Shown here: piece by piece, positions 1-64,000 of the stretch | How the letters are laid out: each line of letters opens with the position of its first letter | Position numbering within the stretch: the first letter of the stretch is position 1 | Assembly (NCBI GenBank): GCA_965217095.1 | Contig: OZ244235.1 | Coordinates: forward strand, 4,488,175 to 4,552,174 | Length of the DNA: 64,000 nt | Reading direction: 5' to 3' | DNA from: Candidatus Latescibacterota bacterium | Lineage (GTDB): Bacteria > Latescibacterota > UBA2968 > UBA8231 | Position numbers and translations under genes: made by a program | Notes under the pieces: model-generated | What the model was told of the DNA's origin: nothing | Seen by the model: the letters and a program-made list of their open reading frames with translations, nothing else | The model's database searches: none

Positions 1-2138
1 AGCGAGTTGATGTCGTAGGCCGAGCAGGTCTTGTGCGCGATGATGTTGGACGTCGCTAGTGCGCCCCACTCGTCTTTTGTCTGCCTCGTCGTAATAAGGC
101 CGACATTCTCCCCCGCGAGCAGATGCGGCATCGCTTCGGTCCGGGGCCTCCACACTACGGACGGATGCCAGAAGATGAACCGTTCGTCGAAGGGCCGATA
201 GAGAATCTTGGTGACGAAGTCCTCTAACCGCTTCCGCTTTGTGGCCGCGCGGAGTTCGCGCCGAGCCGCAGCGACTCGCCAGGCGTAGTTCTCTTTCAGA
301 CCGAGACGCTTCTTGACCTCGCTGTCACTCAGTCGGTTATCAAGAAACGTTTTGATGCGATCCAGCAGGGCACTCGGTTCGAGGTCGATGACGAAGCCAT
401 CGCGCGCCGTGACGATTCCGGTCACGTTGACGGCCATCAGCTCGTTGATTGCACGCCAGCCGTAGTAGGCGCCCGTTCCTGCGTCATCGAAGGGCTCGAA
501 CAGATGGAACGGCGGGCCTGGTTCCAGCCGCACCCATTCGGTGTCGGCAGAGCCGTGCTCCCATAGCCAGCGGTACTTCTGCTCCCGTTCGCCCCAGAGA
601 TCGGTGTGGCCTCGTGCGCCAGGGCGGGCAAGAAGTCGAGCATGAGCTGCTCGTCCCCCGCCGGCTCCAGCGCATTCGTGAGGTACACCCGTGCCCGCTC
701 GTCGCTTTCGAAGCGGTAGCCGGTCTCGAAAAGCTTGAGCCCGATCTTGAGGTGCGCGATGGCGTATGGGGCCATCAGCAGCTCGTAGCTTGTGGATGAG
801 GTCGATGACCTCGACGAGGAAGGTGCCGGTGGCCGGGTCGAGGATCTGAACGAAGGCCTGGGTGGGCGAGTTGCCTTCCGGGATCTTCAGTTCCTCGTGG
901 CGCTTCGCCATCTCGCCCCAGGTGGTGGAGTCGGCGAGGCCGTCGGTGAGGCCGAACTCGATCCGTAAGAGCTCGTCCACCGAGCGCACGATGTAGGAGA
1001 CCACCGGGCGTGGCGTGTAGAAGACGCCCCGGCTCACCTTCTGCTTCTTGTCGTAGGCGGCGAGGAAGTGCTCGTAGAAGTGGATGACCGGGTCTTCCTG
1101 GGGGTTGCGGTCGCCGAAGTCGCGGACGACGGCTTCGATGTTGGCTTGGTCGAGCAGCTCCACAACCTCGGAGACACCCAGCTCGTCGAAGTCGATGCCT
1201 GGCCCGCCGGCCTTGCCGCGGCGACCGCCCACGCGCAGGAAGGTTTCCATCAGCTCCCGGAGGAATGGGTTCGTCCGCATGTGTGCGGCGAAGTCGTCGG
1301 CGGTGCGCCGCGCGGGGTCGGTGATGCGGGCCGAGAGCAGACCGTAGGCGATGGTCTAGGCGTACATGTCGGCGAAGCCAGCCCCGTCCAGGTCGTGGAC
1401 GAGCGCGGTCTGGAACGCCTTCATGAGCTTCGTGAGCGGGCCGGTCTCGGTCTCGATGGCGAGCGCCGTCTGGATTCGGTCGCGGATCGCGCGGGCCAGC
1501 TCAGCCAGGCGCTCGGAGAGCTCCTTCGAGGTGGTGATGACCTCGCGGTGGCGCAGCTTAAAGGCGGCGCGCCAGCGCTCGCTCCAGGCGTCGGGGTCAC
1601 TCTCGTCGTCGGGCCAGGCGAGGTGCGTGGTCAGCTCGCTGGCCACGGCGTCCAGGTGAAGCGGCGTGTCGAGGTTGTCCCACCCGAGCACCTGGAGGGT
1701 CGGCAGGTCGTGGCCATCCCGGAGCTTCGAGAAGTGGGCGAAGGCGATCCGGCGTTCCTCACCCTCGCCGTAGTTGGACACGAAGAGCAGGTCGTCGGCG
1801 GCCCAGGCTTGACGCTCGGACTTGTTGGCCGAGGCGCGCCTCTTGAGCACCACCTGGCCGAGGATGCGGCGCAGCGCCAGCACGGGCAGGCGCTGCGGCT
1901 CGAACTTGACGAAGAAGATGCCCCAGGGTTGGCCCGGTACGAGCGGGCGCAGGCGCTTGATCTCCTGGATCTTGGCCGCGTTCTTCGCGTCGATGCCGAG
2001 CTCCTCGGGGGTATAGTCGAAGGTCAGCTCTTCGAAGTCGTCCGAGCCGATCGGCCAGCCCAGCTCGTCGCGGAGGTAGGCCACGAGTTGGTCGAAGCGG
2101 CGGATGCGGGCGAGGCGTTCGCGGTGGTCGGTCGACAT
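1..2138 (-). pseudogene. Type IIG / BREX PglX-like N6-adenine DNA methyltransferase. Disrupted by an in-frame TAG at ~1353-1355, at least two frameshifts (~780 and ~600) and probably an internal deletion of the NPPY region. Truncated by the window edge.
   Basis: Minus-strand N-terminus MSTDHRERLARIRRFDQLVAYLRDELGWPI…FDYTPEELGI. Downstream in the same frame: HFYEHFLAAYD, GVFYTPRPVVSYIV (motif X) and ILDPATGTGTFLVEVIDLI (motif I). After the shifts: PYAIAHLKIGLKL and ILYRPFDERFIFW C-terminal helper motifs. The ORF track shows pieces 1356..2138, 437..775 and 484..675 in three frames. Confidence 0.6.
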
Positions 2139-2142
2139 CGGT

Positions 2143-3544
2143 TCAGCCCTCGTTTAGCTCCATCCAGCAGCCAAGCCGCGGTTTGGCTCCGACGGGGGCA
2201 TCCACGCGCTTCAGGTAGCTGTTCTTGATGTGCTTCTCGATCCGCTTGCGGATGTCAAGGAGCGTCTTCTCCTCCGTGGTGCAGCGCCGGGGCGTCTCAG
2301 GCTTCGAGCGGACGCTGGCGACGACCTCGCCCGGCTCCTCGAGGATAGTCTCGCGGCAGAGGTCGTAGAGGTACCAGTGGGTGGTGCCGGCCTCCTCGGT
2401 GAATTCGTTCTTCTCCTTGTCGAGGGCGGGGAGCACGTAGCAGAAGAAAACACCGCGCACGCCCCTCACTGGGCGCTCGCGGCCGCTGAAGATCGCACCG
2501 GGGAAGCGAGCGAGGCGCGCCTCCAGCTCCGGGTCGGCCTGGAGCAGCGCCTGGTACTCGAGGTGCATGTCCTCCAGGGCCGTGCGCGTGCCCTCGTAGG
2601 CGTGATGGAACTCCTTCAGCGCCGTGTAATCGTCCTCCGGGGTGAGGAGCTTCTTGCCCTCGATGCCGAGGGTCTTGGAGATGAGGAGCGTCTTCTGCGT
2701 GACCTTCGTGTAGAGCGAGAGGATCTCGTTCAGCTCATCGGGCGGGAGGAAGTTCCAGAACCAGACCTTGCCGCGCGAGGCGGCCACCTCGGGATGGTCG
2801 GCGACGAGCCGCTTCTCGATTGCGGGATTCATGCGCCGGTCCACCCGGCCGATGCGCTGCATGAGGCGCACTGGGTTCCAGTGGATGTCGTAGTTGGCCA
2901 TCCGCGAGGCGTCCTGGAGGTTCAGTCCCTCGGAGAGGACATCGGTGGAGATCAGGACGCGGATTTCCTCGCGGCCCTGCTCGGCGCGTTCCAGTGCGTC
3001 TCGAACCACTCCTGGAGCTGCGCGACCTCGCGGGCGCTCTGGATCTGTACGTTCAGCTCGATGTTCTTCGTGAGACCCGGCCGCGTGAAGTTGCTGGAGC
3101 CCACCAGCGCCTGGGCACCCACGACCTCGAGCTTTGCGTGGGTGATGTAAGCCTTGGCGTGGAACTTGCCCTTGCCGTAGACACGGCATTCGATCTGCCC
3201 GGAGCGGAGCGCGTCGAGGATCCCAGGGACCCCGTGCAGAAAGGGGTTCGGCTCCTTGTCCTCCTCGATGCTTTCGTCGAGCCGGTCGAGCGCCTGCACC
3301 CGGACCGCTCCGAGAATGGCCTTCCGAGTCCGGTGGGTAGTCTCCGCGCCCATCAGGATCCGGACCTTGTCGAGCCCCTGCCATTTGCCGTCGAGGGTGA
3401 GCAGAGCGCCGATCTCGAAGTATCCGGTCGCGATGTCGAACGCCTTCGCGATGCTGGACCCTCCTCCAAGTACCGGAGCCTGGTCCAGCCGGAGACACTG
3501 TTGTCGACGATGAAGAGCCCGTGGCCCTTGGAGTCAACGGTCAT
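2143..3544 (-). pseudogene. PLD-family (HKD) nuclease domain fused to an SF2 helicase C-terminal domain (motifs V/VI only). Pieces lie in three frames. The RecA1/Walker domain is absent, so this is a remnant of a nuclease-helicase restriction/defence gene.
   Basis: Frame 2952..3353 contains KFHAKAYITH…LVGSSNFT (HKD motif). Frame 2143..~2950 contains VLISTDVLSEGLNLQ and YDIHWNPVRLMQRIGRVDR (helicase motifs V/VI). The N-terminal piece 3353..3544 is in a third frame. Start and stop overlap the neighbouring genes. Confidence 0.5.
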
Positions 3545-3941
3545 GACGCTTCCCTGCGCACCTCACCCGCCCGCGGATAGGGGCGTCCATATTCTTCCCC
3601 CCTCTCTGGGAGCGCTGGTAATGCGCGGCGCAGAGTCCGAGTGCGTGGTGCTTCCGCCGGCAATATCTGCACCCTGTGTGGTGGCCGTGCTCCTCGATGA
3701 CGGCCCCCATGTTGTGCGCCCCGCGCAACCAGCGCTTGTAGTGCATCTCACAATACCCGCGGGCAAGGTGCTCCCGGTCACACTCCTCGCCGGACTCGTA
3801 CACGTAAGAGCAGGTTCTTCTATTCGTCGTCACCGTAGCCCTCCTCTTCGAAGCGACCTCCGTGTGGGTGTGTGTGGACTGAGGACAGACATACTTTGAT
3901 GCGGTGTCAAGGGTTTTCTGGAGTGGCCCTATTCCTGTCAT
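3534..3941 (-). CDS. Small Cys/His-rich protein with two tandem zinc-ribbon-like repeats (C…C…GYCxxHYxRWxRG). First gene of the minus-strand operon with the PLD/helicase and MTase pseudogenes.
   Basis: CSYVYESGEECDREHLARGYCEMHYKRWLRG and CRYCRRKHHALGLCAAHYQRSQRGG repeats. Its stop overlaps the start of the downstream gene. Confidence 0.4.
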   Translation of the reverse strand: MTGIGPLQKTLDTASKYVCPQSTHTHTEVASKRRATVTTNRRTCSYVYESGEECDREHLARGYCEMHYKRWLRGAHNMGAVIEEHGHHTGCRYCRRKHHALGLCAAHYQRSQRGGKNMDAPIRGRVRCAGKRHDR

Positions 3942-4140
3942 TTGGAGGGGGAAAACCGGTGACGTTCAGGGGGCCGGGAGACGGCTGCGGCGGCGGCGGC
4001 GCGCGGCGCGGGAATGGAGGCTTTCGGGCGCGCTAGGCACCGCCTTCCGGCGCCGCGGAGACGGCGAGCGGATCCCCCCTTCCAGAGGGGAAGGGGGGTG
4101 CTGTCGAGGCGTCCCCGCGGGGGCTCTCCGACCGGGTTTG

Positions 4141-4170
4141 GACTAACGATAAGGGGTATTATCGTTAGTC
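4141..4170. repeat. Perfect 12-bp-arm palindrome GACTAACGATAA-GGGGTA-TTATCGTTAGTC, ~200 bp upstream of the minus-strand operon start. Possible operator or terminator.
   Basis: Inverted repeat read directly from the sequence. Confidence 0.4.
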
Positions 4171-5111
4171 TAAATCCGCTTTCGAGACCCCTGATTGACC
4201 CCGGTTGAGCATGGATGTGGAGCGCGGGACAGGTAGAGCGGTGAATCGGGACGGCGGCGGCGGCGCTGGACACGGAAGGAAGTGAGATCGGGACGCGATC
4301 GAGACCGGCGGCGGGACGGTGGGCACCGTGGGGCGGTATCCAATCCGGCGGGGGGGCGTGTTTCGGCGTCTGGTACTCAAGTGGGGTGTACGTAATATCC
4401 CCCAAAAAAATCAGCATGATACGCATCAATGGACTCGTCTGCGTTGCGAGACGAGCTTCAGAAGTTGAACGATAGTGGTCAGCTGCGAGCGAATCCCATA
4501 ATAATCGCTACCGTCCACGCAACAAGGAGAGATTCAAAAACGGGACTTATCACCATTCAAACATCTGACAGCTTTCAGTCCCCAACGAAGACTTTTCGGG
4601 CTGACCACCACGGCCATGCCGAGGCGGTGGCTCAGTAGGCGAAGTGCTGCCCGACCGAGTCAACGGACCAAGATCACGAATTACACGATGAGGGCGATTG
4701 GCCGGCTGGAGGATTTCGCCGCGCATCTCGCCCTGGTTTGCTGGGTCCGACAGAAAGGTTGGCGTGGACATTCGCCCAGGCCGCCGATCAGATAAACGAC
4801 GCCGATCAAGTCTTTCCAAATGCGAACTCATCCCGTGTCTACCCTGGCGCCGCTTCCGATGATGCGCGTTATCCCCGGCGGATGCGCCACGCCCTTGACG
4901 CGCTTTTCGGAGACCACGGGGCATGAAAGGCGGGACTGAATTTGGGACATTGCCCGCCGTCTGAAGCAGAACTGCCCGCACCTCTGACTCAGCCTCAGCC
5001 GGTAGAAGCCAACGGCTTCAGGCTCAACGAATGTTAGCGGGGTAGGCAGAGCGAGGCCGCCCGCGCCGCCACCGTCATTGCCTCGCGTTTTAGCCGACGA
5101 GGAATTGCGCC

Positions 5112-5669
5112 ATGTATGTTACGGCGCAGAGGCGTAAGTCTGTTAGGGACGAGGAGTTCCGCGCGTTTTTGCGGGGGGCTGGGTATTCCGATGTACAGAT
5201 TGACGCCGTTGGTCCCAGAGTGACCGAGCGCATAAAGCAGCTTGCCAAAGCCGAGTACGACGCGGGAGAACTGTCCACAACCATATCAGTTCCAGCTCAG
5301 CCGGTAGAAGCCAGACCACCCGCGCCGCCAGTTAAGCCCGAAACTGTTGAGCCTAAAGCTGTTGTGGATGTTGGCAAGGCCGACGTGAAAGTCCAGGGCT
5401 ACGAGGACACCTCCCTCCCCGACAACTATTTCGATCTGGCCATATCGAACGTGCCGTTCGGAGACTGCACCGTGCACGATCCGGCCTACCCGTCTTTGCG
5501 GCCGATCCACAATTACTTCTTCGAGAAAAGCCTCGATAAGGTCCGCTCCGGCGGCGTGGTCGCCTTCATAACCAGCCACTTCACCCTTGACAGCAAGGGC
5601 GCGGAGTTCCGCAAGATGTTAGCCCAAAAGGCCGACCTCCTGGGCTCTCTTTGCCGAACTTTTGCGTGA
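5112..5669 (+). pseudogene. Fragment of a PglX/Eco57I-family N6-adenine MTase carrying motif IV and the post-motif-IV region. Motifs X and I are missing. It ends a few hundred bp before the IS256 left end.
   Basis: YFDLAISNVPFGD (N-V-P-F variant of NPPY/F) followed by IHNYFFEKSLDKVRSGGVVAFITSHFTL…GAEFRKML, the typical PglX/type IIG pattern. A low-complexity Pro/Val-rich stretch sits upstream. Confidence 0.35.
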
Positions 5670-6589
5670 CCACCCTCTTGAAAGGCTCCTCCTCGACCTC
5701 TACGCCGGCCCCTTTTTTGGGTAATAACATAGTTGACTCAGTAAGCGAGCGCCTTTATGATGCTCCGCGATGACATGGGTCATCCAGCCCTCCATTCCCC
5801 ATATGAAACTTGAAAAACGCTTTTCAAAGGTGCCATAAGATGTTATTAGACAATATAATAACGATCGTTTCTGGCCGATGAATATGGGTCATCCAGAGGG
5901 TGAAAGCATGAGAATGGGAGTTATTGTCAAAAGTTGTGGATCTGGAGGGACAGGGCCACCAAGGCGATCGACGGCATAAAGGGAGAGAGCGTATCCTCAG
6001 GGTGACCACAAACACACCCGTACCCCGTAGACGCGGGGAGGAGGATACGCTCGTGGAAGAATCTACGATCATCATGGACCATGGCGCGATAGCGCGAGGG
6101 CAGTGCGAGTCGGCGTTGGAGACGATCCTGCGTGAAGGCGGTCGTCGCTTGCTGCAGGAGGCTCTGGAGCTGGAGGTTGAGCAATACATCGAGCGCTTTC
6201 AGCAGTTGAAGCGTGAGAGCGGCCAGGGCCTGGTGGTACGCAACGGCTACCACCAGGAGCGCGAGCTGGTAACCGGCGCTGGGAAGGTCCCGGTGCGCCA
6301 ACCGCGCGTACACGACCGCAGGCCAACGGAGCGCTTCACCAGTGCCATCCTACCACCGTATCTACGGCGCACGCCCAGCATCGACGCCTTGATTCCGGCG
6401 CTCTGCCTGAAGGGTGTTTTCGACCTCCGCCTTCCCGGAAGCGCTGCAGGCGATCCTGGTGACGGTGTGGTCGGTTTATCGGCGAACAACGTCGTGCGAC
6501 TCAAGCAAGTCTGGGAGCAGGAGTTCCAGGCCTGGTCGAAGCGCGACCTGCACGGCAAGCGCTACGTCTACCTGTGGGCGGACGGAATC

Positions 6590-8499
6590 GTGCGCCACGA
6601 GGCGCCAGAGAACCGGGTGGGATGCAAGGACCCACCAACGGGCTGTCGCAGCAGCCTCGACAACGACAGAGTGGAGTGGCACCTTCAGACACTCCACGTC
6701 TGGCAAGCAAGACGGAATGGTGTAACCCGAAGTGAACCAATGATGGAACCCCCTTTAGCGGCCCGCCAACCCAAACCTGGTGGATAAGGGTTGGTACGCA
6801 ACGCACGTGGTCGGATATATGACCCGACTGCGACTCTGGGGAGGTGTGATACCCACCGAAGCAGAGGCCTTGGAGAATGCCTGCGGCGTACCCAAGGCGA
6901 AGTTGCGGGGGAAAAGCTGGGCACCTCCCCCGTCAAACGGTTCATGGTGAACGTGGGAACCGAGCCGAGTCCGACCGTTATCGGAGCAGCGCGCTGTCCG
7001 CTGTGGGGTTTGGCAAGGGGCGGAGCCTCTGTAGTAGTCCGCGAGCGGGAAAGCCGCTTACATGGCGAAGGGAGGCAGCAAGTTGCGCAGTGGGGTACTG
7101 GAAAAACAGGAGGACGCCGGTGAATGCCAGCGCTTCGTGGCCCGAGGCAGAACAAGCCCGTAATCGAGTACTGGAAATCCAGACCAAACTGCACCGTTGG
7201 GCTGTAGAGGATCGAAGCAAGTGCTTCGACGACCTGTTCAACCTGGTGTGTGACCCGGCGTTTTTGAGTGTAGCCTGGCGTCGGGTGCGCAGCAACAAGG
7301 GTGCTCGTTCGGCCGGAGTGGACGGACAAACGGCCTACTCTGTGGAGACGGAACGCGGCGAGGAGACCTTTCTCGCCGAGGTGCAGGTTGATCTGAAGAC
7401 CCGCAGTTTCCGGCCTCTGCCCGTACGCGAGCGGTTGATTCCGAAGCCTGGCACAACGAAGAAGCGTCGGCTCGGCATCCCAACCGCTCGGGACCGAGTG
7501 GTCCAAGCAGCACTCAAGCTGGTGCTCGAACCGATCTTCGAGGCGGACTTCAAGCCGTGCTCCTACGGCTTCCGCCCGAATCGGCGGGCTCAGGACGCCA
7601 TCGCCGAGATTCATCAATTCTGCTCCCGCTCTTATGAGTGGGTGGTGGAGGGCGATATCCGTGCTTGTTTCGATGAGATTGATCACGCAGCCCTCTTGGG
7701 CCGCGTGCGTCGACGTATCGGTGATAAGCATGTTCTGAGGCTTGTAAAAGCGTTCTGCAAGGCCGGTGTCCTCACGGAACAATCGGTGTTGCAAGAAAGC
7801 ACTTCGGGCACTCCGCAAGGCGGTATTCTCTCACCGCTGGTGGCGGGCACCGAAGCTGCAGCGTATGACCTGCGCGACCAAACGGGGGTGACTCTCACCC
7901 CCATGGGTCTGCACCTGTCGGAGACGAAGACCGCCATCATGCACATTAGCCGTGGCTTCGATTTCCTGGGCTTTCGCATTCAGAAGCGACGGAAACCGGG
8001 CACGGTTGGCGCACGCATCTATACGTGGCCAAGAAAGGAATCTCTGGCCCGGTTGAAGAGCACGGTGCGCGCAGTCACGAGAACGGGTCGGCAGAGGCCG
8101 TTGAAGAGCCTTCTGGGCCAACTACTTTCACAGTACGGGGTGTCGAAGGCCACTTTCAACTACGTGCGGGGCTTCACTTGGCGCCGCGTAGTGCATTGGC
8201 TGCGCCGCAAGCACCCGCGCTTTAATTGGAGGAAGCTGAAACGCCGCTACCTGCCAGGATGGTGGCCCACCGAGGACGGGATTGCTCTTTACAACGTCGG
8301 CGAAGTAGCAGTGACTCGTTACCGCTATCGATCGGCGCGGATCCCTTCTCCCTGGCCTGCGACAACCGGATGAGACTCTGCGGTCACACGGCACCTTGTG
8401 GAGAGCCGGATGCGTGGTAACGCGCACGTCCGGTTCGGAGGGCGGGCCGGAGAAACCCACATCACGCGTGTGGCGCAGGGCGCTCCGGTCCGACCCTAC
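6590..8499 (+). mobile_element. Group II intron, copy 1 (1910 bp). Inserted in the IS256 transposase ORF between the codons for WADGI and YFNV.
   Basis: 5' GTGCG at 6590. Domain V GAGCCGGATGCGTGGTAACGCGCACGTCCGGTTC at ~8405-8440. 3' end …CGACCCTAC at 8499. Splicing in silico restores a canonical IS256 transposase junction (WADGI-YFNVRLQ). It encodes a reverse transcriptase/maturase. Confidence 0.8.
7120..8373 (+). CDS. Group II intron-encoded reverse transcriptase/maturase (IEP), copy 1. It reads through, but a 29-nt deletion relative to copy 2 removes the domain-X LNPVLRGWANYF motif, so it is probably non-functional as a maturase.
   Basis: RBS AGGAGGA then GTG at 7120. RLGIPTARDRVVQAALKLVLEPIFEADFKPCSYGFRP, SGTPQGGILSPL and YSVETERGE RT motifs. 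Copy 2 has LLRQLNPVLRGWANYFHSTG where copy 1 has LLGQLLSQYG. Confidence 0.65.
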   Translation: MNASASWPEAEQARNRVLEIQTKLHRWAVEDRSKCFDDLFNLVCDPAFLSVAWRRVRSNKGARSAGVDGQTAYSVETERGEETFLAEVQVDLKTRSFRPLPVRERLIPKPGTTKKRRLGIPTARDRVVQAALKLVLEPIFEADFKPCSYGFRPNRRAQDAIAEIHQFCSRSYEWVVEGDIRACFDEIDHAALLGRVRRRIGDKHVLRLVKAFCKAGVLTEQSVLQESTSGTPQGGILSPLVAGTEAAAYDLRDQTGVTLTPMGLHLSETKTAIMHISRGFDFLGFRIQKRRKPGTVGARIYTWPRKESLARLKSTVRAVTRTGRQRPLKSLLGQLLSQYGVSKATFNYVRGFTWRRVVHWLRRKHPRFNWRKLKRRYLPGWWPTEDGIALYNVGEVAVTRYRYRSARIPSPWPATTG

Positions 8500-8769
8500 T
8501 ACTTCAATGTGCGCCTGCAGAAAGATCGCCCTTGCGTGCTGGTCGTGGTCGGCGCCACCGAGGACGGCCACAAGGAGCTGTTGGCAATCCAGGACGGCGA
8601 GCGAGAAAGCCATCTCAGCTGGCTGCACCTGCTGCAGGACCTGAAGGCTCGAGGCCTGAAAGAGCACTCCTTCCTGGCCGGCGCCGACGGCGCGTCAGGT
8701 TTCTGGAAGGCTCTGGAGGAGGCGTTGCCTGGTGCCCGCGCCCAGCAGTGTTGGGTGCATAAGACGGCC

Positions 8770-9902
8770 TGGGGATATCCATTTAACCGGAGTGCGTCGC
8801 GACCCCCATCAGTGTTCGGCCGCCGACCGCCACGGCCGGTTTGCCCCTGGGCGTTCCAGGCTCGTGGGATGCCCTCGCCGTTTGGGCGGCTCGGGGGGCG
8901 GCTTCCTCGGCCGTCGGCTGGCAATGAGATCCTGGAAACGCATCGGCTCGTGGGCCACGGCCAGCTCGAGCACGCGATAAAACACCATGCCGCGGCTGCG
9001 GGAGCGGCGGCGATTGAAGCGGAACACGAACTCGTTGAGGTAGTGGCTCATGTGGGTACTGTCGGCGGCCCCTTGATGCGTTCCCAGCAGCCACCGCTTG
9101 GCCAGTGAGACAACGCGGTGCACGGCGGGCAACAGCTTGTTGGGATCATCGCCCCGAGCGCGGGCCGCGCCCTGGCTGCGCCGATCGTGCTCGTAGCCGA
9201 GCTGAGCCAGTCCCTGATAAGCGGGCCACCCGTCGGTGATGATCGTCGAGCCCGGCTCGACGTGATCCATCACGAACGCGTGCAAGGTCTCGGCAGAGGC
9301 ATCGGCCAGTGGCGACATGCGGCACCGCCCCAATCCTCTCGGCTCATGAACCTCAACTGCGATACCGGTCAGCACCTTCTTGCCCCTAAGCGCGGCCACC
9401 GGCCAGCCCAGGCTCGGCGCCGCCGATGTAGGTCTCGTCCACCTGTACCGTCCCGCTCAACAGATCCCGACCGGGACGTACCAACACCGACCGCAGGCGG
9501 TGCGGCATGGCCCAGGCAGTCTGGTAGGAGCTGATCTCCAGTACTCGCTTCAAGCTCAACGCCGAGATCCCGTCTTTACCGGTGGCGAACAGCCAGCAGG
9601 CGGTGTACCATATCGTCAAGGGTGTCCGCGTCCGATCGAAGATCGTACCGGCCGTCACCGAACTGCGTGTCGAACACGCCGGACACATGAAGCGCCCATC
9701 GCCCAAGCGCCAACCGCCTTCGTGGCCGCAACTCGGACAGACGAAGCCGTCGGGCCACCGCAGCCATTCGAGGTAGTCCAGGCAGTCCGCATCGGTTCGA
9801 AACCAGGCTTGAAACTCGCCAACCGAGCCCGGGTAGTGCTTGCCAGCGCGAGGATACGCCATGCACTGAACATATGGTAACTCCGGTTAAATGGATACCC
9901 CC
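8770..9902 (-). mobile_element. IS1595-family insertion sequence (~1.13 kb) inserted into the IS256 copy-A transposase gene. 9-bp target-site duplication AAGACGGCC (8761-8769 and 9903-9911). Terminal inverted repeats TGGGGATATCCATTTAACCGGAG and CTCCGGTTAAATGGATACCCCC.
   Basis: Inverted repeats and direct repeat read from the sequence. The transposase is in two frames (9386..9862 and 8809..9399): N-terminal zinc ribbon CPSCGHEGGWRLGDGRFMCPAC…VQVDETYIGG, then C-terminal IITDGWPAYQGL…YLNEFVFRFNRR. One frameshift near 9390. Confidence 0.7.
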
Positions 9903-10447
9903 AAGACGGCCAATGTCCTCGACAAGCTGTCCCAGCGGGTGCGCCTTGATGCCAAGAGTCTGTTGCACGAGATGTACCTGGCGCCCGCCCGAGAGGATGC
10001 CCTGGCGGCCTACGACCGCTTCCTGGGCCGCTGCCAGGACAAATATCCCCAGGCCTGCGAGTGTCTGCGCCAGGACCGCGACGAGATGTTTGCCTTCTAC
10101 GATTTCCCGGCCGCCCATTGGGTGCACCTGCGAACGACCAACCCGATCGAATCGACCTTCGCCACGGTCCGCCATCGCACGCGCCAGACCAAAGCCTGTG
10201 GCTCACGCGTCACGGCTTTGACCATGGTCTTCAAACTGGCAACCCAGGCCGAAAGGCACTGGCGTCGTCTCAACAGCTATCAACGCATCACCCATCTCGT
10301 CGATGGCGACACCTTCACCGACGGTGAACTGCAACTCAAAAAAGCCGCATGGAAATCAGCCACGGTCGCCCGGATACGCTCTCTTCCGCGGCCCCGTCAC
10401 GCCATGGACAAACGACCTTCATCCACAACATTTGACAATATCTCTGA

Positions 10448-10893
10448 GAATGGGTTTTGGGGGTGGAATAAAGCTAGAATTTCATGGTGCAAAGGTGACC
10501 TCTGACAGTGGTCTTTTAGCGTATCGTGAACGTGATGATGCGCGGGGATTATTCGATGCCGTGTCGACGGCTTTATCGGACCCACGTACTGGCCGTAACA
10601 TCCAACATGCGATGGCTACCTTATTACGCCGATCCATCTATAGCCGTCTTGCGGGGTATGAAGATGTCAATGACGCCGAGCGTCTCTCGGTTGATCCTGT
10701 CATGAGAGCGATCACCGGGAAAAGGGCGCCCAACAAACAGGCCGCCAGCGTCAACACGATGGGGCGTTTTGAAACGGAGATACTGACTCGGCAAGAGCAT
10801 CTCAGAAACTTGTCAGATATCAATGGCAAGTGGGTTCAAAAAGCGAGGGGGAAAAACGAATTCCTTGCCGAGATCAAAGGCATATTGCCCTGA
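10448..10893 (+). pseudogene. IS1380/IS4-like DDE transposase, N-terminal ~148 aa only. It starts inside the IS256 right inverted repeat.
   Basis: IKLEFHGAKVTSDSGLLAYRE…NIQHAMATLLRRSIYSRLAGYEDVNDAERLSVDP, characteristic of IS1380-family transposase N-termini. Truncated; full length is ~450 aa. Confidence 0.4.
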
Positions 10894-11287
10894 CAGTACT
10901 TGGAGCGCTGTCCAAATTTCATAGCTGCGTGTGGCGATATCCATGGTTACGGGTTCGATGCGGACGAAGCCCTGGGTGACTTGCCAGGGGGGGTGGAAAG
11001 TAATAAAAAGTTGGTTTCCGCCAAACCGTCCGCCGGCCAGAACACTTGTAAGCAATTGTCATGGAGTCGCCCAAAAAAGACAGTCAGACGGCAATCCGTC
11101 TGACAGCATGCGAGCCGCCCGGGCAGAATCCACAGAATGTGGGATCAAGAATTGGCGGTACCGGCCCGGAAAAACCCAAGATCCAGTGAGTTTGCAGGCC
11201 ATTCGAAAGGAAAATAATGCGAATTGAGGCTAATATCTGGTTGGCATCGGCATCCACCCGGAAGACACAGCATGGCCAGTCACGCCG

Positions 11288-11482
11288 TCATGTCCGGCGA
11301 GAGCCTGCCCCTGGTCGGCAAAGCTGCTCGGGCACCGACGCCATCGCACGACGGCAGGCTACGCCCACCTCCTCGCTCTCATGGTCGAATACCATCCGAA
11401 CCGCCCGCTCGCGTACCTCGGGGGAATACCTGTGTCGTTGTGCCATGACTCCAATCCTCTCAAGAAAAGGAGTCTCCGGCAA
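11288..11482 (-). pseudogene. IS3-family (IS6110/IS51-like) orfA N-terminal remnant.
   Basis: QRHRYSPEVRERAVRMVFDHESEE resembles IS3-family OrfA (…RRYPPELRERAVRMV…). Only ~60 aa, then degenerate. Confidence 0.3.
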
Positions 11483-11552
11483 GTCCGGGGAGATTCACTC
11501 CTTCATGTGAAGCGCTCGACACGAATGACTGCTGTTTTGTGGCTTGAAGAGA

Positions 11553-12530
11553 CTATGGCTGAGAGGACCATGGGATTTCCACGGTGTAGTGCCAGATACG
11601 GGAGACTCCGAGGCTAGTCTGTCGATCGTGCGTGGCGCAGATCGGGTAGAGCATGCTGACAGGAAGACCGTAGCACTCCGTCAGATAGAAGATCGTAAAT
11701 CCCAGAGCCTGAGCTTTCGTCGCCAGAGGACAGATATACATATTAGAGAACCTATGCTCCTTGGCTATTTCACTTAGCACGCCGGCTGTGATGAACGGGT
11801 CATAGGCCGGGGCAAAGAAGTTGCCAGGTCTATTCCCCACATCGACTCCTACGATCTCAGAAGCGCGGTACGCCCTCAGCACGTTCTCTTGGTACATCTC
11901 CGCTCTGAGTGATGGAAGACCAAACAGCATCAACTTGCGGGAGTTTTTTTTGTAGTCTGCGACCTGTGCTATGAGTTCGTCATCGTACCCTGCCCCGATG
12001 ATGAGCAGGTCGTTCGACGTATCAGCAGTGTGAAGGCCCTCGAACCCCACGACTTGGCGGACTTCCTTGACGACTGCATCTGAGAAGCGAGTCTCTTCCT
12101 TTCTGGCGTAGTAGGCCGGCTCAGCGAAAAGGACGTCAAATTTCTCCAGGCCGAGTTCCAGCAACCATCTTAATAGGAACATCATATACGGTTTGACAAA
12201 ACCGGTTATGTCTATACATACCCTATTGCCACTGACGTCATCGATGCCTGCCGAAGCGAAGCACTGCTTGATGAACTCTGCCTCGTCGGAACAAGGAATA
12301 GCATGGCATTGTCCACTTGGATGCTCGTGGTCGGCGTATTTATAGTCCGGGAGCATCAGCCAATGCTTGGAATCAGCGCGCACGTTGTCATATACCGTTT
12401 GGACTCTTTCACTAGAGTTGTATGCAGAAATGAACAAGTCCCAGTCCAGTTGCCACTGGGACTGCGGATCAAGATTACCCTTGTAGTAGATCGAGTAGTC
12501 AGCCATCGAAGAGATCTTTCTGCTCATCAC
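11553..12530 (-). CDS. Hypothetical protein (325 aa). Fourth and last gene of the lower-GC MTase–NTPase operon. Rossmann-like stretch NDLLIIGAGYDDELIAQVADY.
   Basis: Coherent, non-low-complexity ORF. Its start overlaps the stop of the upstream NTPase gene. GC is lower than the surrounding sequence. Confidence 0.55.
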   Translation of the reverse strand: MMSRKISSMADYSIYYKGNLDPQSQWQLDWDLFISAYNSSERVQTVYDNVRADSKHWLMLPDYKYADHEHPSGQCHAIPCSDEAEFIKQCFASAGIDDVSGNRVCIDITGFVKPYMMFLLRWLLELGLEKFDVLFAEPAYYARKEETRFSDAVVKEVRQVVGFEGLHTADTSNDLLIIGAGYDDELIAQVADYKKNSRKLMLFGLPSLRAEMYQENVLRAYRASEIVGVDVGNRPGNFFAPAYDPFITAGVLSEIAKEHRFSNMYICPLATKAQALGFTIFYLTECYGLPVSMLYPICATHDRQTSLGVSRIWHYTVEIPWSSQP

Positions 12531-14538
12531 CCGGCGTTGTCGTGGGCCTCTTCTCGATGCGCCGTCCGAACTCAGGAGCCGTCATCCTATCCACCCGCGA
12601 GGCCAAAACTTCGGGAAAACGATCACTGTGTGTTTCGTCAAATATGGCGTCTGCTTCGGAGGCTTTGAGAGCGATTGCCCCCCTCCGCGAAATTGGGAGA
12701 TCCCATCGCGGTGCGAGCATGGGAACGAGCTGAAGTTTCGCATCCACCCGGGGAGTGTTCCTGTCCTTCTGTCCTCCTGACACATCCACGAGGAGCGACC
12801 AGCTTATCGCGAGGTGGATGTTAGAGCGGCTGCGCTCTGAGATGCTTGCCAAATCGACGGAGAAGGCACACAGAGAGCACTCCGATGGCTTGTCTGAGAA
12901 CCGAATTGCTCTGAACAGTGTAGCTAGACGCTCCACACCCTTTAGAACCTCAGGAGATCTAGCACCAGGAACTCTGGCGTCGCGGTAAAACCACTCCGAT
13001 GCCTCACGCACCCCCTCAGTCTGTGTGGCATGGCCCATCTGTGTCGATGAGTAAGGATCCTCACCGTTGAAGATCGCCCAGCGATGTGTGTGCTTAAGAA
13101 TCGTGAGTAATGCACGCGGTAGCCCACAGGACATGTCAACGAAGGTCTTGAACCCAAGATACCTTTGGGGTAGCTGGAGTTCGCGCAGCAATTGGGCGAT
13201 TAGGTCCCTTTTGAAGTGGGCCAGGGCATGGTGATGTCGGCCCTTCGAGCCTGTGTCGTCGCGGTAGGCGTGTGCGCTAATAGCTATTTCACGGGCGGAT
13301 TCGCGCAGGTCCCTGTTGGCACTCCAATCCTTGTATAGCAAAAAAGTGCTAGTCTTCTCCAATAGGGGAGCCCCCGCTATGCGCAGTGCATCAATCACCA
13401 TGTCAGCGTCTCTAGCCTCAGTGAGACCCGGAGCTATCTGGAGCTCAATTCCTCTTAATAGCTTATCCCTCAGGGCCTCGAAGTACGGCTGCCTATCGGG
13501 CAAGCGTGTTGTACCGGTACCTTGTGCATCCCACCCACTTCCGGGCAAATAGAAGAGTCCCATGGCATCGACAGGATCTTCTTGCATTGGAGTGGGCAAA
13601 GCGACTCCAGACTTGAGAAGCCGTCTTGTGCAGAGCATTGCGGCAAACTTAGCGTAATTGGGCCTTTTTCTGACTCGATCGTCCAGCCGCATCTCCTCGA
13701 ACTCAGATCCCTCTCTGTTGACCTCTTCCGCACTCAATGTTTCGTACGTCCTGATTCCGTATCTCCGGGCACCTACTCTGAATGAACAGGGGGCCTCCCG
13801 CTCTCGGATTAGCGTGTTGACGTATCTCTGATGGTTAGCGGTTAGGTTCTCTAACTCGTCAATCAGGTATAAGAAAAGCACAGACTGGAGTCCGGGTATC
13901 TCCTCCGCCAGTATCTGCGGCACGCCATACACGAGTCGTCCAGGGCTAGAGAGGATCCTTGAGTTTATCTTGCCGGTGATAGGGGCGTTATTGACGGCCA
14001 AGTCGAGCTCCCGCTGCAGCGACTGAAATGCGGAGAGCAGCTCGGACAGGGCCTTGGGCTCCTGACCAAGCGGAGCATCGAAGCACGTGCCAATTATGCG
14101 GGAGACGATCCGCTCCTCCTGCAAATCAGTCTCAGTTTCTACTAGGGCCTCAGCTACCGCAGCAACGACGAGCTGAGAGAGCCACAGGTCGCTGTAATAA
14201 GCGAACAAGCTTGCCCATGCCTCATCTGAAAGCCCACGTCCAGAGAATCTGCTCGCATTCAAGCCCGTACACCGTAGATAGATTCCGATATATCCCTCTT
14301 TCGCGATGCCCTGTAACGCTGAGTCATGGCACCGCAGCCTCTGTAGGGGGAAAGAGAAGTATCGCATCAGGTGGGTCTTACCGCTTCCCTTGCCCCCGAG
14401 CAGCAGCATCGGCATCGGGGAGGTAGGCTTGAGGAACTCCTCGAATCCGCCTCCTGGCATGTCTACCCAGTAGTCATGGATCTGCTCGTCCGAGAAATCG
14501 ACTGCTTGAGTGACATTGAATGGATTGTCAACGCGCAT
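12499..14538 (-). CDS. P-loop NTPase (679 aa) with widely spaced Walker A and Walker B motifs, reminiscent of ABC/AAA_15-21-type or ORC-like defence ATPases.
   Basis: Walker A LLLGGKGSGKTHLMRY near aa 48. Walker B LFLYLIDELENL near aa 240. Translationally coupled to both neighbouring genes. Confidence 0.6.
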   Translation of the reverse strand: MRVDNPFNVTQAVDFSDEQIHDYWVDMPGGGFEEFLKPTSPMPMLLLGGKGSGKTHLMRYFSFPLQRLRCHDSALQGIAKEGYIGIYLRCTGLNASRFSGRGLSDEAWASLFAYYSDLWLSQLVVAAVAEALVETETDLQEERIVSRIIGTCFDAPLGQEPKALSELLSAFQSLQRELDLAVNNAPITGKINSRILSSPGRLVYGVPQILAEEIPGLQSVLFLYLIDELENLTANHQRYVNTLIREREAPCSFRVGARRYGIRTYETLSAEEVNREGSEFEEMRLDDRVRKRPNYAKFAAMLCTRRLLKSGVALPTPMQEDPVDAMGLFYLPGSGWDAQGTGTTRLPDRQPYFEALRDKLLRGIELQIAPGLTEARDADMVIDALRIAGAPLLEKTSTFLLYKDWSANRDLRESAREIAISAHAYRDDTGSKGRHHHALAHFKRDLIAQLLRELQLPQRYLGFKTFVDMSCGLPRALLTILKHTHRWAIFNGEDPYSSTQMGHATQTEGVREASEWFYRDARVPGARSPEVLKGVERLATLFRAIRFSDKPSECSLCAFSVDLASISERSRSNIHLAISWSLLVDVSGGQKDRNTPRVDAKLQLVPMLAPRWDLPISRRGAIALKASEADAIFDETHSDRFPEVLASRVDRMTAPEFGRRIEKRPTTTPGDEQKDLFDG

Positions 14539-15494
14539 CAGGGAGTGAACTCCATCTTTGGGTACCTCCGGAAGATAGGTACCCAGGGTTTATCTTCTTC
14601 ATCGTACCAGAAGATCGGAAGCGTGTTATCTGGCGTGTTGTGATGGAAGCCGAGGAGTAGCTGTCCGTTTTCAAATCCTAGGGCGTCGTCATCGGTGAAA
14701 AGGTCACTGCCGTACTTTCGACACATAGCCTCGGTTCGCTGACGGTCGACCATGGAAGAGGCTGCAGGGAAGTACCGAGACACTTGGCCAAAGCATTTGT
14801 AGGAAGAATCCAGTACATGAATAGCCCTAACCTCATCAAACAGGCTGTTGGCGATGATATTGTCACGCCCCTCCTCGGTTGCGAACAGGAGGTGGTAATC
14901 GACCGTGGCATCTGGGTTGGCGTGCTTAAGATCGGCCAATACTTCCTCGGAGTATGTGACTGCCTGTGTTCCACTTCCACAGAAGTCATCAATGAACACA
15001 TAATGCGAAACATCAGGGAATCGGACTTCTGCGACGCCCTGAGAACCGTACCGCCGGAACACCTCGTGCGTATGCACGAATAGCTCCTTTGGTAGTCGGT
15101 TCTCCTGTCGATAGTAGTAAAGGAGATGGCACCCGCTCTCCGACGGATTTCCCATTCCTAGGAATCTCGTTCTCTGCAGCTCATACTCATACTTCCCATC
15201 CAGGAAGGAGACGTCGACTGTGTTTGCGTTCTGACGTCGAGCGCTCTGCACGATCGGATACTTGTAAAGATCTCTGTGCATCGCTTGCAGTAACTCGCGC
15301 ACCTCGTGGCTACCAAAGTACATGAACTGGCTGAGCAAGAAGAGTGCGTGAAAGCGTTCACCCGGTTCGTTGGGGAGATCAGCAGAGAAATTGCTTAGCC
15401 ATTCAGTGATGCTGTTCTGAGTTGCTCTGTCTTCCCAAACGGTCTCGTTCAGAATCTTCAGCTTCCGCCTCAGGTCCTCGACATATGAGTCCAC
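14538..15494 (-). CDS. Hypothetical protein (318 aa) with a phosphoribosyltransferase-like / MTase-motif-I-like signature (YVFIDDFCGSGTQA).
   Basis: hhhhDD-x-CGSGT resembles the PRTase PRPP-binding loop. It also mirrors the DPFCGSGT motif I of the upstream MTase. Its start overlaps the NTPase gene. Confidence 0.5.
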   Translation of the reverse strand: MDSYVEDLRRKLKILNETVWEDRATQNSITEWLSNFSADLPNEPGERFHALFLLSQFMYFGSHEVRELLQAMHRDLYKYPIVQSARRQNANTVDVSFLDGKYEYELQRTRFLGMGNPSESGCHLLYYYRQENRLPKELFVHTHEVFRRYGSQGVAEVRFPDVSHYVFIDDFCGSGTQAVTYSEEVLADLKHANPDATVDYHLLFATEEGRDNIIANSLFDEVRAIHVLDSSYKCFGQVSRYFPAASSMVDRQRTEAMCRKYGSDLFTDDDALGFENGQLLLGFHHNTPDNTLPIFWYDEEDKPWVPIFRRYPKMEFTP

Positions 15495-15506
15495 GCTCTA
15501 TCGCCC

Positions 15507-16874
15507 TTACCCTTTCTGGTATACGGCTGTGAGCTCAACTGGAATCAGTGCGGCGGTGTGATTGCGCTTCGTCATGAGTTGGCGAGATCGGATCTTGTTC
15601 TCAAAAACACATGCGAGGTCAAAGCCCAGCGATTCCGCTATCTCACGGATGTACTCTGTGGCGCGGAAGCGGCGACCACAGACCAGGTTATCGCCCAGTG
15701 TCAGGACCAGATGGCCACCGGGACGCAGAACTCTCCACGCCTCCTGCAGGCTTGTTCGCATCTCGCGCAGAAAACTTCCGGCAATGTGGGCTCGCAGGGG
15801 GTACTCGGTATACACCTGAGCCAGCAGGTCATCGGCTGATACGACACCTGTTGGCAGGAAGCTCTCCAATTCTGATGTAGGGTAGTGCTCACAGCCGATA
15901 GTCTTCGACTCAAGTTTTCGCAAGCCACTGGAAGCGGCGAGGTCCAGCCATCCGAGGCTGAGGCTAGTAGACCTCACATATTTCTGAGCCCCCGCGTAGG
16001 GCGGCGAGGTGAGGATAAGGTCCACGGCTTCATCCGAGAGACGACCCGTTCCATTGGTTGAGAAAGGAGCTGGGAAGTGCAATTGTCGAGCATCCACAGA
16101 GATGTGACACGGCGGCGGGTTTGGAAGGACTCGGTAGAGTGCCGCCATTCGCTTGAGGTTGACCTCTACACACCGCCGGAACACTCCAAAGACATTGACG
16201 CGACGCAATTGGCGAATGTGACGATCAGTCCTTTCGCGCAAAGGATGCGCGGGAGGGTACTGTCCTTCGCGAAGCCTAACGGGCACCGAGAGCCGTGGAT
16301 CCGCAAGGCTGGTCTTTCGAGCGCAGGACGAAAATGCAACCTGAAAGAAGCGAATGTATGCATCACTCCGGAGCGACATGATACCCTCACGGATCCTGCA
16401 GAGCTGGCGAATCACATGCGGATGGTACCAGTAGTCGATGTTGACCACATCGGGTAGAGGCTGTGTGGCACGGTCGGGGATGTTCCGTTGCAGACAATTA
16501 AATGATCTCCTTAACGCCGAGGGAGACAGTGGCTGTGTCTTCGCGGCTGCCATTAGCCGGGCGAACGGGTTCGTGTCGGAGCCTAGAGCAGGTCTTCCGG
16601 AGAGTAAGGCTTCGAGGAGCACGGTCCCGGAACCACAGAAAGGGTCCAGCACGACACCCCCAGGCGGGCAAACCTCTGGGCACTTGAGAAAGAAGTGCGG
16701 GACATGTACGAGTAGTTTGGCCGGATAGGGGTGTAGGAGATGCGTATACCTGTCAGGCGACCGAAGACCGTCAACGGCTGACCGGAAATCAAAGGGCACA
16801 GGACTGCCCTCTGTCCTGTACTGCTCGACAGCGTTACGGAGTAGCTGATTTGTGCTGGGGCAAGGATCAGCCAT
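15507..16874 (-). CDS. DNA methyltransferase (N6A or N4C), alpha-like motif order X–I–TRD–IV. First gene of the four-gene operon.
   Basis: HPYPAKLLVHVPHFF (motif X-like). GVVLDPFCGSGTVLLEALLSG…SDTNP (motif I). VDLILTSPPYAGAQKY (motif IV, SPPY). Confidence 0.65.
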   Translation of the reverse strand: MADPCPSTNQLLRNAVEQYRTEGSPVPFDFRSAVDGLRSPDRYTHLLHPYPAKLLVHVPHFFLKCPEVCPPGGVVLDPFCGSGTVLLEALLSGRPALGSDTNPFARLMAAAKTQPLSPSALRRSFNCLQRNIPDRATQPLPDVVNIDYWYHPHVIRQLCRIREGIMSLRSDAYIRFFQVAFSSCARKTSLADPRLSVPVRLREGQYPPAHPLRERTDRHIRQLRRVNVFGVFRRCVEVNLKRMAALYRVLPNPPPCHISVDARQLHFPAPFSTNGTGRLSDEAVDLILTSPPYAGAQKYVRSTSLSLGWLDLAASSGLRKLESKTIGCEHYPTSELESFLPTGVVSADDLLAQVYTEYPLRAHIAGSFLREMRTSLQEAWRVLRPGGHLVLTLGDNLVCGRRFRATEYIREIAESLGFDLACVFENKIRSRQLMTKRNHTAALIPVELTAVYQKG

Positions 16875-16948
16875 CGCTCTCGTAAGAATGGGTCAGCCAA
16901 GGATACATAGTGACGGTGTCTGTCCGATGCGGCAATTCGACATTCGGA

Positions 16949-17167
16949 TTAGGCATCCGCTGCAATGTACGCCAAAACGGACCGCCTCGCATCCGTAGCT
17001 GTGCGGATGCGGAGGGTATGTTGATGCGTGAGTCTCAGGGTTGGCCTGCTGGTTGAGTAGCCGGGGCCAGTTGCCCAGCCCCGGCCCTCACCAGAGCCGG
17101 ACTTCAGGCTCAACGCCGAGATCCCATCCTTGCCCGTGGCGAACAACCAGCAGGCCGTGAACCACAC
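16949..17167 (-). pseudogene. Fragment of an IS1595-family transposase gene. Same family as the 8770..9902 element.
   Basis: WFTACWLFATGKDGISALSLK matches WYTACWLFATGKDGISALSLKRV in the 9386..9862 ORF. The local DNA is similar to 9540-9610. Confidence 0.45.
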
Positions 17168-17194
17168 GGTCAGCGGCCCCCTGTGTCAGGATAG

Positions 17195-17462
17195 TTGTCG
17201 CGTGAATTGTCCCGCCGAACTGAGATGGGGGCGAGGGAGAATTCCCCGATGCCATACACGGATGGTTTCAAATCAAGAATGATCCAGAGGCTGGCAGCAC
17301 CCGATGGCCCCAGCGCTACGCAGACTGGCGCGGGAGGTGGGTGTGCCGCAGAGTACCCTGTCGCGCTGGCTCCGGCACCAGCATCATCGCCGCCGAGCGC
17401 CAGAACCGCACCTGTTACGCTATGGAGATAGACCAAGGCGAACCATGATATGACCCGGGAAA
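17195..17462 (+). pseudogene. HTH transposase OrfA-like (IS3/IS481-type) remnant with a frameshift.
   Basis: MPYTDGFKSRMIQRLAAPDGPSA, then in an alternative frame LRRLAREVGVPQSTLSRWLRHQ (helix-turn-helix). Confidence 0.25.
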
Positions 17463-17909
17463 AGTGGACAGTGGTTGAAGCCGCTTTCTGCAGCGATAGC
17501 CGTTCAAAAAGGGCCGGGGAGGACTCTCATGAGAAAAACGGTTGAAACGATGCCCCGGACGGTCCTGGTGGCGGCCCTGTCGGTCCGCTACAAAGGCGGA
17601 GATGATCGGCAACCCCGGAAGCGGAGGAGTTCCGGGCGGTCATGACGCACATCCGCAGAGAGGCCCGGCGCCTCCACGCCGAGCGGCTCGCGGCGGGCAT
17701 TGACGACGGCTGAGCGAACACCGCCGTTTCTTGCACGGACATAAGTCCCGGTTCTTCCGCGACTTATAGCCTATAACACATAAATCCTTCCAAAGCATGT
17801 TAAGGACAAGATTCGCCTTGCTTTCCGTTCGGGAACGAGCATTCATGTGTGTGAACACAACAACCCGATTCCATTGCCGGACAAGGGATTACTGGAATCA
17901 AGGAGAACC

Positions 17910-18165
17910 ATGGACCTGCGCGAAATCGATTTCGGGGTCGAGATAGGGACGGTCAGACGAACACGCAAACGCGTGGTCCAGGCCATCCAGTCGGTGGTGG
18001 GCGGCGAGGTCGTCGACGAGCAGGGGCGGACATGGAAGGTGACTCGGCGTTCCGGAGCGGCAGACCGGCGCCCGAGGCGGAATCATCCACAGAGGCCGGG
18101 CCGCAAACCCGGCCTCCGGCTCTTGGGGAGGACGCCAACGCCCAAACCGAAGGAGAAACGGCGCA
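17910..18165 (+). CDS. Small hypothetical basic protein (MDLREIDFGVEIGTVRRTRKRVVQAIQSVVGGEVVDEQGRTWKV…). The 3' limit is uncertain.
   Basis: SD AGGAGAACC then ATG at 17910. The ORF runs to 18251 in an Arg-rich tail that overlaps the next gene. Confidence 0.25.
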
Positions 18166-18669
18166 ATGAGAGTGCGGATCAGGAACACCGCCCTGGACGG
18201 CAAACCGCTCCAGGGCGAAGGGGATATCTTCACCGGCAAGACCGACCTTGAGGTCGTCCGGGCCATGCGGGGAGCGACGCTCTTCTCCGATCAGAACACG
18301 CTCGAGGACTACGTCGACATGGTCCTGCGCAACACCAGGATGCTCGCCGGCATCGACCTGATCGTCAAAGGCGACACGCCCGAGGAGAAGGCTTGCACCC
18401 TCCTCGCCTCCATGATCGATCACGGCTTGGCCGAACACCTCGAAGACGAGCCGCCAGCGCCGGTCACCGTGCCCGCCGCCGTCTGGCACGGCCTGGAGGC
18501 GGTGAAGGACTCCGGAACCACCAACATGCTCGACCGGCCCGCGGTCATCAAGATCGCCGAATTCCTCGGCTTTCACGAGACGGCGCGATGGATCGAGGGC
18601 CATCACGGGCAATATTCCGAAGGGCTGTTTCGGGGCTTCGTGGTCGATTCCGAGGAAGGGAAGTTCTGA
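18166..18669 (+). CDS. Hypothetical protein (167 aa).
   Basis: SD AAGGAGA ~10 nt upstream of ATG. Coherent composition. No recognised motifs. Confidence 0.4.
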   Translation: MRVRIRNTALDGKPLQGEGDIFTGKTDLEVVRAMRGATLFSDQNTLEDYVDMVLRNTRMLAGIDLIVKGDTPEEKACTLLASMIDHGLAEHLEDEPPAPVTVPAAVWHGLEAVKDSGTTNMLDRPAVIKIAEFLGFHETARWIEGHHGQYSEGLFRGFVVDSEEGKF

Positions 18670-19485
18670 TGTACGGACAGGCGGGCATCATCCTGGGCGG
18701 GAAAAGGCGCCGCGCCGGCGAGCGCGACCATCTCCCCTGGCTAGTTCACACGGCTCCTCGCGTTCAGCGAGCGGAGGGGGCCGCACACACGCCACGGGCG
18801 TGGCCTGGCTCAAGCGCCACGGGCCGGCACAAGCTCTTCAAGCGGCCGGTATGGGCCGGTCGGTTCGTTCTCCGACAAGGCGTTCCACGAGGTCCTGGCC
18901 GGGATCGACAACCGCACCACGCTGCTCTTGGATCACACCCGCCGGCGCACGCGCGGCGACGAGAAGATCAACGAGAACAACCGCCCGATCTGGGCAGGCG
19001 ACATTCTCGGTACCCACAACGGCACCATCTACAACGCCAACTACCTGTTCCGGCGGTCCAGGCGTCACCGCTTCGCCGAGGTGGACAGCGAGCTGCTCTT
19101 CGGGCTTGCCGCCCGGGCCGGGCGAAACGGCCGAAACGACATGGAGCGCTTCAAGGGCCGCCTCAAGCTCTGCCGCGGGCAGATGGCGGCGGTCATGGCC
19201 TCGCGGCGCGATCCGGAGACCACCCTCGAGCTGCGCATCCATCGGCGGCATCGGGCCATCCTCTATGCCTCCGACGCAGCGTACTTGGACGCGGTCCTGG
19301 ATGACGAGCGCGGCTGGCGCGAACTGCCCGTTCCCCCCATGAGCCTGATGGCGTTCCGGCACCGCGACCTGACGGACTGCTCGATGGAGCCGTTCGAATT
19401 CGTTGCACAGGCGAAGCGGCGGAAGAAGCCCGCGCTGGCGGAGATCATCGATGACTGGGAGAGAACGGTCCACGGGACCGGGTAG
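18669..19485 (+). pseudogene. YafJ-type class-II (Ntn) glutamine amidotransferase-like gene. Nucleophile Cys2 replaced by Tyr, plus a frameshift near 18740.
   Basis: MYGQAGIIL start (canonical MCG…). After the frame change: FTRLLAFSERRGPHTRHGRG, LDHTRRRTRGDEKINENNRPIWAGDILGTHNGTIYN and VDSELLF. These match the YafJ/GATase-2 HTR…HP…HNGxIxN…SDSE pattern. Confidence 0.45.
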
Positions 19486-19502
19486 ACCCCGAAGGAGAAC
19501 AC

Positions 19503-20003
19503 ATTGGACCTGCTGAGACTCTTCGTCTATGGCATCCTAAAGCGCGGGTACTGGAACCACGACCCCTTCTGCGAAGGCGTGCTGGAGATCCGGGACGCGT
19601 AGATTCGGGGCCGGCTGTATGAGGGGCCGGGGTTCCCGCTCCTCGAGGTTCCGGACGAGGACATCCTTGCCTGTGGGACCGCCGAACCGTTAGCCGACGT
19701 GGCCACACAGGCGCGCCTGTCCGACCGGGTGGGGCGGATAATCCCCCCGGCCGGTCCCCGGAAGCGCGACACTGGGCGCCTGGGGCACCGTGTACGGGGA
19801 GCTGCTGACCTTCGACGACCCCGACCTCCCGCCTCCCCGCCATCGACCGCCTCGAGGGCTTCCGGCCGGGCGGCCACAGTCTCTACTGGCGCGTGCTGGT
19901 CACGGCGACGGTGAACGGCGCCCGCGAGCTCGCCTGGGTCTACACGGTCGAGACGACCCGCATCAAACGGCGTCGCATCGTGTCCGGCTGCTGGCCGGAG
20001 TAG
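19503..20003 (+). pseudogene. Gamma-glutamyl cyclotransferase (GGCT/AIG2)-like gene with an in-frame TAG (19599-19601) and at least two frameshifts.
   Basis: LDLLRLFVYGILKRGYWNHDPFCEGVLEIRDA*. Then RLYEGPGFPLLEV, VYGELLTFDDPDL and IDRLEGFRPGGHSLYWRVLVTATVNGARELAWVY in shifted frames. Confidence 0.45.
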
Positions 20004-20390
20004 CTCTCCCCGCCTCACCACGGCCGATGCCGGCCGGCCCCTTCCCGCGAATGTGATTGACGAGTCGTCTTCCGATATTTACTTACGGAACAACCGGTTA
20101 AGGGCTTTCCCTCAACTCTCTGTAAGCCTGGAGAAGCAAGAAGCTAATCCCTAGAAAAATTTGTTGTAGTAGGTTTTTATCTCTATGTTTAAGGCATCTG
20201 GCACTCAGGCAGAACCCGTATGTCGGGTAGCCTGCCTAATACAACAACCTATCAACCTGGATTAGAGGTCGCTCCTCAAATCCAGGTAAATAAGCAGGAA
20301 ATTCTCGCCTACTGCGTGAGCTACAGAACAACTACCCGGCACCCACATACCGGGTGCCGAATGCAGTTCACTCAGCATAGGAGGGATGCG

Positions 20391-20864
20391 ATGTTTAGGT
20401 TATTGAAGTTCAAATTAGTAGCAATATTACTGGTCTTAGCCATTTTAACACCTACTGCCTCAGCACTCGCACAAGTAGGAATCCAATTGGCTCAAGTCAA
20501 TCCGACTTCGAGTGAGAAATTAGCTCAGACCAGTATTCCGACCTTCAACGAAGAATTTGAAGGATTTGCTGACGGAAAAAGACAAGCAGAGATGACAAGG
20601 GCCAGCAAGTTAAGAACAGGATTTCTTGCCGGAGGGCTCTTTGGACTTGTTGGAACTGGCATAGGATACTGTATGGTCGGTCCGAATGACATAGAAGTAA
20701 ACATTCTGACACAGATTTCCGCCAAGAGTGTAGAATACCAATCAGGATTTAGAAAGGGTTGGGACAAAGAGACCGAGAAGGAGAAACGATCTTCATTCTT
20801 AAAGGGCGGACTATTAGGGAGTGTTGCCGGTGCCATCCTGGTTTTAGCCTTTCAGAGTGAATAA
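20391..20864 (+). CDS. Small secreted/membrane glycine-zipper protein (157 aa) in an AT-rich islet.
   Basis: SD AGGAGGG. Signal peptide MFRLLKFKLVAILLVLAILTPTASALA. Hydrophobic Gly-rich segments GFLAGGLFGLVGTGIGY and LKGGLLGSVAGAILVLAF. Local GC ~40%. Confidence 0.45.
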   Translation: MFRLLKFKLVAILLVLAILTPTASALAQVGIQLAQVNPTSSEKLAQTSIPTFNEEFEGFADGKRQAEMTRASKLRTGFLAGGLFGLVGTGIGYCMVGPNDIEVNILTQISAKSVEYQSGFRKGWDKETEKEKRSSFLKGGLLGSVAGAILVLAFQSE

Positions 20865-21365
20865 ATCATCAGCTTAAATAGTGGTGCGAGGGACTTTGAG
20901 ATCCCCCGCACCAGAGGTCCAATTCACCCCCAAACCAAGGGAAATAGCAAATTGGAACCTCATATTCCAGACATATGACTACCTCGATTAGCCGATGCAA
21001 TAGTCAAAGACTTTTGTAGGGAGGAGTGGTAGAAAGCTAGTACATTCCAAGTCCAACGAAAGAGGCAGCGAAGAACCACTGCCCTGCCGCTCTCCCACTT
21101 CCCCGACAGAGAGACGGTTACAAATAGAACCTTGGAATCCTAGTAGGGACATCAATGTCCGCCACTCCTCCCATATTTACCAACCCTCGCTTTAAGGAAC
21201 GCTTGAAGCAGCAAGTACTTGGATTTCAGTCTTGGTCGGTCAGAGTTCAAACAAAACAATCCAAGCGAGTTGTCCGAAGAATAAAATAGAGACAGTATAT
21301 CCACCCTCCCATAAAAGCGCGTTACCGGCGCAGAGGGGGTTAAAGGATATACCGTCTCTTCTATA

Positions 21366-21899
21366 TCAAGCCGCAACTTTGAAGCATCCTTCAAGGAAAG
21401 TTTCAAAAGCATTTGGATTGCGGCGACTATTGTATTTATAGCAGCATTCGGCAATATACAAAGGTGCGTATTTCTTGCAATAGCGGTGATGTGTCCCATA
21501 CCAGGCACGCTTAAACGAAGCCCAAAAGCCCTCCATAGTATTGGTGTGGATTCCCCTTTTGAAGACGCCTTGACTTCGGGTAAATACCGAGTGTCGCATA
21601 AACGGACGGACGGACCAGTATGATTTGAAGCTATCAGTTATCAAATGCGACCCCTCAGGGTTCACAGCCTCTTTGATAAACTTGACGATACCCTCTCCAG
21701 ACAAGTCCTCCGCAACACGGGCAACAACCTTTCCTCCACGTTGAACAACGCCTAAAACGGCCAATTTCGAGGTCCCTCTTCCACGTGGAGAATTTGACCT
21801 GTTCATATGAGGGTAGCGATTTAGAGGTTTCCCGCCAATGTAAGACTCGTCTGCTTCAACAATCCCGTGCAGCATGACGAAGCCTTGTTTAGAGGCCAT
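21366..21899 (-). pseudogene. IS1595-family transposase, C-terminal ~177 aa fragment. The N-terminal zinc ribbon/HTH is missing.
   Basis: GIVEADESYIGG…HLITDSFKSYW…HTNTMEGFWASFKRAWYGTHHRY…YIAECCYKYNSR aligns with the intact IS1595 transposase at 25245..26126. Confidence 0.55.
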
Positions 21900-21964
21900 T
21901 CCGGCAGTTTCTTACCACCCGTTTCGGCATCAGCCCCAAAAGTGGAAACTTTGGACCGAAATGG

Positions 21965-23107
21965 GTGGTAACTTTGCTCCGAAATACGCACGATCGATAC
22001 GATGCAGAAAAGAACTACATGGAGCACAGTCTGGGTGCCATCACGGAACTCACCGAGCAGGTCGGGAATCAACGTGAAACCTTCGAAGCCTTCACCGTCG
22101 AATTGTGGCAGCGGCTCTCGGACTTTGCTGAGATGTTGTCGAAATCAGCTACGGAACAGGTGATCAACGCGCTGAAAGAGGTTATTGCCGACTTCAACAA
22201 AAATCTCACCGAGCAGTTCGGTGAAAACTTCAAGGCGCTTGATGCCGCGGTGCAGCGCCTTGTCCAGTGGCAGGAAAACTACCGTGTGCAGCTTGAGCAA
22301 ATGGGCGAACAATACCGCCAGGGAGTCATAGCTATCACGCAGACTGAGGCCTCAGTCGCGCATATCAGCGAGGAGTCGAGACAGATACCACCGGCGATGG
22401 AGTCCCTCAGAGCAGTGTTGGAGGTCAACCAGCACCAGATTGACGAACTGGGCCAACACCTGCAAGCGTTCAAAGAAGTCAGGGACAAGGCTGTAGAGGC
22501 AGTACCTGAACTACAACGGCAGGTAGACGCGACGGTTACCAGTATCACCAATGCAACACAGCAGCTGGCCGCTGGCATGAGCGAGAGCACCGATCAGGCG
22601 AGAATCGCGATTGTCGCCGGCGCCGAGGCGTTAAATGCCAACGCTACTGCCATAAACAACAACGCCCGTGAGATGGTTCAAGTGCTAGTCGATGGCTCGA
22701 GGTCAATGACGGAGGAATCTGCCGGCATGAAGAACAATCTCCAAGAGACCGGTCGCCAAGTTCAGGCAGACGCGCAGGCGATTCAAGAAAGGGTCGCGGA
22801 CAGCATCGGGCAGATGCAAAGACGCCTTGAAAGTGCGTTGCAGGAAGTCTTCCAGGCACAGACCCGTGAAATGGACAGGATGTTTGCCGGGATCGACCAA
22901 GCTGTTACCAGGGTGGCTGAACGAACTGGAGAAAATGTCAACACTCAGCTTGGGCTTATTGACAGTACCATGACCCAGGAAGTCGAAAGAGTCATGACAG
23001 AGATGGGCCGAGCGCTCGCCGCGATCACGGAGAGATTCACCAACGACTATGCGAGACTTGTTAAGGAGATGCAGGCTGTCGTCAGGCAGGGGAATGACAG
23101 CGCATGA
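21965..23107 (+). pseudogene. Long coiled-coil protein, probably the C-terminal tail of a ZorA/MotA-like protein whose N-terminal TM domain was lost at the IS1595 fragment.
   Basis: 380 aa of heptad-rich sequence (…ALKEVIADFNKNLTEQFGENFKALDAAVQRLVQWQENYRVQLEQM…). No TM segments. Its stop overlaps the start of a MotB/ZorB-like ORF (ATGA). Confidence 0.35.
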
Positions 23108-23235
23108 GTGAAGTAAACACGGCTAATCCGACGTTTGAGCTCAACGGCGGCGAGGAGGAGGGCCACTGGATCTCAGTGTCCGATCTGATGGCCGGACTGA
23201 TGATGGTGTTTCTTTTTATCGGGTGTAGGTTCTGA
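23104..23235 (+). pseudogene. MotB/ZorB-like N-terminus (43 aa), truncated by the ISKra4-like insertion.
   Basis: GHWISVSDLMAGLMMVFLFI resembles the MotB/ZorB plug-TM segment (W..tyaDlmT.L..fF). The ORF stops just before the IS. Confidence 0.35.
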
Positions 23236-23254
23236 TTTACGTATTTGTGCATAA

Positions 23255-24795
23255 AAAGCGGGACCCCAATTCCAGGCACGGATGTACTTTGGGTGTAACG
23301 ACATACGCCCAAACCCGGAAGGAGGTCCCAGATGGAAAATACGCAGGATCTGAGCGCGTGTGTGACGAAATTGCAGGAGAATGTCCTCCAGTGGGAAAAC
23401 CGGCTGCAATCCGAACAAGGAGGACCGGCAGCGTTTCGCCTGGCGATGAACGAGCTGCGAGCTGCTTTGGATGAGATCGGTCGGACCGGTTTCCTGCGAT
23501 TGGCGCACGCCTGTGAGGTCGCCTCCGACACGTTGGGTAACGACGGTCGGCTGTACCGCTTCAAGCAAATGGTCGACAAGGAGTGGATGAGTCTGTGGGG
23601 CAAGGTCGTAGTGCCACGTCGGCTGTATCAGGAAGACCATGGCGGACCGAGCCGGGTGCCGCTGGATGAGCGTTGCGGCATGGTGAATCGATTCATGGTG
23701 CCGGAGTTGGAGCGTGTGACGGCGTTTTTGGGCGCCCGGTTGGTCCCGGCCGAAGTCGAGGACAGCTTGGGTGAAGTGCTGCCGGAGCCGCCATCGCGTA
23801 CGGCTATCCAGCACGTATTGACCACCGTCGGACAGTGTGCCGAGGACGGGGCCGAACAGCTCGAGCTGGCCTTGCAAGGCGCGGCGCCGCTGGACGCCGA
23901 GGGCGACACGCTCGTTGTGAGCTGGGACGGCGTCACCGTCCCCCTGCGAGAGCCAGCGCCCAAGCGCGGACGTCCGGCCGAGCGACCGATGGCCACGGCC
24001 ACCGACACCGCGCCCACCGCCTGGAAGGAGGCGGGTGTGGGCATGGTCGCCACCTACCTGACGCCGCTGGATCCAGAGGTCGAAGAGCCGGAACGAGTCG
24101 ATGTGCGCTATGCCGCGCGTATGCCGGAAGCGAAGATGACGACCCTGGTCAACGGCCTGGTGGAGCAGACGGCCCGGGCGTTGCAGCAGGGTGGCTACGA
24201 CCATCGTGTCGTTTTGGCCGACGGCAAACGAGAGATCTGGCGCATCGTCGACGAGCATGGTGTGTTCGAGGGTTTCACCCGCATTCTGGACTTCTATCAC
24301 GCGGCGCAGCATCTGTCGATGGCGGCGGAGCACCTTTTCGGCAAAAAGTCGGCGAAGGCGGATCGCTGGTATCGATCCTGGCGGCACAAACTGCGCCATA
24401 CACCCAACGCCGTGGCGGGCTTGATCCGCTCCCTTTCCTACCACCGTCGCAAACTCCGAAGACGATCGGACCGTTATCGCCAGGCGACCACCGAAATGGG
24501 CTACTTTCGCAACAACCGGGACAAAATGGAATACGCTGGCTATCACGCCTCGGGCTTGATCATCTCCAGTGGCCCTGTGGAGGCCGCCGCCAAGACCATC
24601 GTCGGCCACCGACTCAAACGCAGCGGCATGCGATGGACCCGCCACGGAGGTCAGCAAATCCTCAACCTACGAGTCCAGGTGCAATCGAAACGATGGGATG
24701 CTTTCTGGAACTGGTATCTCCAGCAGACCACGCCCATAACAACCCTGAAAAGGGCAGCGTAAAAACGAGGCTACACCCTTTGATTGAAAGGGAAT
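23255..24795 (+). mobile_element. ISKra4-family insertion sequence. Boundaries approximate; short GGGTGTA(A/G)C inverted repeats.
   Basis: Contains transposase ORF 23332..24762. Weak inverted repeats at ~23268 and ~24775. Confidence 0.45.
23332..24762 (+). CDS. ISKra4-family transposase (476 aa).
   Basis: C-terminal signature YFRNNRDKMEYAGYHASGLIISSGPVEAAAKTIVGHRLKRSGMRWTRHGGQQILNLRVQVQSKRWDAFW. Confidence 0.6.
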   Translation: MENTQDLSACVTKLQENVLQWENRLQSEQGGPAAFRLAMNELRAALDEIGRTGFLRLAHACEVASDTLGNDGRLYRFKQMVDKEWMSLWGKVVVPRRLYQEDHGGPSRVPLDERCGMVNRFMVPELERVTAFLGARLVPAEVEDSLGEVLPEPPSRTAIQHVLTTVGQCAEDGAEQLELALQGAAPLDAEGDTLVVSWDGVTVPLREPAPKRGRPAERPMATATDTAPTAWKEAGVGMVATYLTPLDPEVEEPERVDVRYAARMPEAKMTTLVNGLVEQTARALQQGGYDHRVVLADGKREIWRIVDEHGVFEGFTRILDFYHAAQHLSMAAEHLFGKKSAKADRWYRSWRHKLRHTPNAVAGLIRSLSYHRRKLRRRSDRYRQATTEMGYFRNNRDKMEYAGYHASGLIISSGPVEAAAKTIVGHRLKRSGMRWTRHGGQQILNLRVQVQSKRWDAFWNWYLQQTTPITTLKRAA

Positions 24796-25244
24796 ACAGA
24801 TGAAAAACGGATATCTACCCACCTCGAATGCCGACGGCTTGCCTATCGTTCCGATGACGGCGGCGCAAAAGTACCCCTCAGATACGATCCGGAGTATTTG
24901 ACCGTCTAAACCGCACGCCGAGGTTCATCAGTGCCACGGGTCCTCGGAAGCGAGCCTTCCCGAAGTGGTTCGGTAGATGAGCAAGAAACTGAAAGCGCCC
25001 TACTACTCCTACTGGTTCGCGTGAGGCGCGGGCGGAGCCAGGTAGTCTGACCAGAGTCACTTTCCTTCCTGCAAGTTTTGAAATGGATCAATATAGAAAA
25101 GCCGCGTACCAGGTCCTTGAAGCCGCTGATCTCCCTCGCGTCGATCGCGTAATCAGGCAACGCAATTAACGCTTTAAGGCTTGACAATCACCCCCTTATT
25201 GGTTATCTTAAGGATGAGAAAAACAACCAAATAAGGGGCGGAGC

Positions 25245-26126
25245 ATGAACTTGATAACCGTAACAGAAAGATTTCCGACGCAGGAATCCTGCATCGCCCA
25301 TTTGGAGCTGGTTCGCTTCGGCGATGAGCCCTTTTGCCCCTTGTGCGGCACGGTCGGGGAGTGCGCCCGCAAGCGTGAAGGGTCGAAGATCGGGCGCTGG
25401 AACTGTCACGCCTGTAAATCCAGCTTCAACGTCTTATCCAAGACGATGTTTCAGGGAACACATCTTCCCTTGCAGAAGTGGTTCTGCGCCATCGCCCTGA
25501 TCGTGAACGCCAAGAAAAGCCTGTCCAGTTGCCAGCTTGCACGTGACTTGAACCTGAATCAGGGGTCCGCCTGGTACATGCAGCAACGCATCCGGGCCGA
25601 GATGGCTACCAAGCAGGGAAGGATCAGGTTAAGTGGAATCATCGAAGCCGACGAGACCTATGTCGGCGGACGCCCCAGGAAGCGCAATAAGCACGATGAC
25701 GACAAGCCCAACCCCAGAGGACGAGGAACACGCAAGACCGCTGTTATCGGCGCTGTGGAGCGTTCTGGGAAGGTTGTGGCCGAAGTCGCCGACGATCTCT
25801 CGGGCAAGGGCGTGCTCGCCTTTATCAAGCGCGCCATCGATCCTGACACCTCGACGCTGGTCACGGACGAATACGGGGCCTATAACGTGGTGCGGCGGAT
25901 CATGGATCACTGCGTGATTCAGCATTCCGAGCGCTATGTCGATGGCAGTATTCATACCAATACGATAGAAGGCGTCTGGTCCCTGCTCAAGCGCGCCTGG
26001 TATGGATCACATCATCACTACACGAGACAATACACGCCGCTTTACGTGGCCGAAGCGTGCTACAAGTACAATCACCGCGGCACCGACAATGGCTTCGAGG
26101 CGTTCCTGCACGGATGCTTCAAGTAG
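25245..26126 (+). CDS. IS1595-family transposase (293 aa), intact.
   Basis: Zinc ribbon CPLCG…CHACK. IEADETYVGG. LVTDEYGAYNVV. HTNTIEGVWSLLKRAWYGSHHHY. Confidence 0.75.
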   Translation: MNLITVTERFPTQESCIAHLELVRFGDEPFCPLCGTVGECARKREGSKIGRWNCHACKSSFNVLSKTMFQGTHLPLQKWFCAIALIVNAKKSLSSCQLARDLNLNQGSAWYMQQRIRAEMATKQGRIRLSGIIEADETYVGGRPRKRNKHDDDKPNPRGRGTRKTAVIGAVERSGKVVAEVADDLSGKGVLAFIKRAIDPDTSTLVTDEYGAYNVVRRIMDHCVIQHSERYVDGSIHTNTIEGVWSLLKRAWYGSHHHYTRQYTPLYVAEACYKYNHRGTDNGFEAFLHGCFK

Positions 26127-26137
26127 GAGCGCTTGTT

Positions 26138-26581
26138 CTACAGGAGGTCGTACTCCTCATCGGCGGTCACTACGACAAAATCCAAAATGTCTTTTGTTGG
26201 ACAGTAGTTCATGTCCCATCGCCTCAAAACATCACGCCCCAAAAGAGATGGGACCTCTATGAGATCGTCATTACAGTTTGCAGATATCCATAGTTCAATT
26301 TCGTACTTGTAAACCTTCGCCTTTTCAGAAAAATAGACGTGTGCCGGTTCAAGAAATGAACTGGATTTACCGCCTAAGCCTAGAGCGGACGCCTTTTTTT
26401 GGAATCCCGCAGACTGTAAGTTTATGCCTATCCTCTTACGATCTGCTGGCATTAACATGGTAGTGTCTGCGCCAGTATCTACCAAGAAAGAAATGTCGCT
26501 TACGATCCCAAGTCTTGGAATATGCAGCCGCGCCTCTACATAGGGAGCATTTGTGGTATCGCCGTAACGACCTTGTAGCAT
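26138..26581 (-). CDS. Retropepsin-like (clan AA) aspartic protease (147 aa), a passenger of the IS1595 unit.
   Basis: FLVDTGADTTMLMPADRKRIGI (DTGA catalytic motif). Confidence 0.6.
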   Translation of the reverse strand: MLQGRYGDTTNAPYVEARLHIPRLGIVSDISFLVDTGADTTMLMPADRKRIGINLQSAGFQKKASALGLGGKSSSFLEPAHVYFSEKAKVYKYEIELWISANCNDDLIEVPSLLGRDVLRRWDMNYCPTKDILDFVVVTADEEYDLL

Positions 26582-26859
26582 TACAAAATCATAGTCTTGG
26601 GTTCGGGGTCAACGTATCGAATGATAGATTGTTCGCGTGAAAACCCGTCGCAATCTAGCTTTTCGAGTACAGCCTGAAATGTTGGTTCGTGAGCCCTGAC
26701 ATGGCCTGTGCATATGGCAACCCACTCCTTGGGATACTGTTCGACCAAACGTGGATCACTAGAAGACAGACACTTTACGGACTCGCGAAAGGAGTCTAAT
26801 TCATTGGCAATTTCCCTAGGGTCGATTTGCCCCATATCTAAATCTTTAGTCATTATCAC
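26581..26859 (-). CDS. Small hypothetical protein (92 aa) translationally coupled to the aspartic protease gene. Possibly a DUF5678-like partner.
   Basis: Stop/start overlap at 26581. KEWVAICTGHVRAHEPTF motif. Confidence 0.45.
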   Translation of the reverse strand: MIMTKDLDMGQIDPREIANELDSFRESVKCLSSSDPRLVEQYPKEWVAICTGHVRAHEPTFQAVLEKLDCDGFSREQSIIRYVDPEPKTMIL

Positions 26860-27023
26860 CCCTCTTCTTATTGAGGATCTCCTGGAAAGTTTCGTATGAC
26901 ACCCCTTCCAGTTCTATCGGAATAATATAAAACATTCTGACCCTTCATCACGGATAGCGCGCAGGATGGACATTTGGGGGTCTTGCAGCGCGTGTTTTCT
27001 GCCTCAGCCTCGGGTGCCTATTT

Positions 27024-27398
27024 ATGTGTTATACTATAGGACAGGATAGGACAGGTCAAAAAGTTGCGGTCATGCGCCAGAATCAACGATGCCCATCAGA
27101 TAGTGTGATAGACCCCAACGTCGAGGCAATTGTGCGGGGATTGCAAAAAAACAACATCCACACTTTCGAGTCTTGCCAGGGCGGAGAAGGGCATTCCTTT
27201 CATGAGCCTACGGTGAGGTTTAGCGGAGGGCCAGCCGAGGGATATAGGGCCGTAGCATTGGCGATGACATATGGGTGGCCCATAACTGGCCTGAGGCGTT
27301 ATTGGACAGTACTTCGAGGAACTAATGAATTGGACGGGCCGAGATGGGAAATGACTTTCAATTCCGTTTTGCTCCCGGCCCTCCCAATTCCCGACTAG
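27024..27398 (+). CDS. Hypothetical protein (124 aa). Start uncertain.
   Basis: Coherent ORF inside the IS1595-bounded unit. Confidence 0.35.
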   Translation: MCYTIGQDRTGQKVAVMRQNQRCPSDSVIDPNVEAIVRGLQKNNIHTFESCQGGEGHSFHEPTVRFSGGPAEGYRAVALAMTYGWPITGLRRYWTVLRGTNELDGPRWEMTFNSVLLPALPIPD

Positions 27399-27404
27399 CA
27401 GGTG

Positions 27405-27565
27405 TCGTTGTCGATTAGGCGTTGGCATTCATCGCAAAGGCGTTTATTGCCGTCTCCCTCGCGGCGATTTTCCCGTTCGATATTATTCCCAGTATTGCAG
27501 TTCGTGCAAACGTGGTAAACATCTGCCAGCACTGAATGCCATGCTGAAGTTCTTGTCAAAATCAT
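27405..27565 (-). CDS. Small Cys-rich (4-Cys zinc-ribbon-like) protein, ~53 aa. Not in the ORF track (<60 aa).
   Basis: Reverse-complement translation MILTRTSAWHSVLADVYHVCTNCNTGNNIERENRREGDGNKRLCDECQRLIDNDTC. Confidence 0.25.
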
Positions 27566-27689
27566 CACCCCCTTTCTGGTACGGACCTTTTATTTGGATG
27601 TAGTATTGCTCCAGGTGCAGGTTGTATACCGCCTCTTGAATGTGGATGCAGCCGATCCCGGAATCGCACCCGGCCAGAAGTCAAGCGCA

Positions 27690-28298
27690 CTAATTCTTCG
27701 GACGGACATACGACCCACGACAGGTTTCGGCCCGGGGATCATATGTGACTGCATATTCCATAGGCTGCCACGCTCCGAAGCCGTTTTGAAATTTAACCTT
27801 ATTGCCATGATATCGTATTTTGCCGGTTTTTTTGTCCGCCCATCCGAATTGACCGAATTTGGTTTCATACCAAGAATCTGTCCATTTATGGTCGTATTGG
27901 GCATATGATTCTACGATATCACTACACCGAACGGACGCAGCAATCGAGTGTTTGTCGCCCCAGCATCGAAGGTCCTGGCGACACTTTTCCTCCCCAACTT
28001 TTTTGGTCGATGGGCCTGCCCGCAGGGATGGGCCGTCCTGCGGCCGGGTCGATGGGCCGGACGGCGGGCTGTTCGCCCGCGGATTGCCGTCGGTGGGACG
28101 TGGCGGCGGGAATCTGCTCATACCGTTGGGCAGCGGATCTTCTTCGTCGTTTCCTGCTATCATCCCAATGATGCACATTCCCATCACAAGACAAAGTCCT
28201 ACTCCTGCGATATTTAGGCAGCCTCCCACGTTGTTGTGCCCTCCTCGACTGGCATTCTCTGCCGCCGAAAGTGGCGGTCGGGTGGTGTCCCCAGACAC
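27690..28298 (-). CDS. Membrane-anchored protein with a Pro-rich linker and a C-terminal globular domain. Passenger gene.
   Basis: TM segment VGGCLNIAGVGLCLVMGMCIIGMIAG. Linker PPPRPTDGNPRANSPPSGPS. C-terminal domain WTDSWYETKFGQFGWADKKTGKIRYHGNKVKF. Confidence 0.45.
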   Translation of the reverse strand: MSGDTTRPPLSAAENASRGGHNNVGGCLNIAGVGLCLVMGMCIIGMIAGNDEEDPLPNGMSRFPPPRPTDGNPRANSPPSGPSTRPQDGPSLRAGPSTKKVGEEKCRQDLRCWGDKHSIAASVRCSDIVESYAQYDHKWTDSWYETKFGQFGWADKKTGKIRYHGNKVKFQNGFGAWQPMEYAVTYDPRAETCRGSYVRPKN

Positions 28299-29168
28299 GA
28301 CAGGGTAAAGATGGTTTGTTATGTGGGAAAGTCAAGCCTTAAAGCGTTAATTGCGAAAGTTTTTGGACAGCAAGCCCCTGAAGTCAGGGGCGAACAATCA
28401 CTATCGGCCGGCACGATGGTTCACAGAACATATCGACGACGTATGGCCAAAATTTGATATAGATACCAAGGAGCGCTTTGAAAAAGTATTTGTGAAGGTT
28501 AACTCGCTACTTTAGTACGGAATGAACCGGCAAGCGAGCTACCATTAATAGGTGTGGAAAAAGAGAAAGGGCGACCCTAACCTTCCTTTATAGAAGTCCA
28601 TCAACAACCGCCCGGTTGGCGCCGGGCATGGAAGGAGAGAGTCGCCATGAGAGAATCTACACTGGAATCCGCAGACTTGTCTATGCCGACGTGGGATACG
28701 CTGGAAGGCTGGGCTCGCTCGTCGATCCAATCGCTGTTGCAGCAGGTGCTGGAGGAGGAAGTGACGCAGCTACTGGGCCGTACGCGCTACGAGCGCCGGA
28801 CTTCAGTGGACGACAACTCGGGCTCGCGCAACGGACATGGCAAGCCTCGACGGCTGGCGTTGATGTCGGGCACCATCGAGGTGAAACGGCCTCGGGTTCG
28901 TGGACTGGAGGAGCGCTTTGAGAGCCGAATCCTGCCGCTGTTTATGCGCCGTACGAAGTCGGTGACCCAGTTGCTGCCCGAGCTCTACCTGCACGGACTG
29001 TCTCAGGGGGACTTCGAGCTGGCGCTGCGCGGCCTGCTGGGAGCGGGAGCGCCGCTGTCGCCGTCCTCTATCGCGCGTTTGCGGAATAAGTGGATCGTCG
29101 AATACCACGCCTGGCGCACGCGACGGCTGGATGACCGCGAGTTGGTGTACGCCTGGGCGGACGGGATC

Positions 29169-31107
29169 GTGCGCCACGAGGCGCCAGAGAACCGGGTGGG
29201 ATGCAAGGACCCACCAACGGGCTGTCGCAGCAGCCTCGACAACGACAGAGTGGAGTGGCACCTTCAGACACTCCACGTCTGGCAAGCAAGACGGAATGGT
29301 GTAACCCGAAGTGAACCAATGATGGAACCCCCTTTAGCGGCCCGCCAACCCAAACCTGGTGGATAAGGGTTGGTACGCAACGCACGTGGTCGGATATATG
29401 ACCCGACTGCGACTCTGGGGAGGTGTGATACCCACCGAAGCAGAGGCCTTGGAGAATGCCTGCGGCGTACCCAAGGCGAAGTTGCGGGGGAAAAGCTGGG
29501 CACCTCCCCCGTCAAACGGTTCATGGTGAACGTGGGAACCGAGCCGAGTCCGACCGTTATCGGGGCAGCGCGCTGTCCGCTGTGGGGCTTGGCAAGGGAC
29601 GGAGCCTCTGTAGTAGTCCGCGAGCGGGAAAGCCGCTTACATGGCGAAGGGAGGCAGCAAGTTGCGCAGTGGGGTACTGGAAAAACAGGAGGACGCCGGT
29701 GAATGCCAGCGCTTCGTGGCCCGAGGCAGAACAAGCCCGTAATCGAGTACTGGAAATCCAGACCAAACTGCACCGTTGGGCTGTAGAGGATCGAAGCAAG
29801 TGCTTCGACGACCTGTTCAACCTGGTGTGTGACCCGGCGTTTTTGAGTGTAGCCTGGCGTCGGGTGCGCAGCAACAAGGGTGCTCGTTCGGCCGGAGTGG
29901 ACGGACAAACGGCCTACTCTGTGGAGACGGAACGCGGCGAGGAGGCCTTTCTCGCCGAGGTGCGGGTTGATCTGAAGACCCGCAGTTTCCGGCCTCTGCC
30001 CGTACGCGAGCGGTTGATTCCGAAACCTGGCACAACGAAGAAGCGCCGGCTCGGCATCCCAACCGCTCGGGACCGAGTGGTCCAAGCAGCACTCAAGCTG
30101 GTGCTCGAACCGATCTTCGAAGCGGACTTCAAGCCGTGCTCCTACGGCTTCCGCCCGAATCGGCGGGCTCAGGACGCCATCGCCGAGATTCATCAATTCT
30201 GCTCCCGCTCTTATGAGTGGGTGGTGGAGGGCGATATCCGTGCTTGTTTCGATGAGATTGATCACGCAGCCCTCTTGGGCCGCGTGCGTCGACGTATCGG
30301 TGATAAGCATGTTCTGAGGCTTGTAAAAGCGTTCTGCAAGGCCGGTGTCCTCACGGAACAATCGGTGTTGCAAGAAAGCACTTCGGGCACTCCGCAAGGC
30401 GGTATTCTCTCACCGCTGGTGGCGGGCACCGAAGCTGCAGCGTATGACCTGCGCGACCAAACGGGGGTGACTCTCACCCCCATGGGTCTGCACCTGTCGG
30501 AGACGAAGACCGCCATCATGCACATTAGCCGTGGCTTCGATTTCCTGGGCTTTCGCATTCAGAAGCGACGGAAACCGGGCACGGTTGGCGCACGCATCTA
30601 TACGTGGCCAAGAAAGGAATCTCTGGCCCGGTTGAAGAGCACGGTGCGCGCAGTCACGAGAACGGGTCGGCAGAGGCCGTTGAAGAGCCTTCTGCGCCAA
30701 CTCAATCCGGTGTTGCGGGGGTGGGCCAACTACTTTCACAGTACGGGGTGTCGAAGGCCACTTTCAACTACGTGCGGGGCTTCACTTGGCGCCGCGTAGT
30801 GCATTGGCTGCGCCGCAAGCACCCGCGCTTTAATTGGAGGAAGCTGAAACGCCGCTACCTGCCAGGATGGTGGCCCACCGAGGACGGGATTGCTCTTTAC
30901 AACGTCGGCGAAGTAGCAGTGACTCGTTACCGCTATCGATCGGCGCGGATCCCTTCTCCCTGGCTTGCGACAACCGGATGAGACTCTGCGGTCACACGGC
31001 ACCTTGTGGAGAGCCGGATGCGTGGTAACGCGCACGTCCGGTTCGGAGGGCGGGCCGGAGAAACCCACATCACGCGTGTGGCGCAGGGCGCTCCGGTCCG
31101 ACCCTAC
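29169..31107 (+). mobile_element. Group II intron, copy 2 (1939 bp). Near-identical to copy 1 but retains the 29 nt that copy 1 lacks.
   Basis: 5' GTGCG at 29169. Identical domain V/VI. 3' …ACCCTAC at 31107. Flanked by WADGI / YVKAGLE transposase codons. Confidence 0.8.
29699..30981 (+). pseudogene. Intron-encoded RT/maturase, copy 2. The LNPVLRGWANYFHSTG domain-X motif is present, followed by a -1 frameshift in a G-run.
   Basis: ORF 29456..30799 stops after GWANYFHSTGCRRPL…. The remaining C-terminus (VSKATFNYVRGFTWRRVVHWLRRKHP…) is in ORF 30604..30981. Confidence 0.6.
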
Positions 31108-31791
31108 TATGTCAAAGCTGGACTCGAGAAGGACAAGGCGGCGTTGCTAGTTGTCCTGGGCGCCATGAGCGACGGACGCAAACAGGTGCTGGCGGTGAGA
31201 CCGGGACATCGTGAATCGACCGAGTCGTGGTTGAGCGTCTTGCGGGATCTGCGGGATCGTGGTCTGCGCGCACCGGTGTTGATGATGGCCGATGGCGCCT
31301 TGCCCATCTGGAGTGCCGTCGACCAAGTCTGGCCGGAGACGGCGCAACAGCGGTGTTGGACTCACAAGATCATGAACGTCCTCGACGACTTGCCCAAGCG
31401 TGGACAAGGAAAGCGAGGGCGCTGCTGACCCAGATCCCCGCAGCTGACACGCGCGCACAGGCCGAGGCCCGGCGCGACAAATTTGCCGCCCGCTACAAAG
31501 ACCGATATCCCAAAGCGGTCGCCACCCTCGAACGCGACTGGGAGCGCATGGTCACCTTCTATGACTTTCCCCAGCAGCACTGGAGGCATCTGCGCACGAC
31601 GAATCCCGTAGAGAGTCCCTTTGCGTCGGTACGCCTGCGGACCAACGCAGGAAAACGCTACAAGCGGGTCCAGAGCGCCACGGCATTGATCTGGCGCCTG
31701 CGGATGGTCGCCGAGAAACACTTTCGAAAACTTAATGCCTTCGAGTTGCTACCCGTCGTCTACGCCGGACAGAAGCACCAAGACGGAAAGC

Positions 31792-32493
31792 CTATACAGG
31801 AAGAGAAGATGTCAAACAAGCGAAGGATGAAGAGGGCCGCCTGATCTCATTTACACACCTATTGACGCAACCTCCGGCAAGCTGTACAGTGACGGTAATT
31901 ACCTGACAGTCGCCCCTGCTGGGCGCTATGTCATGCAGCCTTTTTCCCCGATGTATTCGGTGCTTCTCAGGCCGAGATTCCAATCCTTTCTTGAAGGCTG
32001 CCAGTGGTGTCGTTCCGTTCATATTCCTGCCCTGATGCGGGCGTTTCTCGTTGTATTTGACCAGGAAAGCATCCAGATCTTTTTGGATGTCGTCAACGGT
32101 CTCATGCCACGTCTTTCGACCGACGACGCGGAAATGCTCATCCAGGATGGTTCGGTGCAGGCGCTCGACGAAGCCGTTGGTCTGGGGTGATTTGATCTTT
32201 GTTTTACGGTGGTCGATATCCTTGAGCTGCAGAAAGAGCTCGTAGGGGTGCTGATCGTGACGACCACAGAATTCGCGGCCGTTGTCGGTGATCACGGGAT
32301 GCACTTGGGCCTGGTACTTTTCGAAGAAGGACAGGACATCGTTGTTGAGCACGTGGATGGCGGTCACCGGCAGCTTGGTGGTGTAGAGCTTGGTCCCGGC
32401 TACGGTTTCTGGAAAGCGTTGGTCCCACTCATCGAGCAGGGCTTTACTCTGACCATTCAGATGACGAGGGGTTATTAGCACACACAAAAGCAA
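31792..32493 (-). pseudogene. IS481-family (rve integrase-core) transposase, C-terminal fragment. Its 3' end runs into the IS256 copy-B right end.
   Basis: VITDNGREFCGRHDQHPYELFL…KIKSPQTNGFVERLHRTILDEHF. Confidence 0.5.
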
Positions 32494-32587
32494 ACACAGA
32501 AAAATCGTGTCGCTCCAGTTTCGCGTTGTGGGTATGGGATTAGTGCGTTAGGTTGGGTTTGCAGCATGGGGATCCTGTTCCCTCGCC

Positions 32588-32637
32588 TGCACCCAATAGC
32601 GCCCCCGTTCGTTCGGCGGGGGCGCTATTGGGTGCGG
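32588..32637. repeat. Perfect 18-bp-stem hairpin CACCCAATAGCGCCCCCG…CGGGGGCGCTATTGGGTG.
   Basis: Inverted repeat read from the sequence. Possible terminator or recombination site. Confidence 0.4.
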
Positions 32638-32859
32638 AACTGGGCTAGCTGATGTTCTCTTGCTTCAATGAGGCCGGGGCAACGAGGCCCCCGGAAAGTA
32701 GCGTCCTCTATCGTGTGGGGCCGGTGTAGCCTCCCGGGTTGTGGAAGGGTGTCAAGAGACAACGCCGGCGAAATTGGTCAATTCTTCCTTGCCCCGTGGC
32801 GCCTGTGTCGTGGCGCTCATGGAATCAATTGTTCAGACGGGGCTCATCACAACGACTGC

Positions 32860-33420
32860 TTCACCGCGCCCCAGATGGACGACGACGACGAGGTGGGGAT
32901 CAGGGCGTCTGCATACTCCACCGCAGTACCGCCCAACACGGCTCGGAGGGGTATTAGGCTGTTGGTGAAGAGGGAGTGACCGTCTCTGGAAATGAGCTGG
33001 GCGCCTTTTTCATAGCCGTAGCCGGCGCGGAAGCCGCTGCCCTGCCTCGCGTCTCCGTATGCGTCGGCATGGAACTCAAAGAAATACCTCGGCACGGGAT
33101 CGGCCCCCGCCTTCACCGTGACCCGGTTGTCCCCCTCGTCGGTGGAGATCGTGTAGCCGGTCTCGTTGGCGTCGAAGCGATACAGCCCCTGCTCGCCGCT
33201 GCCGCCTGCGCGCCGGGCCCGTCGCCACTCCGCCAGGTGCGAGGAATACAGACCCTCGCGCCCTCATCGGACACCCTCCCCTCTCCCGTCCTACGGGCCA
33301 ACAGCGACCGCTTCACCACACCCCACGACGAGGACGACGAGGTGGAGGTGGGGATCAGGGCGTCTTCATAACTCTATCGTAGCACCCCTACGCACCGCCC
33401 GCAGGGGTCTTATTCTGTAA
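32860..33420. repeat. Two diverged ~90-bp direct repeat units (32860-32960 and 33322-33420) sharing the core CGACGAGGTGG(AGGTGG)GGATCAGGGCGTCT…ACCGCC…AGGGGT.TTA..CTG.
   Basis: Compared by eye. GC-rich non-coding region with only spurious ORFs. Confidence 0.3.
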
Positions 33421-33755
33421 AATTGATTGTGTAAGTGGCTATAACACTCCACTGTAGAGGAACGCGTCGTCTCGCGCCGTGTCCCGGCGCACGATGGGCT
33501 CAGAAACAGTAGATGGATACCATTCCAAGGGATTGATGGCGGAACCGGACAGTCCGCCCGTGACGTTCTCAAAGGAGGAGCTATCTCCGCTTCCATAGCA
33601 GTCTTGGAAGGAGATGATCCCTGCTATAATCCGATGGATGAAGTGCTATCCTTCTCATCGTGTCCTTCCTCCTTCTCCTGGGTTCCGGGAGGCTCCACGG
33701 GCATCGATTACCACGACCCCCAGTCCTATGTGGAAAACGGGTGCCCATCGGTGGG

Positions 33756-35299
33756 CTACCTGAGGACAAGCAACCGCCGCGTCTGCACTCCGCCGGGGTA
33801 GAGTAGGTGCGCGAGATAGACTCCCGCTGCCGCCGAGAAATCTCCCTGGTCGCGGGCATCCCAGTGGACCTGGTATGAACCGGCGTTCTTGACTTCATCC
33901 ACCAGGGTGCGCACGGGTTGCCCCAAGACATTGTAGATTTCCAGCCGCACCGAACCATGGGTCGCTAAGCGGTAAGGAATCAGGGTAGTGCTGTTAAAGG
34001 GGTTGGGGTGATTTCGGTCCAGGCCGCTGGTGAAAGGCACCGCCGGCATCGTGACAGAGGTCGGGATAGTTGGCGCTGCGATGTAGGGCGACATATCCCA
34101 CAGTAGAATCACGCCGTGGTTACTCGCAGTGGTGGCCAGGGTGGACCTATCCGCCGAGAACGCCGCGAACCCGATAGGCTCTTCCCAAGTAGTCAAAAGT
34201 CGGCCGGTATCGACCTCCCATAACCGGATTGTGTTGTCGGGCCAAATGCCAACACTGACCAAGGTTCTTCCACCCGGTAAGAACGCAACGGGAGCAATCC
34301 CATCCGTATGTCCTTCCAGGGTAGCCTTGAGTTGGCTGGTCCCAACCTCCCATAACCGAATCTCACCATACCCTCCACCGGCTAAGGTCTGTCCATCGGG
34401 CGAGAAGGCGATGGAACGAACAGGCCCTTCCAGGGTGGCCCTGAGTTGGCCGCTGTGGGGCTCCCATAAGCGAACCATCTTGTTGTCCCAACTCGAACTG
34501 GCCAAGGTGGTCCCATCCGGCGAAAACGACACGCCAGTGACCGCTCTAGAATGGCCTTCCAGGGTGAATTTAAGCTGGCCGGTATCCGCGTCCCACAACC
34601 GAGCCATGCCGTCATAACTCCCACTGGCCAGGGTCTTCCATCGGGCGAGAAGCCTACGAAATGAGGCTCCCAATGGCCTTCCAGGGTGGCCTGAAGTTGG
34701 CGGGTATCGAGTGCCCATAACTGAATCCCGTCCCAGCCTCCCCGGGCGAGGGTGGTCCCGTCCGGTGAGAACGCCAGGGAAGTAGCATAGCTCGAATGCC
34801 CCTCCACGGTGACTTGGCCGTAGCCGGTCGCGGCATCCCACAACCGGAGGGTGTTTTCCCAACTCGTACTGGCCAAAGTGGTGCCATCCGGAGAAAACGC
34901 CAGGGAATAGATAGGGCCGGAATGGCCTTCCAGCGTGAATTTAAGCTGGCCGGTCTCCGCGTCCCACAACTGAACCATGCCGTCATAAAAACTCCCACTG
35001 GCGAGGGTCTTCCCATCCGGCGAAAACGCTACGGAACTGACGCCCCTCGTACGTTGGTTGATCAGGGCGACTTCGGCGCCAGTGTGGGCATCATAGAGCC
35101 AGGTACCTATGCTACTGGCCACCGCCAGCCGAGCGCCATCGGGTGAATACGCGATAGCCCCATTTATCCTTCCTTTGCCGAGACGCGCTTGGGCGCCGTC
35201 GGGCAAAGCCATTTGGGTGTGGTCTTGGGCGAAGCTGGCCGGTACACACAGGATACAGAACAACGAAAAAGTACAGTTCAACAGCAGGGACTTTGTCAT
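33756..35299 (-). pseudogene. Secreted WD40-repeat protein with a C-terminal T9SS (Por) sorting domain. Frameshifted.
   Basis: Signal peptide MTKSLLLNCTFSLFCILCVPASFAQ. Repeated FSPDGxTLAS…LWD…GQL…TLEGH units in frames 34382..35299, 34654..35016 and 33756..34862. C-terminal NHPNPFNSTTLIPYRL…GSVRLEIYNVLGQPVRTL…GSYQVHWDARD T9SS CTD. Confidence 0.55.
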
Positions 35300-35709
35300 T
35301 AGACCCCCCCTCCGTGCTTGTATCTTGGCTCTTACCCCGTCTGATCTTTTTGATCAGTTACATTGGGCAGTATTTGCTGGGGAGGCCGGTTTCGTCTTGA
35401 GGCTGAGACCTTGTTGTTTAGACCGGCCCCCGCCTTTCCCACCAATACCGAGGAGTATCCAACGGGTATTCCCCATATCAAAATCAGTTGGGGTTTAGAT
35501 TGAACTCGACTCTGTTTGATAATAAGGAATGGCCGTCCTGGCATGCGTTCGAGGCCGCCGTGCGTACCACCTATTTCAAGGACGACGAACCCGCCCTCTA
35601 TCGGCACCTCGCGGGAGCACCAGCGTCCCCGGATTGCTCAGAGGATACGCCACAGGGCAGCGGTTTCATTTGGCTTGACATGATCTGACTGGTCTCCAAT
35701 ACTAGTCAT

Positions 35710-35949
35710 ATGGAAACCATCAACGCATCCGGCTTCAAGGCCCGATGCTTGGCTATCCTCGATCGCGTGCAGGCTACCGGAGAGCGGGTGGTCATCCTGA
35801 AGCGCGGTCGGCCTGTGGCGGAGCTGCTGCCCGTAAGCCGAACTCATGCCGAGTATCCACAGTTGGAGCTCAAGGGTACCGTTATTGTGGTCGGCGACAT
35901 TGTTGAGCCAGCGGTTCTGGAAGAACACTGGGAAAGCCTCGGGCCATGA
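35710..35949 (+). CDS. Phd/YefM-family antitoxin.
   Basis: ASGFKARCLAILDRVQATGERVVILKRGRPVAELLPV. It overlaps the downstream PIN gene by 4 nt. Confidence 0.6.
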   Translation: METINASGFKARCLAILDRVQATGERVVILKRGRPVAELLPVSRTHAEYPQLELKGTVIVVGDIVEPAVLEEHWESLGP

Positions 35950-36232
35950 CGGCGCTGCTCGACACACATGTCCTGATCTGGTGGCTCAACGACAGCAATC
36001 GGCTCTCACCGGCCCAGCAGGAGGTTGTCGCGTCGGCCAGTGCAGAGTCACCGCTGCTGGTGTCTGATATTTCGCTCTGGGAAGTGGCGACATTGCACAG
36101 CCTGGGTCGCATTCAGCTAACCATTCCCCTTCGGGCTTGGCTGGACAAGGCGGCGGCGCCGCCTCTGGTGCGGCGGCACGGCATCTCCCCGGCCATTGCG
36201 GCGGAGCTGGCCACGTTGCCCGACTGGGGCGC
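35946..36232 (+). pseudogene. VapC (PIN-domain) toxin, C-terminally truncated at ~36232 where an hsdR fragment begins.
   Basis: MTALLDTHVLIWWLNDSNRLS…VSDISLWEVATL…LPDWG then unrelated sequence. The C-terminal PIN residues are missing. Confidence 0.5.
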
Positions 36233-36235
36233 GGC

Positions 36236-36470
36236 GCCGGCGACGGCTCCGAGCTGGGCCCACTTGGTCTTCAGCTTCTCCTTGCGCTCGACTTCCTCGC
36301 CTTCGGTCACTCCTCGAAGTCGGGATCGATCTTCGGCCGCTGGGCCTTGTCCAGTGTCAGCTTCGCCAGCCGGCTCTCGTAGTAGATCGGTACGGTTGCC
36401 TCGTCCTCAACGGATCGCTGGATGTCGTAGATGATCGACCGCGCTACACCCCGAGCACCACCTTCGAGAC
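36236..36470 (-). pseudogene. Type I restriction enzyme HsdR, internal ~75-aa fragment with a frameshift.
   Basis: Reverse-complement translation [48 protein letters not shown] / [26 protein letters not shown], matching the conserved HsdR …[14 protein letters not shown]…EE…TEGEEVE…KLK.KWA.LEA region. Confidence 0.45.
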
Positions 36471-36600
36471 GTTTCCGTTCCCCGACGGACTGACGCCGAA
36501 CACCCCCGCCGCCGACTATGCAGACGACCCGCGCGCCGTCGCCATCGCGGACGCAGTTCAGCGGCTGGTCGAGCTGCGCGACCGGTGGCTCAGGTGGCGT
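36455..36600 (+). pseudogene. Possible MmeI/PglX-family C-terminal fragment. Low confidence.
   Basis: [13 protein letters not shown]…[19 protein letters not shown] (the FETFPFP motif of the type IIG family), then degenerate. Confidence 0.25.
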
Positions 36601-36751
36601 CCGTTTCGCAGCGGGCGATGGCGACCGCTAGCATCACATCGGTGGTAGACGCGCCGCGTATCTTGAGCAGCCAGCAGGGCGATCCACTCCGCCGCGCGCT
36701 CGGTCCAGCCAAAAGGCTCGAGCGCCAGGTCGCGCTCGTGCAAGTGGGGGA

Positions 36752-37513
36752 TCAGAGCTCATACCGCAGAGACAGGTGCAGCCCGTGGCTCCGCAACGGG
36801 GCCTGTGTCGGCGCCAGATCGAGCCCCACCGGGTCGCGGCTGCCGTCGAGCCATTCGACCCGGCCCGGCCCGGCACCGGTCTCGATGACGCCGGCATTCG
36901 TGTACCGCCAGGCGAGATCGAGCGTCGCCCGCTCGCCCCACGACATCCCCAGGCCAGCCGTCAGTCTCCAAGTCAACCCCGTCCGGCGGGTGCCCGGCAC
37001 GAGGGTCCGCGTCTTCGGGAACGTCATGCGCGTCTCACCGCTGACCACGCGGGCCGCCCCGAGGCCACCGCCGACGAAGGGGCTCAACGGGCCGAGCGGG
37101 CGCACCCCCAAGCCGCGGAGATCCACATACACGGCCAGGATCCCAGACAGCGAGGACAGATCCACGGACACGGATTGCTCACGGTCGGGGGCCAGGAAGT
37201 TGGCGTGACCATCGAACGTAAATCGCGGCCGGTAGGTCAGAAGGGCCTCCAGCCGCACGGCGGGCGCCACGGCGTACCCGAGCCCAAACTCAACGCCTGC
37301 GACCGGGCCAACGTCCCCCACCGACCGGAGCGGCGCGCCATCACCGCCCACGCCGCAGCCGTACAGCGCGGCCGGGACCAGGCTCGCACAGTCCGCGTCG
37401 GTGAAGTAGGTGTCGGCCGGACGGCTCAGGTCGAGTCCGGTGCGCAGGTAGACGTCTTGCGCGACGGCCAGTCCGGGGAGCAGGGTCGCCGCCGCCGCCA
37501 TCACCGCCATGGC
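36752..37513 (-). CDS. Outer-membrane beta-barrel (OmpA/OmpW-like) protein. A serine-recombinase N-terminal remnant is fused in-frame upstream (37513-37711, MLIGYASVSKADGSQSLDLQRDA).
   Basis: Signal peptide MAVMAAAATLLPGLAVAQ, then alternating beta-strand pattern to …HLSLRYEL. The upstream 66 codons are resolvase-like. Confidence 0.5.
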   Translation of the reverse strand, partial: AMAVMAAAATLLPGLAVAQDVYLRTGLDLSRPADTYFTDADCASLVPAALYGCGVGGDGAPLRSVGDVGPVAGVEFGLGYAVAPAVRLEALLTYRPRFTFDGHANFLAPDREQSVSVDLSSLSGILAVYVDLRGLGVRPLGPLSPFVGGGLGAARVVSGETRMTFPKTRTLVPGTRRTGLTWRLTAGLGMSWGERATLDLAWRYTNAGVIETGAGPGRVEWLDGSRDPVGLDLAPTQAPLRSHGLHLSLRYEL

Positions 37514-37654
37514 CGCGCCTGGAACCCCGTGGTGCCACCGCTGCGCTGCGACCCGCGTCGGGGCATCAGTTATTGCGCGAGCGCCTGCGCCAGACGCGAC
37601 GTCGTGGTAGACATGGCCGGCGTCGACGCCATCGGCCCGCCGCGCGTCGCGCTG

Positions 37655-37735
37655 TAGGTCCAGCGACTGGGAGCCATCCGCCTTCGAAACGCTGGCGTAG
37701 CCGATCAACATGTGTCGTAAACGGTCGTTTGGGGA
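37655..37735. repeat. Direct repeat, copy 1 (~85 bp). It encodes a serine-recombinase 5' end with its upstream res-like sequence. The partner copy is at 38487-38570.
   Basis: CCAGCGACTGGGAG…CGTAGCCGATCAACATGTGTCGTAAACGGTCGTTTG versus CCAGCGACTGGGAG…CGTAGCGATCAGCACGTGTCGTAAACGGTCGTTTG. Confidence 0.5.
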
Positions 37736-37793
37736 ATTCTAATTACTTGGCTACCCAAGCCTCAGGCGCACAATCACAACAAGGGAAAGAATA

Positions 37794-38435
37794 ATGACCG
37801 ACACCGACCACGCAATGGCTGCAAACCCGTACTCGAAGTACGCCGATTGCATGGAAGAAATCAAGAAGCGAGCTGAGGTAGTCAATGGCTTTCTCATCGG
37901 AAAGTGCCATGCGATGTATGTCCAAACCACAGCCGAATCAGTATCCCTTCAGATTCGGAAGATTCTAGAACTCATAGTCTTGGCATCCTTGGCGGCGAAC
38001 AGATCGGAATATGCGAAACTCCGAAAGAACTTTCAAAAAGACTGGAACGCAAAGCGCATACTCGAAACCCTCGAAAAGGCAAATCCACAGTTCTATCCAA
38101 CACCGAACAGACAAGTAGTGGATGGAGAGACCGGCAAGGTCGTTTCGCTGGAGAACGTCAAGTCAGGCTTTTTGACAAAACACGACTATATGGCTCTTTT
38201 CGACACCTGTAGCGGAATACTCCACGCAGAGAACCCTTTCTCAACGAAACGAGACCCCAATGCGTTTATGAATTCGGTACCAGTATGGATGGAGAAGATC
38301 AGGCGTTTGCTAAACCACCACACCATCCAGTTGATCGACGACGATAAACAGCTTTGGGTGTTGATGAAGGCCGAGACCGATGGCAAAGCCCACGTTTGGG
38401 AGTTCGAGCGAGTTCCCGAAGGCGAAGTCGAATAG
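37794..38435 (+). CDS. Hypothetical protein (213 aa) encoded by a low-GC cassette between the two direct repeats. C-terminal Rx4H (IRRLLNHH), possibly HEPN-like.
   Basis: AT-rich coding sequence in a GC-rich context. SD GGGAAAG. Starts MTDTDHAM…. Confidence 0.5.
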   Translation: MTDTDHAMAANPYSKYADCMEEIKKRAEVVNGFLIGKCHAMYVQTTAESVSLQIRKILELIVLASLAANRSEYAKLRKNFQKDWNAKRILETLEKANPQFYPTPNRQVVDGETGKVVSLENVKSGFLTKHDYMALFDTCSGILHAENPFSTKRDPNAFMNSVPVWMEKIRRLLNHHTIQLIDDDKQLWVLMKAETDGKAHVWEFERVPEGEVE

Positions 38436-38486
38436 GGAGCTTATTGCGGTGGTTCCCGTCTTTTCTCGGCAGTTCCTGCGGCGCGT

Positions 38487-38570
38487 CGAGCTGCCAGGTC
38501 CAGCGACTGGGAGTCGTCCGCCTTTTGAGACACGGGCGTAGCGATCAGCACGTGTCGTAAACGGTCGTTT
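38487..38570. repeat. Direct repeat, copy 2 (resolvase 5' end / res-like). On the minus strand it reads VLIATPVSQKADDSQSLDLAARRAAG.
   Basis: See copy 1. It overlaps the 3' end of the RHH gene. Confidence 0.5.
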
Positions 38571-38790
38571 GAGACATACCGGAACCCACACAGCGTTGGC
38601 TGGCTCGCGCCGCGAGCATGCGGTTACGGACGGTAGTCTTGCGCTCTTCCTGCTCGAGCCAGTGCAGGAGAGCCGTGTGGATGGCTTCGGGCCGGTCCAT
38701 GCCGAGGTCGGACGCTACCGCATCAAGGCGACGGAGCAAATGAGCGCCCGTGGGAACCCCCACGGTGACCGTGTCTGGATGTCGTGGCAT
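38545..38790 (-). CDS. Ribbon-helix-helix (CopG/antitoxin-like) DNA-binding protein.
   Basis: MPRHPDTVTVGVPTGAHLLRRLDAVASDLGMDRPEAIHTALLHWLEQEE, the RHH pattern. Confidence 0.45.
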   Translation of the reverse strand: MPRHPDTVTVGVPTGAHLLRRLDAVASDLGMDRPEAIHTALLHWLEQEERKTTVRNRMLAARASQRCVGSGMSQTTVYDTC

Positions 38791-38989
38791 GTGGCAGCCC
38801 TCCCGGATGGCCCGACGATACACCCAAAGGTGGCTGTACCTCCACGGATGTATTGGATAGCCTGATGAGTGTGTTTTCGACCGGGCGGGCCTAATACTCC
38901 AGTCGGACGACCGTCAGGCACCAGGCCCGCTGAGGCCTCGGGGGCACCTCGTAAATCCGTTGCCGCCGCTCAAGGAAGAAACCGGTGTC

Positions 38990-39250
38990 CGAGGCCATTC
39001 GTCAGCTGTTGCTGCGAGTGGCTGATGAGAAGCAGCTCCCATTCACTTGGCGCCGAGTCGGTCTGCCGCAGCGGATCAAGCGCTGGTCGCTGATGAGTCT
39101 GCAGCACCGGCTCGTGAAGACCGGTGGACAGCTCGTGAAGCATGCGCGCTACTAACTGGTTACTCTTGGCAGAGGGGCATCTCCACCGGCGGCTGTTCAG
39201 CGACATGTTGCGCAGGCTTTGGGCGCTGCCCCTGCCGGCAGGATAGAGGG
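38990..39250 (+). pseudogene. IS1380/IS4-like transposase C-terminal fragment.
   Basis: SLMSLQHRLVKTGGQLVKHARY(*)LLLAEGHLHRRLFSDMLRRLWALPLP resembles the conserved C-terminal helix (L.LRLLKIGA.V.R.ARR…) of IS1380-type transposases. Confidence 0.3.
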
Positions 39251-39476
39251 CAACCGGCTGACCGACATCCGGCGAAGAGACGGCGACGAGCGCGGGAGTG
39301 TCGGCAAAATGTTTCCGAAAAACGGTTCCGGCGGCGACGCGGCCGGAGATTGCGGCGCGTGGGAGCTGGACGAACGTGCGACGAAGCAATCTGGCCATGC
39401 GGAGCGGGGATGGGTGTACAAGGGACCTGATGCAGGCAGCCAAAATGGAAATTCCGGTTAATTAGGGGAGGTAGTC

Positions 39477-40364
39477 ATGCGTCTCGCCTCACTCATTGCG
39501 TCAGCCGCCGGTATCCTGGTGCTCTTGTCGGCCTCCGGCGTGTCGGCCCAGAGCGCAGCCGAGAAGCCGCGCTCTGGGTGGTACGTCGGCGGCGGCATCG
39601 GGGCCACCTGGCCATCGAACCTCGCACAGAGCGGCTGGAATCGGGATCCGATCTGCTATCCGACCGACGCGTGCTTCGACCAGGATCCCAGGCCCGGGAT
39701 TTCCGGATACCGCTGGCACTACGACCTCGCCGCGGCCACCGGACCCGTGTTCGAGCTCTCGACCGGCCTGTTCGTCGATCGCGCGCGCGTGGAGCTGTCG
39801 TTCGGGCAGCGGTGGAACGACCTCGATCAGATGTTCCTCAGCGTCACCGACTACGAGGGGGTGGCCATGGCGGATCGGGTCAACAGTACGGTCACGTCTG
39901 ACACCCGGTCGTCGATCGACCATCTGGCCGTGCGCATGCTGACGGTCAACGCGTACTACGATTTTGCTGCCGGGTCCGTGGTCTCGCCGTATCTGGGCGC
40001 CGGGGTGGGGCCCGCGTTCGTCACGGTGGCCGGCGTGCGGTTCTCGGACGAGTACAGGGACACGGCCATCAACGGCGATGTCTACGATCCGCTCCTGTCG
40101 TTCTACAACGCCAGCCTGGACGCCGACCTGTCCGACACGGTGCTGGCGGGGCACCTGCACGCGGGCGCCGACGTCCGTATTGCCGACAGGACCTGGCTGG
40201 GGCTGAAGATGACCTACTCGATGCTGGACGATATCGAGACCCGCGGCGGATACGACCTGCACGCCGCTAACGCGCTGGACCCGGACTTCGAGTACCACGA
40301 CACGTTCGCCGCCTCGCGCTCCTGGACGCTGATGTTCACGGGCAAGTACGCCTTCGACAACTGA
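39477..40364 (+). CDS. Outer-membrane beta-barrel protein (OmpW/OmpA-like).
   Basis: SD GGGGAGG. Signal peptide MRLASLIASAAGILVLLSASGVSAQS. C-terminal …LMFTGKYAFDN. Confidence 0.6.
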   Translation: MRLASLIASAAGILVLLSASGVSAQSAAEKPRSGWYVGGGIGATWPSNLAQSGWNRDPICYPTDACFDQDPRPGISGYRWHYDLAAATGPVFELSTGLFVDRARVELSFGQRWNDLDQMFLSVTDYEGVAMADRVNSTVTSDTRSSIDHLAVRMLTVNAYYDFAAGSVVSPYLGAGVGPAFVTVAGVRFSDEYRDTAINGDVYDPLLSFYNASLDADLSDTVLAGHLHAGADVRIADRTWLGLKMTYSMLDDIETRGGYDLHAANALDPDFEYHDTFAASRSWTLMFTGKYAFDN

Positions 40365-40481
40365 GCCCGGAAAGTCCAGTATGGTCCCGTTCATTCCGTT
40401 AAAGAATGGAGGTAAAAATGAGGGGATAGAGTTTTCTTATCTTACATAATATTTTATTTATAAAGGGGTTACAGAACATAT

Positions 40482-40574
<93 letters not shown>

Positions 40575-40604
40575 CTAAGGTGTAACGCAAGCCGGGCAAT
40601 CAAT

Positions 40605-40692
40605 TGGCGGAGGGTGAGGGACTCGAACCCTCAAGGGCGTGAGCCCGGCGGTTTTCAAGACCGCTGCCTTACCAATTAGGTCTAACCCTCCA
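40605..40692 (-). tRNA. tRNA-Ser (anticodon UGA), class II. CCA encoded.
   Basis: Reverse complement GGAGGGTTAGACCTAATTGGTAAGGCAGCGGTCTTGAAAACCGCCGGGCTCACGCCCTTGAGGGTTCGAGTCCCTCACCCTCCGCCA. Confidence 0.75.
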
Positions 40693-40736
40693 CAAAGACT
40701 CAGCTTTACAAAATATATAAGGGCTGATTTTAAGCG

Positions 40737-43238
40737 TCAACCCGGTGGCGGCTCGACCTCTTCCTGGCCATTCGGGCTCGCAATCTCGTCGTCGGCATCA
40801 TCGTCCGCATCGTCGTTCTGAACCACGCGCGTTATGTCGATTACGCGATCGCCCGAGTCCAGATTAATGACGCGAACTCCTTGGGTGTTGCGCCCGATCG
40901 CCGATATGCCGGTAACCGGCAGGCGAATAACGATGCCGTTGGCGCTGACGATCATCACCTCGTCTTCCTCCTGCACCTCGAGACAGGCCACCACCCCACC
41001 GTTGCGATCGGTGGTCTTTATATCAATGACTCCCTTGCCGCCACGGTGGATCGCCGGGTATTCGGCGGTATCGGTGCGTTTGCCGTAGCCGTTTTCGCAG
41101 ACGGTAAGTAGCGCCGCATCTTTCTCGACCACAACCATATCCACCACCGCATCACGCGCGGCGAGAGAGATTCCCTTAACACCCGTTGAGGCGCGGCCTA
41201 CGGGCCGGACCTCCCCTTCGTTAAAGCGGACGCACATGCCGGTCTGGGTCGCCAGCAGAATATGCTGCGAGCCATCGGTGACCGACGCTCCAATCAGCGC
41301 GTCGTTTTCCTGGATGCGCAGGGCGCGGATTCCGTCTCGGCGAATATTCTTGTAAGCCGACAGGACCGTCTTCTTGACGATGCCGCCCCGCGTCGCCGTA
41401 AACAGAAAGCGATCGTCGGCAAACTCTTGCACCGGTACGACAGCGGCGATCTTCTCCTCGGATTCGAGCATCAACAGGTTTACGACACTGCGTCCCCTGG
41501 AGGCGCGCTCGCCCTCGGGAATACGGTATACTTTCAACCAATGGCAACGCCCGTTGGTGGTGAGGAACATGAGATAGGCGTGGGTCGAGGCAACGAACAG
41601 GTGCTCGACGAAGTCTTCTTCCTTAGGTTTCATGCCGGTGACACCCCGGCCCCCGCGGTTTTGGGTACGGTAGGCTTTGGGCGACATCCGCTTGATGTAC
41701 CCCGAACGCGAAATGGTCACTACCATTTCCTCTTCCTGGATAAGGTCTTCCAGGTCGAACTCTTCAGCGGAATAGACGATCTCGGTGCGTCGGTCGTCGC
41801 CGAAACGCTCCTTGATTTCGCGAATCTCATTCTTGATGATGTGCATCTGCTCGTCGCGGCTCGACAACACCGAGCGCAGCCGTTCGACGAACTTGAGCAG
41901 GCCGCTGTATTCGGTGTCGATCTTGTCCTGTTCGAGGTTGGTCAGACGTTGCAACGGCATGCTCAGAATCGCCTGGCTTTGAATCTCGCTCAGTTCGAAC
42001 CGCTGCATCAGGGCCTGTTTGGCCTCCTCTGGGTTACGCGAGGCGCGAATCAACCAAATGACTTCGTCGATTTCCCGCAAAGCGATGCGCAAGCCCGCTA
42101 GTACGTGCGCGCGCGCTTCGGCTTTCCCTAGCTCGAAACGGGTGCGCCGCAGTACGACCTGATGGCGATGGTCCACGTAGTGGTGGAGCATCGCCTTGAG
42201 GTTCAACACCTTCGGCTTGGCGTTGATGATCGCCAGCATGTTTACGCCGAAGGTGGTCTGCAGCATGCTGTGGGAGAACAGCTGATTCAACACCACCTCG
42301 GCGTGGGCATCGCGCTTGAGTTCGAAGACGATGCGCAGACCGGCGCGCCCCGACTCGTCGCGGATGTTGGAGATCCCTTCGACGGTCTTGTCGCGTACCA
42401 GATCGGCGATCTTCTCCAACAGGTTCGATTTATCGACCAGAAACGGGATTTCGGTTACGATCAGGTTTTCGCGCCCGTTCTTGAGGGTTTCGACCTCGGT
42501 CCGAGCGCGGAGGTAGATCATGCCGCGTCCACTCAGATAGGCCTGCTGGACGCCGGTTATTCCGTGGATAACGCCGCCGGTGGGGAAGTCGGGGGCTTTG
42601 ATATGTTCCATCAAGCCGCCGATGGTGATGTCGGGTTCGTCGATCAACGCGATTAGCGCATCCGCAACCTCGGAGACGTTGTGGGGCGGGATCTTGGTCG
42701 CCATGCCGACGGCAATGCCAACTGAGCCATTGCACAGCAGGTTGGGGAACTTGGCCGGCAACACGATCGGTTCGTTTCGAGTCTCGTCGTAGTTGCCTTG
42801 AAAATCTACCGTGTCCTTTTCCAGGTCCTCCAGAAGCTGCATCGCCGGCCAGCTTAAACGCGACTCGGTGTAGCGCATGGCGGCGGGCGGGTATCCGTCG
42901 ATGGACCCGAAGTTTCCTTGGCCGTCCACCAGGGGGTAACGCAAGCGGAAATCCTGCGCCATGTGCACTAGGGTCGGGTACACGATCATTTCGCCGTGCG
43001 GGTGATAATTCCCGGAGGTGTCGCCGGCGATCTTGGCACACTTGCGGAATCCACGGTTGGGGGCCAGGCTTAAATCGTTCATGGCAACCAGAATACGTCG
43101 CTGGGACGGCTTGAGCCCGTCCCGCACGTCCGGAAGCGCGCGCGCCATGATCACGCTCATGGAATAGTCAAGAAACGAGGTCTTTAGCTCGTCTTCGATC
43201 TTGACCGCTACGATCCGGGTTTCCGGTTGTTCCAGCAT
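40737..43238 (-). CDS. gyrA: DNA gyrase subunit A (833 aa) with an acidic C-terminal tail.
   Basis: [50 protein letters not shown]…. C-terminal [12 protein letters not shown]. Confidence 0.95.
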
Positions 43239-43278
43239 CGTTGTCTATCTCTTAGGTTCTAGTGGAGTTCTTCATGGG

Positions 43279-45228
<1,950 letters not shown>

Positions 45229-45246
45229 CTAGTGCTGTTCCTCCAC

Positions 45247-45639
45247 CTAACGGGCCTCGCGCGAGCCGCCGGTTGGTCTGCCGGCGGCGTTGACTCCGCG
45301 TCTGTGCGCAACGGTTACGAAGATCAGGTCTGTGACGATCTCCGACCCGGCCTCGGCGTTGATCCTCTTCAAGATTTCCCCCTTCATAAAGCTCAGTTGA
45401 CTGCTCCAAACCGGAGAGCTAACCGCAACCTCCATGCGCCCTCTTTTGATGCGCATCGGTTGTGCGTGCTGCGCCAACTGCTCGCCCACAGCCCTCTCCC
45501 AAGCCAGTTGCGCGCGGCATTCTGCCACCTTCTGCCCCAGTCCAAGTTCGGAGATTACGGCCTCGAGCAACCCCGAAAGCGCGACCGGCGCGCCGGCGGA
45601 ACGCTCATCCGGCGAGGCGGATTTCCGAAAATCGGTCAC
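45247..45639 (-). CDS. DUF721-domain protein (YaaA/DciA-like) between recF and gyrB.
   Basis: Size and position conserved in dnaA-dnaN-recF-gyrB clusters. It overlaps the recF 3' end. Confidence 0.6.
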   Translation of the reverse strand: MTDFRKSASPDERSAGAPVALSGLLEAVISELGLGQKVAECRAQLAWERAVGEQLAQHAQPMRIKRGRMEVAVSSPVWSSQLSFMKGEILKRINAEAGSEIVTDLIFVTVAHRRGVNAAGRPTGGSREAR

Positions 45640-46684
45640 GAACGGTAGGATCGAGCTGGTTGGGGGTGGTCAGCAGTACCTGGTCGAACTCGTCCAATTG
45701 AGTTAGTAGACGATCGACCCGCTGTTCGTCCAGTTCCGAAAACAGATCGTCGAGAAGCAGCACTGGTTTCTTGCCGGTGGACGCCTTGAGGTATTCGAAT
45801 TCCGCGATCTTCCAGGCAATCAAGGTTGTCTTCAGCTGGCCTTCCGAAGCAAAGTCGTGAGCGGCGGCCCCGTTAAGGGTGAAAACCAGATCGTCGCGAT
45901 GGGGACCGCACAGGGTGTGACCTTGGCGTCGTTCGGCCTCCCGCGTTTCCTGCAGTTGACTTTGCAGGCCATCTAGCTGGCTCCCGCTAGAGGCTAACGG
46001 ACCGCGATAACGCAGCTCAGCCACCTCCTCCGGGGGCGAAAAACGGCTGTAGGCATCGCCAAACGGAGCGGACAACTGCTCTAGTGCACGCAAGCGCCGT
46101 TGCCGAATGCCGGCTCCCAGTGCACAAAACTGCCCTTCCCACGCCTCGACCGCACTCGAGTCCGGGCCGGTTCCGAAGTGTGCGGTTCGCAACGCCCGAT
46201 TGCGTTGGGCTAACACCCGGTTGTACTGCTGCAAGTCATGTAGGTAAGAGGTCGATGCCTGAGAGATGAGGATGTCGAGGGCGCGGCGGCGTTCGGCGGG
46301 GAACCGCAAAACCATCGAGACATCTTCAGGAGCGAAGTGGACAGTCATGAACCTTCCCACGAGGTCCGATACGCGGGCCAACGGCAACTCGTCGCAAAAA
46401 CTCTTCTTTCCCGAGCTCTTGGCATAATAGATCCTCAGCTGGTGCTCACTCTCACCGTCGCTGCAAGAAGCTTCGACGTCAAAATGTTCACCGCCGTGGG
46501 GAATGGCCATCTGATCCCGCGATCCCCGCACCGATTTTCCAATCGACAAATACGATATCGCTTCCAGGATGTTGCTTTTGCCGATCCCATTGGCACCCGA
46601 GATAAGCAGGCGGTCAGCATCCACTGTAAGGCGTTTATCTGCGAAATTACGAAACGGCTTGAGGGTTATTTCGCGAATCCTCAA
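45605..46684 (-). CDS. recF: DNA replication/repair protein RecF.
   Basis: MRIREITLKPFRNF…ISGANGIGKSNILEAISYLSIGKS (Walker A). Confidence 0.9.
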   Translation of the reverse strand: MRIREITLKPFRNFADKRLTVDADRLLISGANGIGKSNILEAISYLSIGKSVRGSRDQMAIPHGGEHFDVEASCSDGESEHQLRIYYAKSSGKKSFCDELPLARVSDLVGRFMTVHFAPEDVSMVLRFPAERRRALDILISQASTSYLHDLQQYNRVLAQRNRALRTAHFGTGPDSSAVEAWEGQFCALGAGIRQRRLRALEQLSAPFGDAYSRFSPPEEVAELRYRGPLASSGSQLDGLQSQLQETREAERRQGHTLCGPHRDDLVFTLNGAAAHDFASEGQLKTTLIAWKIAEFEYLKASTGKKPVLLLDDLFSELDEQRVDRLLTQLDEFDQVLLTTPNQLDPTVRDRFSEIRLAG

Positions 46685-46698
46685 CGCGGCTGCGTATC

Positions 46699-47865
46699 CT
46701 AGCCACTCGGTCTCAGAGGCATCAAGAGACAGAAGTAGTCCTCGTCCGGTCCTTGGTCCACTGGTCGCAAGAGCGCTGCTGTAACGGGGTTGTTGAGCGC
46801 GAAACGCACCTCATTGGAATCTATCTTGCGCAAGATCTCCAGGAGGTAGGTAGCGTTGAACCCGATCTCCATTTCTTCGTCTTGGTAAACCGCCGGCAAT
46901 TGCTCCCTCGCTTCTCCTCCGAGTTCCTGGCTGGAGGCGGAAAGCTCGACGCTGCTGGCCCCAAGTCGCATGCGCACTTGGCGCGTGTAGCTGCTTGAAA
47001 GAATGGATACTCGGCGTACAGTAGGTAATAACTGTTCGTTTGAGATGCGAAGTTCCTTGTGGTTGTCTTTGGGGATAACCTGACCATAATCGACGTATGG
47101 GCCCTCGATAAGGCGCGTTAGCAGCCTTGTCTCTCCCATATCGAAGAGAACTTGGCTTCGATCCAGGGTCACGTGCTCTACCTCGTGCTGTTTACCCACA
47201 AGTTTCACAATCTGTGCCAGAGATTGCGGCGTCACGATAACTTCTGACGCCTCCTGACCCCGTAACTGGTCTTTGAGGTCGAGATTGCGGCGATAATAGG
47301 CCAAACGCGAACCGTCGGTGGCCACCATATCCATACCGTCTTCAGCGATGCGCCAGAACACGCCGTTGAGGACCGGCCGAGTATCATCCTTCGATACCGC
47401 AAAGGCTGTCTTTTCGATCATTTTGCTCAAACTGTCGCCATCAATGGCCGGTAGTTGGGTCCAATCAATGGAGAGGCCATCAAGGGACGTAGGCATTTCC
47501 GGAAATTCCTCAGCGGGAATCCCCGACAAGGTGTAAGCGCCTTCGCCACCTACATCCGTCCCCAACCGCCCCGAAAGCTGGATCCTATCTCCCTCGACGA
47601 GAACATCCAAAACGGTTTCTGGCCATTCGCGCGCTATCTCTGCCAGGGTTCGAGCTGGGACCGTGACGGTACCTCCCTGCTCAATGGTAGCCGCCACGCT
47701 GGTTTTGATCGAAAGATCCAGATCGGTCGCCGCCAATGAAAGTCGATCGCCTTCCGCACTCAACAGGAGATTGGAAAGTATAGGCATGGCCGGCTTTGCC
47801 GGAACTACATCTAGTACCGTTTCGATACCACGCCACAACTCGTTGCGTTCGACGGTCAATTTCAT
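46699..47865 (-). CDS. dnaN: DNA polymerase III beta sliding clamp.
   Basis: MKLTVERNELWRGIETVLDVVPAKPAMPILSNLLLSAEGDRLSLAATDLDLSIKT. Confidence 0.9.
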   Translation of the reverse strand: MKLTVERNELWRGIETVLDVVPAKPAMPILSNLLLSAEGDRLSLAATDLDLSIKTSVAATIEQGGTVTVPARTLAEIAREWPETVLDVLVEGDRIQLSGRLGTDVGGEGAYTLSGIPAEEFPEMPTSLDGLSIDWTQLPAIDGDSLSKMIEKTAFAVSKDDTRPVLNGVFWRIAEDGMDMVATDGSRLAYYRRNLDLKDQLRGQEASEVIVTPQSLAQIVKLVGKQHEVEHVTLDRSQVLFDMGETRLLTRLIEGPYVDYGQVIPKDNHKELRISNEQLLPTVRRVSILSSSYTRQVRMRLGASSVELSASSQELGGEAREQLPAVYQDEEMEIGFNATYLLEILRKIDSNEVRFALNNPVTAALLRPVDQGPDEDYFCLLMPLRPSG

Positions 47866-48383
47866 CGCTTGCCGCGCTGTCTAAATCCGAAGCTCAATTT
47901 GAAGGGGTGGGTAGGGAACCGTTGCAGTTATATAATAGGTATATAAACTTAGCCTGGGAATAACGCGATGTCAAGCAAGCATCAGGAGCGCCATACCTAG
48001 GAGAGACGCTGCATCAGTGAGTGTGGGGGCTGATCACATTTCGTTTGTACCACTTAAGTAGGTTATACACACCACTAGTAATTTTAGTACACAAAGATAT
48101 AGCTATGTTCTTTATCTAATAATAATAATAAGGCGCAAGAAAATGTGGATAACCCCGAGACACCCTAATTAGAAGGGCCTCAACCGCCTGATAATAATGA
48201 GTTTGTTTTGGGAACGACAAGAATATGGGGATGGGGGTCGATTGTGGACAAAGGGAGGTTTTCGAGGGTACCGGGATCACGCGACGAGAGATGGGAGAGG
48301 CTTTCCACATCTCCACAACGTTTCCACACCTTCACTAACGTAAGATGTGGATGAGATGTGAATAACATAGCGCAGGAGATCGG
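47866..48383. promoter_or_regulatory. Candidate oriC in the dnaA–dnaN intergenic region. AT-rich with several DnaA boxes.
   Basis: Perfect TGTGGATAA at ~48141-48149. Near-consensus TGTGGATGA, TGTGAATAA, TGTGGACAA and TTTCCACAC boxes. AT-rich stretch …TCTTTATCTAATAATAATAATAAGG…. A TGTGGATTC box also lies upstream of dnaA at ~49890. Confidence 0.5.
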
Positions 48384-49793
48384 CTATCCCAGGGAGTACT
48401 TTTTCTCAAGCGACTCGGAAAGCTGCTCTACGACCACGGCAAAGGAACGATCAGCTTTGCACTTCGCTTCCACCGTTTGCACGGCGTGGATGACCGTGGT
48501 GTGGTCGCGATTGCCAAAGTGAAGACCGATCATCTTTAATGGATTCCGGGTAAAGCGTTTGGCCAAGAACATGGCGATTTGCCGGGCTTGAGCGACCTCC
48601 CGTTTGCGGGTCCTGCCGATCAGCAATTCAGGGGTCAAATCGAAATGTCGGGCTACTTGCTGCTGAATGGACTCAATGCTAAGCTCGGTCGACTGACTCG
48701 GTCCGCGCTCCTGCGCTATCCGCCGCGCTGCTTCGACGGTCAGCTCGGCGTGATTTACCGAGCAGTATGCCATTAGGTGGATCAGTGCACCCTCCAGTTC
48801 GCGAATGTTCGAGCTCACGTTGTTGGCCAGGAAAATGGCTACATCGTCGGCGAGAGGAATGTTGTTGATCTCTGCCTTCTGTTGCAGAATGGCGATGCGC
48901 GCTTCCAGATCCGGAGCGTCGATACTGGTGACCAGCCCCCATTGAAAACGTGAGATGAGGCGTTCTTCCAAGCCCTCCAGCTGGCCGGGGGGGCTGTCGC
49001 AGGTCATGACGATCTGTTTGCCGTTTTGATGCAACGCGTTGAAGGTGTGAAAGAACTCATTGCGGGTTTGCTCACCTTTGAGCAGGAACTGAATGTCGTC
49101 GACGAGGAGAATATCGGCCGAGCGGTAGCGGCGTTGAAAGTCTGCCGTGCTCTGATTGCGGATGGCTTCAATGAAATCGCTCATGAATTTCTCCGAAGCC
49201 ACGTAGGTAACCTGATTTGCGGTTTTGCGGTCCAACGCGTCGTGACCGATGGCCTGCAGCAGATGGGTCTTGCCGAGACCAACGCCGCCGTAGATAACAA
49301 GCGGGTTAAACTGCGTCTTGCCGGGCGACTTGGCCACCGCCCATGAGGCCGCGTGGGCGAACCGGTTGAACTCGCCGATGACGAAGGTGTCGAAGGTGTA
49401 GCGTTCATTCAGCGAGCTTGACGTACCGCCGGCCGTTACCTGCGCGGGATGCAGGTGCGGCAGCTCCAGCTGCTCAGCGTCTAATTCTTGATCCGGGGTG
49501 TTTTCTGAAGGCTTTGATTCCGCCGTCGCCGAGGATTGATCTCTTTCGGAAACAATAAAAGAAATCTTTGGCTGCAGTTGTGTTACTTCGAGGACGACGC
49601 TACTAATTAGGCTGAGATAGTTGCTTTCAACCCAGTCCGCAAAGTAGGTACTTGAGACTTCGACTTCGAGACAGTCGCGGTCAAAACGGCGGGCTGTCGT
49701 CGGCCGAAACCAAGTATTAAAACTCTGCGGTCTGACGCGCTGCTCAACGCTGAGCAGACAACGAGCCCACAATTCTTCAGGATCTTGTGACAT
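48384..49793 (-). CDS. dnaA: Chromosomal replication initiator DnaA (469 aa).
   Basis: AAA+ motifs IYGGVGLGKTHLLQAIG and LLVDDIQFL. C-terminal DNA-binding domain. Confidence 0.95.
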   Translation of the reverse strand: MSQDPEELWARCLLSVEQRVRPQSFNTWFRPTTARRFDRDCLEVEVSSTYFADWVESNYLSLISSVVLEVTQLQPKISFIVSERDQSSATAESKPSENTPDQELDAEQLELPHLHPAQVTAGGTSSSLNERYTFDTFVIGEFNRFAHAASWAVAKSPGKTQFNPLVIYGGVGLGKTHLLQAIGHDALDRKTANQVTYVASEKFMSDFIEAIRNQSTADFQRRYRSADILLVDDIQFLLKGEQTRNEFFHTFNALHQNGKQIVMTCDSPPGQLEGLEERLISRFQWGLVTSIDAPDLEARIAILQQKAEINNIPLADDVAIFLANNVSSNIRELEGALIHLMAYCSVNHAELTVEAARRIAQERGPSQSTELSIESIQQQVARHFDLTPELLIGRTRKREVAQARQIAMFLAKRFTRNPLKMIGLHFGNRDHTTVIHAVQTVEAKCKADRSFAVVVEQLSESLEKKYSLG

Positions 49794-49998
49794 GCGTGTA
49801 AATTATATTCGGCGAGGAGCGCAAACCTATAGTCCGCAGGTGCGAACGTCAAGATATCTTTTGCCTATTTGTGCAAATCGCATCGTTTGACACGTTATGT
49901 GGATTCTCTATATTGTTTGGCTTCAATCTGATTGGGGCGATCGCTCCGACGAAATATTTTTTCGATGAAAACGCGCGTCCTTAGATAAGAAGAGCTTC

Positions 49999-50133
49999 GT
50001 GAAGCGAACATATCAACCAAGTAGACGCAAACGCCGCAACAAACATGGGTTCCGCAAACGCATGAAAACGGCGTCGGGCCGAGCTATCATAAACCGTCGT
50101 CGTCGGCGCGGACGCAAACGGCTCGCCGTATAA
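49999..50133 (+). CDS. rpmH: 50S ribosomal protein L34 (GTG start).
   Basis: (M)[43 protein letters not shown]. Confidence 0.85.
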
Positions 50134-50154
50134 ATCGATCGCCGCAGCGGATGT

Positions 50155-50418
50155 ATGGGCTGGATCAAGGGCCAACATCTGTGGATGCGCTCTGGGCGCG
50201 AATCCGAGGGAGTCGTGCTGGTTGTCCGGAAGAAGCTGGGCAATGCCGTGCGGCGAAATCGGTTGAAACGCCGGCTGCGGAGCATTCACCGACAGCTCAA
50301 ACCCCACCCGCTTGGCAGCGTTGTTGTTCTCGCCCAAACCAACGCCACAGAAACTCCCTACGATCAGCTCGAATCGGAGTTCGCGCGTTTGCTTTCCCAA
50401 CTCTACATCGCCCGGTGA
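50155..50418 (+). CDS. rnpA: RNase P protein component. Short form: the maximum N-terminal extension is limited by the rpmH stop.
   Basis: VVLVVRKKLGNAVRRNRLKRRLR motif. Position between rpmH and yidD. Confidence 0.75.
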   Translation: MGWIKGQHLWMRSGRESEGVVLVVRKKLGNAVRRNRLKRRLRSIHRQLKPHPLGSVVVLAQTNATETPYDQLESEFARLLSQLYIAR

Positions 50419-50421
50419 CGC

Positions 50422-50628
50422 ATGCTACGCTGTTTCGTTTTCCTCATTAGAATCTATTCGCTCTGTGCATCGCCTTTCCTACCACCCGTCTGTCGCTTTC
50501 AGCCAACCTGCTCCGAATACGCCGTTCAGGTGCTGGAAAAGTACGGGGTTGTACGGGGTGGCTGGCTAACCTGGAGGCGGCTGCTGCGATGCCACCCCTG
50601 GGGTGGTCACGGGTTCGACCCGTCCTAG
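50422..50628 (+). CDS. yidD: Membrane protein insertion efficiency factor YidD.
   Basis: [17 protein letters not shown]…W…RLLRCHPW. Confidence 0.85.
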
Positions 50629-50677
50629 AATCATGAGAACAGGGACCTCATGAAACCGAGCCAAACCAGGTAGATTC

Positions 50678-52375
50678 GTGGAAGACAAGAGGACGCTTCT
50701 AGCGTTTCTGCTCATCGGGCTGATCCTGCTAGTATTGCCGTACTATTACGAAATGGTGGGGCTTGCCCCCGGAGAAGACGAGGAGGAGTTGCCTCCCGTC
50801 GTCGAACAGTCCTCCGAGCCGCCCGCGAGAATCGTACCCCAGGAGACAACTCGACCTGATCCCCGCTTGCGGGAGAAGACTCCGCAAACCGAGCCACCGC
50901 CTCGGGAAGAGCTAGTGGGTGAGCCGTTCACGCCGCGGGAGGTATCGGTGCGGACCCCCTTGTTGGATCTGCTGTTTTCATCGGCGGGCGCAACCCTGGT
51001 TTCGGTTCAGCTACCGCAATACGAAACGCCGGATGGCCGGCCGGTCGAACTGATCAGCGCCGGACATCGCGGCTTGGGTTTGCGTTTGAAAACCCGCGAA
51101 GAGGTGATAGACCTGTCGAAGGTGGAATTCAGACCCAACCGGGAACAGGTGGTGTTGGATTCAAGCGACGTGGCGACGCTGCGCATGACGGCCGATCTCG
51201 GTAACGGCAGATCGGTGTACAACACCTACGAGTTTGGAGGTGATACCTACGCTGTTCAATTGGAGATAGAGGTGGTCGGCGTCGGCGACGACGCGGAGTT
51301 GTTTACCCAATGGGAAGGTGGAATCGCCAACACCGAGGGACAAACGGTGGAGTCGGCCCTGTTTTTTGCAGCTCCAACCGTACGCCGCATGATGACCTAT
51401 TTGAACGAAGAGCGGATCGACCACGAACCTGATGACGATCAGCCAACCTCCACCGAGGACAAGGGGCCGGTGAAGTGGGCGGCGGTACGGAACCAGTATT
51501 TTATGGTAGCGCTTGCACCCGAAGGCGAAGGCCCTTTCCGCGTCGGCCTTCACGCAGCGCCGGCGCGTAGCGCGGCGCTTAGGGACGAGGTGCGATTCGA
51601 GATCGGTGCTCGGGTCGTGCCCGGACAGGCCGCGAGGTCCCTTCTTTACTTAGGTCCGCTGTCGTACGACAGGCTGACCAGCTATGGGGCAGAACTGGAA
51701 GCGGCCTTGGACCTAGGTTTCCCGATCATTCGCGAAATCAGCAAGGTGCTGATGCTGGTCTTTGTCGCCACCTACGACTTCGTTCCCAACTACGGGATCG
51801 TCATTATATTGCTGGCAATCGCCATCAAAATCCTGGTTTATCCACTGACCCACAAGTCGTACGAGTCGATGGCCAAGATGCAGCAGCTGCAGCCGAAAAT
51901 GGCCGAACTGAAAGAGAAGTACAAGAGCGACAACCAAAGGTTAAGCCGTGAAACAATGAAGTTGTACAAGGAAGAAGGGGTAAATCCCCTCGGCGGTTGT
52001 CTGCCGATGCTTCTTCAAATGCCCGTATTCTTTGCGTTATACAGCGTCTTCAACAGTACCATCGAACTCCGACAAGCCCCGTTCTTTTCGTGGATCACCG
52101 ACCTCAGCAAACCCGACGCTCTGCCCTTGGGCGGATTCGAGCTTCACGTGCTGCCGTTGCTTATGGCGGGATCCATGTTCGTTCAACAAAAAATGACGAT
52201 GAAGGATCCCAAGCAGGCGATGTTGGTATACATGATGCCGGCCTTCATGATCTTCATCTTCTGGAACATATCCTCCGGGTTGGTCTTGTACTGGACGATG
52301 TTCAACGTCTTGAGCGTCGGCCAGCAACATCTGATCAATCGACTAAAAGAGTCTAAGGCAAATAAAAACAACTAG
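50678..52375 (+). CDS. yidC: Membrane protein insertase YidC (565 aa).
   Basis: N-terminal TM. Conserved C-terminal region with LYSVFN, MKLYKEEGVNPLGGCLPMLLQMPVFFALY…. Confidence 0.9.
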   Translation: MEDKRTLLAFLLIGLILLVLPYYYEMVGLAPGEDEEELPPVVEQSSEPPARIVPQETTRPDPRLREKTPQTEPPPREELVGEPFTPREVSVRTPLLDLLFSSAGATLVSVQLPQYETPDGRPVELISAGHRGLGLRLKTREEVIDLSKVEFRPNREQVVLDSSDVATLRMTADLGNGRSVYNTYEFGGDTYAVQLEIEVVGVGDDAELFTQWEGGIANTEGQTVESALFFAAPTVRRMMTYLNEERIDHEPDDDQPTSTEDKGPVKWAAVRNQYFMVALAPEGEGPFRVGLHAAPARSAALRDEVRFEIGARVVPGQAARSLLYLGPLSYDRLTSYGAELEAALDLGFPIIREISKVLMLVFVATYDFVPNYGIVIILLAIAIKILVYPLTHKSYESMAKMQQLQPKMAELKEKYKSDNQRLSRETMKLYKEEGVNPLGGCLPMLLQMPVFFALYSVFNSTIELRQAPFFSWITDLSKPDALPLGGFELHVLPLLMAGSMFVQQKMTMKDPKQAMLVYMMPAFMIFIFWNISSGLVLYWTMFNVLSVGQQHLINRLKESKANKNN

Positions 52376-52402
52376 TTACGGTATGTTTTATACTCGGCAG
52401 CA

Positions 52403-53773
52403 TTGCCGGCTATAGGATTCGTGGACCCTACCGAGACCATTGTTGCCATTTCATCGCCGCGCGGGGAGGGGGGTGTGGGTTTAGTCCGTCTCAGCGGTCC
52501 ACGGGCGATAGAGATCGGTCAAAGGGTTTTCCTCAGCAAACCGCCGTTGGGCTCACGGCCACGACACGTGGAGTATGGTCGAATTGTCGACGGCGGCCAA
52601 ATTCTCGATCGTGGACTTGCCTGGGTCTTAAAATCTCCCCGTTCCTACACCGGGGAGGACACGGTGGAGATAAGCGCCCACGGAAGCGCGGTGGTGCTGG
52701 AGGCGCTAGTCCAAGGTTCTCTCGCCGCCGGGGCCGTCTTGGCGGCCCCGGGCGAGTTTACTCGGCGCGCTTTTATGAACGGCAGGCTAGATCTGTTGCA
52801 GGCGGAGGCGGTCATCGACATCATCCGCGCCAGCAGCCGTGCGGGTCTCGACAACGCTTACGGTCAAGCCAGCGGTCGTCTTTCATGCCTCGTCAACGAA
52901 CTGAAACAGATTCTGGTAACCTGCATCGCGTTTCTGGAGTTCGGACTTGATTTCTCGGAAGAGGATATTGAAGCCGTGAGTGCCGACTCGATACGTCAGG
53001 AGCTCCAACGAGCAGTGACGATGGCAACTCGTCTCATCGATACCTTTGAAGGGACCCGCCGCCGCCAAATCGGGGTGGCCGTCTGTCTGCTCGGGCTTCC
53101 CAACGCCGGCAAGTCCACCTTGTTCAACAATATGCTCGGCGAAGAGCGAGCAATCGTAACGCCTCAGCCAGGTACCACCCGTGACCTTATCGAAGGGCGC
53201 ACCGTGTGGTCGGGAGAAACGGTCCGCTTGATCGACACCGCTGGTTTCCGCAGAACCGGAGGAGTTATAGAACGAGAAGGCGTCCGGCGCACGCTACGGT
53301 GCGCCGCCGCCGCCGATCTAGTTCTGGTTGTCGTGGACGGCTCCCAACCCTGGCGGGAGACCTATGAGGATCTGTTGGAGCTGGCGGGCGACAAAGAAGC
53401 CTTTCTCGTAATGAATAAATGCGACCTCCCGAACCGGCTTGGTCCTTTGCCCGCGCACATCTCGATGCCCGCTGTGGAGGTTTCGGGCCTTCAAGGGAAA
53501 GGCATCGCCGAGCTCCAGAATCTAGCGGTGCGTCGGTTCGCCCAGCCCAAGAGTCTAGATGGCATCGGACTGGTCCACGAACGCCACCGCGATTGTCTGC
53601 AACGCATGGCGAAGGCCACGTCCACAGCCCTGGGTGGCGTAACCAGCCAACCGCATGAATGCCTGGTAGTAGAGCTGCGCACGGGCTTGGCCGCCCTGTC
53701 AGAGATGCTGGGGGAAACCCTGGATGAGGAGATTCTCGATCGCGTGTTTTCCGAATTCTGCATTGGAAAGTAG
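52403..53773 (+). CDS. mnmE: tRNA uridine-5-carboxymethylaminomethyl modification GTPase MnmE.
   Basis: G1 motif GLPNAGKSTLFN. DTAGFR. NKCD. C-terminal CIGK. Confidence 0.9.
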   Translation: MPAIGFVDPTETIVAISSPRGEGGVGLVRLSGPRAIEIGQRVFLSKPPLGSRPRHVEYGRIVDGGQILDRGLAWVLKSPRSYTGEDTVEISAHGSAVVLEALVQGSLAAGAVLAAPGEFTRRAFMNGRLDLLQAEAVIDIIRASSRAGLDNAYGQASGRLSCLVNELKQILVTCIAFLEFGLDFSEEDIEAVSADSIRQELQRAVTMATRLIDTFEGTRRRQIGVAVCLLGLPNAGKSTLFNNMLGEERAIVTPQPGTTRDLIEGRTVWSGETVRLIDTAGFRRTGGVIEREGVRRTLRCAAAADLVLVVVDGSQPWRETYEDLLELAGDKEAFLVMNKCDLPNRLGPLPAHISMPAVEVSGLQGKGIAELQNLAVRRFAQPKSLDGIGLVHERHRDCLQRMAKATSTALGGVTSQPHECLVVELRTGLAALSEMLGETLDEEILDRVFSEFCIGK

Positions 53774-53847
53774 CTGTTTCACGTGAAACAGAGCACCCAC
53801 CGAAGCTGGCCACAAAACCGTTCGCGGGCGCCGCGCGTCCGTTTCAC

Positions 53848-54498
53848 GTGAAACAAATTGTGGAGCCATCCACCGATTCCATCCGCCTGTTGAAAGTTGA
53901 CCTGGTTCAGCTGCGGGATCGGTTGCGGGACACGGGAGCCTGTCTGGATGACCGATGGATGCCGCACCTTTGGCAGTATGCTTGTTTGTTATTGCGCTGG
54001 TCGCAGCGGATGAACTTGGTGTCGTCGGGAGACCGGGCGAGGATTTTTACCAAACATATCGGCCCAGCCTGCCTCATGGCCGAGTTGGTTAAATCGGTTC
54101 CGCATGCGACCGTGGTTGATTACGGCAGCGGTGCGGGTCTGCCCGGAATTCCACTCAAGATCGTTTTTCCGCATTCACACTTCTATTTGGTCGAAGCACG
54201 CCGCAAGCGCGCCTCCTTCCTGCAAACGGTTATTCGAACGCTCGAGTTGTCTCGGGTTACGGTGGTCCATCAGCGCCTTGAAGAGTGGAGGTGTCCCGCG
54301 GGTCCGGTAGATCTCGTGGTCTCCCGTGCGACTCCGGGGACCAACCTGGTGGAGCGGGTCCGCGCGCATCTGGCCCCGGGTGGATCGATCGTGACCACCG
54401 AGGCGAGCACCCGCGGGCACACCAAGGGGCTGTTACCGGACGCGCGCAAAGAATTTTCGGGCTTCCCCGCCATCGTCCTATTAACGCCCCCTGTTTAA
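53848..54498 (+). CDS. rsmG: 16S rRNA (guanine527-N7)-methyltransferase RsmG.
   Basis: VVDYGSGAGLPGIPLKIVFP (SAM-binding). Position after mnmE. Confidence 0.85.
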   Translation: MKQIVEPSTDSIRLLKVDLVQLRDRLRDTGACLDDRWMPHLWQYACLLLRWSQRMNLVSSGDRARIFTKHIGPACLMAELVKSVPHATVVDYGSGAGLPGIPLKIVFPHSHFYLVEARRKRASFLQTVIRTLELSRVTVVHQRLEEWRCPAGPVDLVVSRATPGTNLVERVRAHLAPGGSIVTTEASTRGHTKGLLPDARKEFSGFPAIVLLTPPV

Positions 54499-54834
54499 TT
54501 AGTTGTCCACACTTTTCCCCACCATTATGTTGATGACCGAAGCGCCCATAAAATATCATATAACTCTAATATAAACAATATGTAGCAGCGCATTGAGGAG
54601 AGTCCTAAGCGCGCTGGTTGGCGCGAATGTGTGGATAACTTCCCTGGCTTTACAGGTCGAGCGCGCGGACCGAGAGAAATTAGCTATTGCCACCCTGCCC
54701 GCCGGCACCGTATATTTTATACCCGAATTTTGTGTTGACCTTCGATTGGACCGTATCCCCTGCTTGATAAATTCCTGAAATCGTGGTTCGCCGATAAACT
54801 CAGACCGATCGCCCGCATATTCATTCGGCTCGGG

Positions 54835-55374
54835 GTGCGCCCGGACTGGCTGACCTTGTCGGGGTTGCTGTTGAACCTGGTGGCCACCGCCGCTTTTGCG
54901 CGCGGACATTTGCAGTGGGGCGCGGCCATCATGCTGCTGGCGGGCCTGTGCGATTTTCTGGACGGACAGGTGGCCCGCGAAGGCAGGAAGGAAACCAAGT
55001 TTGGCGCCCTGCTTGACTCGACCACGGATCGATACTCGGAAATCTTCATCTACTTTGGAATCGGCGCCTATCTCATTCAACAGGAAAAGTGGATCGTCTG
55101 CGGAATCTTGTTCTTTGCGTTGTCGGGGTCTTTGATGGTCAGCTATGTGCGAGCCCGAGCGGAAGGGTTAGGCGAGGACTGCAAGGTTGGATTCATGCAG
55201 CGCCCGGAACGCATCGTGGCCCTTGGCTTAGGCGGATTGGTAGGGCACGAAGGGCTGGTGTTGGTTCTTGTTGTTTTGGCGTTAACGACGAACTACACGG
55301 TCATCGAGCGCCTTGCCTACATCCGCAACAAGTGGAAGACGAGCGCCACATCGGCGCCGGCGCAGGGCTCCTAA
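54835..55374 (+). CDS. CDP-alcohol phosphatidyltransferase family protein (PgsA-like).
   Basis: DFLDGQVAR…GALLDSTTDR (D-x2-DG-x2-AR…G-x3-D-x3-D). Multiple TM segments. Confidence 0.75.
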   Translation: MRPDWLTLSGLLLNLVATAAFARGHLQWGAAIMLLAGLCDFLDGQVAREGRKETKFGALLDSTTDRYSEIFIYFGIGAYLIQQEKWIVCGILFFALSGSLMVSYVRARAEGLGEDCKVGFMQRPERIVALGLGGLVGHEGLVLVLVVLALTTNYTVIERLAYIRNKWKTSATSAPAQGS

Positions 55375-55412
55375 GTCGCGCCATCCCAACTCTCCCTCCG
55401 CCGTTTTGGTGG

Positions 55413-56066
55413 TTGTCTCCTTTGTCTCTTCCCCTCTTCATCGTGTTCGAAGGTATCGACGGTAGTGGAACCACGACCCAGTGCCGTTCTCTCCAGCGCT
55501 ATATCGAGCAGCACCTTCGCTGCCCGGTTGTCGCCACCCGAGAGCCGGGAGGCACGTCAGCGGCAGAGCAGATCCGGCAGTTAGTGCTCGACCCGGATCT
55601 GGTTGAACTGGACCCGCTCGCGGAGCTTCTCCTCTATGCCGCCGGCCGAGCCCAACATGTGCGCGAACGAATCAAGCCGGCGCTGGCAGCTGGAACACCC
55701 GTTCTCTGCGACCGGTACACGGCGTCGTCCGTCGCGTACCAAGGTTTCGGCCGCGGTTTGGCCATAGACCTCGTCGAGAAGGTCAACGCCATCGCGATCG
55801 GTGACTGCAGGGCCGATATCACGATCTTTCTCGATCTGCCCGTCGAAGAAGCGCAGGCTCGCTGTTCCGACCGCGGCGAGCCCCGCGACCGTTTAGAGAT
55901 GGAGGGGATCGATCTACAAAAGCGCGTCCGCGCGGCCTACCTAGAGATTGCCGAGCGCACCCCGAAGGTTTCATTGCTAATAGACAGCCGCCCGCCAGCG
56001 GGTGAGATCGGCGACGAGATTTTGCACGCGTTGAAGCACAGGTGGCCAGGTTTTCCATTTAAATAA
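55413..56066 (+). CDS. tmk: Thymidylate kinase. Probable TTG start; the longer ORF from 55089 is spurious.
   Basis: FIVFEGIDGSGTTTQ P-loop. LID region. Confidence 0.8.
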   Translation: MSPLSLPLFIVFEGIDGSGTTTQCRSLQRYIEQHLRCPVVATREPGGTSAAEQIRQLVLDPDLVELDPLAELLLYAAGRAQHVRERIKPALAAGTPVLCDRYTASSVAYQGFGRGLAIDLVEKVNAIAIGDCRADITIFLDLPVEEAQARCSDRGEPRDRLEMEGIDLQKRVRAAYLEIAERTPKVSLLIDSRPPAGEIGDEILHALKHRWPGFPFK

Positions 56067-57949
56067 TGAGAGATTCGAAGGTGAAAACGAGAGTAGCAGC
56101 CACGTTGATATGGCTGGGGCTTATCGCCCCGGGGTTGCTGGAGGCCAAGCCGGCGGATCGGTACGCTGAGACCAATGCCGGGTGGGACAGGTTTGGGGCG
56201 GTGTACGCACGCGTGGTTGACAGCTACTACGATTCGCTGAGCCAGGCCGATCTGCTGCAGGCGGCTATCCACGGGGTGTTGGGTGAGCTTGACTCCTACA
56301 GTCAGTTTTACGACCAGGAGGGGTTGCGCCAGCTGCGCCAAGACACGACCGGAAAATTCGCGGGCTTGGGAATTACAGTAGCCGTAAAAGATTCATACCC
56401 GATCGTCATTGCCCCGATCGAAGGGACACCTGCGGACCGAGCCGGGCTGCTACCTGGTGACCTGATCGTTGCGGTCGAAGACCAGGACACCTTCGGGATG
56501 AGTCTAGACACGGTCGTCGGCATATTGCGGGGGGAGCCCGGTACGACCGTCCGCATTGGGGTCGCCCACAAACGGGGTCAACCTCCCCGCCGTGTTGCCA
56601 TCCGCCGAGAGGTGATCAAGATCCGCAGCGTCGCGTTGGTTGAGCGGATAGATCCGGCTATCGGGTACATCAGCATGCGCCAAACCCGCTTCTCTGAAGA
56701 AACAGCCACCGAGGTGCAGAGTGGCTTGCAGGACCTGGCCGCGTTGGGCGTCAACAGTTTGATTCTGGATCTGCGTGGCAATCCGGGCGGTTTACTTAGC
56801 CAGGCCCAACAGGTGGCCGATCTCTTCTTGCCCAAAGGCGTGCCGATCGTCTCAGTACGAGAGCGCGACGGTCGCCGCGAGGATACCAAATACTCGTTGA
56901 AGACTCCCATCGCCGTTGACATCCCACTGGTAATACTGATCGATGAGGGCAGCGCCAGCGCTGCCGAGATCGTGGCCGGCGCCGTGCAAGACAACGACCG
57001 CGGCATCATTGTGGGAAACACTTCGTTCGGCAAGGGATCGGTACAAACCATTTTCGATCTCTACGAGGCCAGTGACAGCGCCTTGAAGCTGACCACGGCG
57101 CTCTATTACACCCCAAGCGGACGCAGCATTCACCGCCCGGGAGCGACACCGACCATCCGCAACATGAGCGCGCGCCAGATCGGCGGCCTGAACCTATCGG
57201 CTCAGGCCGTTGTCAGCAGTCTCCTCAGCGCCGAAACTCAATCTGCCGCCGTAGCCGCCCTCCGCGTCGCACTCGATGTGGATCAGACCCAGGCCGAGCG
57301 CATCATGGCCGAACCCCTCGGCGCGCTGGTCGGGGCAACGGTCGAGGGCGCTGTGACCGACAGTGGGGAAACCGCGGTGGAAAGAGATCGATTCTTCCGT
57401 ACGCGGCGCGGCCGAAAAGTGTTTGGTGGGGGGGGAATTACCCCCGACATCCTCGTCGAGCGAGATACCTGGCCGGGGTTTGCGCGACATCTCCAACGCA
57501 GTCGATTGTTCTTCGATTTCGTGGTCGACCAAGTTCCCGCCGACTCGATCTCGGCGCTTCGCGCCCGCGGGTACAGCGTCAACGACGACATGATCCTCTC
57601 TTTTCGGCGGTTTATCAACGCCTCGGAGTATGCTCGCGACGGACAGCTGAGAGCCGATGCCGAACTCGGACAGTTGCGACAGATCGCCGAGCAGATGGGA
57701 TGGACGGTAGAGACGATGGCCGGCATCGATCGCCTGGAGTCGGTTATCCGCCAGGAGGAAAAAACCGGGTTCGCGGCCGAGTTAGAGCCGTACATCCGAG
57801 CCGCCTTGGAACGCGAGCTCTCGCTGCGCTTGAGCGGTCGCAAGGCGCAGCTCAGATCAGCCCTCGAAAGCGATCGACAACTTAAGGCCGCTATAGAGAT
57901 TCTGGGCGATCCCGAACGCTATTGGAAGATTTTGGAAGGAACAACCTGA
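56066..57949 (+). CDS. ctpA: Carboxy-terminal processing (S41) peptidase with PDZ domain.
   Basis: Signal peptide. PDZ GLLPGDLIVAVEDQ. S41 motifs GNPGGLL and GSASAAEIVAGAVQD. Confidence 0.85.
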   Translation: MRDSKVKTRVAATLIWLGLIAPGLLEAKPADRYAETNAGWDRFGAVYARVVDSYYDSLSQADLLQAAIHGVLGELDSYSQFYDQEGLRQLRQDTTGKFAGLGITVAVKDSYPIVIAPIEGTPADRAGLLPGDLIVAVEDQDTFGMSLDTVVGILRGEPGTTVRIGVAHKRGQPPRRVAIRREVIKIRSVALVERIDPAIGYISMRQTRFSEETATEVQSGLQDLAALGVNSLILDLRGNPGGLLSQAQQVADLFLPKGVPIVSVRERDGRREDTKYSLKTPIAVDIPLVILIDEGSASAAEIVAGAVQDNDRGIIVGNTSFGKGSVQTIFDLYEASDSALKLTTALYYTPSGRSIHRPGATPTIRNMSARQIGGLNLSAQAVVSSLLSAETQSAAVAALRVALDVDQTQAERIMAEPLGALVGATVEGAVTDSGETAVERDRFFRTRRGRKVFGGGGITPDILVERDTWPGFARHLQRSRLFFDFVVDQVPADSISALRARGYSVNDDMILSFRRFINASEYARDGQLRADAELGQLRQIAEQMGWTVETMAGIDRLESVIRQEEKTGFAAELEPYIRAALERELSLRLSGRKAQLRSALESDRQLKAAIEILGDPERYWKILEGTT

Positions 57950-58516
57950 ACATGCTTGCTGGAGCTTTGAATCTGATGTATTTTACACGTATCGTGCGGC
58001 TTTCGGTTTAGACCGGGAACTGCATTCGGGCATAAAGCCATTAACTCGTGGAGCCCGACTTGGTGGCTCCAAATCAGGGAAATTTGTACCGTATCTGCCG
58101 GACGTGGAACACCGTATCTAATCCACGTGATTCAACGAATTTTAGCGCGCCAGGTGGGATTGAAAGGTAGACAACAGACAGAGGAGGGTGGCGCGCGTTG
58201 AAGCAAACCAAACCTACAGCCGCAGGGGGTGCATGTGCGCCCGCCAACCCAGTTGATATGCGGCCGAATTCGCGCCCCTCAGGACACGCCCTTTGCCGGG
58301 TCTAATGTCACTCGTAGGTCCGGCAATGCCCAGAGCGCGAACCGTCACGTAGCAGACCAACCGGTAGCAACACCCCCCTGATTTGACCTCGCCTATCCAG
58401 CGCAGTTGCTGGATTCCGCGCGCAACCGCCTCCGCGTACAGGTCCCTCATTTATCATCTTCCGCATCGTCCACAACGGACGTCTGCGGGATACATACCAT
58501 AGTATTTAAGGATTAT

Positions 58517-60049
58517 ATGCACACAGAAATTCTAATAAACGATGGCACGCACGAGTCGCGCATCGCCATCGTCGAAGACGGCACCCTCGCCGAGGTTTGG
58601 GTGGAGCGCCCAGAAAACGAACGCATGGTCGGAGATATATACAAAGGACGTGTAAGTGCCGTTCTCCCCGGATTGCAGGCCGCCTTCGTTGAAATCGGGC
58701 GGGATCGCACCGCGTTCTTGCAAGCTCGCGACATGATGGAAGAAGACAATAAGGATATGGAAAACGGCGGCGGCTCTCGCGGCGGCAGGCGGTCTCGATA
58801 TGCGCCAACCCCGGCGATCCAAAAACTCATCCGCAAAGGGGATGAGGTCCTGGTCCAAATCGCCAAGGAACCCATCGGCACCAAAGGCGCTCGCGTTACC
58901 ACCCATCTCTCCTTGGCTGGCCGTTTCATGGTGCTGGTACCGGGCGGCAACTGGGCGGGAGTATCGCGAAAGATCTCTAGCTACAGTGAACGTCGACGAC
59001 TACGGGATCTGGTGAACAGCCTACGGCCCAAAGGCTATTCTGTCATCGTGCGCACCGAAGGACGGGGGAAGACGGAAAAAGAGTTTCGCCGTGACTTGAA
59101 GAATCTCGTCAAGATTCATGAGCGGATAACGAAGTTGGAGAAAAGGACCGACACGCCCGCTCAGCTGCACAAGGAACTCGGCATGACCTCTAGCATCATC
59201 CGTGACTTGTTTACCGACAATGTCGATCGCATGGTCGTGGACACCAAAGAGCTCTACCGCGAGATCATCGCCTATTTGCGCACGGTGTCGCCCGAATTGC
59301 GCAAGCGGGTCGAATATTACCGCGATCGCAAGCCCATTTTCGACGCCTTCGGAATCGAAGAAACCTTGGAAAAGCTGACCGGGCGCAACGTGCGTATGAA
59401 AAAGGGAGGCAATCTCGTCATTGACCACGCCGAGGCTGGCACCTTTGTCGACGTGAACTCGGCAAGGTACGTCGGATCGGACGATCAAGAAACAAACAAC
59501 CTCAACACCAATCTGGAAGCGGCTCGGGAACTCGCTCGCCAGCTCAGGCTGCGCGACATAGGAGGCATCATCGTCGTTGATTTTATCGACATGAACGACG
59601 AAAAAAATCGCCGCAAGGTCATCGACGAGATGATCGACGAAGCCAAGAAGGATCGTGCGAAGATTTCGATCAGTCCGCAGATAAGCGAGTTTGGACTGGT
59701 CGAAATGACGCGCCAGCGGGTTCGTCCCAACCTGCTACACACCCATAGCGAACCCTGTCCTACCTGCCAGGGAACGGGGCGGGTAACCGGTCCGGACACT
59801 ACCGTCACCAAGATCGAGCGCTGGTTGCGGCGGTCGTACGCCGCCACCAAGGAACGTCGCTTCGTGCTCCGCGTACACCCCGAGGTGGCCAGCTACATGC
59901 TGGAGAATCGTGAAATCAGGCTGAAATCGATCCGCAAAGCGACCCGGGTGCGGTTGCAGCTAGAGCACGATGCAACCCTGTCTACGGATGATTACCGTTT
60001 CTTTTCTACCAAACGAAATCTGGATGTAACGGCAGAGTTCCAAATTTGA
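58517..60049 (+). CDS. rng: Ribonuclease G/E family (Rng/CafA-like), 510 aa.
   Basis: MHTEILINDGTHESRIAIVEDGTLAEVWVER…MVGDIYKGRVSAVLPGLQAAFVEIG S1 domain. SD AAGGA upstream. Confidence 0.85.
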   Translation: MHTEILINDGTHESRIAIVEDGTLAEVWVERPENERMVGDIYKGRVSAVLPGLQAAFVEIGRDRTAFLQARDMMEEDNKDMENGGGSRGGRRSRYAPTPAIQKLIRKGDEVLVQIAKEPIGTKGARVTTHLSLAGRFMVLVPGGNWAGVSRKISSYSERRRLRDLVNSLRPKGYSVIVRTEGRGKTEKEFRRDLKNLVKIHERITKLEKRTDTPAQLHKELGMTSSIIRDLFTDNVDRMVVDTKELYREIIAYLRTVSPELRKRVEYYRDRKPIFDAFGIEETLEKLTGRNVRMKKGGNLVIDHAEAGTFVDVNSARYVGSDDQETNNLNTNLEAARELARQLRLRDIGGIIVVDFIDMNDEKNRRKVIDEMIDEAKKDRAKISISPQISEFGLVEMTRQRVRPNLLHTHSEPCPTCQGTGRVTGPDTTVTKIERWLRRSYAATKERRFVLRVHPEVASYMLENREIRLKSIRKATRVRLQLEHDATLSTDDYRFFSTKRNLDVTAEFQI

Positions 60050-60116
60050 CAGATCACCGATCCACCCATATTTTGCGTGATCCAGCCAATTCTCACCACA
60101 TTGCAGGATCTGGCTA

Positions 60117-60434
60117 ATGTACGCGGTCGTCAAAATCGCCGGTTCCCAAGTTCGAGTAGAAAAAGGGCGCACCTTGCGGGTGCCCAAGTTGGCGTCGGAA
60201 ACAGGCTCGCAGCAACGTTTTCCCGATGTGTTGCTGCTCAGCGACGACGGCAAAACCAGTACTGGCAAACCGTTCGTGGAAGGGGCGGCGGTCGAAGCTA
60301 CCATCGTCGGCCACGGGCGAGGCGAGAAGGTAATCGTTTTTAAGATGAAGCGCCGCAAGAAGTACCGACGACGAAATGGCCATCGCCAAGACTTCACCGA
60401 GATTCGCGTTGACGAGATCACCTCACCCGAATAG
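60117..60434 (+). CDS. rplU: 50S ribosomal protein L21.
   Basis: MYAVVKIAGSQVRVEKG…. Confidence 0.9.
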   Translation: MYAVVKIAGSQVRVEKGRTLRVPKLASETGSQQRFPDVLLLSDDGKTSTGKPFVEGAAVEATIVGHGRGEKVIVFKMKRRKKYRRRNGHRQDFTEIRVDEITSPE

Positions 60435-60456
60435 CGGCAACTAGGTAAGCCCACAA

Positions 60457-60717
60457 ATGGCACATAAAAAAGGGGTTGGAAGCTCTAGAAACGGTCGCGA
60501 CAGCCATTCGAAACGGCTCGGCGTGAAGCGGTTTGGGGGCGAAAAGGTGGCGGCGGGCACCATCCTTGTTCGACAGCGAGGCACCCGGATTCATCCGGGC
60601 GTCAACGTGAAGAAAGGCGGCGACGATACCTTGTATGCCGTCAGTGACGGGGCCGTCAAGTTCGAACGCTGGGGCCGCGACCGAAAAAGGGTCAGCGTCT
60701 ACGCACCGGCCGAATAG
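60457..60717 (+). CDS. rpmA: 50S ribosomal protein L27.
   Basis: [16 protein letters not shown]…RQRGT…. Confidence 0.9.
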
Positions 60718-60885
60718 CGGTTCCGCCACACCCAGACAGTAAAAGCCACAGAGGCCGCGAGGACCCAACCTCAGCGGCCGTTTTTGTTTTTGACGCCGCC
60801 CACGGCGCAACCTATAATAGGGGGATCATTGGTCCCAGAGCGAACTTCCACCCCAAAGATTCATTTATAGACCCACCATGACTGC

Positions 60886-62589
60886 ATGAACGGGCTGGCT
60901 CACGATCTTCTAATCGTCGGTGGTGGCGGCGCTGGACTGCGGGCGGCCATCGCCGCCGCCGAAGCGCATCCGGATCTGACGATAGGTCTGCTTTCGAAGG
61001 TCTATCCGATGCGCAGCCACACGGTTTCGGCGGAAGGCGGGGCGGCCGCCGTTATGCGCGAAGAGGACAGCTTCGATTCCCACGCCTTCGATACAATAAA
61101 GGGGAGTGATTTTCTCGCTGATCAGGACGCGGTCGAAGCGTTCGTCCAGGAAGCGCCGGCCGAGATTGTCCAGATGGAGCATTGGGGGTGTCCCTGGAGT
61201 CGGGATCCCGACGGCAAAGTCAGCGTGCGGGCGTTTGGGGGAATGAGTACAAAGCGCACCGTGTACGCTGCTGACAAAACCGGATTCCACATGTTGCACA
61301 CGCTCTTTCAGACTTCTCTAAAGTATGACAGCATAGAGAGATACGATGAGTGGTACGCGACGGCTCTGTTGCTGGACGACGACCGGGTTCAAGGCGTGGC
61401 GGCGCTGAACCTGCGTTCCGGCGACTTCCACGCGCTGCCGGCCAAAGCGGTGATCCTCTGTACGGGTGGTGGTGGGCGAATTTTTCCGTTCACGACCAAT
61501 GCCGCCATAAAGACAGGCGACGGCGTGTCGCTGGCCTACCGCGCCGGATGTCCCCTAAAAGACATGGAGTTTGTGCAGTATCACCCAACCGGTCTTCCGG
61601 GCACCGGCATTCTCATGACCGAGGCTTCCCGGGGCGAAGGGGGGTATCTGACCAATAAGGACGGGGAGCGCTATCTCGAGCGTTATCTTCCCGAAAAAAT
61701 GGAGTTGGGACCCCGGGACATGGTGTCGCGCGCTTTCGTACACGAGGAAAAGGCCGGCCGCGTCTACGAGGGCAAGTACGGCAGTTACATTCACCTCGAT
61801 CTGCGTCACCTGGGGGAAAAGGTGATTGATGAGCGGATCCCTTTTGTCCGGGAGTTGGCCAAGAATTACGTTGGCATCGATCCGGTGCACGAACCGATTC
61901 CGGTGCGGCCGGTAGTGCATTACATGATGGGGGGCGTCAGCACCAACATCCATGGAAAAACGCCAGTCGATGGGCTCTACGCCGCCGGCGAAACCGCCTG
62001 CGTGTCCATCAACGGAGCCAACCGACTGGGATCGAACTCGCTGGTGGAGTGTCTCGTGTTCGGTGCCCGCGCCGGCCTAGCAGCCGCGCAATACACCATG
62101 GAGCAGGAGTTCGGGTCCTCCGGGGTGCTCGATCAGCTGGTGCAGTTCGAGGAGCTGGAGATGCGCGAGAAATTCAGCACCGACGGTTCGGAGAGCATCG
62201 CCGGCATTCGCACCGAGTTGCAGACGGCGATGGAAAAGGGCGCCGGCATCTATCGGGAAGAGACAGAGCTAAAGGCCGCGTGCGAGCAAGTTGCCTCCCT
62301 CCAAGAGCGATACCAAAATCTACGGGTCGAAGACAGCTCGGAGGTCTATAACACCGAGCTCATCTCCGCCATCGAACTGGGCTGCATGTTGGATGTGGCC
62401 GAAGCGGTGGCCAACTCTGCATACAAACGGCAAGAGTCTCGGGGCTCGCACGCGCGCTCCGATTTCGAGTCGAGGGATGACGATCGTTTTCTCAATCACT
62501 CCCTCGCGTTCTGGACCGAGGAGGGACCCCAAATCGAATACGCTCCGGTTACGATTACGCGTTGGCAACCGGAGGAACGGACGTATTGA
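60886..62589 (+). CDS. frdA: Fumarate reductase / succinate dehydrogenase flavoprotein subunit.
   Basis: [18 protein letters not shown] motif. HPTG. RSH…. Followed by FrdB/C/D-type genes. Confidence 0.85.
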
Positions 62590-62639
62590 CTTACCATTGT
62601 GCACCGCGCCGCGTCGGGCGAACAAACTAACGGGAACAG

Positions 62640-63386
62640 ATGAGCGAACAGACGATCGGACTGCGCGTCAGCCGATTCAACCCCCAAAAGGACAGCGAGC
62701 CGAGCGAACAGCGGTACGAGGTGCCGTACAACGAGGACTGGGTGGTGTTAGACGCGTTGAACCATGTGAAAGAACAGATGGACGGCACCCTTTCCTACCG
62801 CTGGTCCTGTCGCATGGGGGTATGCGGAAGTTGCGGAATGATGGTCAACGGGGTGCCCAAGCTAACCTGCGCGGTCTTTCTGCGCGATTACTACCCCAAC
62901 GAGATCCGCATCGAGCCACTGGCCAACTTTGCCGTCGTCCGCGACCTGGTGATCGAACTCGACGATTTTGTCGGTCGGTTGCAGGCGGTGAAACCATGGC
63001 TGATTCGCGACGAGGAAACGCCGGTAGAGCAGGGCGAGTACCTCCAGTCACCGGATGAACTGGACGAGTTCAAACAGTTCAGTATGTGCATAAATTGCGC
63101 TCTGTGTTATGCGGCTTGCCCGGTCTTCGGTCCGGATTCTGACTTTATCGGTCCGGCAGCACTGGCGTTGGCCCATCGCTACAACATGGATTCCCGCGAC
63201 CACGGCGAAGATCAGCGCAAAGAGGTGGTGGCCAGCGAGGAAGGGATCTGGAACTGCACCTTCGTCGGCGAGTGCTCCACCGTATGTCCGAAGGATGTGG
63301 ATCCCGCCGCCGCCATCCAACGAACCAAGGTCTCCACCACGGCGAACTGGTTCAAATCGCTACTGATGCCCCGGGGACAACAATGA
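62640..63386 (+). CDS. frdB: Fumarate reductase iron-sulfur subunit.
   Basis: CRMGVCGSCGMMVNG. CINCALCYAACP. Cys clusters. Confidence 0.85.
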   Translation: MSEQTIGLRVSRFNPQKDSEPSEQRYEVPYNEDWVVLDALNHVKEQMDGTLSYRWSCRMGVCGSCGMMVNGVPKLTCAVFLRDYYPNEIRIEPLANFAVVRDLVIELDDFVGRLQAVKPWLIRDEETPVEQGEYLQSPDELDEFKQFSMCINCALCYAACPVFGPDSDFIGPAALALAHRYNMDSRDHGEDQRKEVVASEEGIWNCTFVGECSTVCPKDVDPAAAIQRTKVSTTANWFKSLLMPRGQQ

Positions 63387-63811
63387 ATACCCACCGCCGC
63401 CGCCGCCAGAATGAGGCCGGCTACTACAAATACGATCTTTACAAACCTGAGAAACCGGCCACCTGGTGGCTGCGCAACGGCAAATATTTTCTGTTTATGA
63501 TGCGCGAAGTGAGCAGCGCCGTGATCGCCACTTTCTTGCTGCTTTACGTCTACGAATTCTTTCTCCTGAGCAAAGGAGAGACGATATTTAACACCTTTCA
63601 GGGGTCTCTGAGAAAACCTGCATTTCTGGTGTTCTACGGGGTGGTTTTTCTTTTTGCAGTGTATCACTCGGTAACCTGGCTTGCCGTGGTCGGCCGCGTT
63701 CAGGTCGTGCGTCTCGGCAATCTTACCGTGCCGCCATCTTTGGTGACGGGGAGTGCGTTCGCTGGCTGGGCGGTGGTTAGCGTGGTCTTGGCGATTTACT
63801 TAATGGGGTAG
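63383..63811 (+). CDS. frdC: Fumarate reductase membrane anchor subunit C (E. coli type).
   Basis: …KYDLYKPEKPATWWLRNGKYFLFMMREVSSAV… resembles E. coli FrdC (…[32 protein letters not shown]…). Confidence 0.7.
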   Translation: MNTHRRRRQNEAGYYKYDLYKPEKPATWWLRNGKYFLFMMREVSSAVIATFLLLYVYEFFLLSKGETIFNTFQGSLRKPAFLVFYGVVFLFAVYHSVTWLAVVGRVQVVRLGNLTVPPSLVTGSAFAGWAVVSVVLAIYLMG

Positions 63812-63814
63812 CCG

Positions 63815-64000
63815 ATGTACAAGATGGATAAAAAGGAACCGTTTTGGTGGGGCCTGTTCTCGGCCGGTGGCGTCGTCGCCGCTCTCTTCGTTCCCATTCA
63901 CGTCTTCGTGGACGGTCTGGCGGTGCCACTTGGATTGATGGATGAGAGCGCGGTTTCTTTCGAGCGCATGCGCGGTCTTTTGGTACACCCGGCAGCCAGG
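63815..64000 (+). CDS. frdD: Fumarate reductase membrane anchor subunit D. 5' partial at the window edge.
   Basis: MYKMDKKEPFWWGLFSAGGVVAALFVPIHVFVDGLAVPLGL…SFERM resembles E. coli FrdD (…[21 protein letters not shown]…LPLGL…SYERV). Confidence 0.65.
   Translation, partial: MYKMDKKEPFWWGLFSAGGVVAALFVPIHVFVDGLAVPLGLMDESAVSFERMRGLLVHPAAR

Follow-up and report, generated by a model that had tools for sequence, protein, structure and literature searches.

Four nested mobile elements in decay, with a degenerate group II intron in an IS256-family transposase gene of a Candidatus Latescibacterota bacterium

The 64,000-nucleotide stretch of the Candidatus Latescibacterota bacterium assembly GCA_965217095.1 analysed here (contig OZ244235.1, positions 4,488,175 to 4,552,174; the window) contains four selfish elements lying one within another, namely, an IS1380-family element interrupted by an IS256-family element which itself carries a group II intron and an IS1595-family element. 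We consider it very probable that this structure is a stack recording successive insertions, all of them inactive by now: the intron lacks the YADD motif and 55 nt of its ribozyme, frameshifts are present, a stop codon has been lost and the IS1380 element is truncated. Because all four elements are damaged, the pile-up is, overall, ordinary debris left by mobile elements, apart from a curious detail at the edge of the intron. One IS is often found inserted into another, and nothing categorical sets this pile of four elements with well-defined boundaries apart from the nested IS clusters of bacterial genomes. As a nested IS pile, it is of little importance, representing a clean, fully delimited case of mutual insertion and decay; its main use is for annotation, with four element boundaries and three target duplications defined and the neighbouring fragments re-identified. 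The features, in window coordinates, are as follows.

5379 to 5651, plus strand: N6-adenine methylase domain fragment with the motif NVPFG, in the ORF 5112-5669; outside the nest
5789 to 5917, plus strand: left part of the IS1380 element (left end CCCTCCATTCCCC..., 5' leader and first 3 transposase codons), by similarity to the related copies L025, L026 and L028
5909 to 5917: left 9-bp target duplication TGAGAATGG produced by the IS256 element, direct repeat
5918 to 5941: left inverted repeat of the IS256 element, GAGTTATTGTCAAAAGTTGTGGAT, 24 nt, 92% complementary to 10421-10444
5918 to 10444, plus strand: IS256-family element A, 1475 bp without its two insertions; ends shared with six uninterrupted copies
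6053 to 6589, plus strand: exon 1 of the IS256-A transposase, GTG start at 6053 as in its relatives, ending ...WADGI (aligned with P0001-P0006)
6414 to 6458, plus strand: two frameshifts that compensate each other, TTT>TTTT (+T at 6417) and GGG>GG (-G at ~6458)
6580 to 6587, plus strand: four clustered substitutions (exon positions -10, -5, -4 and -3), GCC GAC GCC GTC > GCG GAC GGA ATC, changing AV to GI
6590 to 8499, plus strand: degenerate group II intron, 1910 nt (RF00029); in-silico splicing restores the transposase
7120 to 8373, plus strand: intron-encoded protein ORF, 417 aa (RVT_1 profile positions 1-129 of 205; GIIM)
8401 to 8499, plus strand: domains V and VI of the intron, extending to its 3' splice site (RF00029, 57.3 bits; gathering score 40)
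8500 to 8769, plus strand: middle part of the IS256-A transposase (YFNV...WVHKT), frame restored after in-silico excision
8762 to 8769: left target duplication AGACGGCC of the IS1595 element; right copy at 9904-9911; with the preceding A, a 9-bp identical string
8770 to 9903, minus strand: IS1595-family element, 1134 bp, 98.6% identical to L018 end to end
8809 to 9862, minus strand: IS1595 transposase in two ORFs (9386-9862 and 8809-9399), split by an extra T at 9389 (GCT>GCTT)
9912 to 10352, plus strand: C-terminal part of the IS256-A transposase (ANVL...KKAA), by protein alignment with relatives
10421 to 10444: right inverted repeat of the IS256 element, pairing with 5918-5941
10445 to 10453: right 9-bp target duplication TGAGAATGG produced by the IS256 element, direct repeat
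10454 to 10855, plus strand: IS1380 transposase codons 4-137 of ~447 (PF13701, 8.3e-28); homology ends at 10855

All features of the first-pass annotation were located at, or a few bases from, the positions it had assigned to them. The three-level nesting it described is real, but one level deeper than proposed, given that the IS256 element sits inside an IS1380 transposase gene. That IS256-A is interrupted twice, as previously noted, follows from excision in silico: removal of the intron, the IS1595 element and one copy of its duplication leaves a 1475-bp element with a single open frame, which has the same length as six uninterrupted public copies and is 97.6-98.2% identical to them end to end, both excision joints being gap-free in the alignment. 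Members of the IS256 family are recognised by a Mutator-type DDE transposase scoring above the curated cut-off, terminal repeats, an 8-9 bp duplication and a size of ~1.3-1.5 kb. The repaired protein scores 199 bits against PF00872 (cut-off 21; 1.3e-58) and 275.6 bits against NF033543 (cut-off 150), and the element combines a single transposase of ~415 aa with imperfect terminal repeats, the second-longest inverted pair across the region, and a 9-bp duplication; the uninterrupted copy L001 is likewise flanked by 9 bp, GTAGCGGTC. By contrast with intact members of the family, the window copy is twice interrupted, contains a compensated frameshift pair, as had also been recognised, which yields FDLRLPGSAAGDP in place of STSAFPEALQAIL, and has lost its stop codon (TAG to TGG at 10350-10352), such that the frame reads on through the right inverted repeat. 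This damage bears on the activity of the element rather than on its family assignment.

The outermost host was previously noticed as an IS1380-like transposase N-terminus abutting the structure. An IS1380-like identity is supported, but the topology needs correcting: the IS256 element is inserted within the IS1380 element, the left end of which lies upstream, at ~5789, with similarity to the three related copies beginning at 5789-5794. The transposase gene starts with ATG AGA ATG at 5908-5916 and is interrupted at ATG AGA ATG G|GT, with the 9-bp duplication on both sides; across the excised site, it is colinear with L025. The fragment is 53% identical to a Microvirga IS1380 family transposase and 73% identical to the metagenome copy L025. 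It scores 97 bits against PF13701 (cut-off 34.7), covering only profile positions 5-130 of 435, and 87.7 bits against NF033539, below the cut-off of 180 because only 137 of ~447 aa are left. A left end is thus present, whereas the right two-thirds of the element, its right end and, hence, the second terminal repeat and flanking short duplication were not found within the window. First, an IS1380-family element arrived in a stretch that was already decaying. A type-A IS256, using its DDE transposase, then entered codon 3-4 of the IS1380 transposase gene, duplicating 9 bp, and its own transposase gene subsequently took two further hits, from the group II intron and the IS1595 element, with no order between them implied.

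The IS1595 element went in antisense at HKT|ANVL. Its length of ~1.1 kb, insertion point and frameshifted transposase agree with the earlier description, and its ends coincide exactly with those of the independent copy L018. The 22-bp inverted repeats reported initially are present and form the top inverted pair of the region, but extend to 24 bp (8770-8793 and 9880-9903, 23 of 24 positions matching). The 9-bp string proposed as the target duplication, AAGACGGCC, does occur twice (8761-8769 and 9903-9911); given ends of the form T...A and 24-bp repeats, however, a duplication of 8 bp, AGACGGCC, is the likelier reading, with an ambiguous ninth base, and 9 bp is possible from the window copy considered by itself. 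The related copy L018 generated a 9-bp duplication, such that the length ranges from 8 to 9 bp. The transposase displays the N-terminal zinc ribbon (PF12760, 4.6e-13) and the ISXO2-like DDE domain (PF12762, 7.6e-25) of the family and scores 182 bits against NF033547 (cut-off 75); its difference from other members is the +1 frameshift. All three single-base frameshifts in the structure (6417, ~6458 and 9389) are changes in homopolymer length and could be assembly or sequencing errors, in which case the IS1595 transposase could be intact.

The same boundaries bear on whether the nest exists in any real molecule or was created by misjoining of repeated IS and intron sequences during assembly. The window is repeat-rich, with several IS families and two intron copies at 98% identity, and related short metagenome contigs (L002-L006) show the mismatched IS flanks typical of repeat-induced chimeras. 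Nevertheless, such an origin is most improbable here, since three insertions are each bounded by a matched target duplication and their removal restores the host exactly, which a false join would not yield. Moreover, 12 substitutions and an indel distinguish the two intron copies, so that they are not one collapsed repeat, whereas their two IS256 hosts share only ~15 nt around the intron, too short a tract for seeding a misjoin.

The nest had also been read as serial insertion into a defence gene, with a truncated PglX-like methylase abutting it. A fragment encoding adenine-methylase motif IV indeed lies 137-267 bp upstream, and the wider surroundings are defence-like, with SNF2/HKD remnants at 2143-3537 and a CARF6-like/ORC-CDC6/PRTase-CE/MTase cluster at 11553-16874. 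However, we found this reading unsupported, because a 137-nt gap separates the fragment from the IS1380 end and the methylase does not resume beyond the pile: tblastn with the 2090-aa relative detected no further methylase sequence anywhere in the window. Only ~93 aa of methylase homology are left, ending at 5651, which coincides with no IS end, and the immediate host of the IS256 element is the IS1380 transposase gene. The PglX (BREX) identity was rejected as well. PADLOC models, that of PglX among them, gave no match to the ORF at E <= 0.001, NCBIfam models gave none either, and the fragment has a weak Pfam match, to Eco57I (5e-4). PglX is a large gamma-class N6-adenine methylase of BREX operons, and no BREX genes were identified near the fragment. 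Its best match (54% identity) lies in a 2090-aa SNF2/methylase protein from an Acaryochloris conjugative plasmid, at aa 167-259, and its best relatives in general are the methylase domains of giant methylase/SNF2 fusion proteins, mostly from conjugative plasmids. Destruction of a PglX/BREX-type methylase gene by the pile-up is, accordingly, quite unlikely, and we retain the IS1380 transposase gene as the outermost target.

The intron splits the IS256-A transposase at WADGI|YFNV, exactly as first described. It begins with GTGCG at 6590 (5' GUGYG) and ends with CTAC (3' AY; ...CCGACCCTAC), contains domain V with its catalytic hairpin and domain VI with its bulged A, and, once excised at the predicted splice sites, leaves the host gene in frame. 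Rfam matches to domains I-IV were found neither for this intron nor for its full-length relative. The encoded protein retains motifs 0-4 of the reverse transcriptase together with part of the maturase domain, and scores 278 bits against TIGR04416, under the cut-off of 300. The intron is thus a degenerate member of the group II introns rather than a non-member, with 1910 nt versus 2141 nt in the full-length relative. In comparison with L013, deletions of 55 nt (at 6649/6650), 150 nt (~7835-7843) and 27 nt (~8114-8130) are apparent. Alignment with the 476-aa protein of the full-length relative (P0123), which contains RYADDF, and with solved group II reverse transcriptases shows that a 50-aa deletion has stripped YADD from both copies in the window. 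The deleted 55-nt segment of domain I is conserved across three intron subtypes and contains a hairpin with compensatory changes; this conservation is the one argument on which we suggest, from sequence comparison, that splicing has been lost. With a protein devoid of YADD and a ribozyme devoid of these 55 nt, the intron presumably can neither be spliced nor ride its host unaided.

The intron belongs to a clade lacking the endonuclease domain, the members of which always sit at one codon of IS256-family transposase genes, two past the first catalytic Asp (WAD-GI|Y), where the window intron went in, sense-oriented. Eight other copies of the window intron all reside in type-B IS256 at ...ELVYAWADGI|YVKAG; the 5' exons of six copies in a Latescibacterota MAG likewise end with ...ELVYAWADGI, and introns with only 60% identical protein occupy the same codon of other IS256-family genes. 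The lineage hence homes to the most conserved motif of IS256-family transposases, which explains its ability to spread among IS256 elements with mutual identities of only 45-85%. In the Latescibacterota MAG, a 3518-bp unit of IS and intron is found in at least five places with 99.9-100% identity, and the two copies with flanks read (L020 and L021) each have their own 8-bp duplication, such that the intron-bearing IS still multiplies as a single unit. A sense-oriented intron could be spliced from the transposase mRNA and thereby ride an active IS, as seen in this MAG.

A passage in PMC2504315 places bacterial group II introns preferentially in plasmids, IS elements and transposons. The closest parallel to the intron described here is RmInt1 of Sinorhizobium meliloti, the protein of which lacks an endonuclease domain and the natural homing site of which lies in the transposase gene of ISRm2011-2 (IS630 family) and close IS (PMC4496777, PMC1802570). 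RmInt1 is also capable of entering sites whose binding sequences are similar, and its genomic copies tend toward inactivation (PMC4496777, PMC1802570). The window intron resembles it in having a protein that stops after the maturase region, in residing in an IS transposase gene and in occurring as degenerate copies. By contrast, the host here belongs to the IS256 (Mutator) rather than the IS630 family, the clade targets the codon two past the first catalytic Asp across divergent IS256 subgroups, and the window copy has undergone internal deletions in the reverse-transcriptase active site and domain I instead of point mutations or a 3' truncation.

The IS256-A element appears to be a non-native host, the native home of this intron being type-B IS256. 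Type-B relatives natively encode WADGIY, whereas WADA[VILA] is present in all 35 of the closest type-A relatives (at least 65% identity) among the matches listed and in the 14 listed cluster members. The second intron copy of the window resides in a native type-B IS256, is 98% to >99% identical to the first, differing by the 12 substitutions and one indel, and has six derived characters in common with it; because these derived mutations are shared, we infer that the type-A copy came from the type-B lineage, through mobilisation in trans or through copying of DNA or cDNA. The 27-nt maturase deletion is shared with L009 and L010 and absent from the other window copy, pointing to a history with recombination or recurrent deletion rather than a simple tree.

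The curious detail concerns the 5' exon. All four substitutions of IS256-A listed above fall within the last 10 nt of the exon, and three of the four match the IS256-B exon of the window (chance probability ~6e-6), whereas -4 (A) agrees with neither parent. The intron might have carried along, or later imposed, donor-like bases on this tract. Accordingly, we tentatively put forward, as a possibility that is on the unlikely side, that an undescribed endonuclease-less clade homes to the IS256 codon two past the catalytic Asp and rides the IS, and that a crippled copy moved from a cognate to a non-cognate IS256, converting only ~8-10 nt of the 5' exon. If true, this would indicate that copying proceeded via cDNA or DNA and that exon co-conversion was asymmetric, a pattern which, to our knowledge, differs from those described for bacterial retrohoming systems to date. 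The conversion would have to be abandoned if an uninterrupted type-A IS256 of the same genome natively had GCGGACGGAATC.

Alternatively, the exon changes do not represent transfer from a donor exon, for which there are two versions that, jointly, have a real chance of being correct, if short of an even one. In the first, polishing with reads from type-B junctions produced an artefact, implying GCCGACGCCGTC as the true sequence joined to the intron; type-B copies are more numerous, the region is repetitive and a tract of at most 10 nt corresponds to aligner tolerance at a read end. Such an artefact would sit uneasily with the 3' exon, which is unchanged even though types A and B differ there too, at +3/+4, and with the base at -4. 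In the second, selection favoured better intron-exon pairing after ectopic insertion into a type-A site that was already close to type B (12 of 15 positions alike upstream and 3 of 3 downstream), and pairing with the tentative EBS1 (GAUAC) would gain base pairs from the changes at -5 and -3. Selection is argued against by a host element that is a pseudogene in other respects and by an intron <1% from its sister copy, which leaves little time for four adaptive changes; in addition, C>G at -10 merely reproduces the type-B allele of the window and makes the tentative EBS2 pairing weaker. The homing site and the rewritten exon are side observations of moderate specialist interest; the combination of a rewritten 5' exon with a crippled intron makes this locus a natural test case for the movement of defective introns by trans-mobilisation, gene conversion or template switching.

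The nested structure at 5918-10444 is real and was, for the most part, correctly described in the first-pass annotation, which had proposed an IS256 element with two insertions. The core of the nest, hereafter IS256-A, consists of the following parts.

5918-10444: IS256-family element, the ends formed by 24-nt inverted repeats, GAGTTATTGTCAAAAGTTGTGGAT and its near-complement, 92% complementary
5909-5917 and 10445-10453: 9-bp direct repeat TGAGAATGG, flanking IS256-A on both sides
6590-8499: first foreign segment, an intron, starting GTGCG and ending CTAC
8770-9903: second foreign segment, with 24-nt terminal inverted repeats matching at 23 of 24 positions

The inverted repeats and target duplications, whose alignment had been recommended as a check, do line up as listed. 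In-silico removal of 6590-8499 and 8770-9911 leaves 1475 bp with a single uninterrupted frame, and the repaired protein matches PF00872 (199 bits) and the NCBIfam IS256 model (275.6 bits; cut-off 150) and has 415-aa relatives at 93-94% identity. Six fetched contigs carrying close relatives of this protein served as the reference set. The repaired DNA aligns with all six end to end at 97.6-98.2% identity, spanning exactly 5918 to 10444, and both excision joints are free of gaps; every reference copy is 1475 bp long, and a separate 9-bp duplication flanks the one on a 985-kb contig. Within the first foreign segment, domains V/VI match Rfam RF00029 (57.3 bits vs a gathering score of 40). The nest is ordinary, and known elements acting in familiar ways account for it; what can be added beyond it is modest, and comes from an IS256-specific intron clade and an apparent conversion of the exon.

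The second foreign segment encodes a zinc-ribbon/DDE transposase on the minus strand, in two overlapping ORFs. An independent IS1595 copy with an intact 348-aa transposase (L018) corresponds to positions 9903 to 8770 with 98.6% identity and has the ends TGGGGG...CCCCCA. By the ends that L018 defines, the reported 9-bp duplication is more probably the 8-bp AGACGGCC: the extra base would be the A/T at the element's own terminus, which matches the target by chance. L018 itself is flanked by a 9-bp duplication. The frameshift noted in the inserted transposase comes down to a single extra T at 9389, and the +1/-1 pair noted in its IS256 host to a T gained in a T-run (6417) and a G lost from a G-run (~6458), relative to the six references; the pair swaps out 13 residues. 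The three shifts are all homopolymer-length changes, and may reflect either real slippage or long-read assembly error. The IS256-A stop codon is also altered (TAG to TGG, 10350-10352), and the frame continues through the right repeat. Elsewhere in the window, 16949-17172 holds a short IS1595 transposase relic, 85% identical to the nested element over 71 nt, and 25245-26126 a separate IS1595-family transposase (293 aa) that appears intact.

The outermost element is an IS1380 fragment, which IS256-A had been thought merely to abut at an IS1380-like N-terminus. The 9-bp duplication falls within the codons ATG AGA ATG G|GT TTT GGG, and joining across IS256-A opens an ORF, the first 137 residues of which match IS1380-family transposases (PF13701, 8.3e-28; an annotated Microvirga IS1380 transposase is 53% identical, a related metagenome copy 73%). 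Together with a left end at ~5789, located by comparison with three relatives, the joined ORF places IS256-A inside the fragment rather than beside it. The hierarchy, as read from these junctions, is IS1380 > IS256 > {intron, IS1595}. IS1380 homology ends at 10855, and the remaining two-thirds of the element were not found within the window. The segment at 38964-39246 was considered as the missing C-terminus and ruled out, being 41-43% identical to the IS1380 relative L025, vs 73% for the N-terminus; it is, by this comparison, a C-terminal fragment of a different IS1380/IS4-like transposase relic. No metagenome contig matched a 26-mer across the IS256 target, that is, an empty IS1380 site. A near-identity search of plasmids returned only short family-level matches. 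Just outside the IS1380 left end, 66 nt (5723-5788) weakly repeat the IS1380 leader (5834-5896), both ending in ATGGGTCATCCAG; they may be the remnant of an older IS1380 copy that the present one entered. From the IS1380 break to the next gene (10856-11552), ~700 bp are without recognized content, except for a weak match to an IS3-type OrfA helix-turn-helix on the minus strand (11288-11482; PF01527, E 0.002).

Serial insertion into a PglX-like defence gene, as initially suggested, is unsupported, because the candidate ORF (5112-5669) had no match in PADLOC and NCBIfam searches, the methylase fragment stops 137 nt before the IS1380 end, and methylase sequence does not resume downstream of the pile. 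The ORF has an NVPFG motif and a weak Eco57I-type Pfam match; in plasmids, it is related to the methylase domain of very large methylase/SNF2 proteins, most of them carried by conjugative plasmids, and 5379-5651 covers only residues 167-259 of a 2090-aa Acaryochloris protein of this kind. With SNF2/HKD remnants upstream and a CARF6-like/ORC-CDC6-like/PRTase-CE/methylase cluster downstream, the surroundings of the nest look like a decayed island. The upstream remnants (2143-3537, minus strand) are those of a decayed HKD+SNF2 gene similar to DrmD/DrmC-type defence proteins: the C-terminal domain of an SNF2 helicase and, in another frame, an HKD/PLD nuclease motif (2952-3353). The downstream cluster (11553-16874, minus strand) has four genes, CARF6-like (PADLOC PDLC01914, 3.5e-103), ORC-CDC6-like (PF24389, 1.6e-124), PRTase-CE (PF24390, 3.4e-63) and a type II-like methylase, and looks like an intact conflict/defence system adjoining IS debris.

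A second copy of the intron (copy B, 29169-31107; 98% identical to the one in IS256-A, copy A) sits at the same codon of a type-B IS256-family gene (...ELVYAWADGI|YVKAG), a type too diverged from that of IS256-A (type A) for detection by blastn. All other recovered copies likewise occupy this codon of type-B genes: seven are metagenome loci, and six belong to a Candidatus Latescibacterota MAG. That MAG carries a 3518-bp unit of IS256 plus full-length intron at five or more sites with 99.9-100% identity (L019-L024, CBDAOB01 contigs), and the two copies with flanks read, L020 and L021, have their own 8-bp duplications, GTCTATTC and GCTTTCGG. Near-identity at several sites and separate duplications indicate that the IS, intron included, is transposing actively as a unit, which requires splicing. 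The MAG and window introns are 99.5% identical, against only 80-85% for the host IS. Introns with ~60% protein identity interrupt the same codon of other IS256-family genes (WVDGI|HFNI, WADGV|HVRV, WLDAT|). By its distribution, the clade is specialized on the first-aspartate motif of IS256-family transposases, an analogue being RmInt1 in ISRm2011-2 (PMC4496777, PMC1802570); we did not find such an IS256-specific clade described in the literature searched, which is absence of evidence only.

The full-length intron, found by protein searches (L013), is 2141 nt long and encodes a 476-aa protein (P0123) including RYADDF. Measured against this form, copies A and B share two deletions: 150 nt between LVA repeats, which takes out 50 aa with YADD among them, and 55 nt between AGCAGCC repeats in domain I. 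In copy A, a further 27 nt are gone from the maturase domain. The three intron subtypes compared (L013, L105/L107 and L110), the proteins of which are only ~60% identical, all conserve the 55-nt segment, and a hairpin at its 5' edge, half inside the deleted part, shows compensatory changes, for which reasons the loss probably cripples the ribozyme of the window copies. Rfam at permissive thresholds recovered only the domain V/VI match in the full-length intron. Complementarity scans and alignment of the three subtypes yielded EBS1 and EBS2 candidates, GAUAC (near nt 320) and GUUGGU (near nt 256), which were dropped for want of convincing covariation with the exons. The full-length comparison also led us to reject the idea that a 29-nt gap in copy A restores a frame broken in copy B: the gap resolves to the in-frame 27-nt deletion in A, common to other contigs, and a private 2-nt insertion in B that affects the intron protein. 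The deletion is common to L009/L010 and absent from copy B. Within copy A, 6985-7542 holds eight substitutions in 560 nt, all transitions, six private and two common only to L016/L017, with no private change in the rest of the copy. Taken together, the clustered substitutions and the deletion pattern suggest that intron copies have recombined with one another.

Copy A is the only clade member found in a type-A IS256. The six uninterrupted type-A DNA copies all read TGGGCCGACGCCGTC|TAC, and WADA[VILA] occurs in 35/35 of the closest listed type-A relatives (>=65% identity) and 14/14 listed cluster members. The window exon reads TGGGCGGACGGAATC|TAC, with four changes, at -10, -5, -4 and -3. At three of these positions the base is that of the type-B exon in the same window, TGGGCGGACGGGATC. 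The remaining 1465 bp hold 19 private differences, a density at which four changes in these ten sites would arise with a probability of ~6e-6. Exon 2 beside copy A is unaltered. An artefact of polishing, or selection for pairing between exon and intron, is a possible cause of the exon change; our reading is that donor exon sequence was carried across, or that a gene-conversion tract later extended out of the intron. Six derived characters common to introns A and B indicate an origin of copy A in this genome's type-B lineage.

The type-B element itself (28536-31874) has an 8-bp duplication, CGGCAAGC, and a transposase frameshifted near 31400; an rve_3 integrase-core fragment (31792-32493, minus strand) overlaps its right end. 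Farther along lie a 137-nt direct repeat family in three copies (34481-34988) and two tRNA genes on the minus strand (40486-40574 and 40608-40691, within 40486-40691).

Follow-up and report, generated by a model that had tools for sequence, protein, structure and literature searches.

Two decayed group II intron copies at the same codon of two separate IS256-family transposase genes in a Latescibacterota genome

Two introns and their host insertion sequences

The window, by which we mean the whole 64,000-nucleotide stretch of a Candidatus Latescibacterota genome analysed here, carries two copies of a group II intron, both on the forward strand, at 6590-8499 (copy 1, 1910 nt) and 29169-31107 (copy 2, 1939 nt). 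As the initial annotation had noted, the two are near-identical, separated by 9 substitutions and a single 29-nt deletion (99.5% identity); each begins with GTGCG and ends with CCCTAC, and each contains a canonical domain V matched by the Rfam model RF00029 (domain V/VI) at 57 bits. In copy 1 the 34-nt domain V lies at 8403-8436 (57.3 bits) and domains V and VI together occupy 8403-8499, the intron ending in ...CCGACCCTAC, with a presumed branch-point A 7 nt from the 3' end; domain V of copy 2 lies at 31011-31044. Both introns split an IS256-family transposase gene at the homologous codon position, between the Ile and the Tyr of a WADGI-Y motif, likewise in agreement with the earlier reading.

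The first host IS (5918-10444, + strand) contains copy 1 together with a nested IS1595-family element and measures ~1.48 kb without both inserts. It is bounded by 24-nt terminal inverted repeats (5918-5941 and 10421-10444, 92% complementary) and by a 9-bp target duplication, TGAGAATGG, at 5909-5917 and 10445-10453. Exon 1 of its transposase (MDHGAIARG...YLWADGI in translation) spans 6074-6589 on the + strand and probably contains a compensated +1/-1 frameshift pair at ~6413-6460: with GVSTSAFPEALQAILGDGV restored, the score against the transposase of the second IS type rises from 275 to 288 bits and the gaps fall from 13 to 5. Both changes are of homopolymer length and could be assembly errors. 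Exon 2 (+ strand) starts with YFNVRLQ...CWVHKTA (8500-8769), is interrupted by the nested element on the opposite strand (8770-9902), and resumes as ..NVLDKLSQRV... at 9903-10444, where it matches Pfam Transposase_mut at profile positions 259-377; its reading frame passes the right inverted repeat and continues to 10505. The nested element, with matches to Pfam Zn_ribbon_IS1595 and DDE_Tnp_IS1595, has inverted repeats GGGGATATCCATTTAACCGGAGT and a flanking duplication AAGACGGCC, with its transposase divided between two open reading frames (9386-9862 and 8809-9399).

The second host IS, another IS256-family element (28536-31874, + strand), is 1400 nt long without copy 2, with 25-nt inverted repeats (28536-28560 and 31850-31874) and an 8-bp target duplication, CGGCAAGC, at 28528-28535 and 31875-31882. 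A precise intron-less allele is known (L090), with which this IS is collinear over L090:6793-8193. The exons of its transposase lie on the + strand at 28647-29168 (MRESTLES...YAWADGI) and 31108-31844 (YVKAGLEK...), and, judged against the intact 419-aa gene of L090, the second carries a 1-nt deletion near 31410 leading to a stop at 31426. This deletion is a homopolymer indel that could be a long-read assembly error.

Lesions of the intron and its protein

The intact element, known from related genomes, measures 2141 nt, and its product is a 476-aa reverse transcriptase-maturase without an endonuclease domain (P0003). Compared with it, both window copies share deletions of 55 and 150 nt, a 2-nt CA duplication and one extra C, and copy 1 has in addition lost 29 nt; each of the three deletions lies between direct repeats. 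The extra C is a homopolymer-type indel, which could be a long-read assembly error. The 55-nt deletion, whose junction in copy 1 (6650-6656) retains an AGCAGCC repeat, falls in ribozyme domain I and takes with it an entire conserved three-tier hairpin of 13 pairs, which is supported by covariation in 14 relatives. The 150-nt deletion, bounded by 9-nt repeats, is in frame and deprives the intron-encoded protein (IEP) of 50 residues (LVANIAL...RYADDFVL), including the YADD of the reverse transcriptase active site; its junctions lie at 7836-7844 in copy 1 and 30415-30423 in copy 2. The frameshift common to both copies, which the initial annotation had placed as a -1 change in a G-run, lies elsewhere: the GGGG run is unchanged from the intact relative, and the true lesion is the CA duplication immediately before it (TTTCAG to TTTCACAG; 8129-8132 in copy 1 and 30737-30740 in copy 2). 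The 29-nt deletion of copy 1 (junction at ~8114-8123) was correctly described as restoring the frame at the cost of the domain X motif RQLNPVLRGWANYF.

What remains of the IEP in copy 1 is an open frame of 417 aa with a GTG start (7120-8373, + strand), lacking both YADD and RQLNPVLRGWANYF. An uninterrupted frame covers 29699-30799 in copy 2 (29699-30981 overall, + strand); the CA duplication displaces it, and the C-terminal portion is read on in a different frame as far as 30981. Judging from these sequences, neither copy is able to make a functional IEP, and both probably splice poorly. The earlier claim that both maturases are defective thus stands, although the defects are larger than supposed and of another kind, since the IEP has lost its reverse transcriptase active site and the ribozyme a hairpin. 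That reading had overlooked the shared 150-nt and 55-nt deletions, and likewise the IS1595-family element in the first transposase gene and the 1-nt frameshift in the second.

Target site and relatives

Base pairing with the 5' exon involves EBS1 (GATACC, with positions -6 to -1) and EBS2 (CGGCCC, with -14 to -9), and covariation among 50 relatives supports both, 19 of the 50 agreeing for EBS1 against 1.8 expected and 27 falling in the bin for EBS2 against 4.2 expected. In copy 1, EBS2 (6759-6764, + strand) faces the target GGGCGG with one mismatch at -10 and EBS1 (6848-6853, + strand) faces GGAATC with one mismatch at -4; the corresponding elements of copy 2 are at 29338-29343 and 29427-29432 (+ strand). 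The EBS1 mismatch at -4 is common to both IS targets, and in this window both also have the EBS2 mismatch at -10. A T at -15 is present in 46 of the 50 relatives and, like the fixed A-8 and C-7, probably owes its constancy to recognition by the protein or to a constraint of RNA structure. EBS3 was searched for and not found. Because the nucleotides of the recognised target encode conserved residues, diverged IS256 members all present the site. From the motif spacing (D172/D236/E343) and the IS256 literature, the insertion presumably lies two codons after the first catalytic Asp.

The same intron occupies WADGI-Y in several IS256-family subtypes with 66-72% protein identity to the second IS type of the window, and the site is also filled by introns encoding a 56-60% identical protein in Gemmatimonadota and Actinomycetota, such that related introns are found there in three phyla; IEP relatives at 53-61% identity are mostly actinobacterial. 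At least nine full-length copies occur in one Latescibacterota MAG, with 99.7-99.9% identity to the reference copy. Four of nine copies in this MAG lie at ectopic, non-IS sites, the ectopic sites bearing GGTATC pairing perfectly with EBS1. These observations support homing of the intron to the DNA that encodes W-A-D-G-I-Y, yet the site specificity is not absolute. Elsewhere the lesions form a series, from full-length copies through the 150-nt deletion (P0001/P0002) and the added CA duplication (P0005) to the further 29-nt deletion (P0004).

Origin of the copies and known counterparts

The window copies are best explained, with good though not complete confidence, as two decayed, non-autonomous members of one mobile group II intron family. 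Retrohoming would bring the intact element into IS256-family transposase genes, on the sense strand and between the Ile and the Tyr of the motif. The ancestor of both copies would have been a derivative deprived of the reverse transcriptase active site by the deletion between 9-nt repeats, in which the CA duplication then shifted the frame of domain X. Such copies may have reached several IS types with protein supplied in trans by full-length copies, an intact helper in the window's own genome being assumed. The 55-nt deletion and a few substitutions would have passed between the neighbouring copies by gene conversion, and copy 1 would later have lost its 29 nt. Among 16 intron copies, 82 of 253 pairs of informative characters fail the four-gamete test, and hence the copies exchange sequence. 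As mosaics, they allow both gene conversion and mobilisation in trans to explain the common defects, and the 16 copies may fit either order, trans mobilisation followed by gene conversion or independent insertions later homogenised. The original argument for retrohoming to a conserved motif rather than co-duplication is upheld as regards homing and distinct hosts, but with mosaic copies near-identity alone does not prove that one defective intron retrohomed.

A possible but less favoured account dispenses with gene conversion: a single intron, already defective through the 55-nt deletion, the 150-nt deletion and the CA duplication, would have entered the second IS by mobilisation in trans. It would suit the four private markers of the window copies between positions 61 and 1165 (the 55-nt deletion, the extra C, A372G and A1165G), the presence at several other sites of defective introns that combine the 150-nt deletion with the CA duplication, and the intact helpers in related genomes. 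Reverse splicing by the 55-nt-deleted form is, however, doubtful because the conserved domain I hairpin is gone; a search of JGI contigs yielded no further copies with this deletion. Moreover, other markers of copy 1 recur in copies elsewhere (450/474/485 in L090, 850/1007 in L004/L005, the 29-nt deletion in L086/L087), and this account would demand many parallel changes.

It is improbable that the protein without reverse transcriptase is a retained 'maturase-only' factor that keeps the copies spliced and the IS expression intron-gated. Elsewhere there is indeed a 426-aa frame lacking this activity and otherwise intact, with domain X whole (P0001/P0002), and RmInt1 has been proposed to limit the spread of its host IS (PMC5894124). 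In the window, however, copy 2 has a frameshift in domain X and copy 1 lacks the core motif of that domain, domain I is truncated, and both transposase genes appear broken downstream of the intron whatever splicing does, the first by the nested IS1595-family element and the second by the 1-nt frameshift, for which reason it does not matter whether their expression needs splicing in trans, as had been suggested. With copies lacking functional protein and hosts themselves broken, the locus reads as a stack of dead nested mobile elements and not as a regulated system.

Sequencing or assembly error concealing an intact IEP is less probable still: the related contigs resemble long-read assemblies, and small homopolymer indels such as the extra C and the 1-nt deletion in the second transposase are plausible errors, but independent assemblies contain the 150-nt deletion in seven copies and the CA duplication in five, recorded proteins from other samples match each defective form, and both window copies carry the 55-nt deletion. 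Segmental or replicative duplication of one IS with its intron, for which the 99.5% identity, shared orientation and 22.6-kb spacing of the introns might speak, is refuted by the flanks, where DNA similarity is lost ~15 nt before and 8 nt after the intron, and by the hosts, whose transposases, both matching Pfam Transposase_mut, are just 42% identical in protein, as strongly divergent as first reported, and whose inverted repeats and target duplications differ; on this comparison they are separate IS elements.

The intron family resembles RmInt1 of Sinorhizobium meliloti, which resides in ISRm2011-2 (IS630 family), with the related RmInt2 in ISRm17; from these, introns that home to an IS while lacking an endonuclease domain, and the decay of such introns, are already known (PMC5894124, PMC4496777, PMC4075523). 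Common to both systems are a reverse transcriptase-maturase without this domain, natural residence in an insertion sequence and its near relatives, a target recognised through EBS2 (about -13 to -9), EBS1 (about -7 to -1) and a critical T at -15 (RmInt1 figures), occasional ectopic sites that mimic the IBS sequences, and copy decay through point mutation and deletion. Unlike RmInt1, the intron described here uses IS256/Mutator hosts, adjoins the presumed first catalytic Asp codon, and is found in Latescibacterota, Actinomycetota and Gemmatimonadota, with the nearest relatives of its IEP actinobacterial. The locus is thus a real yet fairly ordinary instance of one mobile element homing into another, of a kind already known from RmInt1 in ISRm2011-2.

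The copies without their own reverse transcriptase, present at several sites with the same internal deletion and with intact relatives alongside, recall introns that use protein in trans, either naturally ORF-less (Simon et al. 2008, as cited in PMC5894124) or ORF-deleted as in targetron design. They differ in that the loss of the ORF is partial (50 aa, YADD among them), the ribozymes in the window are damaged, and mobilisation in trans is inferred. The IEP is homologous in its reverse transcriptase and maturase domains to the T.el4h maturase/reverse transcriptase (6ME0), LtrA (5G2X) and the GsI-IIC reverse transcriptase (6AR1), with E = 9e-55 to 2e-49, distant relatives of other classes that are uninformative on IS targeting. 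By literature description only, it resembles the group g1 intron ORFs, which lack the endonuclease domain and include the actinobacterial Ca.ac.I1 and Rh.js.I1 (Toro and Martinez-Abarca 2013, PMC3552965), in the missing endonuclease domain, a C-terminal extension after domain X and mostly actinobacterial relatives.

Host elements and the site of insertion

Intron copy 1 (6590-8499, 1910 nt) and intron copy 2 (29169-31107, 1939 nt), both on the plus strand, split the transposases of two different insertion sequences at a homologous residue, W-A-D-G-I | Y, and we regard the observation as real and homing to a conserved IS256 coding motif as supported. The spliced frames of both hosts match the Pfam family Transposase_mut (IS256/Mutator), with E = 5.5e-35 for transposase 1, reconstructed from the exons as read and shortened by a nested IS, and E = 7.1e-61 for transposase 2, reconstructed with a frameshift repaired; at 9891-10505 the profile also picks up the C-terminal region of transposase 1. 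Each element is bounded in the manner of the IS256 family, by inverted repeats and a target duplication of 8-9 bp: IS#1 (5918-10444) by 24-nt repeats and the 9-bp duplication TGAGAATGG, IS#2 (28536-31874) by 25-nt repeats and the 8-bp duplication CGGCAAGC. Because the two transposases are 42% identical and the inverted repeats and target duplications are distinct, co-duplication of a single IS is excluded, which bears out the initial annotation in its view that the hosts differ strongly. The introns themselves, described there as near-identical, are indeed distinguished by nine substitutions and by a stretch of 29 nt missing from copy 1, and their likeness ends about 15 nt upstream and about 8 nt downstream of the intron.

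The empty site is preserved in a metagenome contig (L090:6904-8163): an IS#2-type allele there lacks the intron, is intact at 419 aa and has its exons joined exactly at the predicted splice point, GCCTGGGCCGACGGCATC|TACGTC (...GGCATC|TACGTC). This protein carries D172 (WADGI), D236 (MADGA), CWNHK at 257 and E343 (NPVES), that is, both the DDE spacing and the C(2)H signature that follows the second Asp in Mutator-type transposases (PMC3942029). Judging from this motif spacing, the intron would lie two codons past the presumed first catalytic Asp.

Neither host retains an uninterrupted reading frame. Transposase 1 is broken after CWVHKTA by a minus-strand IS1595-family element (8770-9902; inverted repeats GGGGATATCCATTTAACCGGAGT, flanking duplication AAGACGGCC), whose own transposase is divided between two ORFs, and resumes at 9903, so that an apparent truncation of the gene at 8768 was rejected. 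Its exon 1 also contains, at about 6413-6460, a probable pair of compensating +1/-1 frameshifts, whose repair raises the score from 275 to 288 bits. Transposase 2 has lost 1 nt near 31410 and runs into a stop at 31426. These single-base changes alter homopolymer lengths and might stem from errors of assembly, an explanation that cannot hold for the nested IS. Both hosts are thus already dead, quite aside from the intron, and for this reason the proposal that expression of the transposases hangs on splicing assisted in trans does not apply. Taken alone, the window is dead nested mobile DNA.

Intron ends and recognition of the target

The exact limits of both insertions conform to the group II rule of 5' GUGYG and 3' AY, with GTGCG at 6590 and 29169 and ...CCCTAC at 8499 and 31107, the 3' terminus reading ...CCGACCCTAC in both copies. 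Each has a 34-nt domain V with the AGC triad (8403-8436 in copy 1, 31011-31044 in copy 2, plus strand), which matches the full Rfam model RF00029 at 57.3 bits against a gathering score of 40, followed by a domain VI in which the A of CCG-A-CCCUAC is the likely bulged branch point. The 64-kb window contains no third copy, nor any further reverse transcriptase of the intron type.

The insertion sites in related contigs and in the Candidatus Latescibacterota genome CBDAOB01 comprise several IS256 subtypes, with 66-72% protein identity to the IS#2 type, all hit at WADGI|Y, together with four ectopic sites. A strict search for 6-7-mer complements between 5' exon and intron revealed no EBS1, which was found only by means of the ectopic sites and the covariation of relatives: at two of the former, positions -6..-1 are GGTATC and GGTATT, which pointed to GATACC in a hairpin loop (6848-6853 and 29427-29432, plus strand). 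EBS2 is assigned to CGGCCC (6759-6764 and 29338-29343, plus strand). In a blind complementarity scan of 50 related introns whose 5' exons differ, the expectation being obtained by permutation, complementarity to -6..-1 peaked at the EBS1 loop in 19 introns (1.8 expected) and complementarity to -14..-9 at CGGCCC in 27 (4.2 expected). The EBS/IBS pairings against the common target, which had been proposed as a check, can accordingly be written for both copies, with GATACC facing GG(G/A)ATC and CGGCCC facing GGGC(C/G)G, each with one mismatch, at -4 for EBS1 and at -10 for EBS2; IBS1 and IBS2 both lie in the 5' exon. No column convincingly covarying with position +1, as expected of EBS3/IBS3 or delta/delta', was detected among 17 relatives.

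Certain target bases are largely fixed among the 50 relatives, namely T-15 (46/50), G-14 (36/50), G-13 (32/50), A-8 (37/50) and C-7 (35/50). In the 5' exons of these relatives (contigs L015-L085) the fixed bases often read as Trp-x-Asp codons, a pattern that may account for the insertion of the clade at DDE active-site motifs. One ectopic copy (L009:2414-4554, CBDAOB010000004.1) lies in a 400-aa non-transposase gene at ...FRNDWSADGI|YMLLRGEHG, a stretch that happens to mimic, as a protein motif, the site to which the intron homes in IS256. It may also be mentioned that CGGCCCGCCAACCCAA, in the EBS2 region, and TTCGGAGGGCGGGCCG, in the 5' strand of domain VI, show 81% complementarity across 16 nt (6759-6774 with 8434-8449; 29338-29353 with 31042-31057), which could be due to chance or to an intramolecular pairing that masks EBS2.

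The intact element and its decay

An intact intron-encoded protein, which the initial annotation had recommended seeking in the rest of the genome, exists in related genomes, the window's own genome having been seen for 64 kb. A protein search identified P0003, of 476 aa, which is about 99% identical to the window protein outside gaps, carries LVANIAL...RYADDFVL and is encoded by an intron of 2141 nt (L001:4417-6557). Full-length copies, 99.7-99.9% identical to this reference, number at least nine in CBDAOB01. Since RVT_1 and GIIM are the only domains present in P0003, which ends about 70 aa past domain X, the protein lacks a DNA-binding/endonuclease domain. The nearest solved structures (PDB 6ME0, 5G2X and 6AR1) are distant.

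Measured against the full-length element, four lesions are common to both window copies: the loss of 55 nt of domain I between copies of a 7-nt repeat, AGCAGCC; an in-frame 150-nt deletion between 9-nt repeats (GCTGGTGGC), which eliminates 50 residues including YADD; a CA duplication (TTTCAG to TTTCACAG), which frameshifts domain X; and one extra C. Copy 1 has in addition lost 29 nt flanked by TG[C/G]GCCAACT, which together with the +2 insertion amounts to a net change of -27 nt, and the frame is reopened at the cost of RQLNPVLRGWANYF; the restoration of the frame and the removal of a maturase motif had been recognised correctly. Neither copy, then, encodes a complete reverse transcriptase and maturase, YADD being deleted from both and domain X either frameshifted (copy 2) or deprived of its core motif (copy 1), and the RVT_1 match of the window proteins covers profile positions 1-129 of 205 only. 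Thus the earlier verdict that both maturases are defective stands, although it was partly mistaken as to the details and overlooked the largest lesions; in particular, the supposed common -1 frameshift in a G-run is rejected, since the GGGG run is the same in the intact relative, and the actual lesion is the CA duplication.

The damage probably extends beyond the protein. The region of the 55-nt deletion is no mere variable loop, for in 14 relatives it folds into a three-tier hairpin whose 13 pairs show many compensatory changes. The deletion costs all 13 pairs of this hairpin plus three pairs of the preceding one, leaving in both window copies an incomplete domain I scaffold, the region being present in full-length relatives. 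Because a conserved hairpin of domain I is removed, the ribozyme is probably impaired as well.

The sixteen copies available constitute a decay series, in which full-length introns are succeeded by forms with the 150-nt deletion only (L004/L005; proteins P0001/P0002), by forms with the CA duplication in addition (L090; P0005) and by forms that have also acquired the 29-nt deletion (L086/L087; P0004), the 55-nt deletion being found in the two window copies only. The 150-nt deletion occurs in seven copies across several different IS contexts; intact copies occur in the related genome CBDAOB01 and in one shared sample, the window's own genome being covered over 64 kb. Copy 1 has the 55-nt deletion and three other markers in common with copy 2 only; at positions 450/474/485 it agrees with L090 and at positions 850/1007 with L004/L005, and L086/L087 share its 29-nt deletion. 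Given that the markers reticulate in this way and that 82 of 253 informative character pairs fail the four-gamete test, either the copies recombine or the repeat-flanked deletions recur. Neither the junction of the 55-nt deletion nor the intron 5' end has an exact match in JGI metagenome contigs.

ORF-deleted introns in targetron systems spread with protein supplied in trans. In a similar manner, derivatives that had lost the reverse transcriptase and kept an intact ribozyme would have spread to several ISs on the protein of full-length copies, and gene conversion would have made the 55-nt deletion common to the two window copies, which are neighbours. It is less likely that the form bearing this deletion, now resident in two different hosts and deprived of the domain I hairpin, moved itself.

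Related introns, known systems and surroundings

The system most similar in function is RmInt1 of Sinorhizobium meliloti, an intron without an endonuclease domain, which homes to ISRm2011-2 and related ISs, recognises T-15 together with EBS1 and EBS2, uses ectopic sites that mimic the IBS and decays by mutation (PMC5894124, PMC4496777, PMC4075523), its target having been defined experimentally (PMC4075523). The present family similarly combines the lack of an endonuclease domain with a site in an IS transposase gene, T-15, an IBS2 starting from -9 and an IBS1 extending to -1, and by analogy probably works like RmInt1, the likeness to this class D intron being one of function and target layout. 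The Rfam class-specific D1-D4 models give no match, even with the full-length intron. Relatives in GTDB genomes number roughly 560. The relatives are mostly actinobacterial, and group g1 of Toro and Martinez-Abarca includes actinobacterial introns (PMC3552965), a literature description that suggests membership of g1 as a lead.

Searches of full-text literature brought up no account of IS256-family transposases as the homing target of a group II intron. What emerges is a natural intron family at home in a conserved, presumed catalytic, coding stretch of these transposases, with a record that spans the intact element, the empty site, ectopic sites and graded decay products. It accounts for 'transposase' genes that are called as split in genomes of this kind, provides a worked EBS/IBS rule for an endonuclease-less lineage in high-GC hosts, of possible interest to targetron engineers, and adds to RmInt1 a second independent case in which introns may restrain IS elements.

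Introns encoding proteins of 56-60% identity occupy the same WADG(I/V)|(Y/H) site in a Gemmatimonadota MAG (L015), an Actinomycetes MAG (L028/L029/L032) and Acrocarpospora (L052), and two further sites are used in IS256-type genes, one at ...WSTNP| (L019) and one near residue 220 (L037/L058). An assignment of the L037/L058/L068 hosts to IS21 was rejected, as the alignment of their 3' exons falls on IS256-type residues 221-344. Other hosts identified by Pfam are IS110, IS66, ISL3 and IS1380-like genes; IS30- and IS630-type hosts, read by eye, are probable, one group being antisense. In the latter (L018, L020, L021, L022, L056 and L076) the 5' exon reads CTGGAT..GAC TTC | TCGTCGAT, by eye the reverse complement of the IS630-type motif ...IDE|KSQIQA, and such antisense insertions could never be removed by splicing of the transposase mRNA.

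This range of hosts suggests a clade specialised on transposase genes. The fixed bases T-15 G-14 G-13 ... A-8 C-7 would match the Trp-x-Asp codons of the DDE strand and so pre-adapt the lineage to catalytic motifs, while EBS1 and EBS2 would provide retargeting. That the broad endonuclease-less clade (at least ~53% protein identity) radiated on these terms as a transposase-gene parasite of many IS families is a tentative proposal, which we hold to be rather doubtful; if true and undescribed, such a specialism would amount to a lineage-level 'hyperparasite' rule. Two relatives sit inside the RT genes of other introns, one (L072, 5' ends 488 and 1200) nested in an intron-encoded protein at ...RRFDDLF|NLV and the other (L016:126) directly after the RYADDF codons of a reverse transcriptase. 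A full-length intron in ENA ERZ25067264 (L002:3246-6557) bears at intron position 386 a 1200-nt insertion encoding a 336-aa Transposase_mut protein (L002:3718-4728), an IS256-family element having inserted into the intron, with the usual order of nesting reversed.

In the window, each IS256-family element adjoins another transposase fragment in a pile-up of mobile elements: a DDE_Tnp_1_4 fragment (10303-10893, plus strand) directly follows the right end of IS#1, and an rve_3 integrase-core ORF (31792-32493, minus strand) lies against the right end of IS#2. The minus-strand gene block between the intron copies (11553-16874), which encodes an ORC-CDC6-like ATPase (PF24389, E = 1.6e-124), a PRTase-CE protein (PF24390, E = 3.4e-63) and a DNA methylase domain protein, looks like a conflict/defence-type module in an IS-rich island. 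A second IS1595-type gene, of 293 aa and seemingly intact, occupies 25245-26126. Further downstream lie three direct repeats of ~137 nt (34481-34988; 64-85% identity, spacings of 245 and 126 nt) and two neighbouring tRNA genes on the minus strand (40486-40574 and 40608-40691; RF00005, 57.6 and 50.7 bits).

Follow-up and report, generated by a model that had tools for sequence, protein, structure and literature searches.

Introduction

Phosphoribosyltransferases (PRTases) serve as effectors or toxins in several known defense systems. In ShosTA, the PRTase disrupts purine metabolism, and a PRTase of the ShosT kind can block replication via disturbed nucleotide metabolism (PMC11961720). Validated PRTase effectors or toxins are also part of DS-32, Ophion, retron type III, and PsyrTA. 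Here we describe a cassette in which a PRTase of a different family is encoded together with a DNA methyltransferase (MTase), an AAA+ ATPase, and a CARF protein. The cassette lies in a 64,000-nucleotide stretch of DNA from a Candidatus Latescibacterota bacterium (hereafter, the window), and we found no description of the four-gene unit as a whole in PADLOC, in the NCBIfam anti-phage models, among solved structures, or in accessible papers. We put the probability at roughly 0.55 that the block represents, in intact form, a self-contained conflict module of the immune type that moves horizontally and has a nucleotide-pool effector.

Organization and Genomic Context of the Cassette

The cassette is an intact, tightly packed block of four uninterrupted open reading frames (ORFs) on the minus strand, as an earlier note on this DNA had described. 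The first gene (15507 to 16874) encodes an alpha-class N6/N4 amino-methyltransferase of 455 aa, followed by a PRTase-CE phosphoribosyltransferase of 318 aa with a GTG start (14538 to 15494), the predicted effector, and an ORC/Cdc6-like AAA+ ATPase of 679 aa (12499 to 14538). The fourth gene (11553 to 12506) encodes a putative tandem-CARF sensor (CARF6-family, Can1/SAVED-like) without a fused effector; its longest ORF begins with a GTG at 12530 (11553 to 12530; 325 aa), but homolog support favors the ATG at 12506, which yields a protein of 317 aa. All motifs quoted in the note were recovered, namely HPYPAK (aa 48), DPFCGSGT (aa 77), and SPPY (aa 290) in the MTase, YVFIDDFCGSGT in the PRTase, and GGKGSGKT and LYLIDELENL in the ATPase.

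The four genes had been called overlapping, which is correct for two of the three junctions. The PRTase and ATPase genes share 1 nt (TGATG), and with the ATG at 12506 as its start the CARF gene extends 8 nt into the ATPase gene, whereas the MTase stop is separated from the PRTase GTG start by a 12-nt gap. The GC content of the block, first estimated at about 50%, measured 0.546 (0.518 to 0.572 per gene), lower than that of the flanks (0.626 and 0.649); the whole window is a patchwork that averages 0.584.

Insertion sequence (IS) remnants, which lie outside the system, mark both boundaries, in agreement with the earlier description. Directly downstream of the cassette, at its left boundary, is an IS3 orfA-like HTH remnant (11288 to 11482, minus strand) with a weak Pfam match to HTH_Tnp_1 (E 0.0022), and further IS debris on this side consists of IS4-like, IS256, and IS1595 fragments. 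Directly upstream, the right boundary is formed by an IS1595-like remnant (16949 to 17172, minus strand) that gave no Pfam match. It carries a 71-nt direct repeat with 85% identity to the IS1595 Zn-ribbon fragment at 9548 to 9618, and the two have the peptide W(F/Y)TACWLFATGKDGISALSLK in common.

Relatives of the cassette reside on rhizobial and Moraxella plasmids. The 145 nearest neighbors of 77 cassettes belong to 131 Pfam families, integrases included, and are mostly non-defense genes. Taken with the GC content below that of the flanks and the IS remnants, the plasmid-borne relatives and varied neighbors demonstrate that the cassette is horizontally mobile.

The Four Proteins

The MTase matched Pfam N6_N4_Mtase (1.3e-11) and, over nearly its full length, the PADLOC MTase_II model PDLC03322 (2.6e-44). 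Its motif order, X-I...TRD...IV-VIII, is that of the alpha class and is permuted relative to the solved beta-class MTases, which confirms the class assigned earlier. Motif IV (SPPY) is unchanged in 77 of 77 MTase homologs and motif I (DPFCGSGT) is likewise invariant as D-P-F-x-G-x-G-T, while a variable stretch lies between the two at approximately aa 200 to 280. As a lead only, SPPY presumably suggests N4-cytosine as the target, with N6-adenine possible.

The PRTase is covered over its full length by the Pfam family PF24390 (PRTase-CE). Its fold is that of the type I PRTases, and the acidic DD/PRPP loop, VFIDDFCGSGT, is intact. The closest PADLOC models are PRTase_III-A, named for type III-A CRISPR loci; no ShosT or PsyrT PADLOC model matched, no solved defense PRTase was among the structural matches, and the protein is absent from a 2025 list of defense-associated PRTases. 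By analogy with the validated systems, the PRTase is likely the toxic or effector component of the cassette.

For the ATPase, the Pfam model PF24389 (ORC-CDC6-like) was matched with an E-value of 1.6e-124 and a score of 417 bits (cut-off, 27), and aa 5 to 624 aligned to model positions 1 to 571. This full-length match displaces the ABC/OLD/AAA_21-like assignment proposed earlier, for which no model matched, and the spacing between Walker A and Walker B, previously given as about 190 aa, is approximately 173 aa. Walker A (GGKGSGKTH, aa 48 to 56) and Walker B (D227-E228) are invariant in 19 aligned sequences. There are at least 896 homologs, one of which is named 'ORC-CDC6 family AAA ATPase' at NCBI. 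No separate wHTH match to Pfam was found in the ATPase.

The fourth protein does have the Rossmann-like fold predicted in the earlier note, but it is not an unknown; it is a tandem-CARF protein, with two CARF domains in one chain and a match to the PADLOC CARF6 model PDLC01914 (E 3.5e-103). Two of the four initial protein assignments, those of the ATPase class and of this double-CARF protein, were thus wrong or incomplete. The closest structural matches of the protein are cOA-binding CARF and SAVED proteins. The CARF pocket motif, [DN]-x-[ST]-x3-[RK] after strand 4, is present as DITGF(V/I)(K/R)PY, in which residues D99, T101, G102, F103, and P106 do not vary across 24 sequences. We regard the protein as a putative nucleotide sensor; Pfam and PADLOC searches of the cassette revealed no signal synthase.

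Conservation as a Unit

For the earlier note, a lack of joint conservation in other genomes would have counted against its reading. In 77 of 80 genome loci, all four genes were present with order and strand unchanged, and the three exceptions are at contig ends; the 80-genome sample includes one archaeon (a Heimdallarchaeote) and covers more than 15 phyla. The genes are therefore co-conserved as a unit, and the same order in unrelated genomes places the arrangement far beyond chance. The median intergenic distances across cassettes are 3, 4, and -4 nt. Pairwise-identity correlations among the PRTase, ATPase, and CARF proteins are 0.63 to 0.70, and those of the MTase with the other three are 0.39 to 0.45, all higher than the permutation maxima of 0.15 to 0.24. 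The PRTase, ATPase, and CARF proteins co-evolve tightly, the MTase less so.

No complete locus was without an MTase. A distant Acinetobacter subtype retains PRTase-CE (7e-44), ORC-CDC6-like (6e-134), and CARF6 (9e-126) proteins, and its MTase is a non-orthologous gamma-type N6 enzyme encoded at the opposite end of the triad. Since no complete locus lacks an MTase and the Acinetobacter triad has a replacement, methylation is probably integral to the cassette.

Approximately 38% of the cassettes adjoin a gene for ThyX, dUTPase, a MazG-like protein, or a Nudix protein (by locus, ThyX 18, Dut 4, MazG/dUTPase_2 4, and Nudix 4; L087 additionally carries dUTPase_2). These genes are found either upstream or downstream, 0 to 330 bp from the cassette (a single ThyX gene, at L033, is farther off, at about 1.5 kb), and mostly on the same strand; three ThyX, one Dut, and one Nudix gene are on the opposite one. 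On S. meliloti pCpl (L085), the operon reads thyX-MTase-PRTase-ATPase-CARF.

Proposed Mechanism and Alternative Explanations

If the cassette is an immune-type module, for which the case is circumstantial, it would be laid out as effector, NTPase, and sensor, like a split STAND/NLR protein, plus a methylase that always accompanies them. The methylase would mark resident DNA as self. The CARF-gated ATPase may then respond to an invader cue, either DNA that lacks methylation or a ligand derived from a nucleotide and bound by the pseudo-dimeric pocket of the CARF protein. ATP-dependent assembly would switch on the PRTase, which could perturb the nucleotide or PRPP pool and so stall DNA replication, as ShosT does for purines. 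The dUTPase, MazG-like or Nudix pyrophosphatase, or ThyX genes beside many relatives point to a deoxyuridine or thymidine nucleotide, which may be the PRTase-linked product or the CARF ligand; the accessory enzymes would provide a threshold or render leakage harmless.

The same accessory genes could instead belong to a DNA (hyper)modification or epigenetic module, an unlikely reading in which DNA bases or precursor nucleotides would be the substrates of both MTase and PRTase, the ATPase and CARF proteins together would direct or regulate the reaction, and ThyX, Dut, MazG, and Nudix enzymes would supply or sanitize pyrimidine precursors. In its favor, the cassette has a strong and recurrent association with thymidylate and dUTP enzymes, MTase motif IV does not vary, and there is no nuclease or classical killing effector and few defense genes nearby. 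However, a CARF sensor with an NTPase switch is a hallmark of triggered immunity rather than of constitutive modification. About 60% of cassettes, the present one included, have no accessory nucleotide gene, and where present these genes encode interchangeable house-cleaning enzymes rather than one biosynthetic pathway. Viral contigs, on which hypermodification pathways are often found, are also nearly devoid of the cassette (1 locus in 2.9 million). The resemblance of the fourth protein to cOA-binding CARF/SAVED proteins, the PRTase_III-A models nearest to the PRTase, and a cassette without its own signal synthase would all suit an effector module working in trans, with CARF sensing cOA or cyclic nucleotides made by a type III CRISPR-Cas or CBASS system elsewhere in the genome and the ATPase switching the PRTase on. 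We consider this improbable: the 25 commonest Pfam families among the 145 neighbors of 77 cassettes include neither cas nor CD-NTase, plasmids and IS-flanked sites carry the cassette by itself, and the obligatory MTase and the dUTP/thymidylate enzymes would be left unexplained.

The chances are similarly slim that the cassette is an addiction or toxin-antitoxin-like module that stabilizes mobile elements, its PRTase being a toxin restrained by the other proteins or by methylation. Such a module would have no primary anti-phage role, although it is compatible with one in defense. PRTases are toxins in ShosTA, PsyrTA, and DS-32, the cassette is found on plasmids, beside integrases, and amid IS elements, and its MTase is similar to the protective partner in addiction modules of the restriction-modification kind. 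Yet a set of four large genes that co-evolve and include a dedicated ligand sensor and an ATPase switch surpasses known addiction modules in complexity, and many copies are chromosomal beside housekeeping genes, for example at L002, which adjoins infC and rplT. Fainter still is the prospect of atypical restriction-modification, in which unmethylated DNA would be cleaved or damaged by a cryptic activity of the PRTase or of the ATPase's C-terminal half. An MTase that is obligatory but replaceable by another MTase family is in line with this, as are its lower co-evolution, which fits specificity diversification, and approximately 350 ATPase residues past the AAA+ core with no assigned function. 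Against it, none of the four proteins matched a nuclease family (Pfam, PADLOC, and NCBIfam, E up to 1), the ORC-CDC6-like model spans the ATPase end to end, and neither the CARF sensor nor the link to nucleotide enzymes has a part in classical systems.

Comparison with Known Systems

In PADLOC, the matches were at the component level only (MTase_II, PRTase_III-A, and CARF6), and proteins of BREX, DISARM, Septu, Gabija, and ShosTA were absent, as the earlier note had anticipated for all of these but Gabija; all NCBIfam anti-phage models were far below cut-off. The description of the cassette as undescribed stands for the system but not for its parts, as PF24389, PF24390, and PDLC01914 already exist; the paired Pfam families and the PADLOC CARF6 model indicate that curators have catalogued these components. 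Classical type I to III restriction-modification was rejected, with no nuclease, ResIII, or HsdR family matched by the three non-MTase proteins in Pfam, PADLOC, or NCBIfam.

What the cassette has in common with ShosTA, PsyrTA, retron type III, DS-32, and Ophion is its likely effector, a protein with the type I PRTase fold. The partners in those systems are DprA-like, NADAR, RT, or rSAM/PHP proteins, whereas here they are the MTase, AAA+, and CARF proteins, and the PRTase is of a separate family (PF24390). The pairing of a PRTase toxin with a DprA-like antitoxin, as in ShosTA and PsyrTA, does not occur in the cassette. Similarly, the match to the DS-32 model NF053875 (DS32_1) was confined to the C-terminal 40 residues and scored 21.3 bits (cut-off, 250), and there is no NADAR domain. 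Unlike the effectors of type III CRISPR-Cas and CBASS (Can1, Csm6, Card1, and Cap4/Cap5), the CARF protein has no fused effector, and Cas10 or CD-NTase was found neither in the cassette nor among the 25 commonest Pfam families of its nearest neighbors; a signaling locus of this type was rejected, since the cassette encodes neither synthase.

BREX likewise combines a methylase (PglX) with an ORC/Cdc6-type AAA+ ATPase (BrxC/BrxD) and no evident nuclease, so both systems suggest self-marking by methylation without classical restriction. The cassette differs in having a PRTase and a CARF sensor and no PglZ, BrxA, BrxB, or BrxL, and its MTase is a small alpha-class SPPY enzyme rather than PglX. None of the four proteins gave a match to a BREX model of PADLOC (E up to 1), and the block contains no PglZ-like ORF.

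Compared with STAND/NLR proteins of the Avs/NACHT type, the modules of the cassette are separate proteins, its ATPase belongs to PF24389 and not to NACHT or NB-ARC, its putative sensor is a tandem CARF and not TPR, WD40, or LRR repeats, and a DNA methylase is obligatory. The order of PRTase, ATPase, and CARF nevertheless mirrors the effector-NTPase-sensor order of these single-chain proteins, and the ATPase comes from a branch, ORC/Cdc6, with a relationship to STAND. One relative (P0455) is a NACHT NTPase that carries a CARF6 domain at its C terminus, which unites NTPase and sensor in a single chain.

Organization and conservation of the cassette

The four minus-strand ORFs described in the earlier note were all present at window 11553–16874. 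In gene order, they encode a DNA methyltransferase (MTase; 15507–16874, 455 aa), a PRTase-CE protein (14538–15494, 318 aa, GTG start), an ORC/Cdc6-like AAA+ ATPase (12499–14538, 679 aa), and a tandem-CARF sensor (11553–12530). The CARF gene measures 325 aa as its longest ORF and 317 aa from an ATG at 12506; because all homologues (MIDYTIFYK...) agree with the latter start (MADYSIYYK), we consider the protein to be 317 aa long. The genes had been described as overlapping throughout, which holds at two junctions, where the PRTase and ATPase genes share 1 nt (TGATG) and the ATPase and CARF genes share 8 nt when translation begins at 12506, whereas a 12-nt gap separates the MTase TAA stop from the PRTase GTG start. 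The GC content of the cassette is 54.6%, compared with 62.6% (window 1–9000) and 64.9% (17200–20000) in the flanks; the contrast claimed previously, about 50% versus about 65%, was therefore correct in direction but too large. With these minor corrections, the observation is real. GC content is a patchwork across the window, averaging 58.4%, and a promoter and terminator scan of the cassette block returned matches at or under shuffle expectation.

A profile search of species-representative genomes with the ATPase retrieved 80 loci, 77 of which contain the MTase, PRTase, ATPase, and CARF genes in that order on one strand; the remaining three, without the full set, are contig ends. The cassette is strongly conserved as a unit, and the claim of an intact operon was borne out. 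Median spacings at successive junctions are 3, 4, and −4 nt. Carriers span more than 15 bacterial phyla and include Planctomycetota, Acidobacteriota, Latescibacterota, Desulfobacterota, alpha-, beta-, and gamma-Proteobacteria, Bacteroidota, Actinomycetota, Chloroflexota, Nitrospirota, Gemmatimonadota, Verrucomicrobiota, Armatimonadota, Spirochaetia, Chlorobiota, Poribacteria, and one Heimdallarchaeote (an Asgard archaeon). Among cultured organisms, the cassette occurs in Sinorhizobium meliloti (plasmid pCpl), Rhizobium, Bradyrhizobium, Moraxella osloensis, Pedobacter, Herbaspirillum, and Colwellia, so experiments are feasible now in tractable hosts.

Alignments of 71 cassettes disclosed pairwise-identity correlations of 0.63–0.70 among PRTase, ATPase, and CARF, compared with 0.39–0.45 between the MTase and the other three (label-permutation maxima, 0.15–0.24), indicating that the former three form a tighter core. 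The MTase is also poorly conserved at approximately residues 200–280. Its looser tracking and this variable stretch would fit diversified target specificity or an occasional exchange of the methylase. In a Desulfovermiculus MAG (L018:4102–7001), the PRTase gene ends early, near residue 200, and about 2.9 kb precedes the ATPase gene; this cassette was apparently disrupted by an insertion.

Features of the four proteins

Two of the four protein assignments made earlier, those of the third and fourth proteins, were corrected. The MTase matches Pfam N6_N4_Mtase and PADLOC MTase_II (2.6e-44). Its motif I (DPFCGSGT) comes before motif IV (SPPY), the two being separated by a variable stretch; this is the alpha-class order, permuted relative to the beta-class structures matched in the PDB. 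The SPPY motif is invariant in all 77 homologues and suggests, as a lead only, N4-cytosine methylation.

The third protein had been read as an ABC/OLD-like NTPase. This assignment did not stand, as Pfam PF24389 (ORC-CDC6-like) covers the protein end to end (1.6e-124) and the only other matches, to generic AAA models, are weak; ABC, OLD, and AAA_21 were ruled out. The Walker A and Walker B motifs are invariant and lie approximately 173 residues apart. When compared with PDB sequences by sequence and by profile, PRTase, ATPase, and CARF gave no significant match.

At 50% identity, the CARF family forms 802 representative clusters in a set of 1.84 billion proteins, and its members are almost all standalone proteins of about 320 aa. 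One relative of the CARF protein (P0455, 787 aa) carries a NACHT NTPase at residues 235–387 and a C-terminal CARF6-type domain at 594–781; it thus unites in one chain an NTPase and a sensor, which the cassette encodes as separate ATPase and CARF genes. This fusion supports the view that the CARF protein acts as the sensor of the NTPase switch. A second protein (P0494, 344 aa) looks like a chimera of an MTase fragment and CARF, and may be an artefact.

Nucleotide-metabolism partners and a distant subtype

A nucleotide-metabolism gene adjoins the cassette in 29 of the 77 loci: ThyX in 18, and a trimeric dUTPase (Dut), an all-alpha MazG/dUTPase_2-type pyrophosphatase, and a Nudix protein in four each, one locus (L007) carrying both Dut and ThyX. 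These genes are located 0–330 bp from the cassette, except for one ThyX about 1.5 kb away (L033), on its upstream (MTase) or its downstream (CARF) side (for example, L009:9989–10969, L026:3605–4606, L041:10008–10454, L039:2409–2891, and L018:1453–2085). Most share its strand, the opposite strand being used by three ThyX, one Dut, and one Nudix gene. Some overlap the cassette; on S. meliloti pCpl (L085:2715–3626; locus tags LJD24_RS18030–18010 for thyX, MTase, PRTase, ATPase, and CARF), thyX ends with a stop codon that overlaps the start of the MTase gene. The same positions are occupied in turn by ThyX and by house-cleaning pyrophosphatases of three unrelated folds, which implies that the partners share a role centred on dUTP, dUMP, and dTMP. 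The window copy is without a partner, and a search of the window turned up no remnant of a former ThyX, Dut, MazG, or Nudix gene.

A distant subtype on an Acinetobacter contig (CAKLQF020000018.1; L087:3347–8805) encodes dUTPase_2, PRTase-CE, an ORC-CDC6-like ATPase, a CARF6 protein of a different PADLOC subfamily (PDLC01913), and, at the far end of the locus, a gamma-type N6 methylase that is not related to the alpha-class MTase. Here, a non-orthologous methylase has taken the place of the usual one, and the dUTPase link persists. Both features argue for methylation and deoxyuridine chemistry as integral parts of the system, not incidental ones. The record is labelled phage; its flanks (tdcB, cstA, tRNA-Val) look chromosomal.

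Mobility and genomic surroundings

The 145 nearest neighbours of the cassettes represent 131 Pfam families, among which integrases recur. Copies reside on conjugative rhizobial plasmids and on one Moraxella plasmid, annotated as hypothetical in RefSeq, while viral carriage amounts to one in 2.9 million viral contigs (an IMG/VR locus). Two "Acinetobacter phage" records with the cassette look like chromosomal contigs. The diverse neighbours and integrases, the plasmid copies, and the near-absence from viral contigs together indicate a self-contained, horizontally mobile, cellular module.

IS remnants flank the block in the window, in agreement with the earlier note. The left side holds an IS256 transposase gene with an IS1595 zinc-ribbon fragment inside it, together with an IS4-like fragment and a weak remnant of IS3 orfA; an IS1595-like remnant lies on the right. 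The IS1595-like remnants at 9548–9618 and 17102–17172 form a 71-nt direct repeat (85% identity) that encloses a 7.5 kb segment with the cassette and further IS debris. At 25245–26126 lies an IS1595 transposase gene that appears intact. Two IS256-family transposase gene copies (5924–10505 and 28647–31844) are both interrupted by a group II intron, with RT ORFs at 6877–8373 and 29456–30799 and Rfam Intron_gpII matches of equal score at 8401–8499 and 31009–31107; the first copy is split further by an IS1595 fragment at 9386–9862.

The same locus was recovered on an ENA metagenome contig (L004, ctg299958_2x_l) with 98.6% DNA identity to window 11166–17153 and one additional IS256 insertion on the downstream side. 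The MTase and ATPase of this copy look frameshifted, probably reflecting indel errors of a 2x-coverage contig and not real decay. Elsewhere in the window, low-GC patches (0.47–0.50) at 20001–22000 and 26001–28000 hold ORFs without a Pfam match (20220–20864 and 27690–28298) that could be other acquired genes, and two adjacent minus-strand tRNA genes (40486–40574 and 40608–40691) could be a hotspot at which the region's mobile DNA integrates.

Novelty of the cassette

PADLOC v2, a check proposed in the earlier note, returned component matches only and assigned no described system; its BREX, DISARM, Septu, Gabija, ShosTA, and PDC models were absent, consistent with the earlier claim that the genes do not fit BREX, DISARM, Septu, or ShosTA. 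No model of NCBIfam release 20 exceeded its cut-off (anti-phage DS32_1, 21 bits versus 250). In a 2024 survey of 132 systems, PsyrTA and ShosTA are the only PRTase-containing ones; a 2025 list of defence PRTases omits the cassette's PRTase family, and neither a type III effector census nor a polyvalent-protein paper mentions the cassette. Our literature search found no paper on it, within a reach that did not extend to the 2020 CARF census (Makarova et al.), which may already note the CARF6 neighbourhood. Because of that census, and because the components already have catalogue entries, as adjacent Pfam families and PADLOC CARF6 models, we describe the cassette as uncharacterised as a unit, not as categorically new. 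The earlier interpretation is partly supported: this is an intact, co-conserved, MTase-linked system without a match to a described one, for which defence is a putative role.

Proposed mechanism and comparison with known systems

PRTase, ATPase, and CARF follow the effector-NTPase-sensor order of STAND/NLR-type immune proteins; unlike these, the cassette gives each function its own gene, the three being translationally coupled. In other systems, PRTases have been validated as effectors or toxins: Ophion, retron type III, and PsyrTA use them, and DS-32 pairs one with a NADAR protein. With BREX, the cassette has in common an MTase and an ORC/Cdc6-type ATPase, with no nuclease. The data show the folds, motifs, linkage, and associations; the STAND-like order, the PRTase effectors elsewhere, and the BREX theme suggest a mechanism, every step of which is inferred. 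The methylase would mark resident DNA, and the ATPase-CARF pair would detect a cue from the invader, which could be DNA lacking methylation or a nucleotide ligand. The PRTase could then be switched on to perturb nucleotide or PRPP pools, while accessory dUTP/thymidylate enzymes may set the threshold or clear leakage products.

The anatomy could also be that of a DNA-modification module outside immunity, a restriction-modification system with a cryptic nuclease, an addiction module, or an effector acting in trans on type III CRISPR or CBASS signals. Each of these explains less of the anatomy than marking, sensing, and PRTase activation would. A bolder reading, to which we give about a one-in-seven chance, is CARF-gated immunity without a cyclase. 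Its ligand would be a deoxyuridine-type or PRPP-derived nucleotide, produced by the cassette PRTase or built up during infection; dUTPase, MazG, Nudix, or ThyX would set its level as counterparts of ring nucleases, and methylation would license self. If so, nucleotide second messengers or danger signals would gain a new class, and thymidylate/dUTP metabolism would be tied to immunity in a new way.

The cassette poses a testable question, namely what the CARF sensor binds when no cyclase is present, and the recurrent dUTPase, ThyX, MazG, and Nudix partners offer deoxyuridine/thymidine nucleotides as a chemical lead. Were the cassette a defence system, it would add a widespread architecture, present in more than 15 phyla of bacteria, in an Asgard archaeon, and on plasmids of rhizobia. 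It would also join three themes so far studied separately: self-marking by methylation as in BREX, nucleotide sensing by CARF/SAVED domains as in type III CRISPR and CBASS, and PRTase effectors on nucleotide pools as in ShosTA.

Follow-up and report, generated by a model that had tools for sequence, protein, structure and literature searches.

The window, by which we mean the whole 64,000-nt stretch analyzed here, is from a Candidatus Latescibacterota bacterium (OZ244235.1 of assembly GCA_965217095.1, positions 4,488,175-4,552,174) and contains the sequence CGCAATTAACGCTTTAAGGCTTGAC exactly twice, in inverted orientation. The two copies match at 25/25 positions and are separated by 3,145 nt, and 0.00 such matches are expected from dinucleotide shuffles even with 3 mismatches allowed, which bears out the perfect terminal repeats described in an earlier reading made from the sequence alone (the sequence-only reading). 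That reading had placed the element at 25166-28347; an element does lie there, with each end a few bases off, and the true limits are 25161-28355 (3,195 bp). Inside the repeats are a transposase gene and, downstream of it and ahead of the right repeat, the five passenger ORFs that had been listed, all of which exist (Table 1). The window-type ends (CGCAATT/CGGAAT) presumably resemble the CGGnnTT ends of the ISNha5 type, a likeness to be taken as a lead only.

Table 1. Features of the IS1595-family element, in window coordinates
Feature	Position	Strand	Basis or remark
IRL (left terminal inverted repeat), CGCAATTAACGCTTTAAGGCTTGAC	25161..25185	+	perfect 25/25 match to IRR
Hairpin, transposase 5′ leader (CCCCTTATTGGTT...AACCAAATAAGGGG)	25191..25238	+	same inverted repeat in loci L001, L002 and L006
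IS1595-family DDE transposase, intact, 293 aa	25245..26126	+	NF033547, PF12762, PF12760; 87-90% identical relatives
Partner-protease module as transferable block	26134..26868	-	86-89% DNA identity to locus L164
Retropepsin-like aspartic protease, 147 aa	26138..26581	-	family alignment, profile matches, AlphaFold/Foldseek
DUF5678 partner, 92 aa (90 aa from ATG at 26853)	26581..26859	-	PF18929
ORF, 124 aa, module 2 first gene	27024..27398	+	homologue is cargo of L018/L019
4-Cys (CxxC...CxxC) mini-protein, 57 aa, module 2 second gene	27395..27568	-	homologue in L018/L019
Membrane-anchored TM/Pro-rich protein (tm202), 202 aa	27690..28298	-	reads inward from IRR
IRR (right terminal inverted repeat)	28331..28355	-	exact reverse complement of IRL

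That the IS1595 transposase is intact was confirmed by profile scores (NF033547, 179.2 bits against a cutoff of 75; PF12762, 131.8 bits; PF12760, 27.7 bits) and by 293-aa relatives to which it is 87-90% identical over the full length. In the protein, the N-terminal zinc ribbon (CPLC at residue 31, CHAC at 54) is followed by the catalytic blocks EADETY (134), VTDEYG (206) and HTNTIEGVWSLLKR (237). Upstream of the gene, the inner end of IRL forms a promoter-like match, the -35-like hexamer TTGACA (25181-25186), and the hairpin in the leader probably regulates the transposase.

The protease contains the motifs DTGA (residues 35-38), a flap-like GLGG (68-71) and LLGRD (113-117), and in an alignment of 38 family members FLVDTGAD, G-x-G-G and PSLLGRD are invariant. 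Profile searches retrieved the ApRick protease (1.2e-7) and the proteases of FIV and EIAV. The AlphaFold model has a pLDDT of 94.4, and its top Foldseek matches were 5c9f/5c9d (TM-score 0.60-0.62 query-normalized, 0.68-0.72 target-normalized), followed by the FIV, EIAV and HIV proteases, with E values from 4e-6 to 1e-4. As a single sequence the protein scores just above cutoff for PF13650 (24.5 versus 24.3 bits) and below it for PF13975 (25.5 versus 28.2), PF00077 (19.9 versus 20.7) and TIGR02281/TIGR03698 (18-21 versus ~58). Motif alignment, profile matches and modeled fold together support the retropepsin-like DTGA protease of the sequence-only reading, and the model indicates a genuine retropepsin-fold protein. 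With APRc (ApRick) of Rickettsia conorii (PDB 5c9b/5c9d/5c9f) and the FIV, EIAV and HIV proteases it has in common the single-lobe clan AA fold, the DTG catalytic motif, the glycine-rich flap and the GRD/N motif, at ~20% identity and a Foldseek E value of 4e-6. Unlike these proteases, it has neither a membrane anchor nor a polyprotein context, and its family is paired with an upstream DUF5678 gene.

The DUF5678 partner scores 27.5 bits for PF18929 (cutoff 23.2), a family matched by 23 of 27 aligned partners. The partner gene ends in a TAA that shares bases with the start codon of the protease (TAATG), and it lies upstream of the protease homologue in ~40 of 44 loci, so the translationally coupled partner that had been proposed holds as part of a conserved two-gene operon. 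The C-terminus is hydrophobic (...KTMIL), with [ML][IV]L conserved in the partner alignment. No HTH, RHH or AbrB match and no PDB relative were found for the partner, the structure model of which has a pLDDT of 41.9, too low to be of use.

The next two ORFs are convergent, their 3′ ends overlapping by 4 nt. The first, given as 124 aa, is present and has a conserved SCQGGEGH motif; its homologue suggests a start at M17 (27072), so that the protein is probably 108 aa. The second is the expected 4-Cys ORF, at 57 aa instead of the 53 aa reported. Homologues of the two (49% and 62% identical, respectively), in the same convergent arrangement, are the sole cargo of the 1.8-kb elements L018/L019. No match was found to the 124-aa ORF in Pfam, NCBIfam, PADLOC, PHROG or PDB, or to the mini-protein in Pfam, NCBIfam, PADLOC or PHROG. 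The 202-aa protein next to IRR consists of a TM segment, a Pro-rich linker and a Cys-containing C-terminal domain (~residues 100-195) that is present in 1,399 representative proteins; it matches phrog_13160 (function unknown) at E 1.8e-14 and nothing in Pfam or PDB. Its homologue in locus L168, 94% identical in DNA sequence, lies outside any transporter IS (tIS).

The cargo, which had been treated as one unit, is a mosaic. It is made up of at least three modules, all of them also found independently elsewhere: the translationally coupled DUF5678 partner with its retropepsin-fold DTGA protease, the 108/124-aa ORF convergent with the 4-Cys mini-protein, and the membrane-anchored protein with its widespread uncharacterized C-terminal domain. 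Two of the three are cargo in other IS1595 elements, and three of the five passenger ORFs have conserved counterparts in cargo elsewhere. Passenger genes found independently of the IS had been expected to speak against the element; they are so found, and their status as cargo is not refuted by it.

The protease pair had been described as an unusual cargo. It recurs, at a minimum of seven independent loci, beside IS1595-family transposases whose subgroups differ widely (identity among them is only 25-36%). Linkage to such transposases is seen in L097, L100/L101, L115, L118, L164 and L165-167, and was found at 0 of ~37 weaker retropepsin loci. L164 is a second tIS, with perfect 25-bp inverted repeats of another sequence and a transposase 31% identical to that in the window, which matches the partner-protease block at positions 2020-2483 and 3862-4137, the module being 88% identical in DNA sequence. 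In L100 the pair is cargo together with a Panacea toxin-antitoxin (TA) module. The majority of pair loci have no transposase nearby, and the pair also occurs alone in chromosomes, as isolated two-gene insertions among housekeeping genes.

In Pfam, NCBIfam and PADLOC, no known TA or defense family was matched by either gene; the one defense-type match, to PADLOC candidate PDC-M08B, is at 16 bits much too low to be given weight. The toxin/immunity idea of the sequence-only reading has two supports only, the architecture of the genes and the presence of known TA modules in the same cargo. A TA or defense role is plausible. The pair resembles type II TA operons, including PanAT (with Panacea-domain antitoxins), in having a small upstream gene that overlaps an effector-sized gene, in its patchy distribution, its solo insertions among housekeeping genes and its carriage by mobile elements and, for PanAT, in the shared cargo of L100. 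It differs from them in having no known toxin or antitoxin domain and, in the partner, no detectable DNA-binding domain; no aspartic-protease toxin was found in the literature searched. TA pairs on Tn3-family transposons, likewise small two-gene modules inside a transposon beside the transposition genes, have been proposed to stabilize or benefit the element (PMC7157771), although that transposon family and its mechanism are different and the TA genes belong to known families, whereas among the relatives of the window element SocA_Panacea is the sole recognizable TA cargo and the protease pair is unclassified. We tentatively suggest that the DUF5678 partner and protease may form an undescribed TA or abortive-infection family, in which a protease effector would be restrained by the partner (perhaps through the [ML][IV]L tail), and that this family may be a preferred hitch-hiker of IS1595 tIS, its cassettes being exchanged at one fixed position, bounded by the stop codon of the transposase and by the right end.

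The pair could instead benefit the host, as an anti-phage or conflict system of abortive-infection type or as a dedicated protease accompanied by a regulator or a substrate of its own, the IS merely spreading it and no addiction being involved, a reading that we regard as possible though doubtful. It fits a defense-rich neighborhood (a ZorA2 fragment, an ORC-CDC6-like/PRTase-CE operon and methyltransferases), the cargo of related elements, which is mostly methyltransferases and restriction-type genes, the small retropepsin-domain proteins reported to adjoin type III CRISPR systems in Sulfolobales (PMC3973734) and the small retropepsin-fold proteins encoded by phages. The PDC-M08B match would point the same way were it not so weak; the module contains no sensor or other effector gene, and the solo pairs sit among housekeeping genes instead of in defense islands. 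Anti-phage and TA roles overlap in practice and are inseparable on present data.

In relatives whose transposases are 87-90% identical, IRL, transposase, cargo and IRR follow one another in the same order, and identical or similar ends are found among relatives. Cargo is carried by 52 of the 57 delimited elements of the clade (≥1.5 kb), and perfect 8-bp target-site duplications (TSDs) flank 30 of the 57. The 2,614-bp element L005, the IRL of which is identical to that in the window, has the 8-bp TSD TTAATTTA. One contig carries a 2,332-bp element twice, as L001 and L002, L002 with the 8-bp TSD TTCATTTG and L001 with a 9-bp direct repeat, TTTATCCAT; the flanks of L003/L004 are the swapped flanks of L001/L002, such that recombination-driven loss of target duplications is seen directly in these four loci. 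Sister copies are present in the source genome of the window. Similarity between relatives ends at the transposase stop codon and returns only at IRR, and L169 and L170 have 99.9% identical backbones with entirely different cargo. The cargo includes N6/N4 DNA methyltransferases, an MTase-HNH fusion, HSDR_N, SocA_Panacea antitoxin modules and, in L008/L009, another retropepsin-like gene preceded by a small ORF. None of the loci of the 80 closest relatives of the transposase (0/80) carries a protease of the family to which the window protease belongs; seen from the transposase side, this family is a rare cargo.

We conclude that 25161-28355 is probably an IS1595-family tIS, with the transposase at its left end, a cargo slot between the transposase stop codon and IRR, and a cargo that includes a candidate TA-like or defense-like pair. 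The IS1595-family element with repeats enclosing transposase and passengers is upheld by relatives of the same layout, which move as whole units, with 8-bp target duplications and multiple copies per genome. At the window copy itself two of the checks that had been proposed gave negative results. No TSD adjoins the repeats, the left flank (...TCAGGCAA) and right flank (AAAGTTTT...) being different, and none of the collections searched yielded a further copy of the 3.2-kb unit, so transposition of this unit is not demonstrated.

These negative results would also be expected if the right repeat were a solo end or a MITE-type remnant and five local genes had been trapped beside an ordinary 1-kb IS, the 3.2 kb never having moved as a unit. 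Such an accidental composite would suit the heterogeneous GC content of the cargo (~45-61% versus 55-60% in the transposase), the position within a pile of mobile elements (ISKra4-like, IS256-family, a group II intron and an IS1595 fragment) and the existence, in L168, of a 240-bp MITE-like derivative bearing the ends of the window element. We nevertheless consider it unlikely. No right end of a bare IS is present ~1 kb from the left repeat, near the transposase stop, the best internal matches to the repeat being 15/25 (chance level); the ends are perfect and the transposase intact; in close relatives the same slot holds cargo and target duplications flank the unit as a whole; and other IS1595 elements carry two of the three modules. 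Because tIS probably originate in just this manner, by capture of DNA between an IS and a second end, the chief point that separates the composite from the tIS is whether the present copy has moved afterwards.

That the pair is instead an accessory of IS1595 transposition, its protease processing either the transposase or some host factor, in the way that retroviral proteases work for their elements, would accord with its recurrent linkage to such divergent transposases and with the four loci in which it follows the transposase on the same strand, beginning 90-200 bp beyond the stop codon, and is very improbable given the many pair loci away from transposases, the absence of the family from the 80 closest relatives, its variable orientation (convergent with the transposase in the window, divergent in L164, co-directional elsewhere) and the bare relatives of 1,030 bp that have target duplications.

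Taken as an IS1595-family tIS, the element belongs to an already known type. IS1595 tIS groups include ISNha5, ISNwi1+ and ISPna2+ (Siguier, Gagnevin and Chandler 2009, cited by PMC3129680, PMC11891212 and the TnCentral preprint), and the window element agrees with them in its single DDE transposase with N-terminal zinc ribbon, short terminal inverted repeats and internal passengers; the 8-bp target duplication is present in its relatives and absent at the window copy. Whereas the cargo recorded in those sources consists of regulators, methyltransferases and resistance genes, that of the window element comprises three small modules of unknown function, including the retropepsin-like protease operon, and this uncharacterized cargo module is of moderate interest. 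The transposase would bind both repeats and move the 3.2-kb unit, normally with an 8-bp duplication, which we infer to be missing here because the copy sits in a recombination-prone pile of mobile elements. The exchange of cargo from one element to another would proceed through recombination, or through capture of DNA lying between an IS end and another copy of the repeat. The partner-protease operon would be a selfish TA-like or defense-like module, its protease a homodimeric effector restrained by the upstream partner, possibly via the conserved hydrophobic C-terminal tail, and would help the element to persist.

The 64-kb window contains two, and only two, copies of the 25-mer CGCAATTAACGCTTTAAGGCTTGAC, inverted relative to each other, and dinucleotide-preserving shuffles gave 0 matches to it even at three mismatches. 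An element at 25166-28347 with perfect inverted repeats had been proposed by the sequence-only reading; the perfect repeats hold, whereas the real extent is slightly wider (25161-28355, 3,195 bp), and all six ORFs named in that reading were found inside. The transposase ORF encodes a 293-aa, full-length transposase of the IS1595 family (NF033547, 179 bits; cutoff, 75), which also matches PF12762 and the PF12760 zinc ribbon and in which three catalytic blocks are seen. By transposase and ends, the element is of the IS1595 family and fits the category of transporter IS (tIS), in which passenger genes lie inside the inverted repeats. At its left, the inner end of the repeat makes a -35-like TTGACA (25181-25186), followed 17 nt downstream by a -10-like TATCTT; a hairpin with a 14-bp stem, kept in relatives, lies between the latter and the transposase start codon. 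This hairpin probably serves transposase regulation. Repeat-borne TTGAC is also present at the right end, facing the 202-aa cargo gene.

Features of the tIS and its surroundings (window coordinates)
Feature	Position	Strand	Remark
Group II intron copies, ~1.93 kb	6575-8501 and 29154-31109		99.4% identical
Group II intron RT/maturase ORFs	6877-8373 and 29456-30799		
Group II intron, Rfam RF00029	8401-8499 and 31009-31107		
Conflict-system type operon	12499-16874	-	
IS1595 transposase fragment	21366-21899	-	55% identical to tIS transposase
ZorA2 gene	21965-23107		N-terminally truncated
ISKra4-like transposase gene	23332-24762		
Left inverted repeat	25161-25185		
Promoter-like elements and leader hairpin	25181-25238		
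IS1595 transposase ORF	25245-26126		
Module 1, partner-protease operon	26134-26868		86-89% DNA identity to L164 module
Protease, 147 aa	26138-26581	-	
DUF5678 partner, 92 aa	26581-26859	-	
Module 2, 124-aa ORF	27024-27398	+	probably 108 aa from M17
Module 2, 4-Cys mini-protein	27395-27568	-	convergent to 124-aa ORF
Module 3, tm202	27690-28298	-	202-aa membrane-anchored protein
Right inverted repeat	28331-28355		
IS256-family transposase gene	28647-29153 + 31110-31844		interrupted by second group II intron copy
gyrB, gyrA and two tRNAs	40486-45228		

The right repeat had been taken as the true end of the element, and this was borne out: a second, transposase-proximal right end was not found in the window element, where the best internal repeat matches (14-15/25) are at shuffle level, and the nature of the right repeat was settled by relatives that have right repeats with duplications. 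L005, a locus with a left repeat identical to that of the window, has its right repeat 2.6 kb off and an 8-bp duplication (TTAATTTA) around the unit; L001 and L002, two copies of a 2,332-bp element within one 1.5-Mb contig, are flanked by a 9-bp direct repeat (TTTATCCAT) and an 8-bp duplication (TTCATTTG), respectively. Close relatives move as whole units, and the transposase of the window would mobilise the 3.2-kb unit. The closest transposase relatives (87-90% identity) are from uncultured Candidatus Latescibacterota, and more distant ones are from Poribacteria, Entotheonella, Binatia, Chloroflexota and Alphaproteobacteria MAGs. The clade was surveyed in 86 loci, in which 57 elements were delimited; 52 of the 57 measured 1.5-4.4 kb, five were bare (1,030-1,309 bp) and perfect 8-bp duplications were present at 30. 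The order left repeat, transposase, cargo, right repeat is therefore the norm of the clade, and this architecture matches the published concept of tISs, which are said to occur only in the IS1595 and IS66 families.

The 8-bp duplication, a hallmark of the IS1595 family, is present in relatives but absent at the window copy. Target-site duplications just outside the repeats, which the sequence-only reading had proposed as a check, were found neither at the repeat ends nor with shifted boundaries, and the flanks (...TCAGGCAA / AAAGTTTT...) differ. Almost half of the delimited relatives are also without a duplication. One cause of such loss, inter-copy recombination, was directly seen: in a second assembly of the genome containing L001 and L002, the two inverted copies (L003 and L004) have each other's flanks, the ~75 kb between them having been inverted by recombination, so that flanks and target duplications were swapped. 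In the window, an ISKra4-like transposase gene lies to the left of the tIS and, ~180 bp off to the right, an IS256-family element whose gene is split by a group II intron; further members of the transposase cluster are on the same 6.7-Mb source contig. The duplication at the window copy may be missing through recombination among sister copies or within this pile of mobile DNA.

Further left, the IS1595 fragment abuts the gene for ZorA2, a component of the anti-phage system Zorya type II (NF041792, 248 bits, covering positions 168-538 of the 550 in the model), and the ISKra4-like transposase follows; the 21366-23107 region appears to be a defence system that IS insertions have destroyed. The operon at 12499-16874, encoding an ORC-CDC6-like protein (PF24389, 417 bits), PRTase-CE (PF24390, 214 bits) and an N6/N4 methyltransferase-like protein, is a gene set of conflict-system type and, with the Zorya fragment, suggests that the tIS lies in a defence/mobile-element island. 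Since gyrB and gyrA are ~12 kb away, the tIS region is close to the replication origin. In L165 (1-8833), dnaN-recF-gyrB-gyrA is directly followed by a relic IS1595 element whose partner-protease pair is 60-69% identical, and the gyr-proximal site in the two genomes may be a shared variable region.

The cargo of the window element is a mosaic of three modules, unequal in GC content. Module 1 is also found in L164, where perfect 25-bp repeats of other sequence (170-194 and 4200-4224) enclose both it and an IS1595 transposase only 31% identical to that of the window; an IS256-family element interrupts the module there. With 88% identity in the module and 31% in the transposase, comparison of the two sequences reveals a recent transfer between unrelated tISs. 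A CRISPR-Cas gene set resembling type I-E (Cas_CT1975, Cas5d, Cas1, Cas2; L164 4270-7760) lies directly beside the L164 tIS. Homologues of both module 2 proteins (49% and 62% identity), with the arrangement kept, are the sole cargo of the 1.8-kb elements L018 and L019, the latter flanked by an 8-bp duplication (TTATCTTT); a PDB search with the 124-aa ORF gave no match. The C-terminal ~95 residues of tm202, which constitutes module 3, form a domain shared with phrog_13160 and about 1,400 representative proteins, with neither annotation nor solved relative (PDB search, no match). In L168, a 94% DNA-identical tm202 homologue is not part of a tIS; it comes right after an ORF for an IS1-like transposase and is cut short by a 240-bp MITE-like derivative (2763-3002) that is without a transposase and has the window's own repeats at its ends (18/25 and 24/25 matches). 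Inner repeat remnants at the module junctions of the window element, which would be a sign of stepwise capture, were not found above chance.

Cargo in the clade is modular and rapidly exchanged, being replaced wholesale between near-identical backbones. Between the window element and relatives with 86-91% identical transposase DNA, similarity stops at the transposase stop codon and returns in the last 25-38 bp only. In L169 (5917-7974) and L170 (5917-8391), the backbones of which are 99.9% identical, left identity runs from the left repeat to 64 bp beyond the transposase stop, covering codons 1-8 (MTREEKDA) of the first cargo ORF, and right identity is confined to the last 38 bp (13 bp plus repeat); the interiors, of 990 and 1,407 bp, have nothing in common, which suggests cassette-like exchange at fixed junctions. 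Clade cargo consists mostly of methyltransferase, restriction-type and toxin-antitoxin-like genes, the commonest being a ~545-aa N6/N4 DNA methyltransferase (cluster of 21); others are a methyltransferase-HNH fusion, an HSDR_N protein, an EcoRI-type methylase and, in L001-L004, a SocA_Panacea antitoxin gene after which a small membrane protein is encoded. L008 and L009 (transposase 89% identical) carry a small ORF overlapping another, different retropepsin-like DTGA gene, which is frameshifted in both copies by a 22-bp tandem duplication (AACCATGAACGCTTATAACGTT x2, L008 6150-6200) and scores 35.7 bits on PF13975 after removal of the latter; the frameshift may be the inactivation of a harmful gene. 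The 85-aa ORF of L008 was rejected as a DUF5678 member (19% identity, without the conserved W or C-terminal IL) and is taken as a different partner; its HMM match was circular, as the sequence was in the alignment.

The 147-aa protein of module 1 has a retropepsin fold. This assignment is carried by family-level evidence, because the single sequence scores only at or just under curated cutoffs (Pfam, NCBIfam). The family comprises at least 105 proteins and is marked by invariant FLVDTGAD, G-x-G-G and PSLLGRD motifs; these correspond, respectively, to the catalytic motif, flap and GRD/N motif by which retropepsins are recognised, and the family profile matches the Rickettsia protease ApRick (E 1.2e-7) as well as the proteases of FIV and EIAV. 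The AlphaFold model (pLDDT 94.4) was grouped by Foldseek with 5c9f/5c9d and retroviral proteases. The 92-aa partner, which is above the DUF5678 threshold, is a conserved, coupled companion of the protease: its ORF ends in ATG ATT TTG TAA, the TAA sharing bases with the protease ATG (TAATG), and of the 44 metagenome loci in which a protease homologue was examined, ~40 carry a co-oriented ORF of about 95 aa immediately upstream of it. Common to these upstream ORFs are the motif SS..PRLI..YP.QWVA..G.V.A and the C-terminus [ML][IV]L, which is conserved; when 27 partners were aligned, DUF5678 was matched by 23. The partner's structure model, from a 4-sequence alignment, was unusable (pLDDT 41.9), and its profile gave no credible match to PDB sequences. 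On long contigs, the pair can stand alone amid unrelated housekeeping genes.

Independent linkages of the pair to IS1595-family transposase genes or remnants were found at about 7 of roughly 28 loci with enough flank, and the same scan gave 0 IS1595 matches at about 37 more distant retropepsin-like loci. Apart from the window and L164, linked loci are the relic element just after gyrA (L165-167), a 3,509-bp tIS with 36-nt repeats that carries the pair and a Panacea module (L100/L101), and L097, L115 and L118, in which the transposase is followed on the same strand within 90-200 bp by partner and protease; no clear inverted repeats were found around these units in L097 and L115. The pair-linked transposases are only 25-36% identical to one another (one pair, 49%), and the proteases 33-67%. 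Seen from the transposase side the protease family is rare, with 0/80 in the loci of the closest relatives of the window transposase.

The partner-protease operon would act as a selfish toxin-antitoxin-like or defence-like module, a reading suggested by the two-gene overlapping architecture, solo insertions and carriage on several mobile elements, and by the Panacea co-cargo, the frameshifted L008/L009 protease gene and the methyltransferase and restriction-type company. More speculatively, the partner's hydrophobic C-terminal tail might block the protease. The pair matched none of the known families of toxins, antitoxins or defence proteins, searches of PADLOC and PHROGs yielded no useful match, and the literature searched held nothing relevant on DUF5678 or on retropepsin-type toxins or toxin-antitoxin systems. 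The sole related report concerns small retropepsin-domain proteins beside type III CRISPR systems in Sulfolobales (PMC3973734), and the window cargo has its closest analogy in the toxin-antitoxin pairs that Tn3-family transposons carry (PMC7157771). That the pair is a new protease-based toxin-antitoxin or defence family hitch-hiking on IS1595 elements is a tentative and rather doubtful proposal.

The window locus and its relatives represent an entire clade of IS1595 elements, with cargo as the rule, in Latescibacterota, Poribacteria, Entotheonella and other uncultured bacteria. To our knowledge, tISs are the smallest vehicles for genes outside transposition, and we know of little documentation of their cargo content and cargo swapping. 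The tIS is a known kind of element; worth pursuit are the DUF5678-retropepsin module, which recurs and is uncharacterised, and the cassette-like swapping of cargo at a fixed slot. The widespread operon is a candidate new selfish or defence module that can be tested, and a toxin or defence effector of retropepsin fold, if this is what the protease is, would be new.
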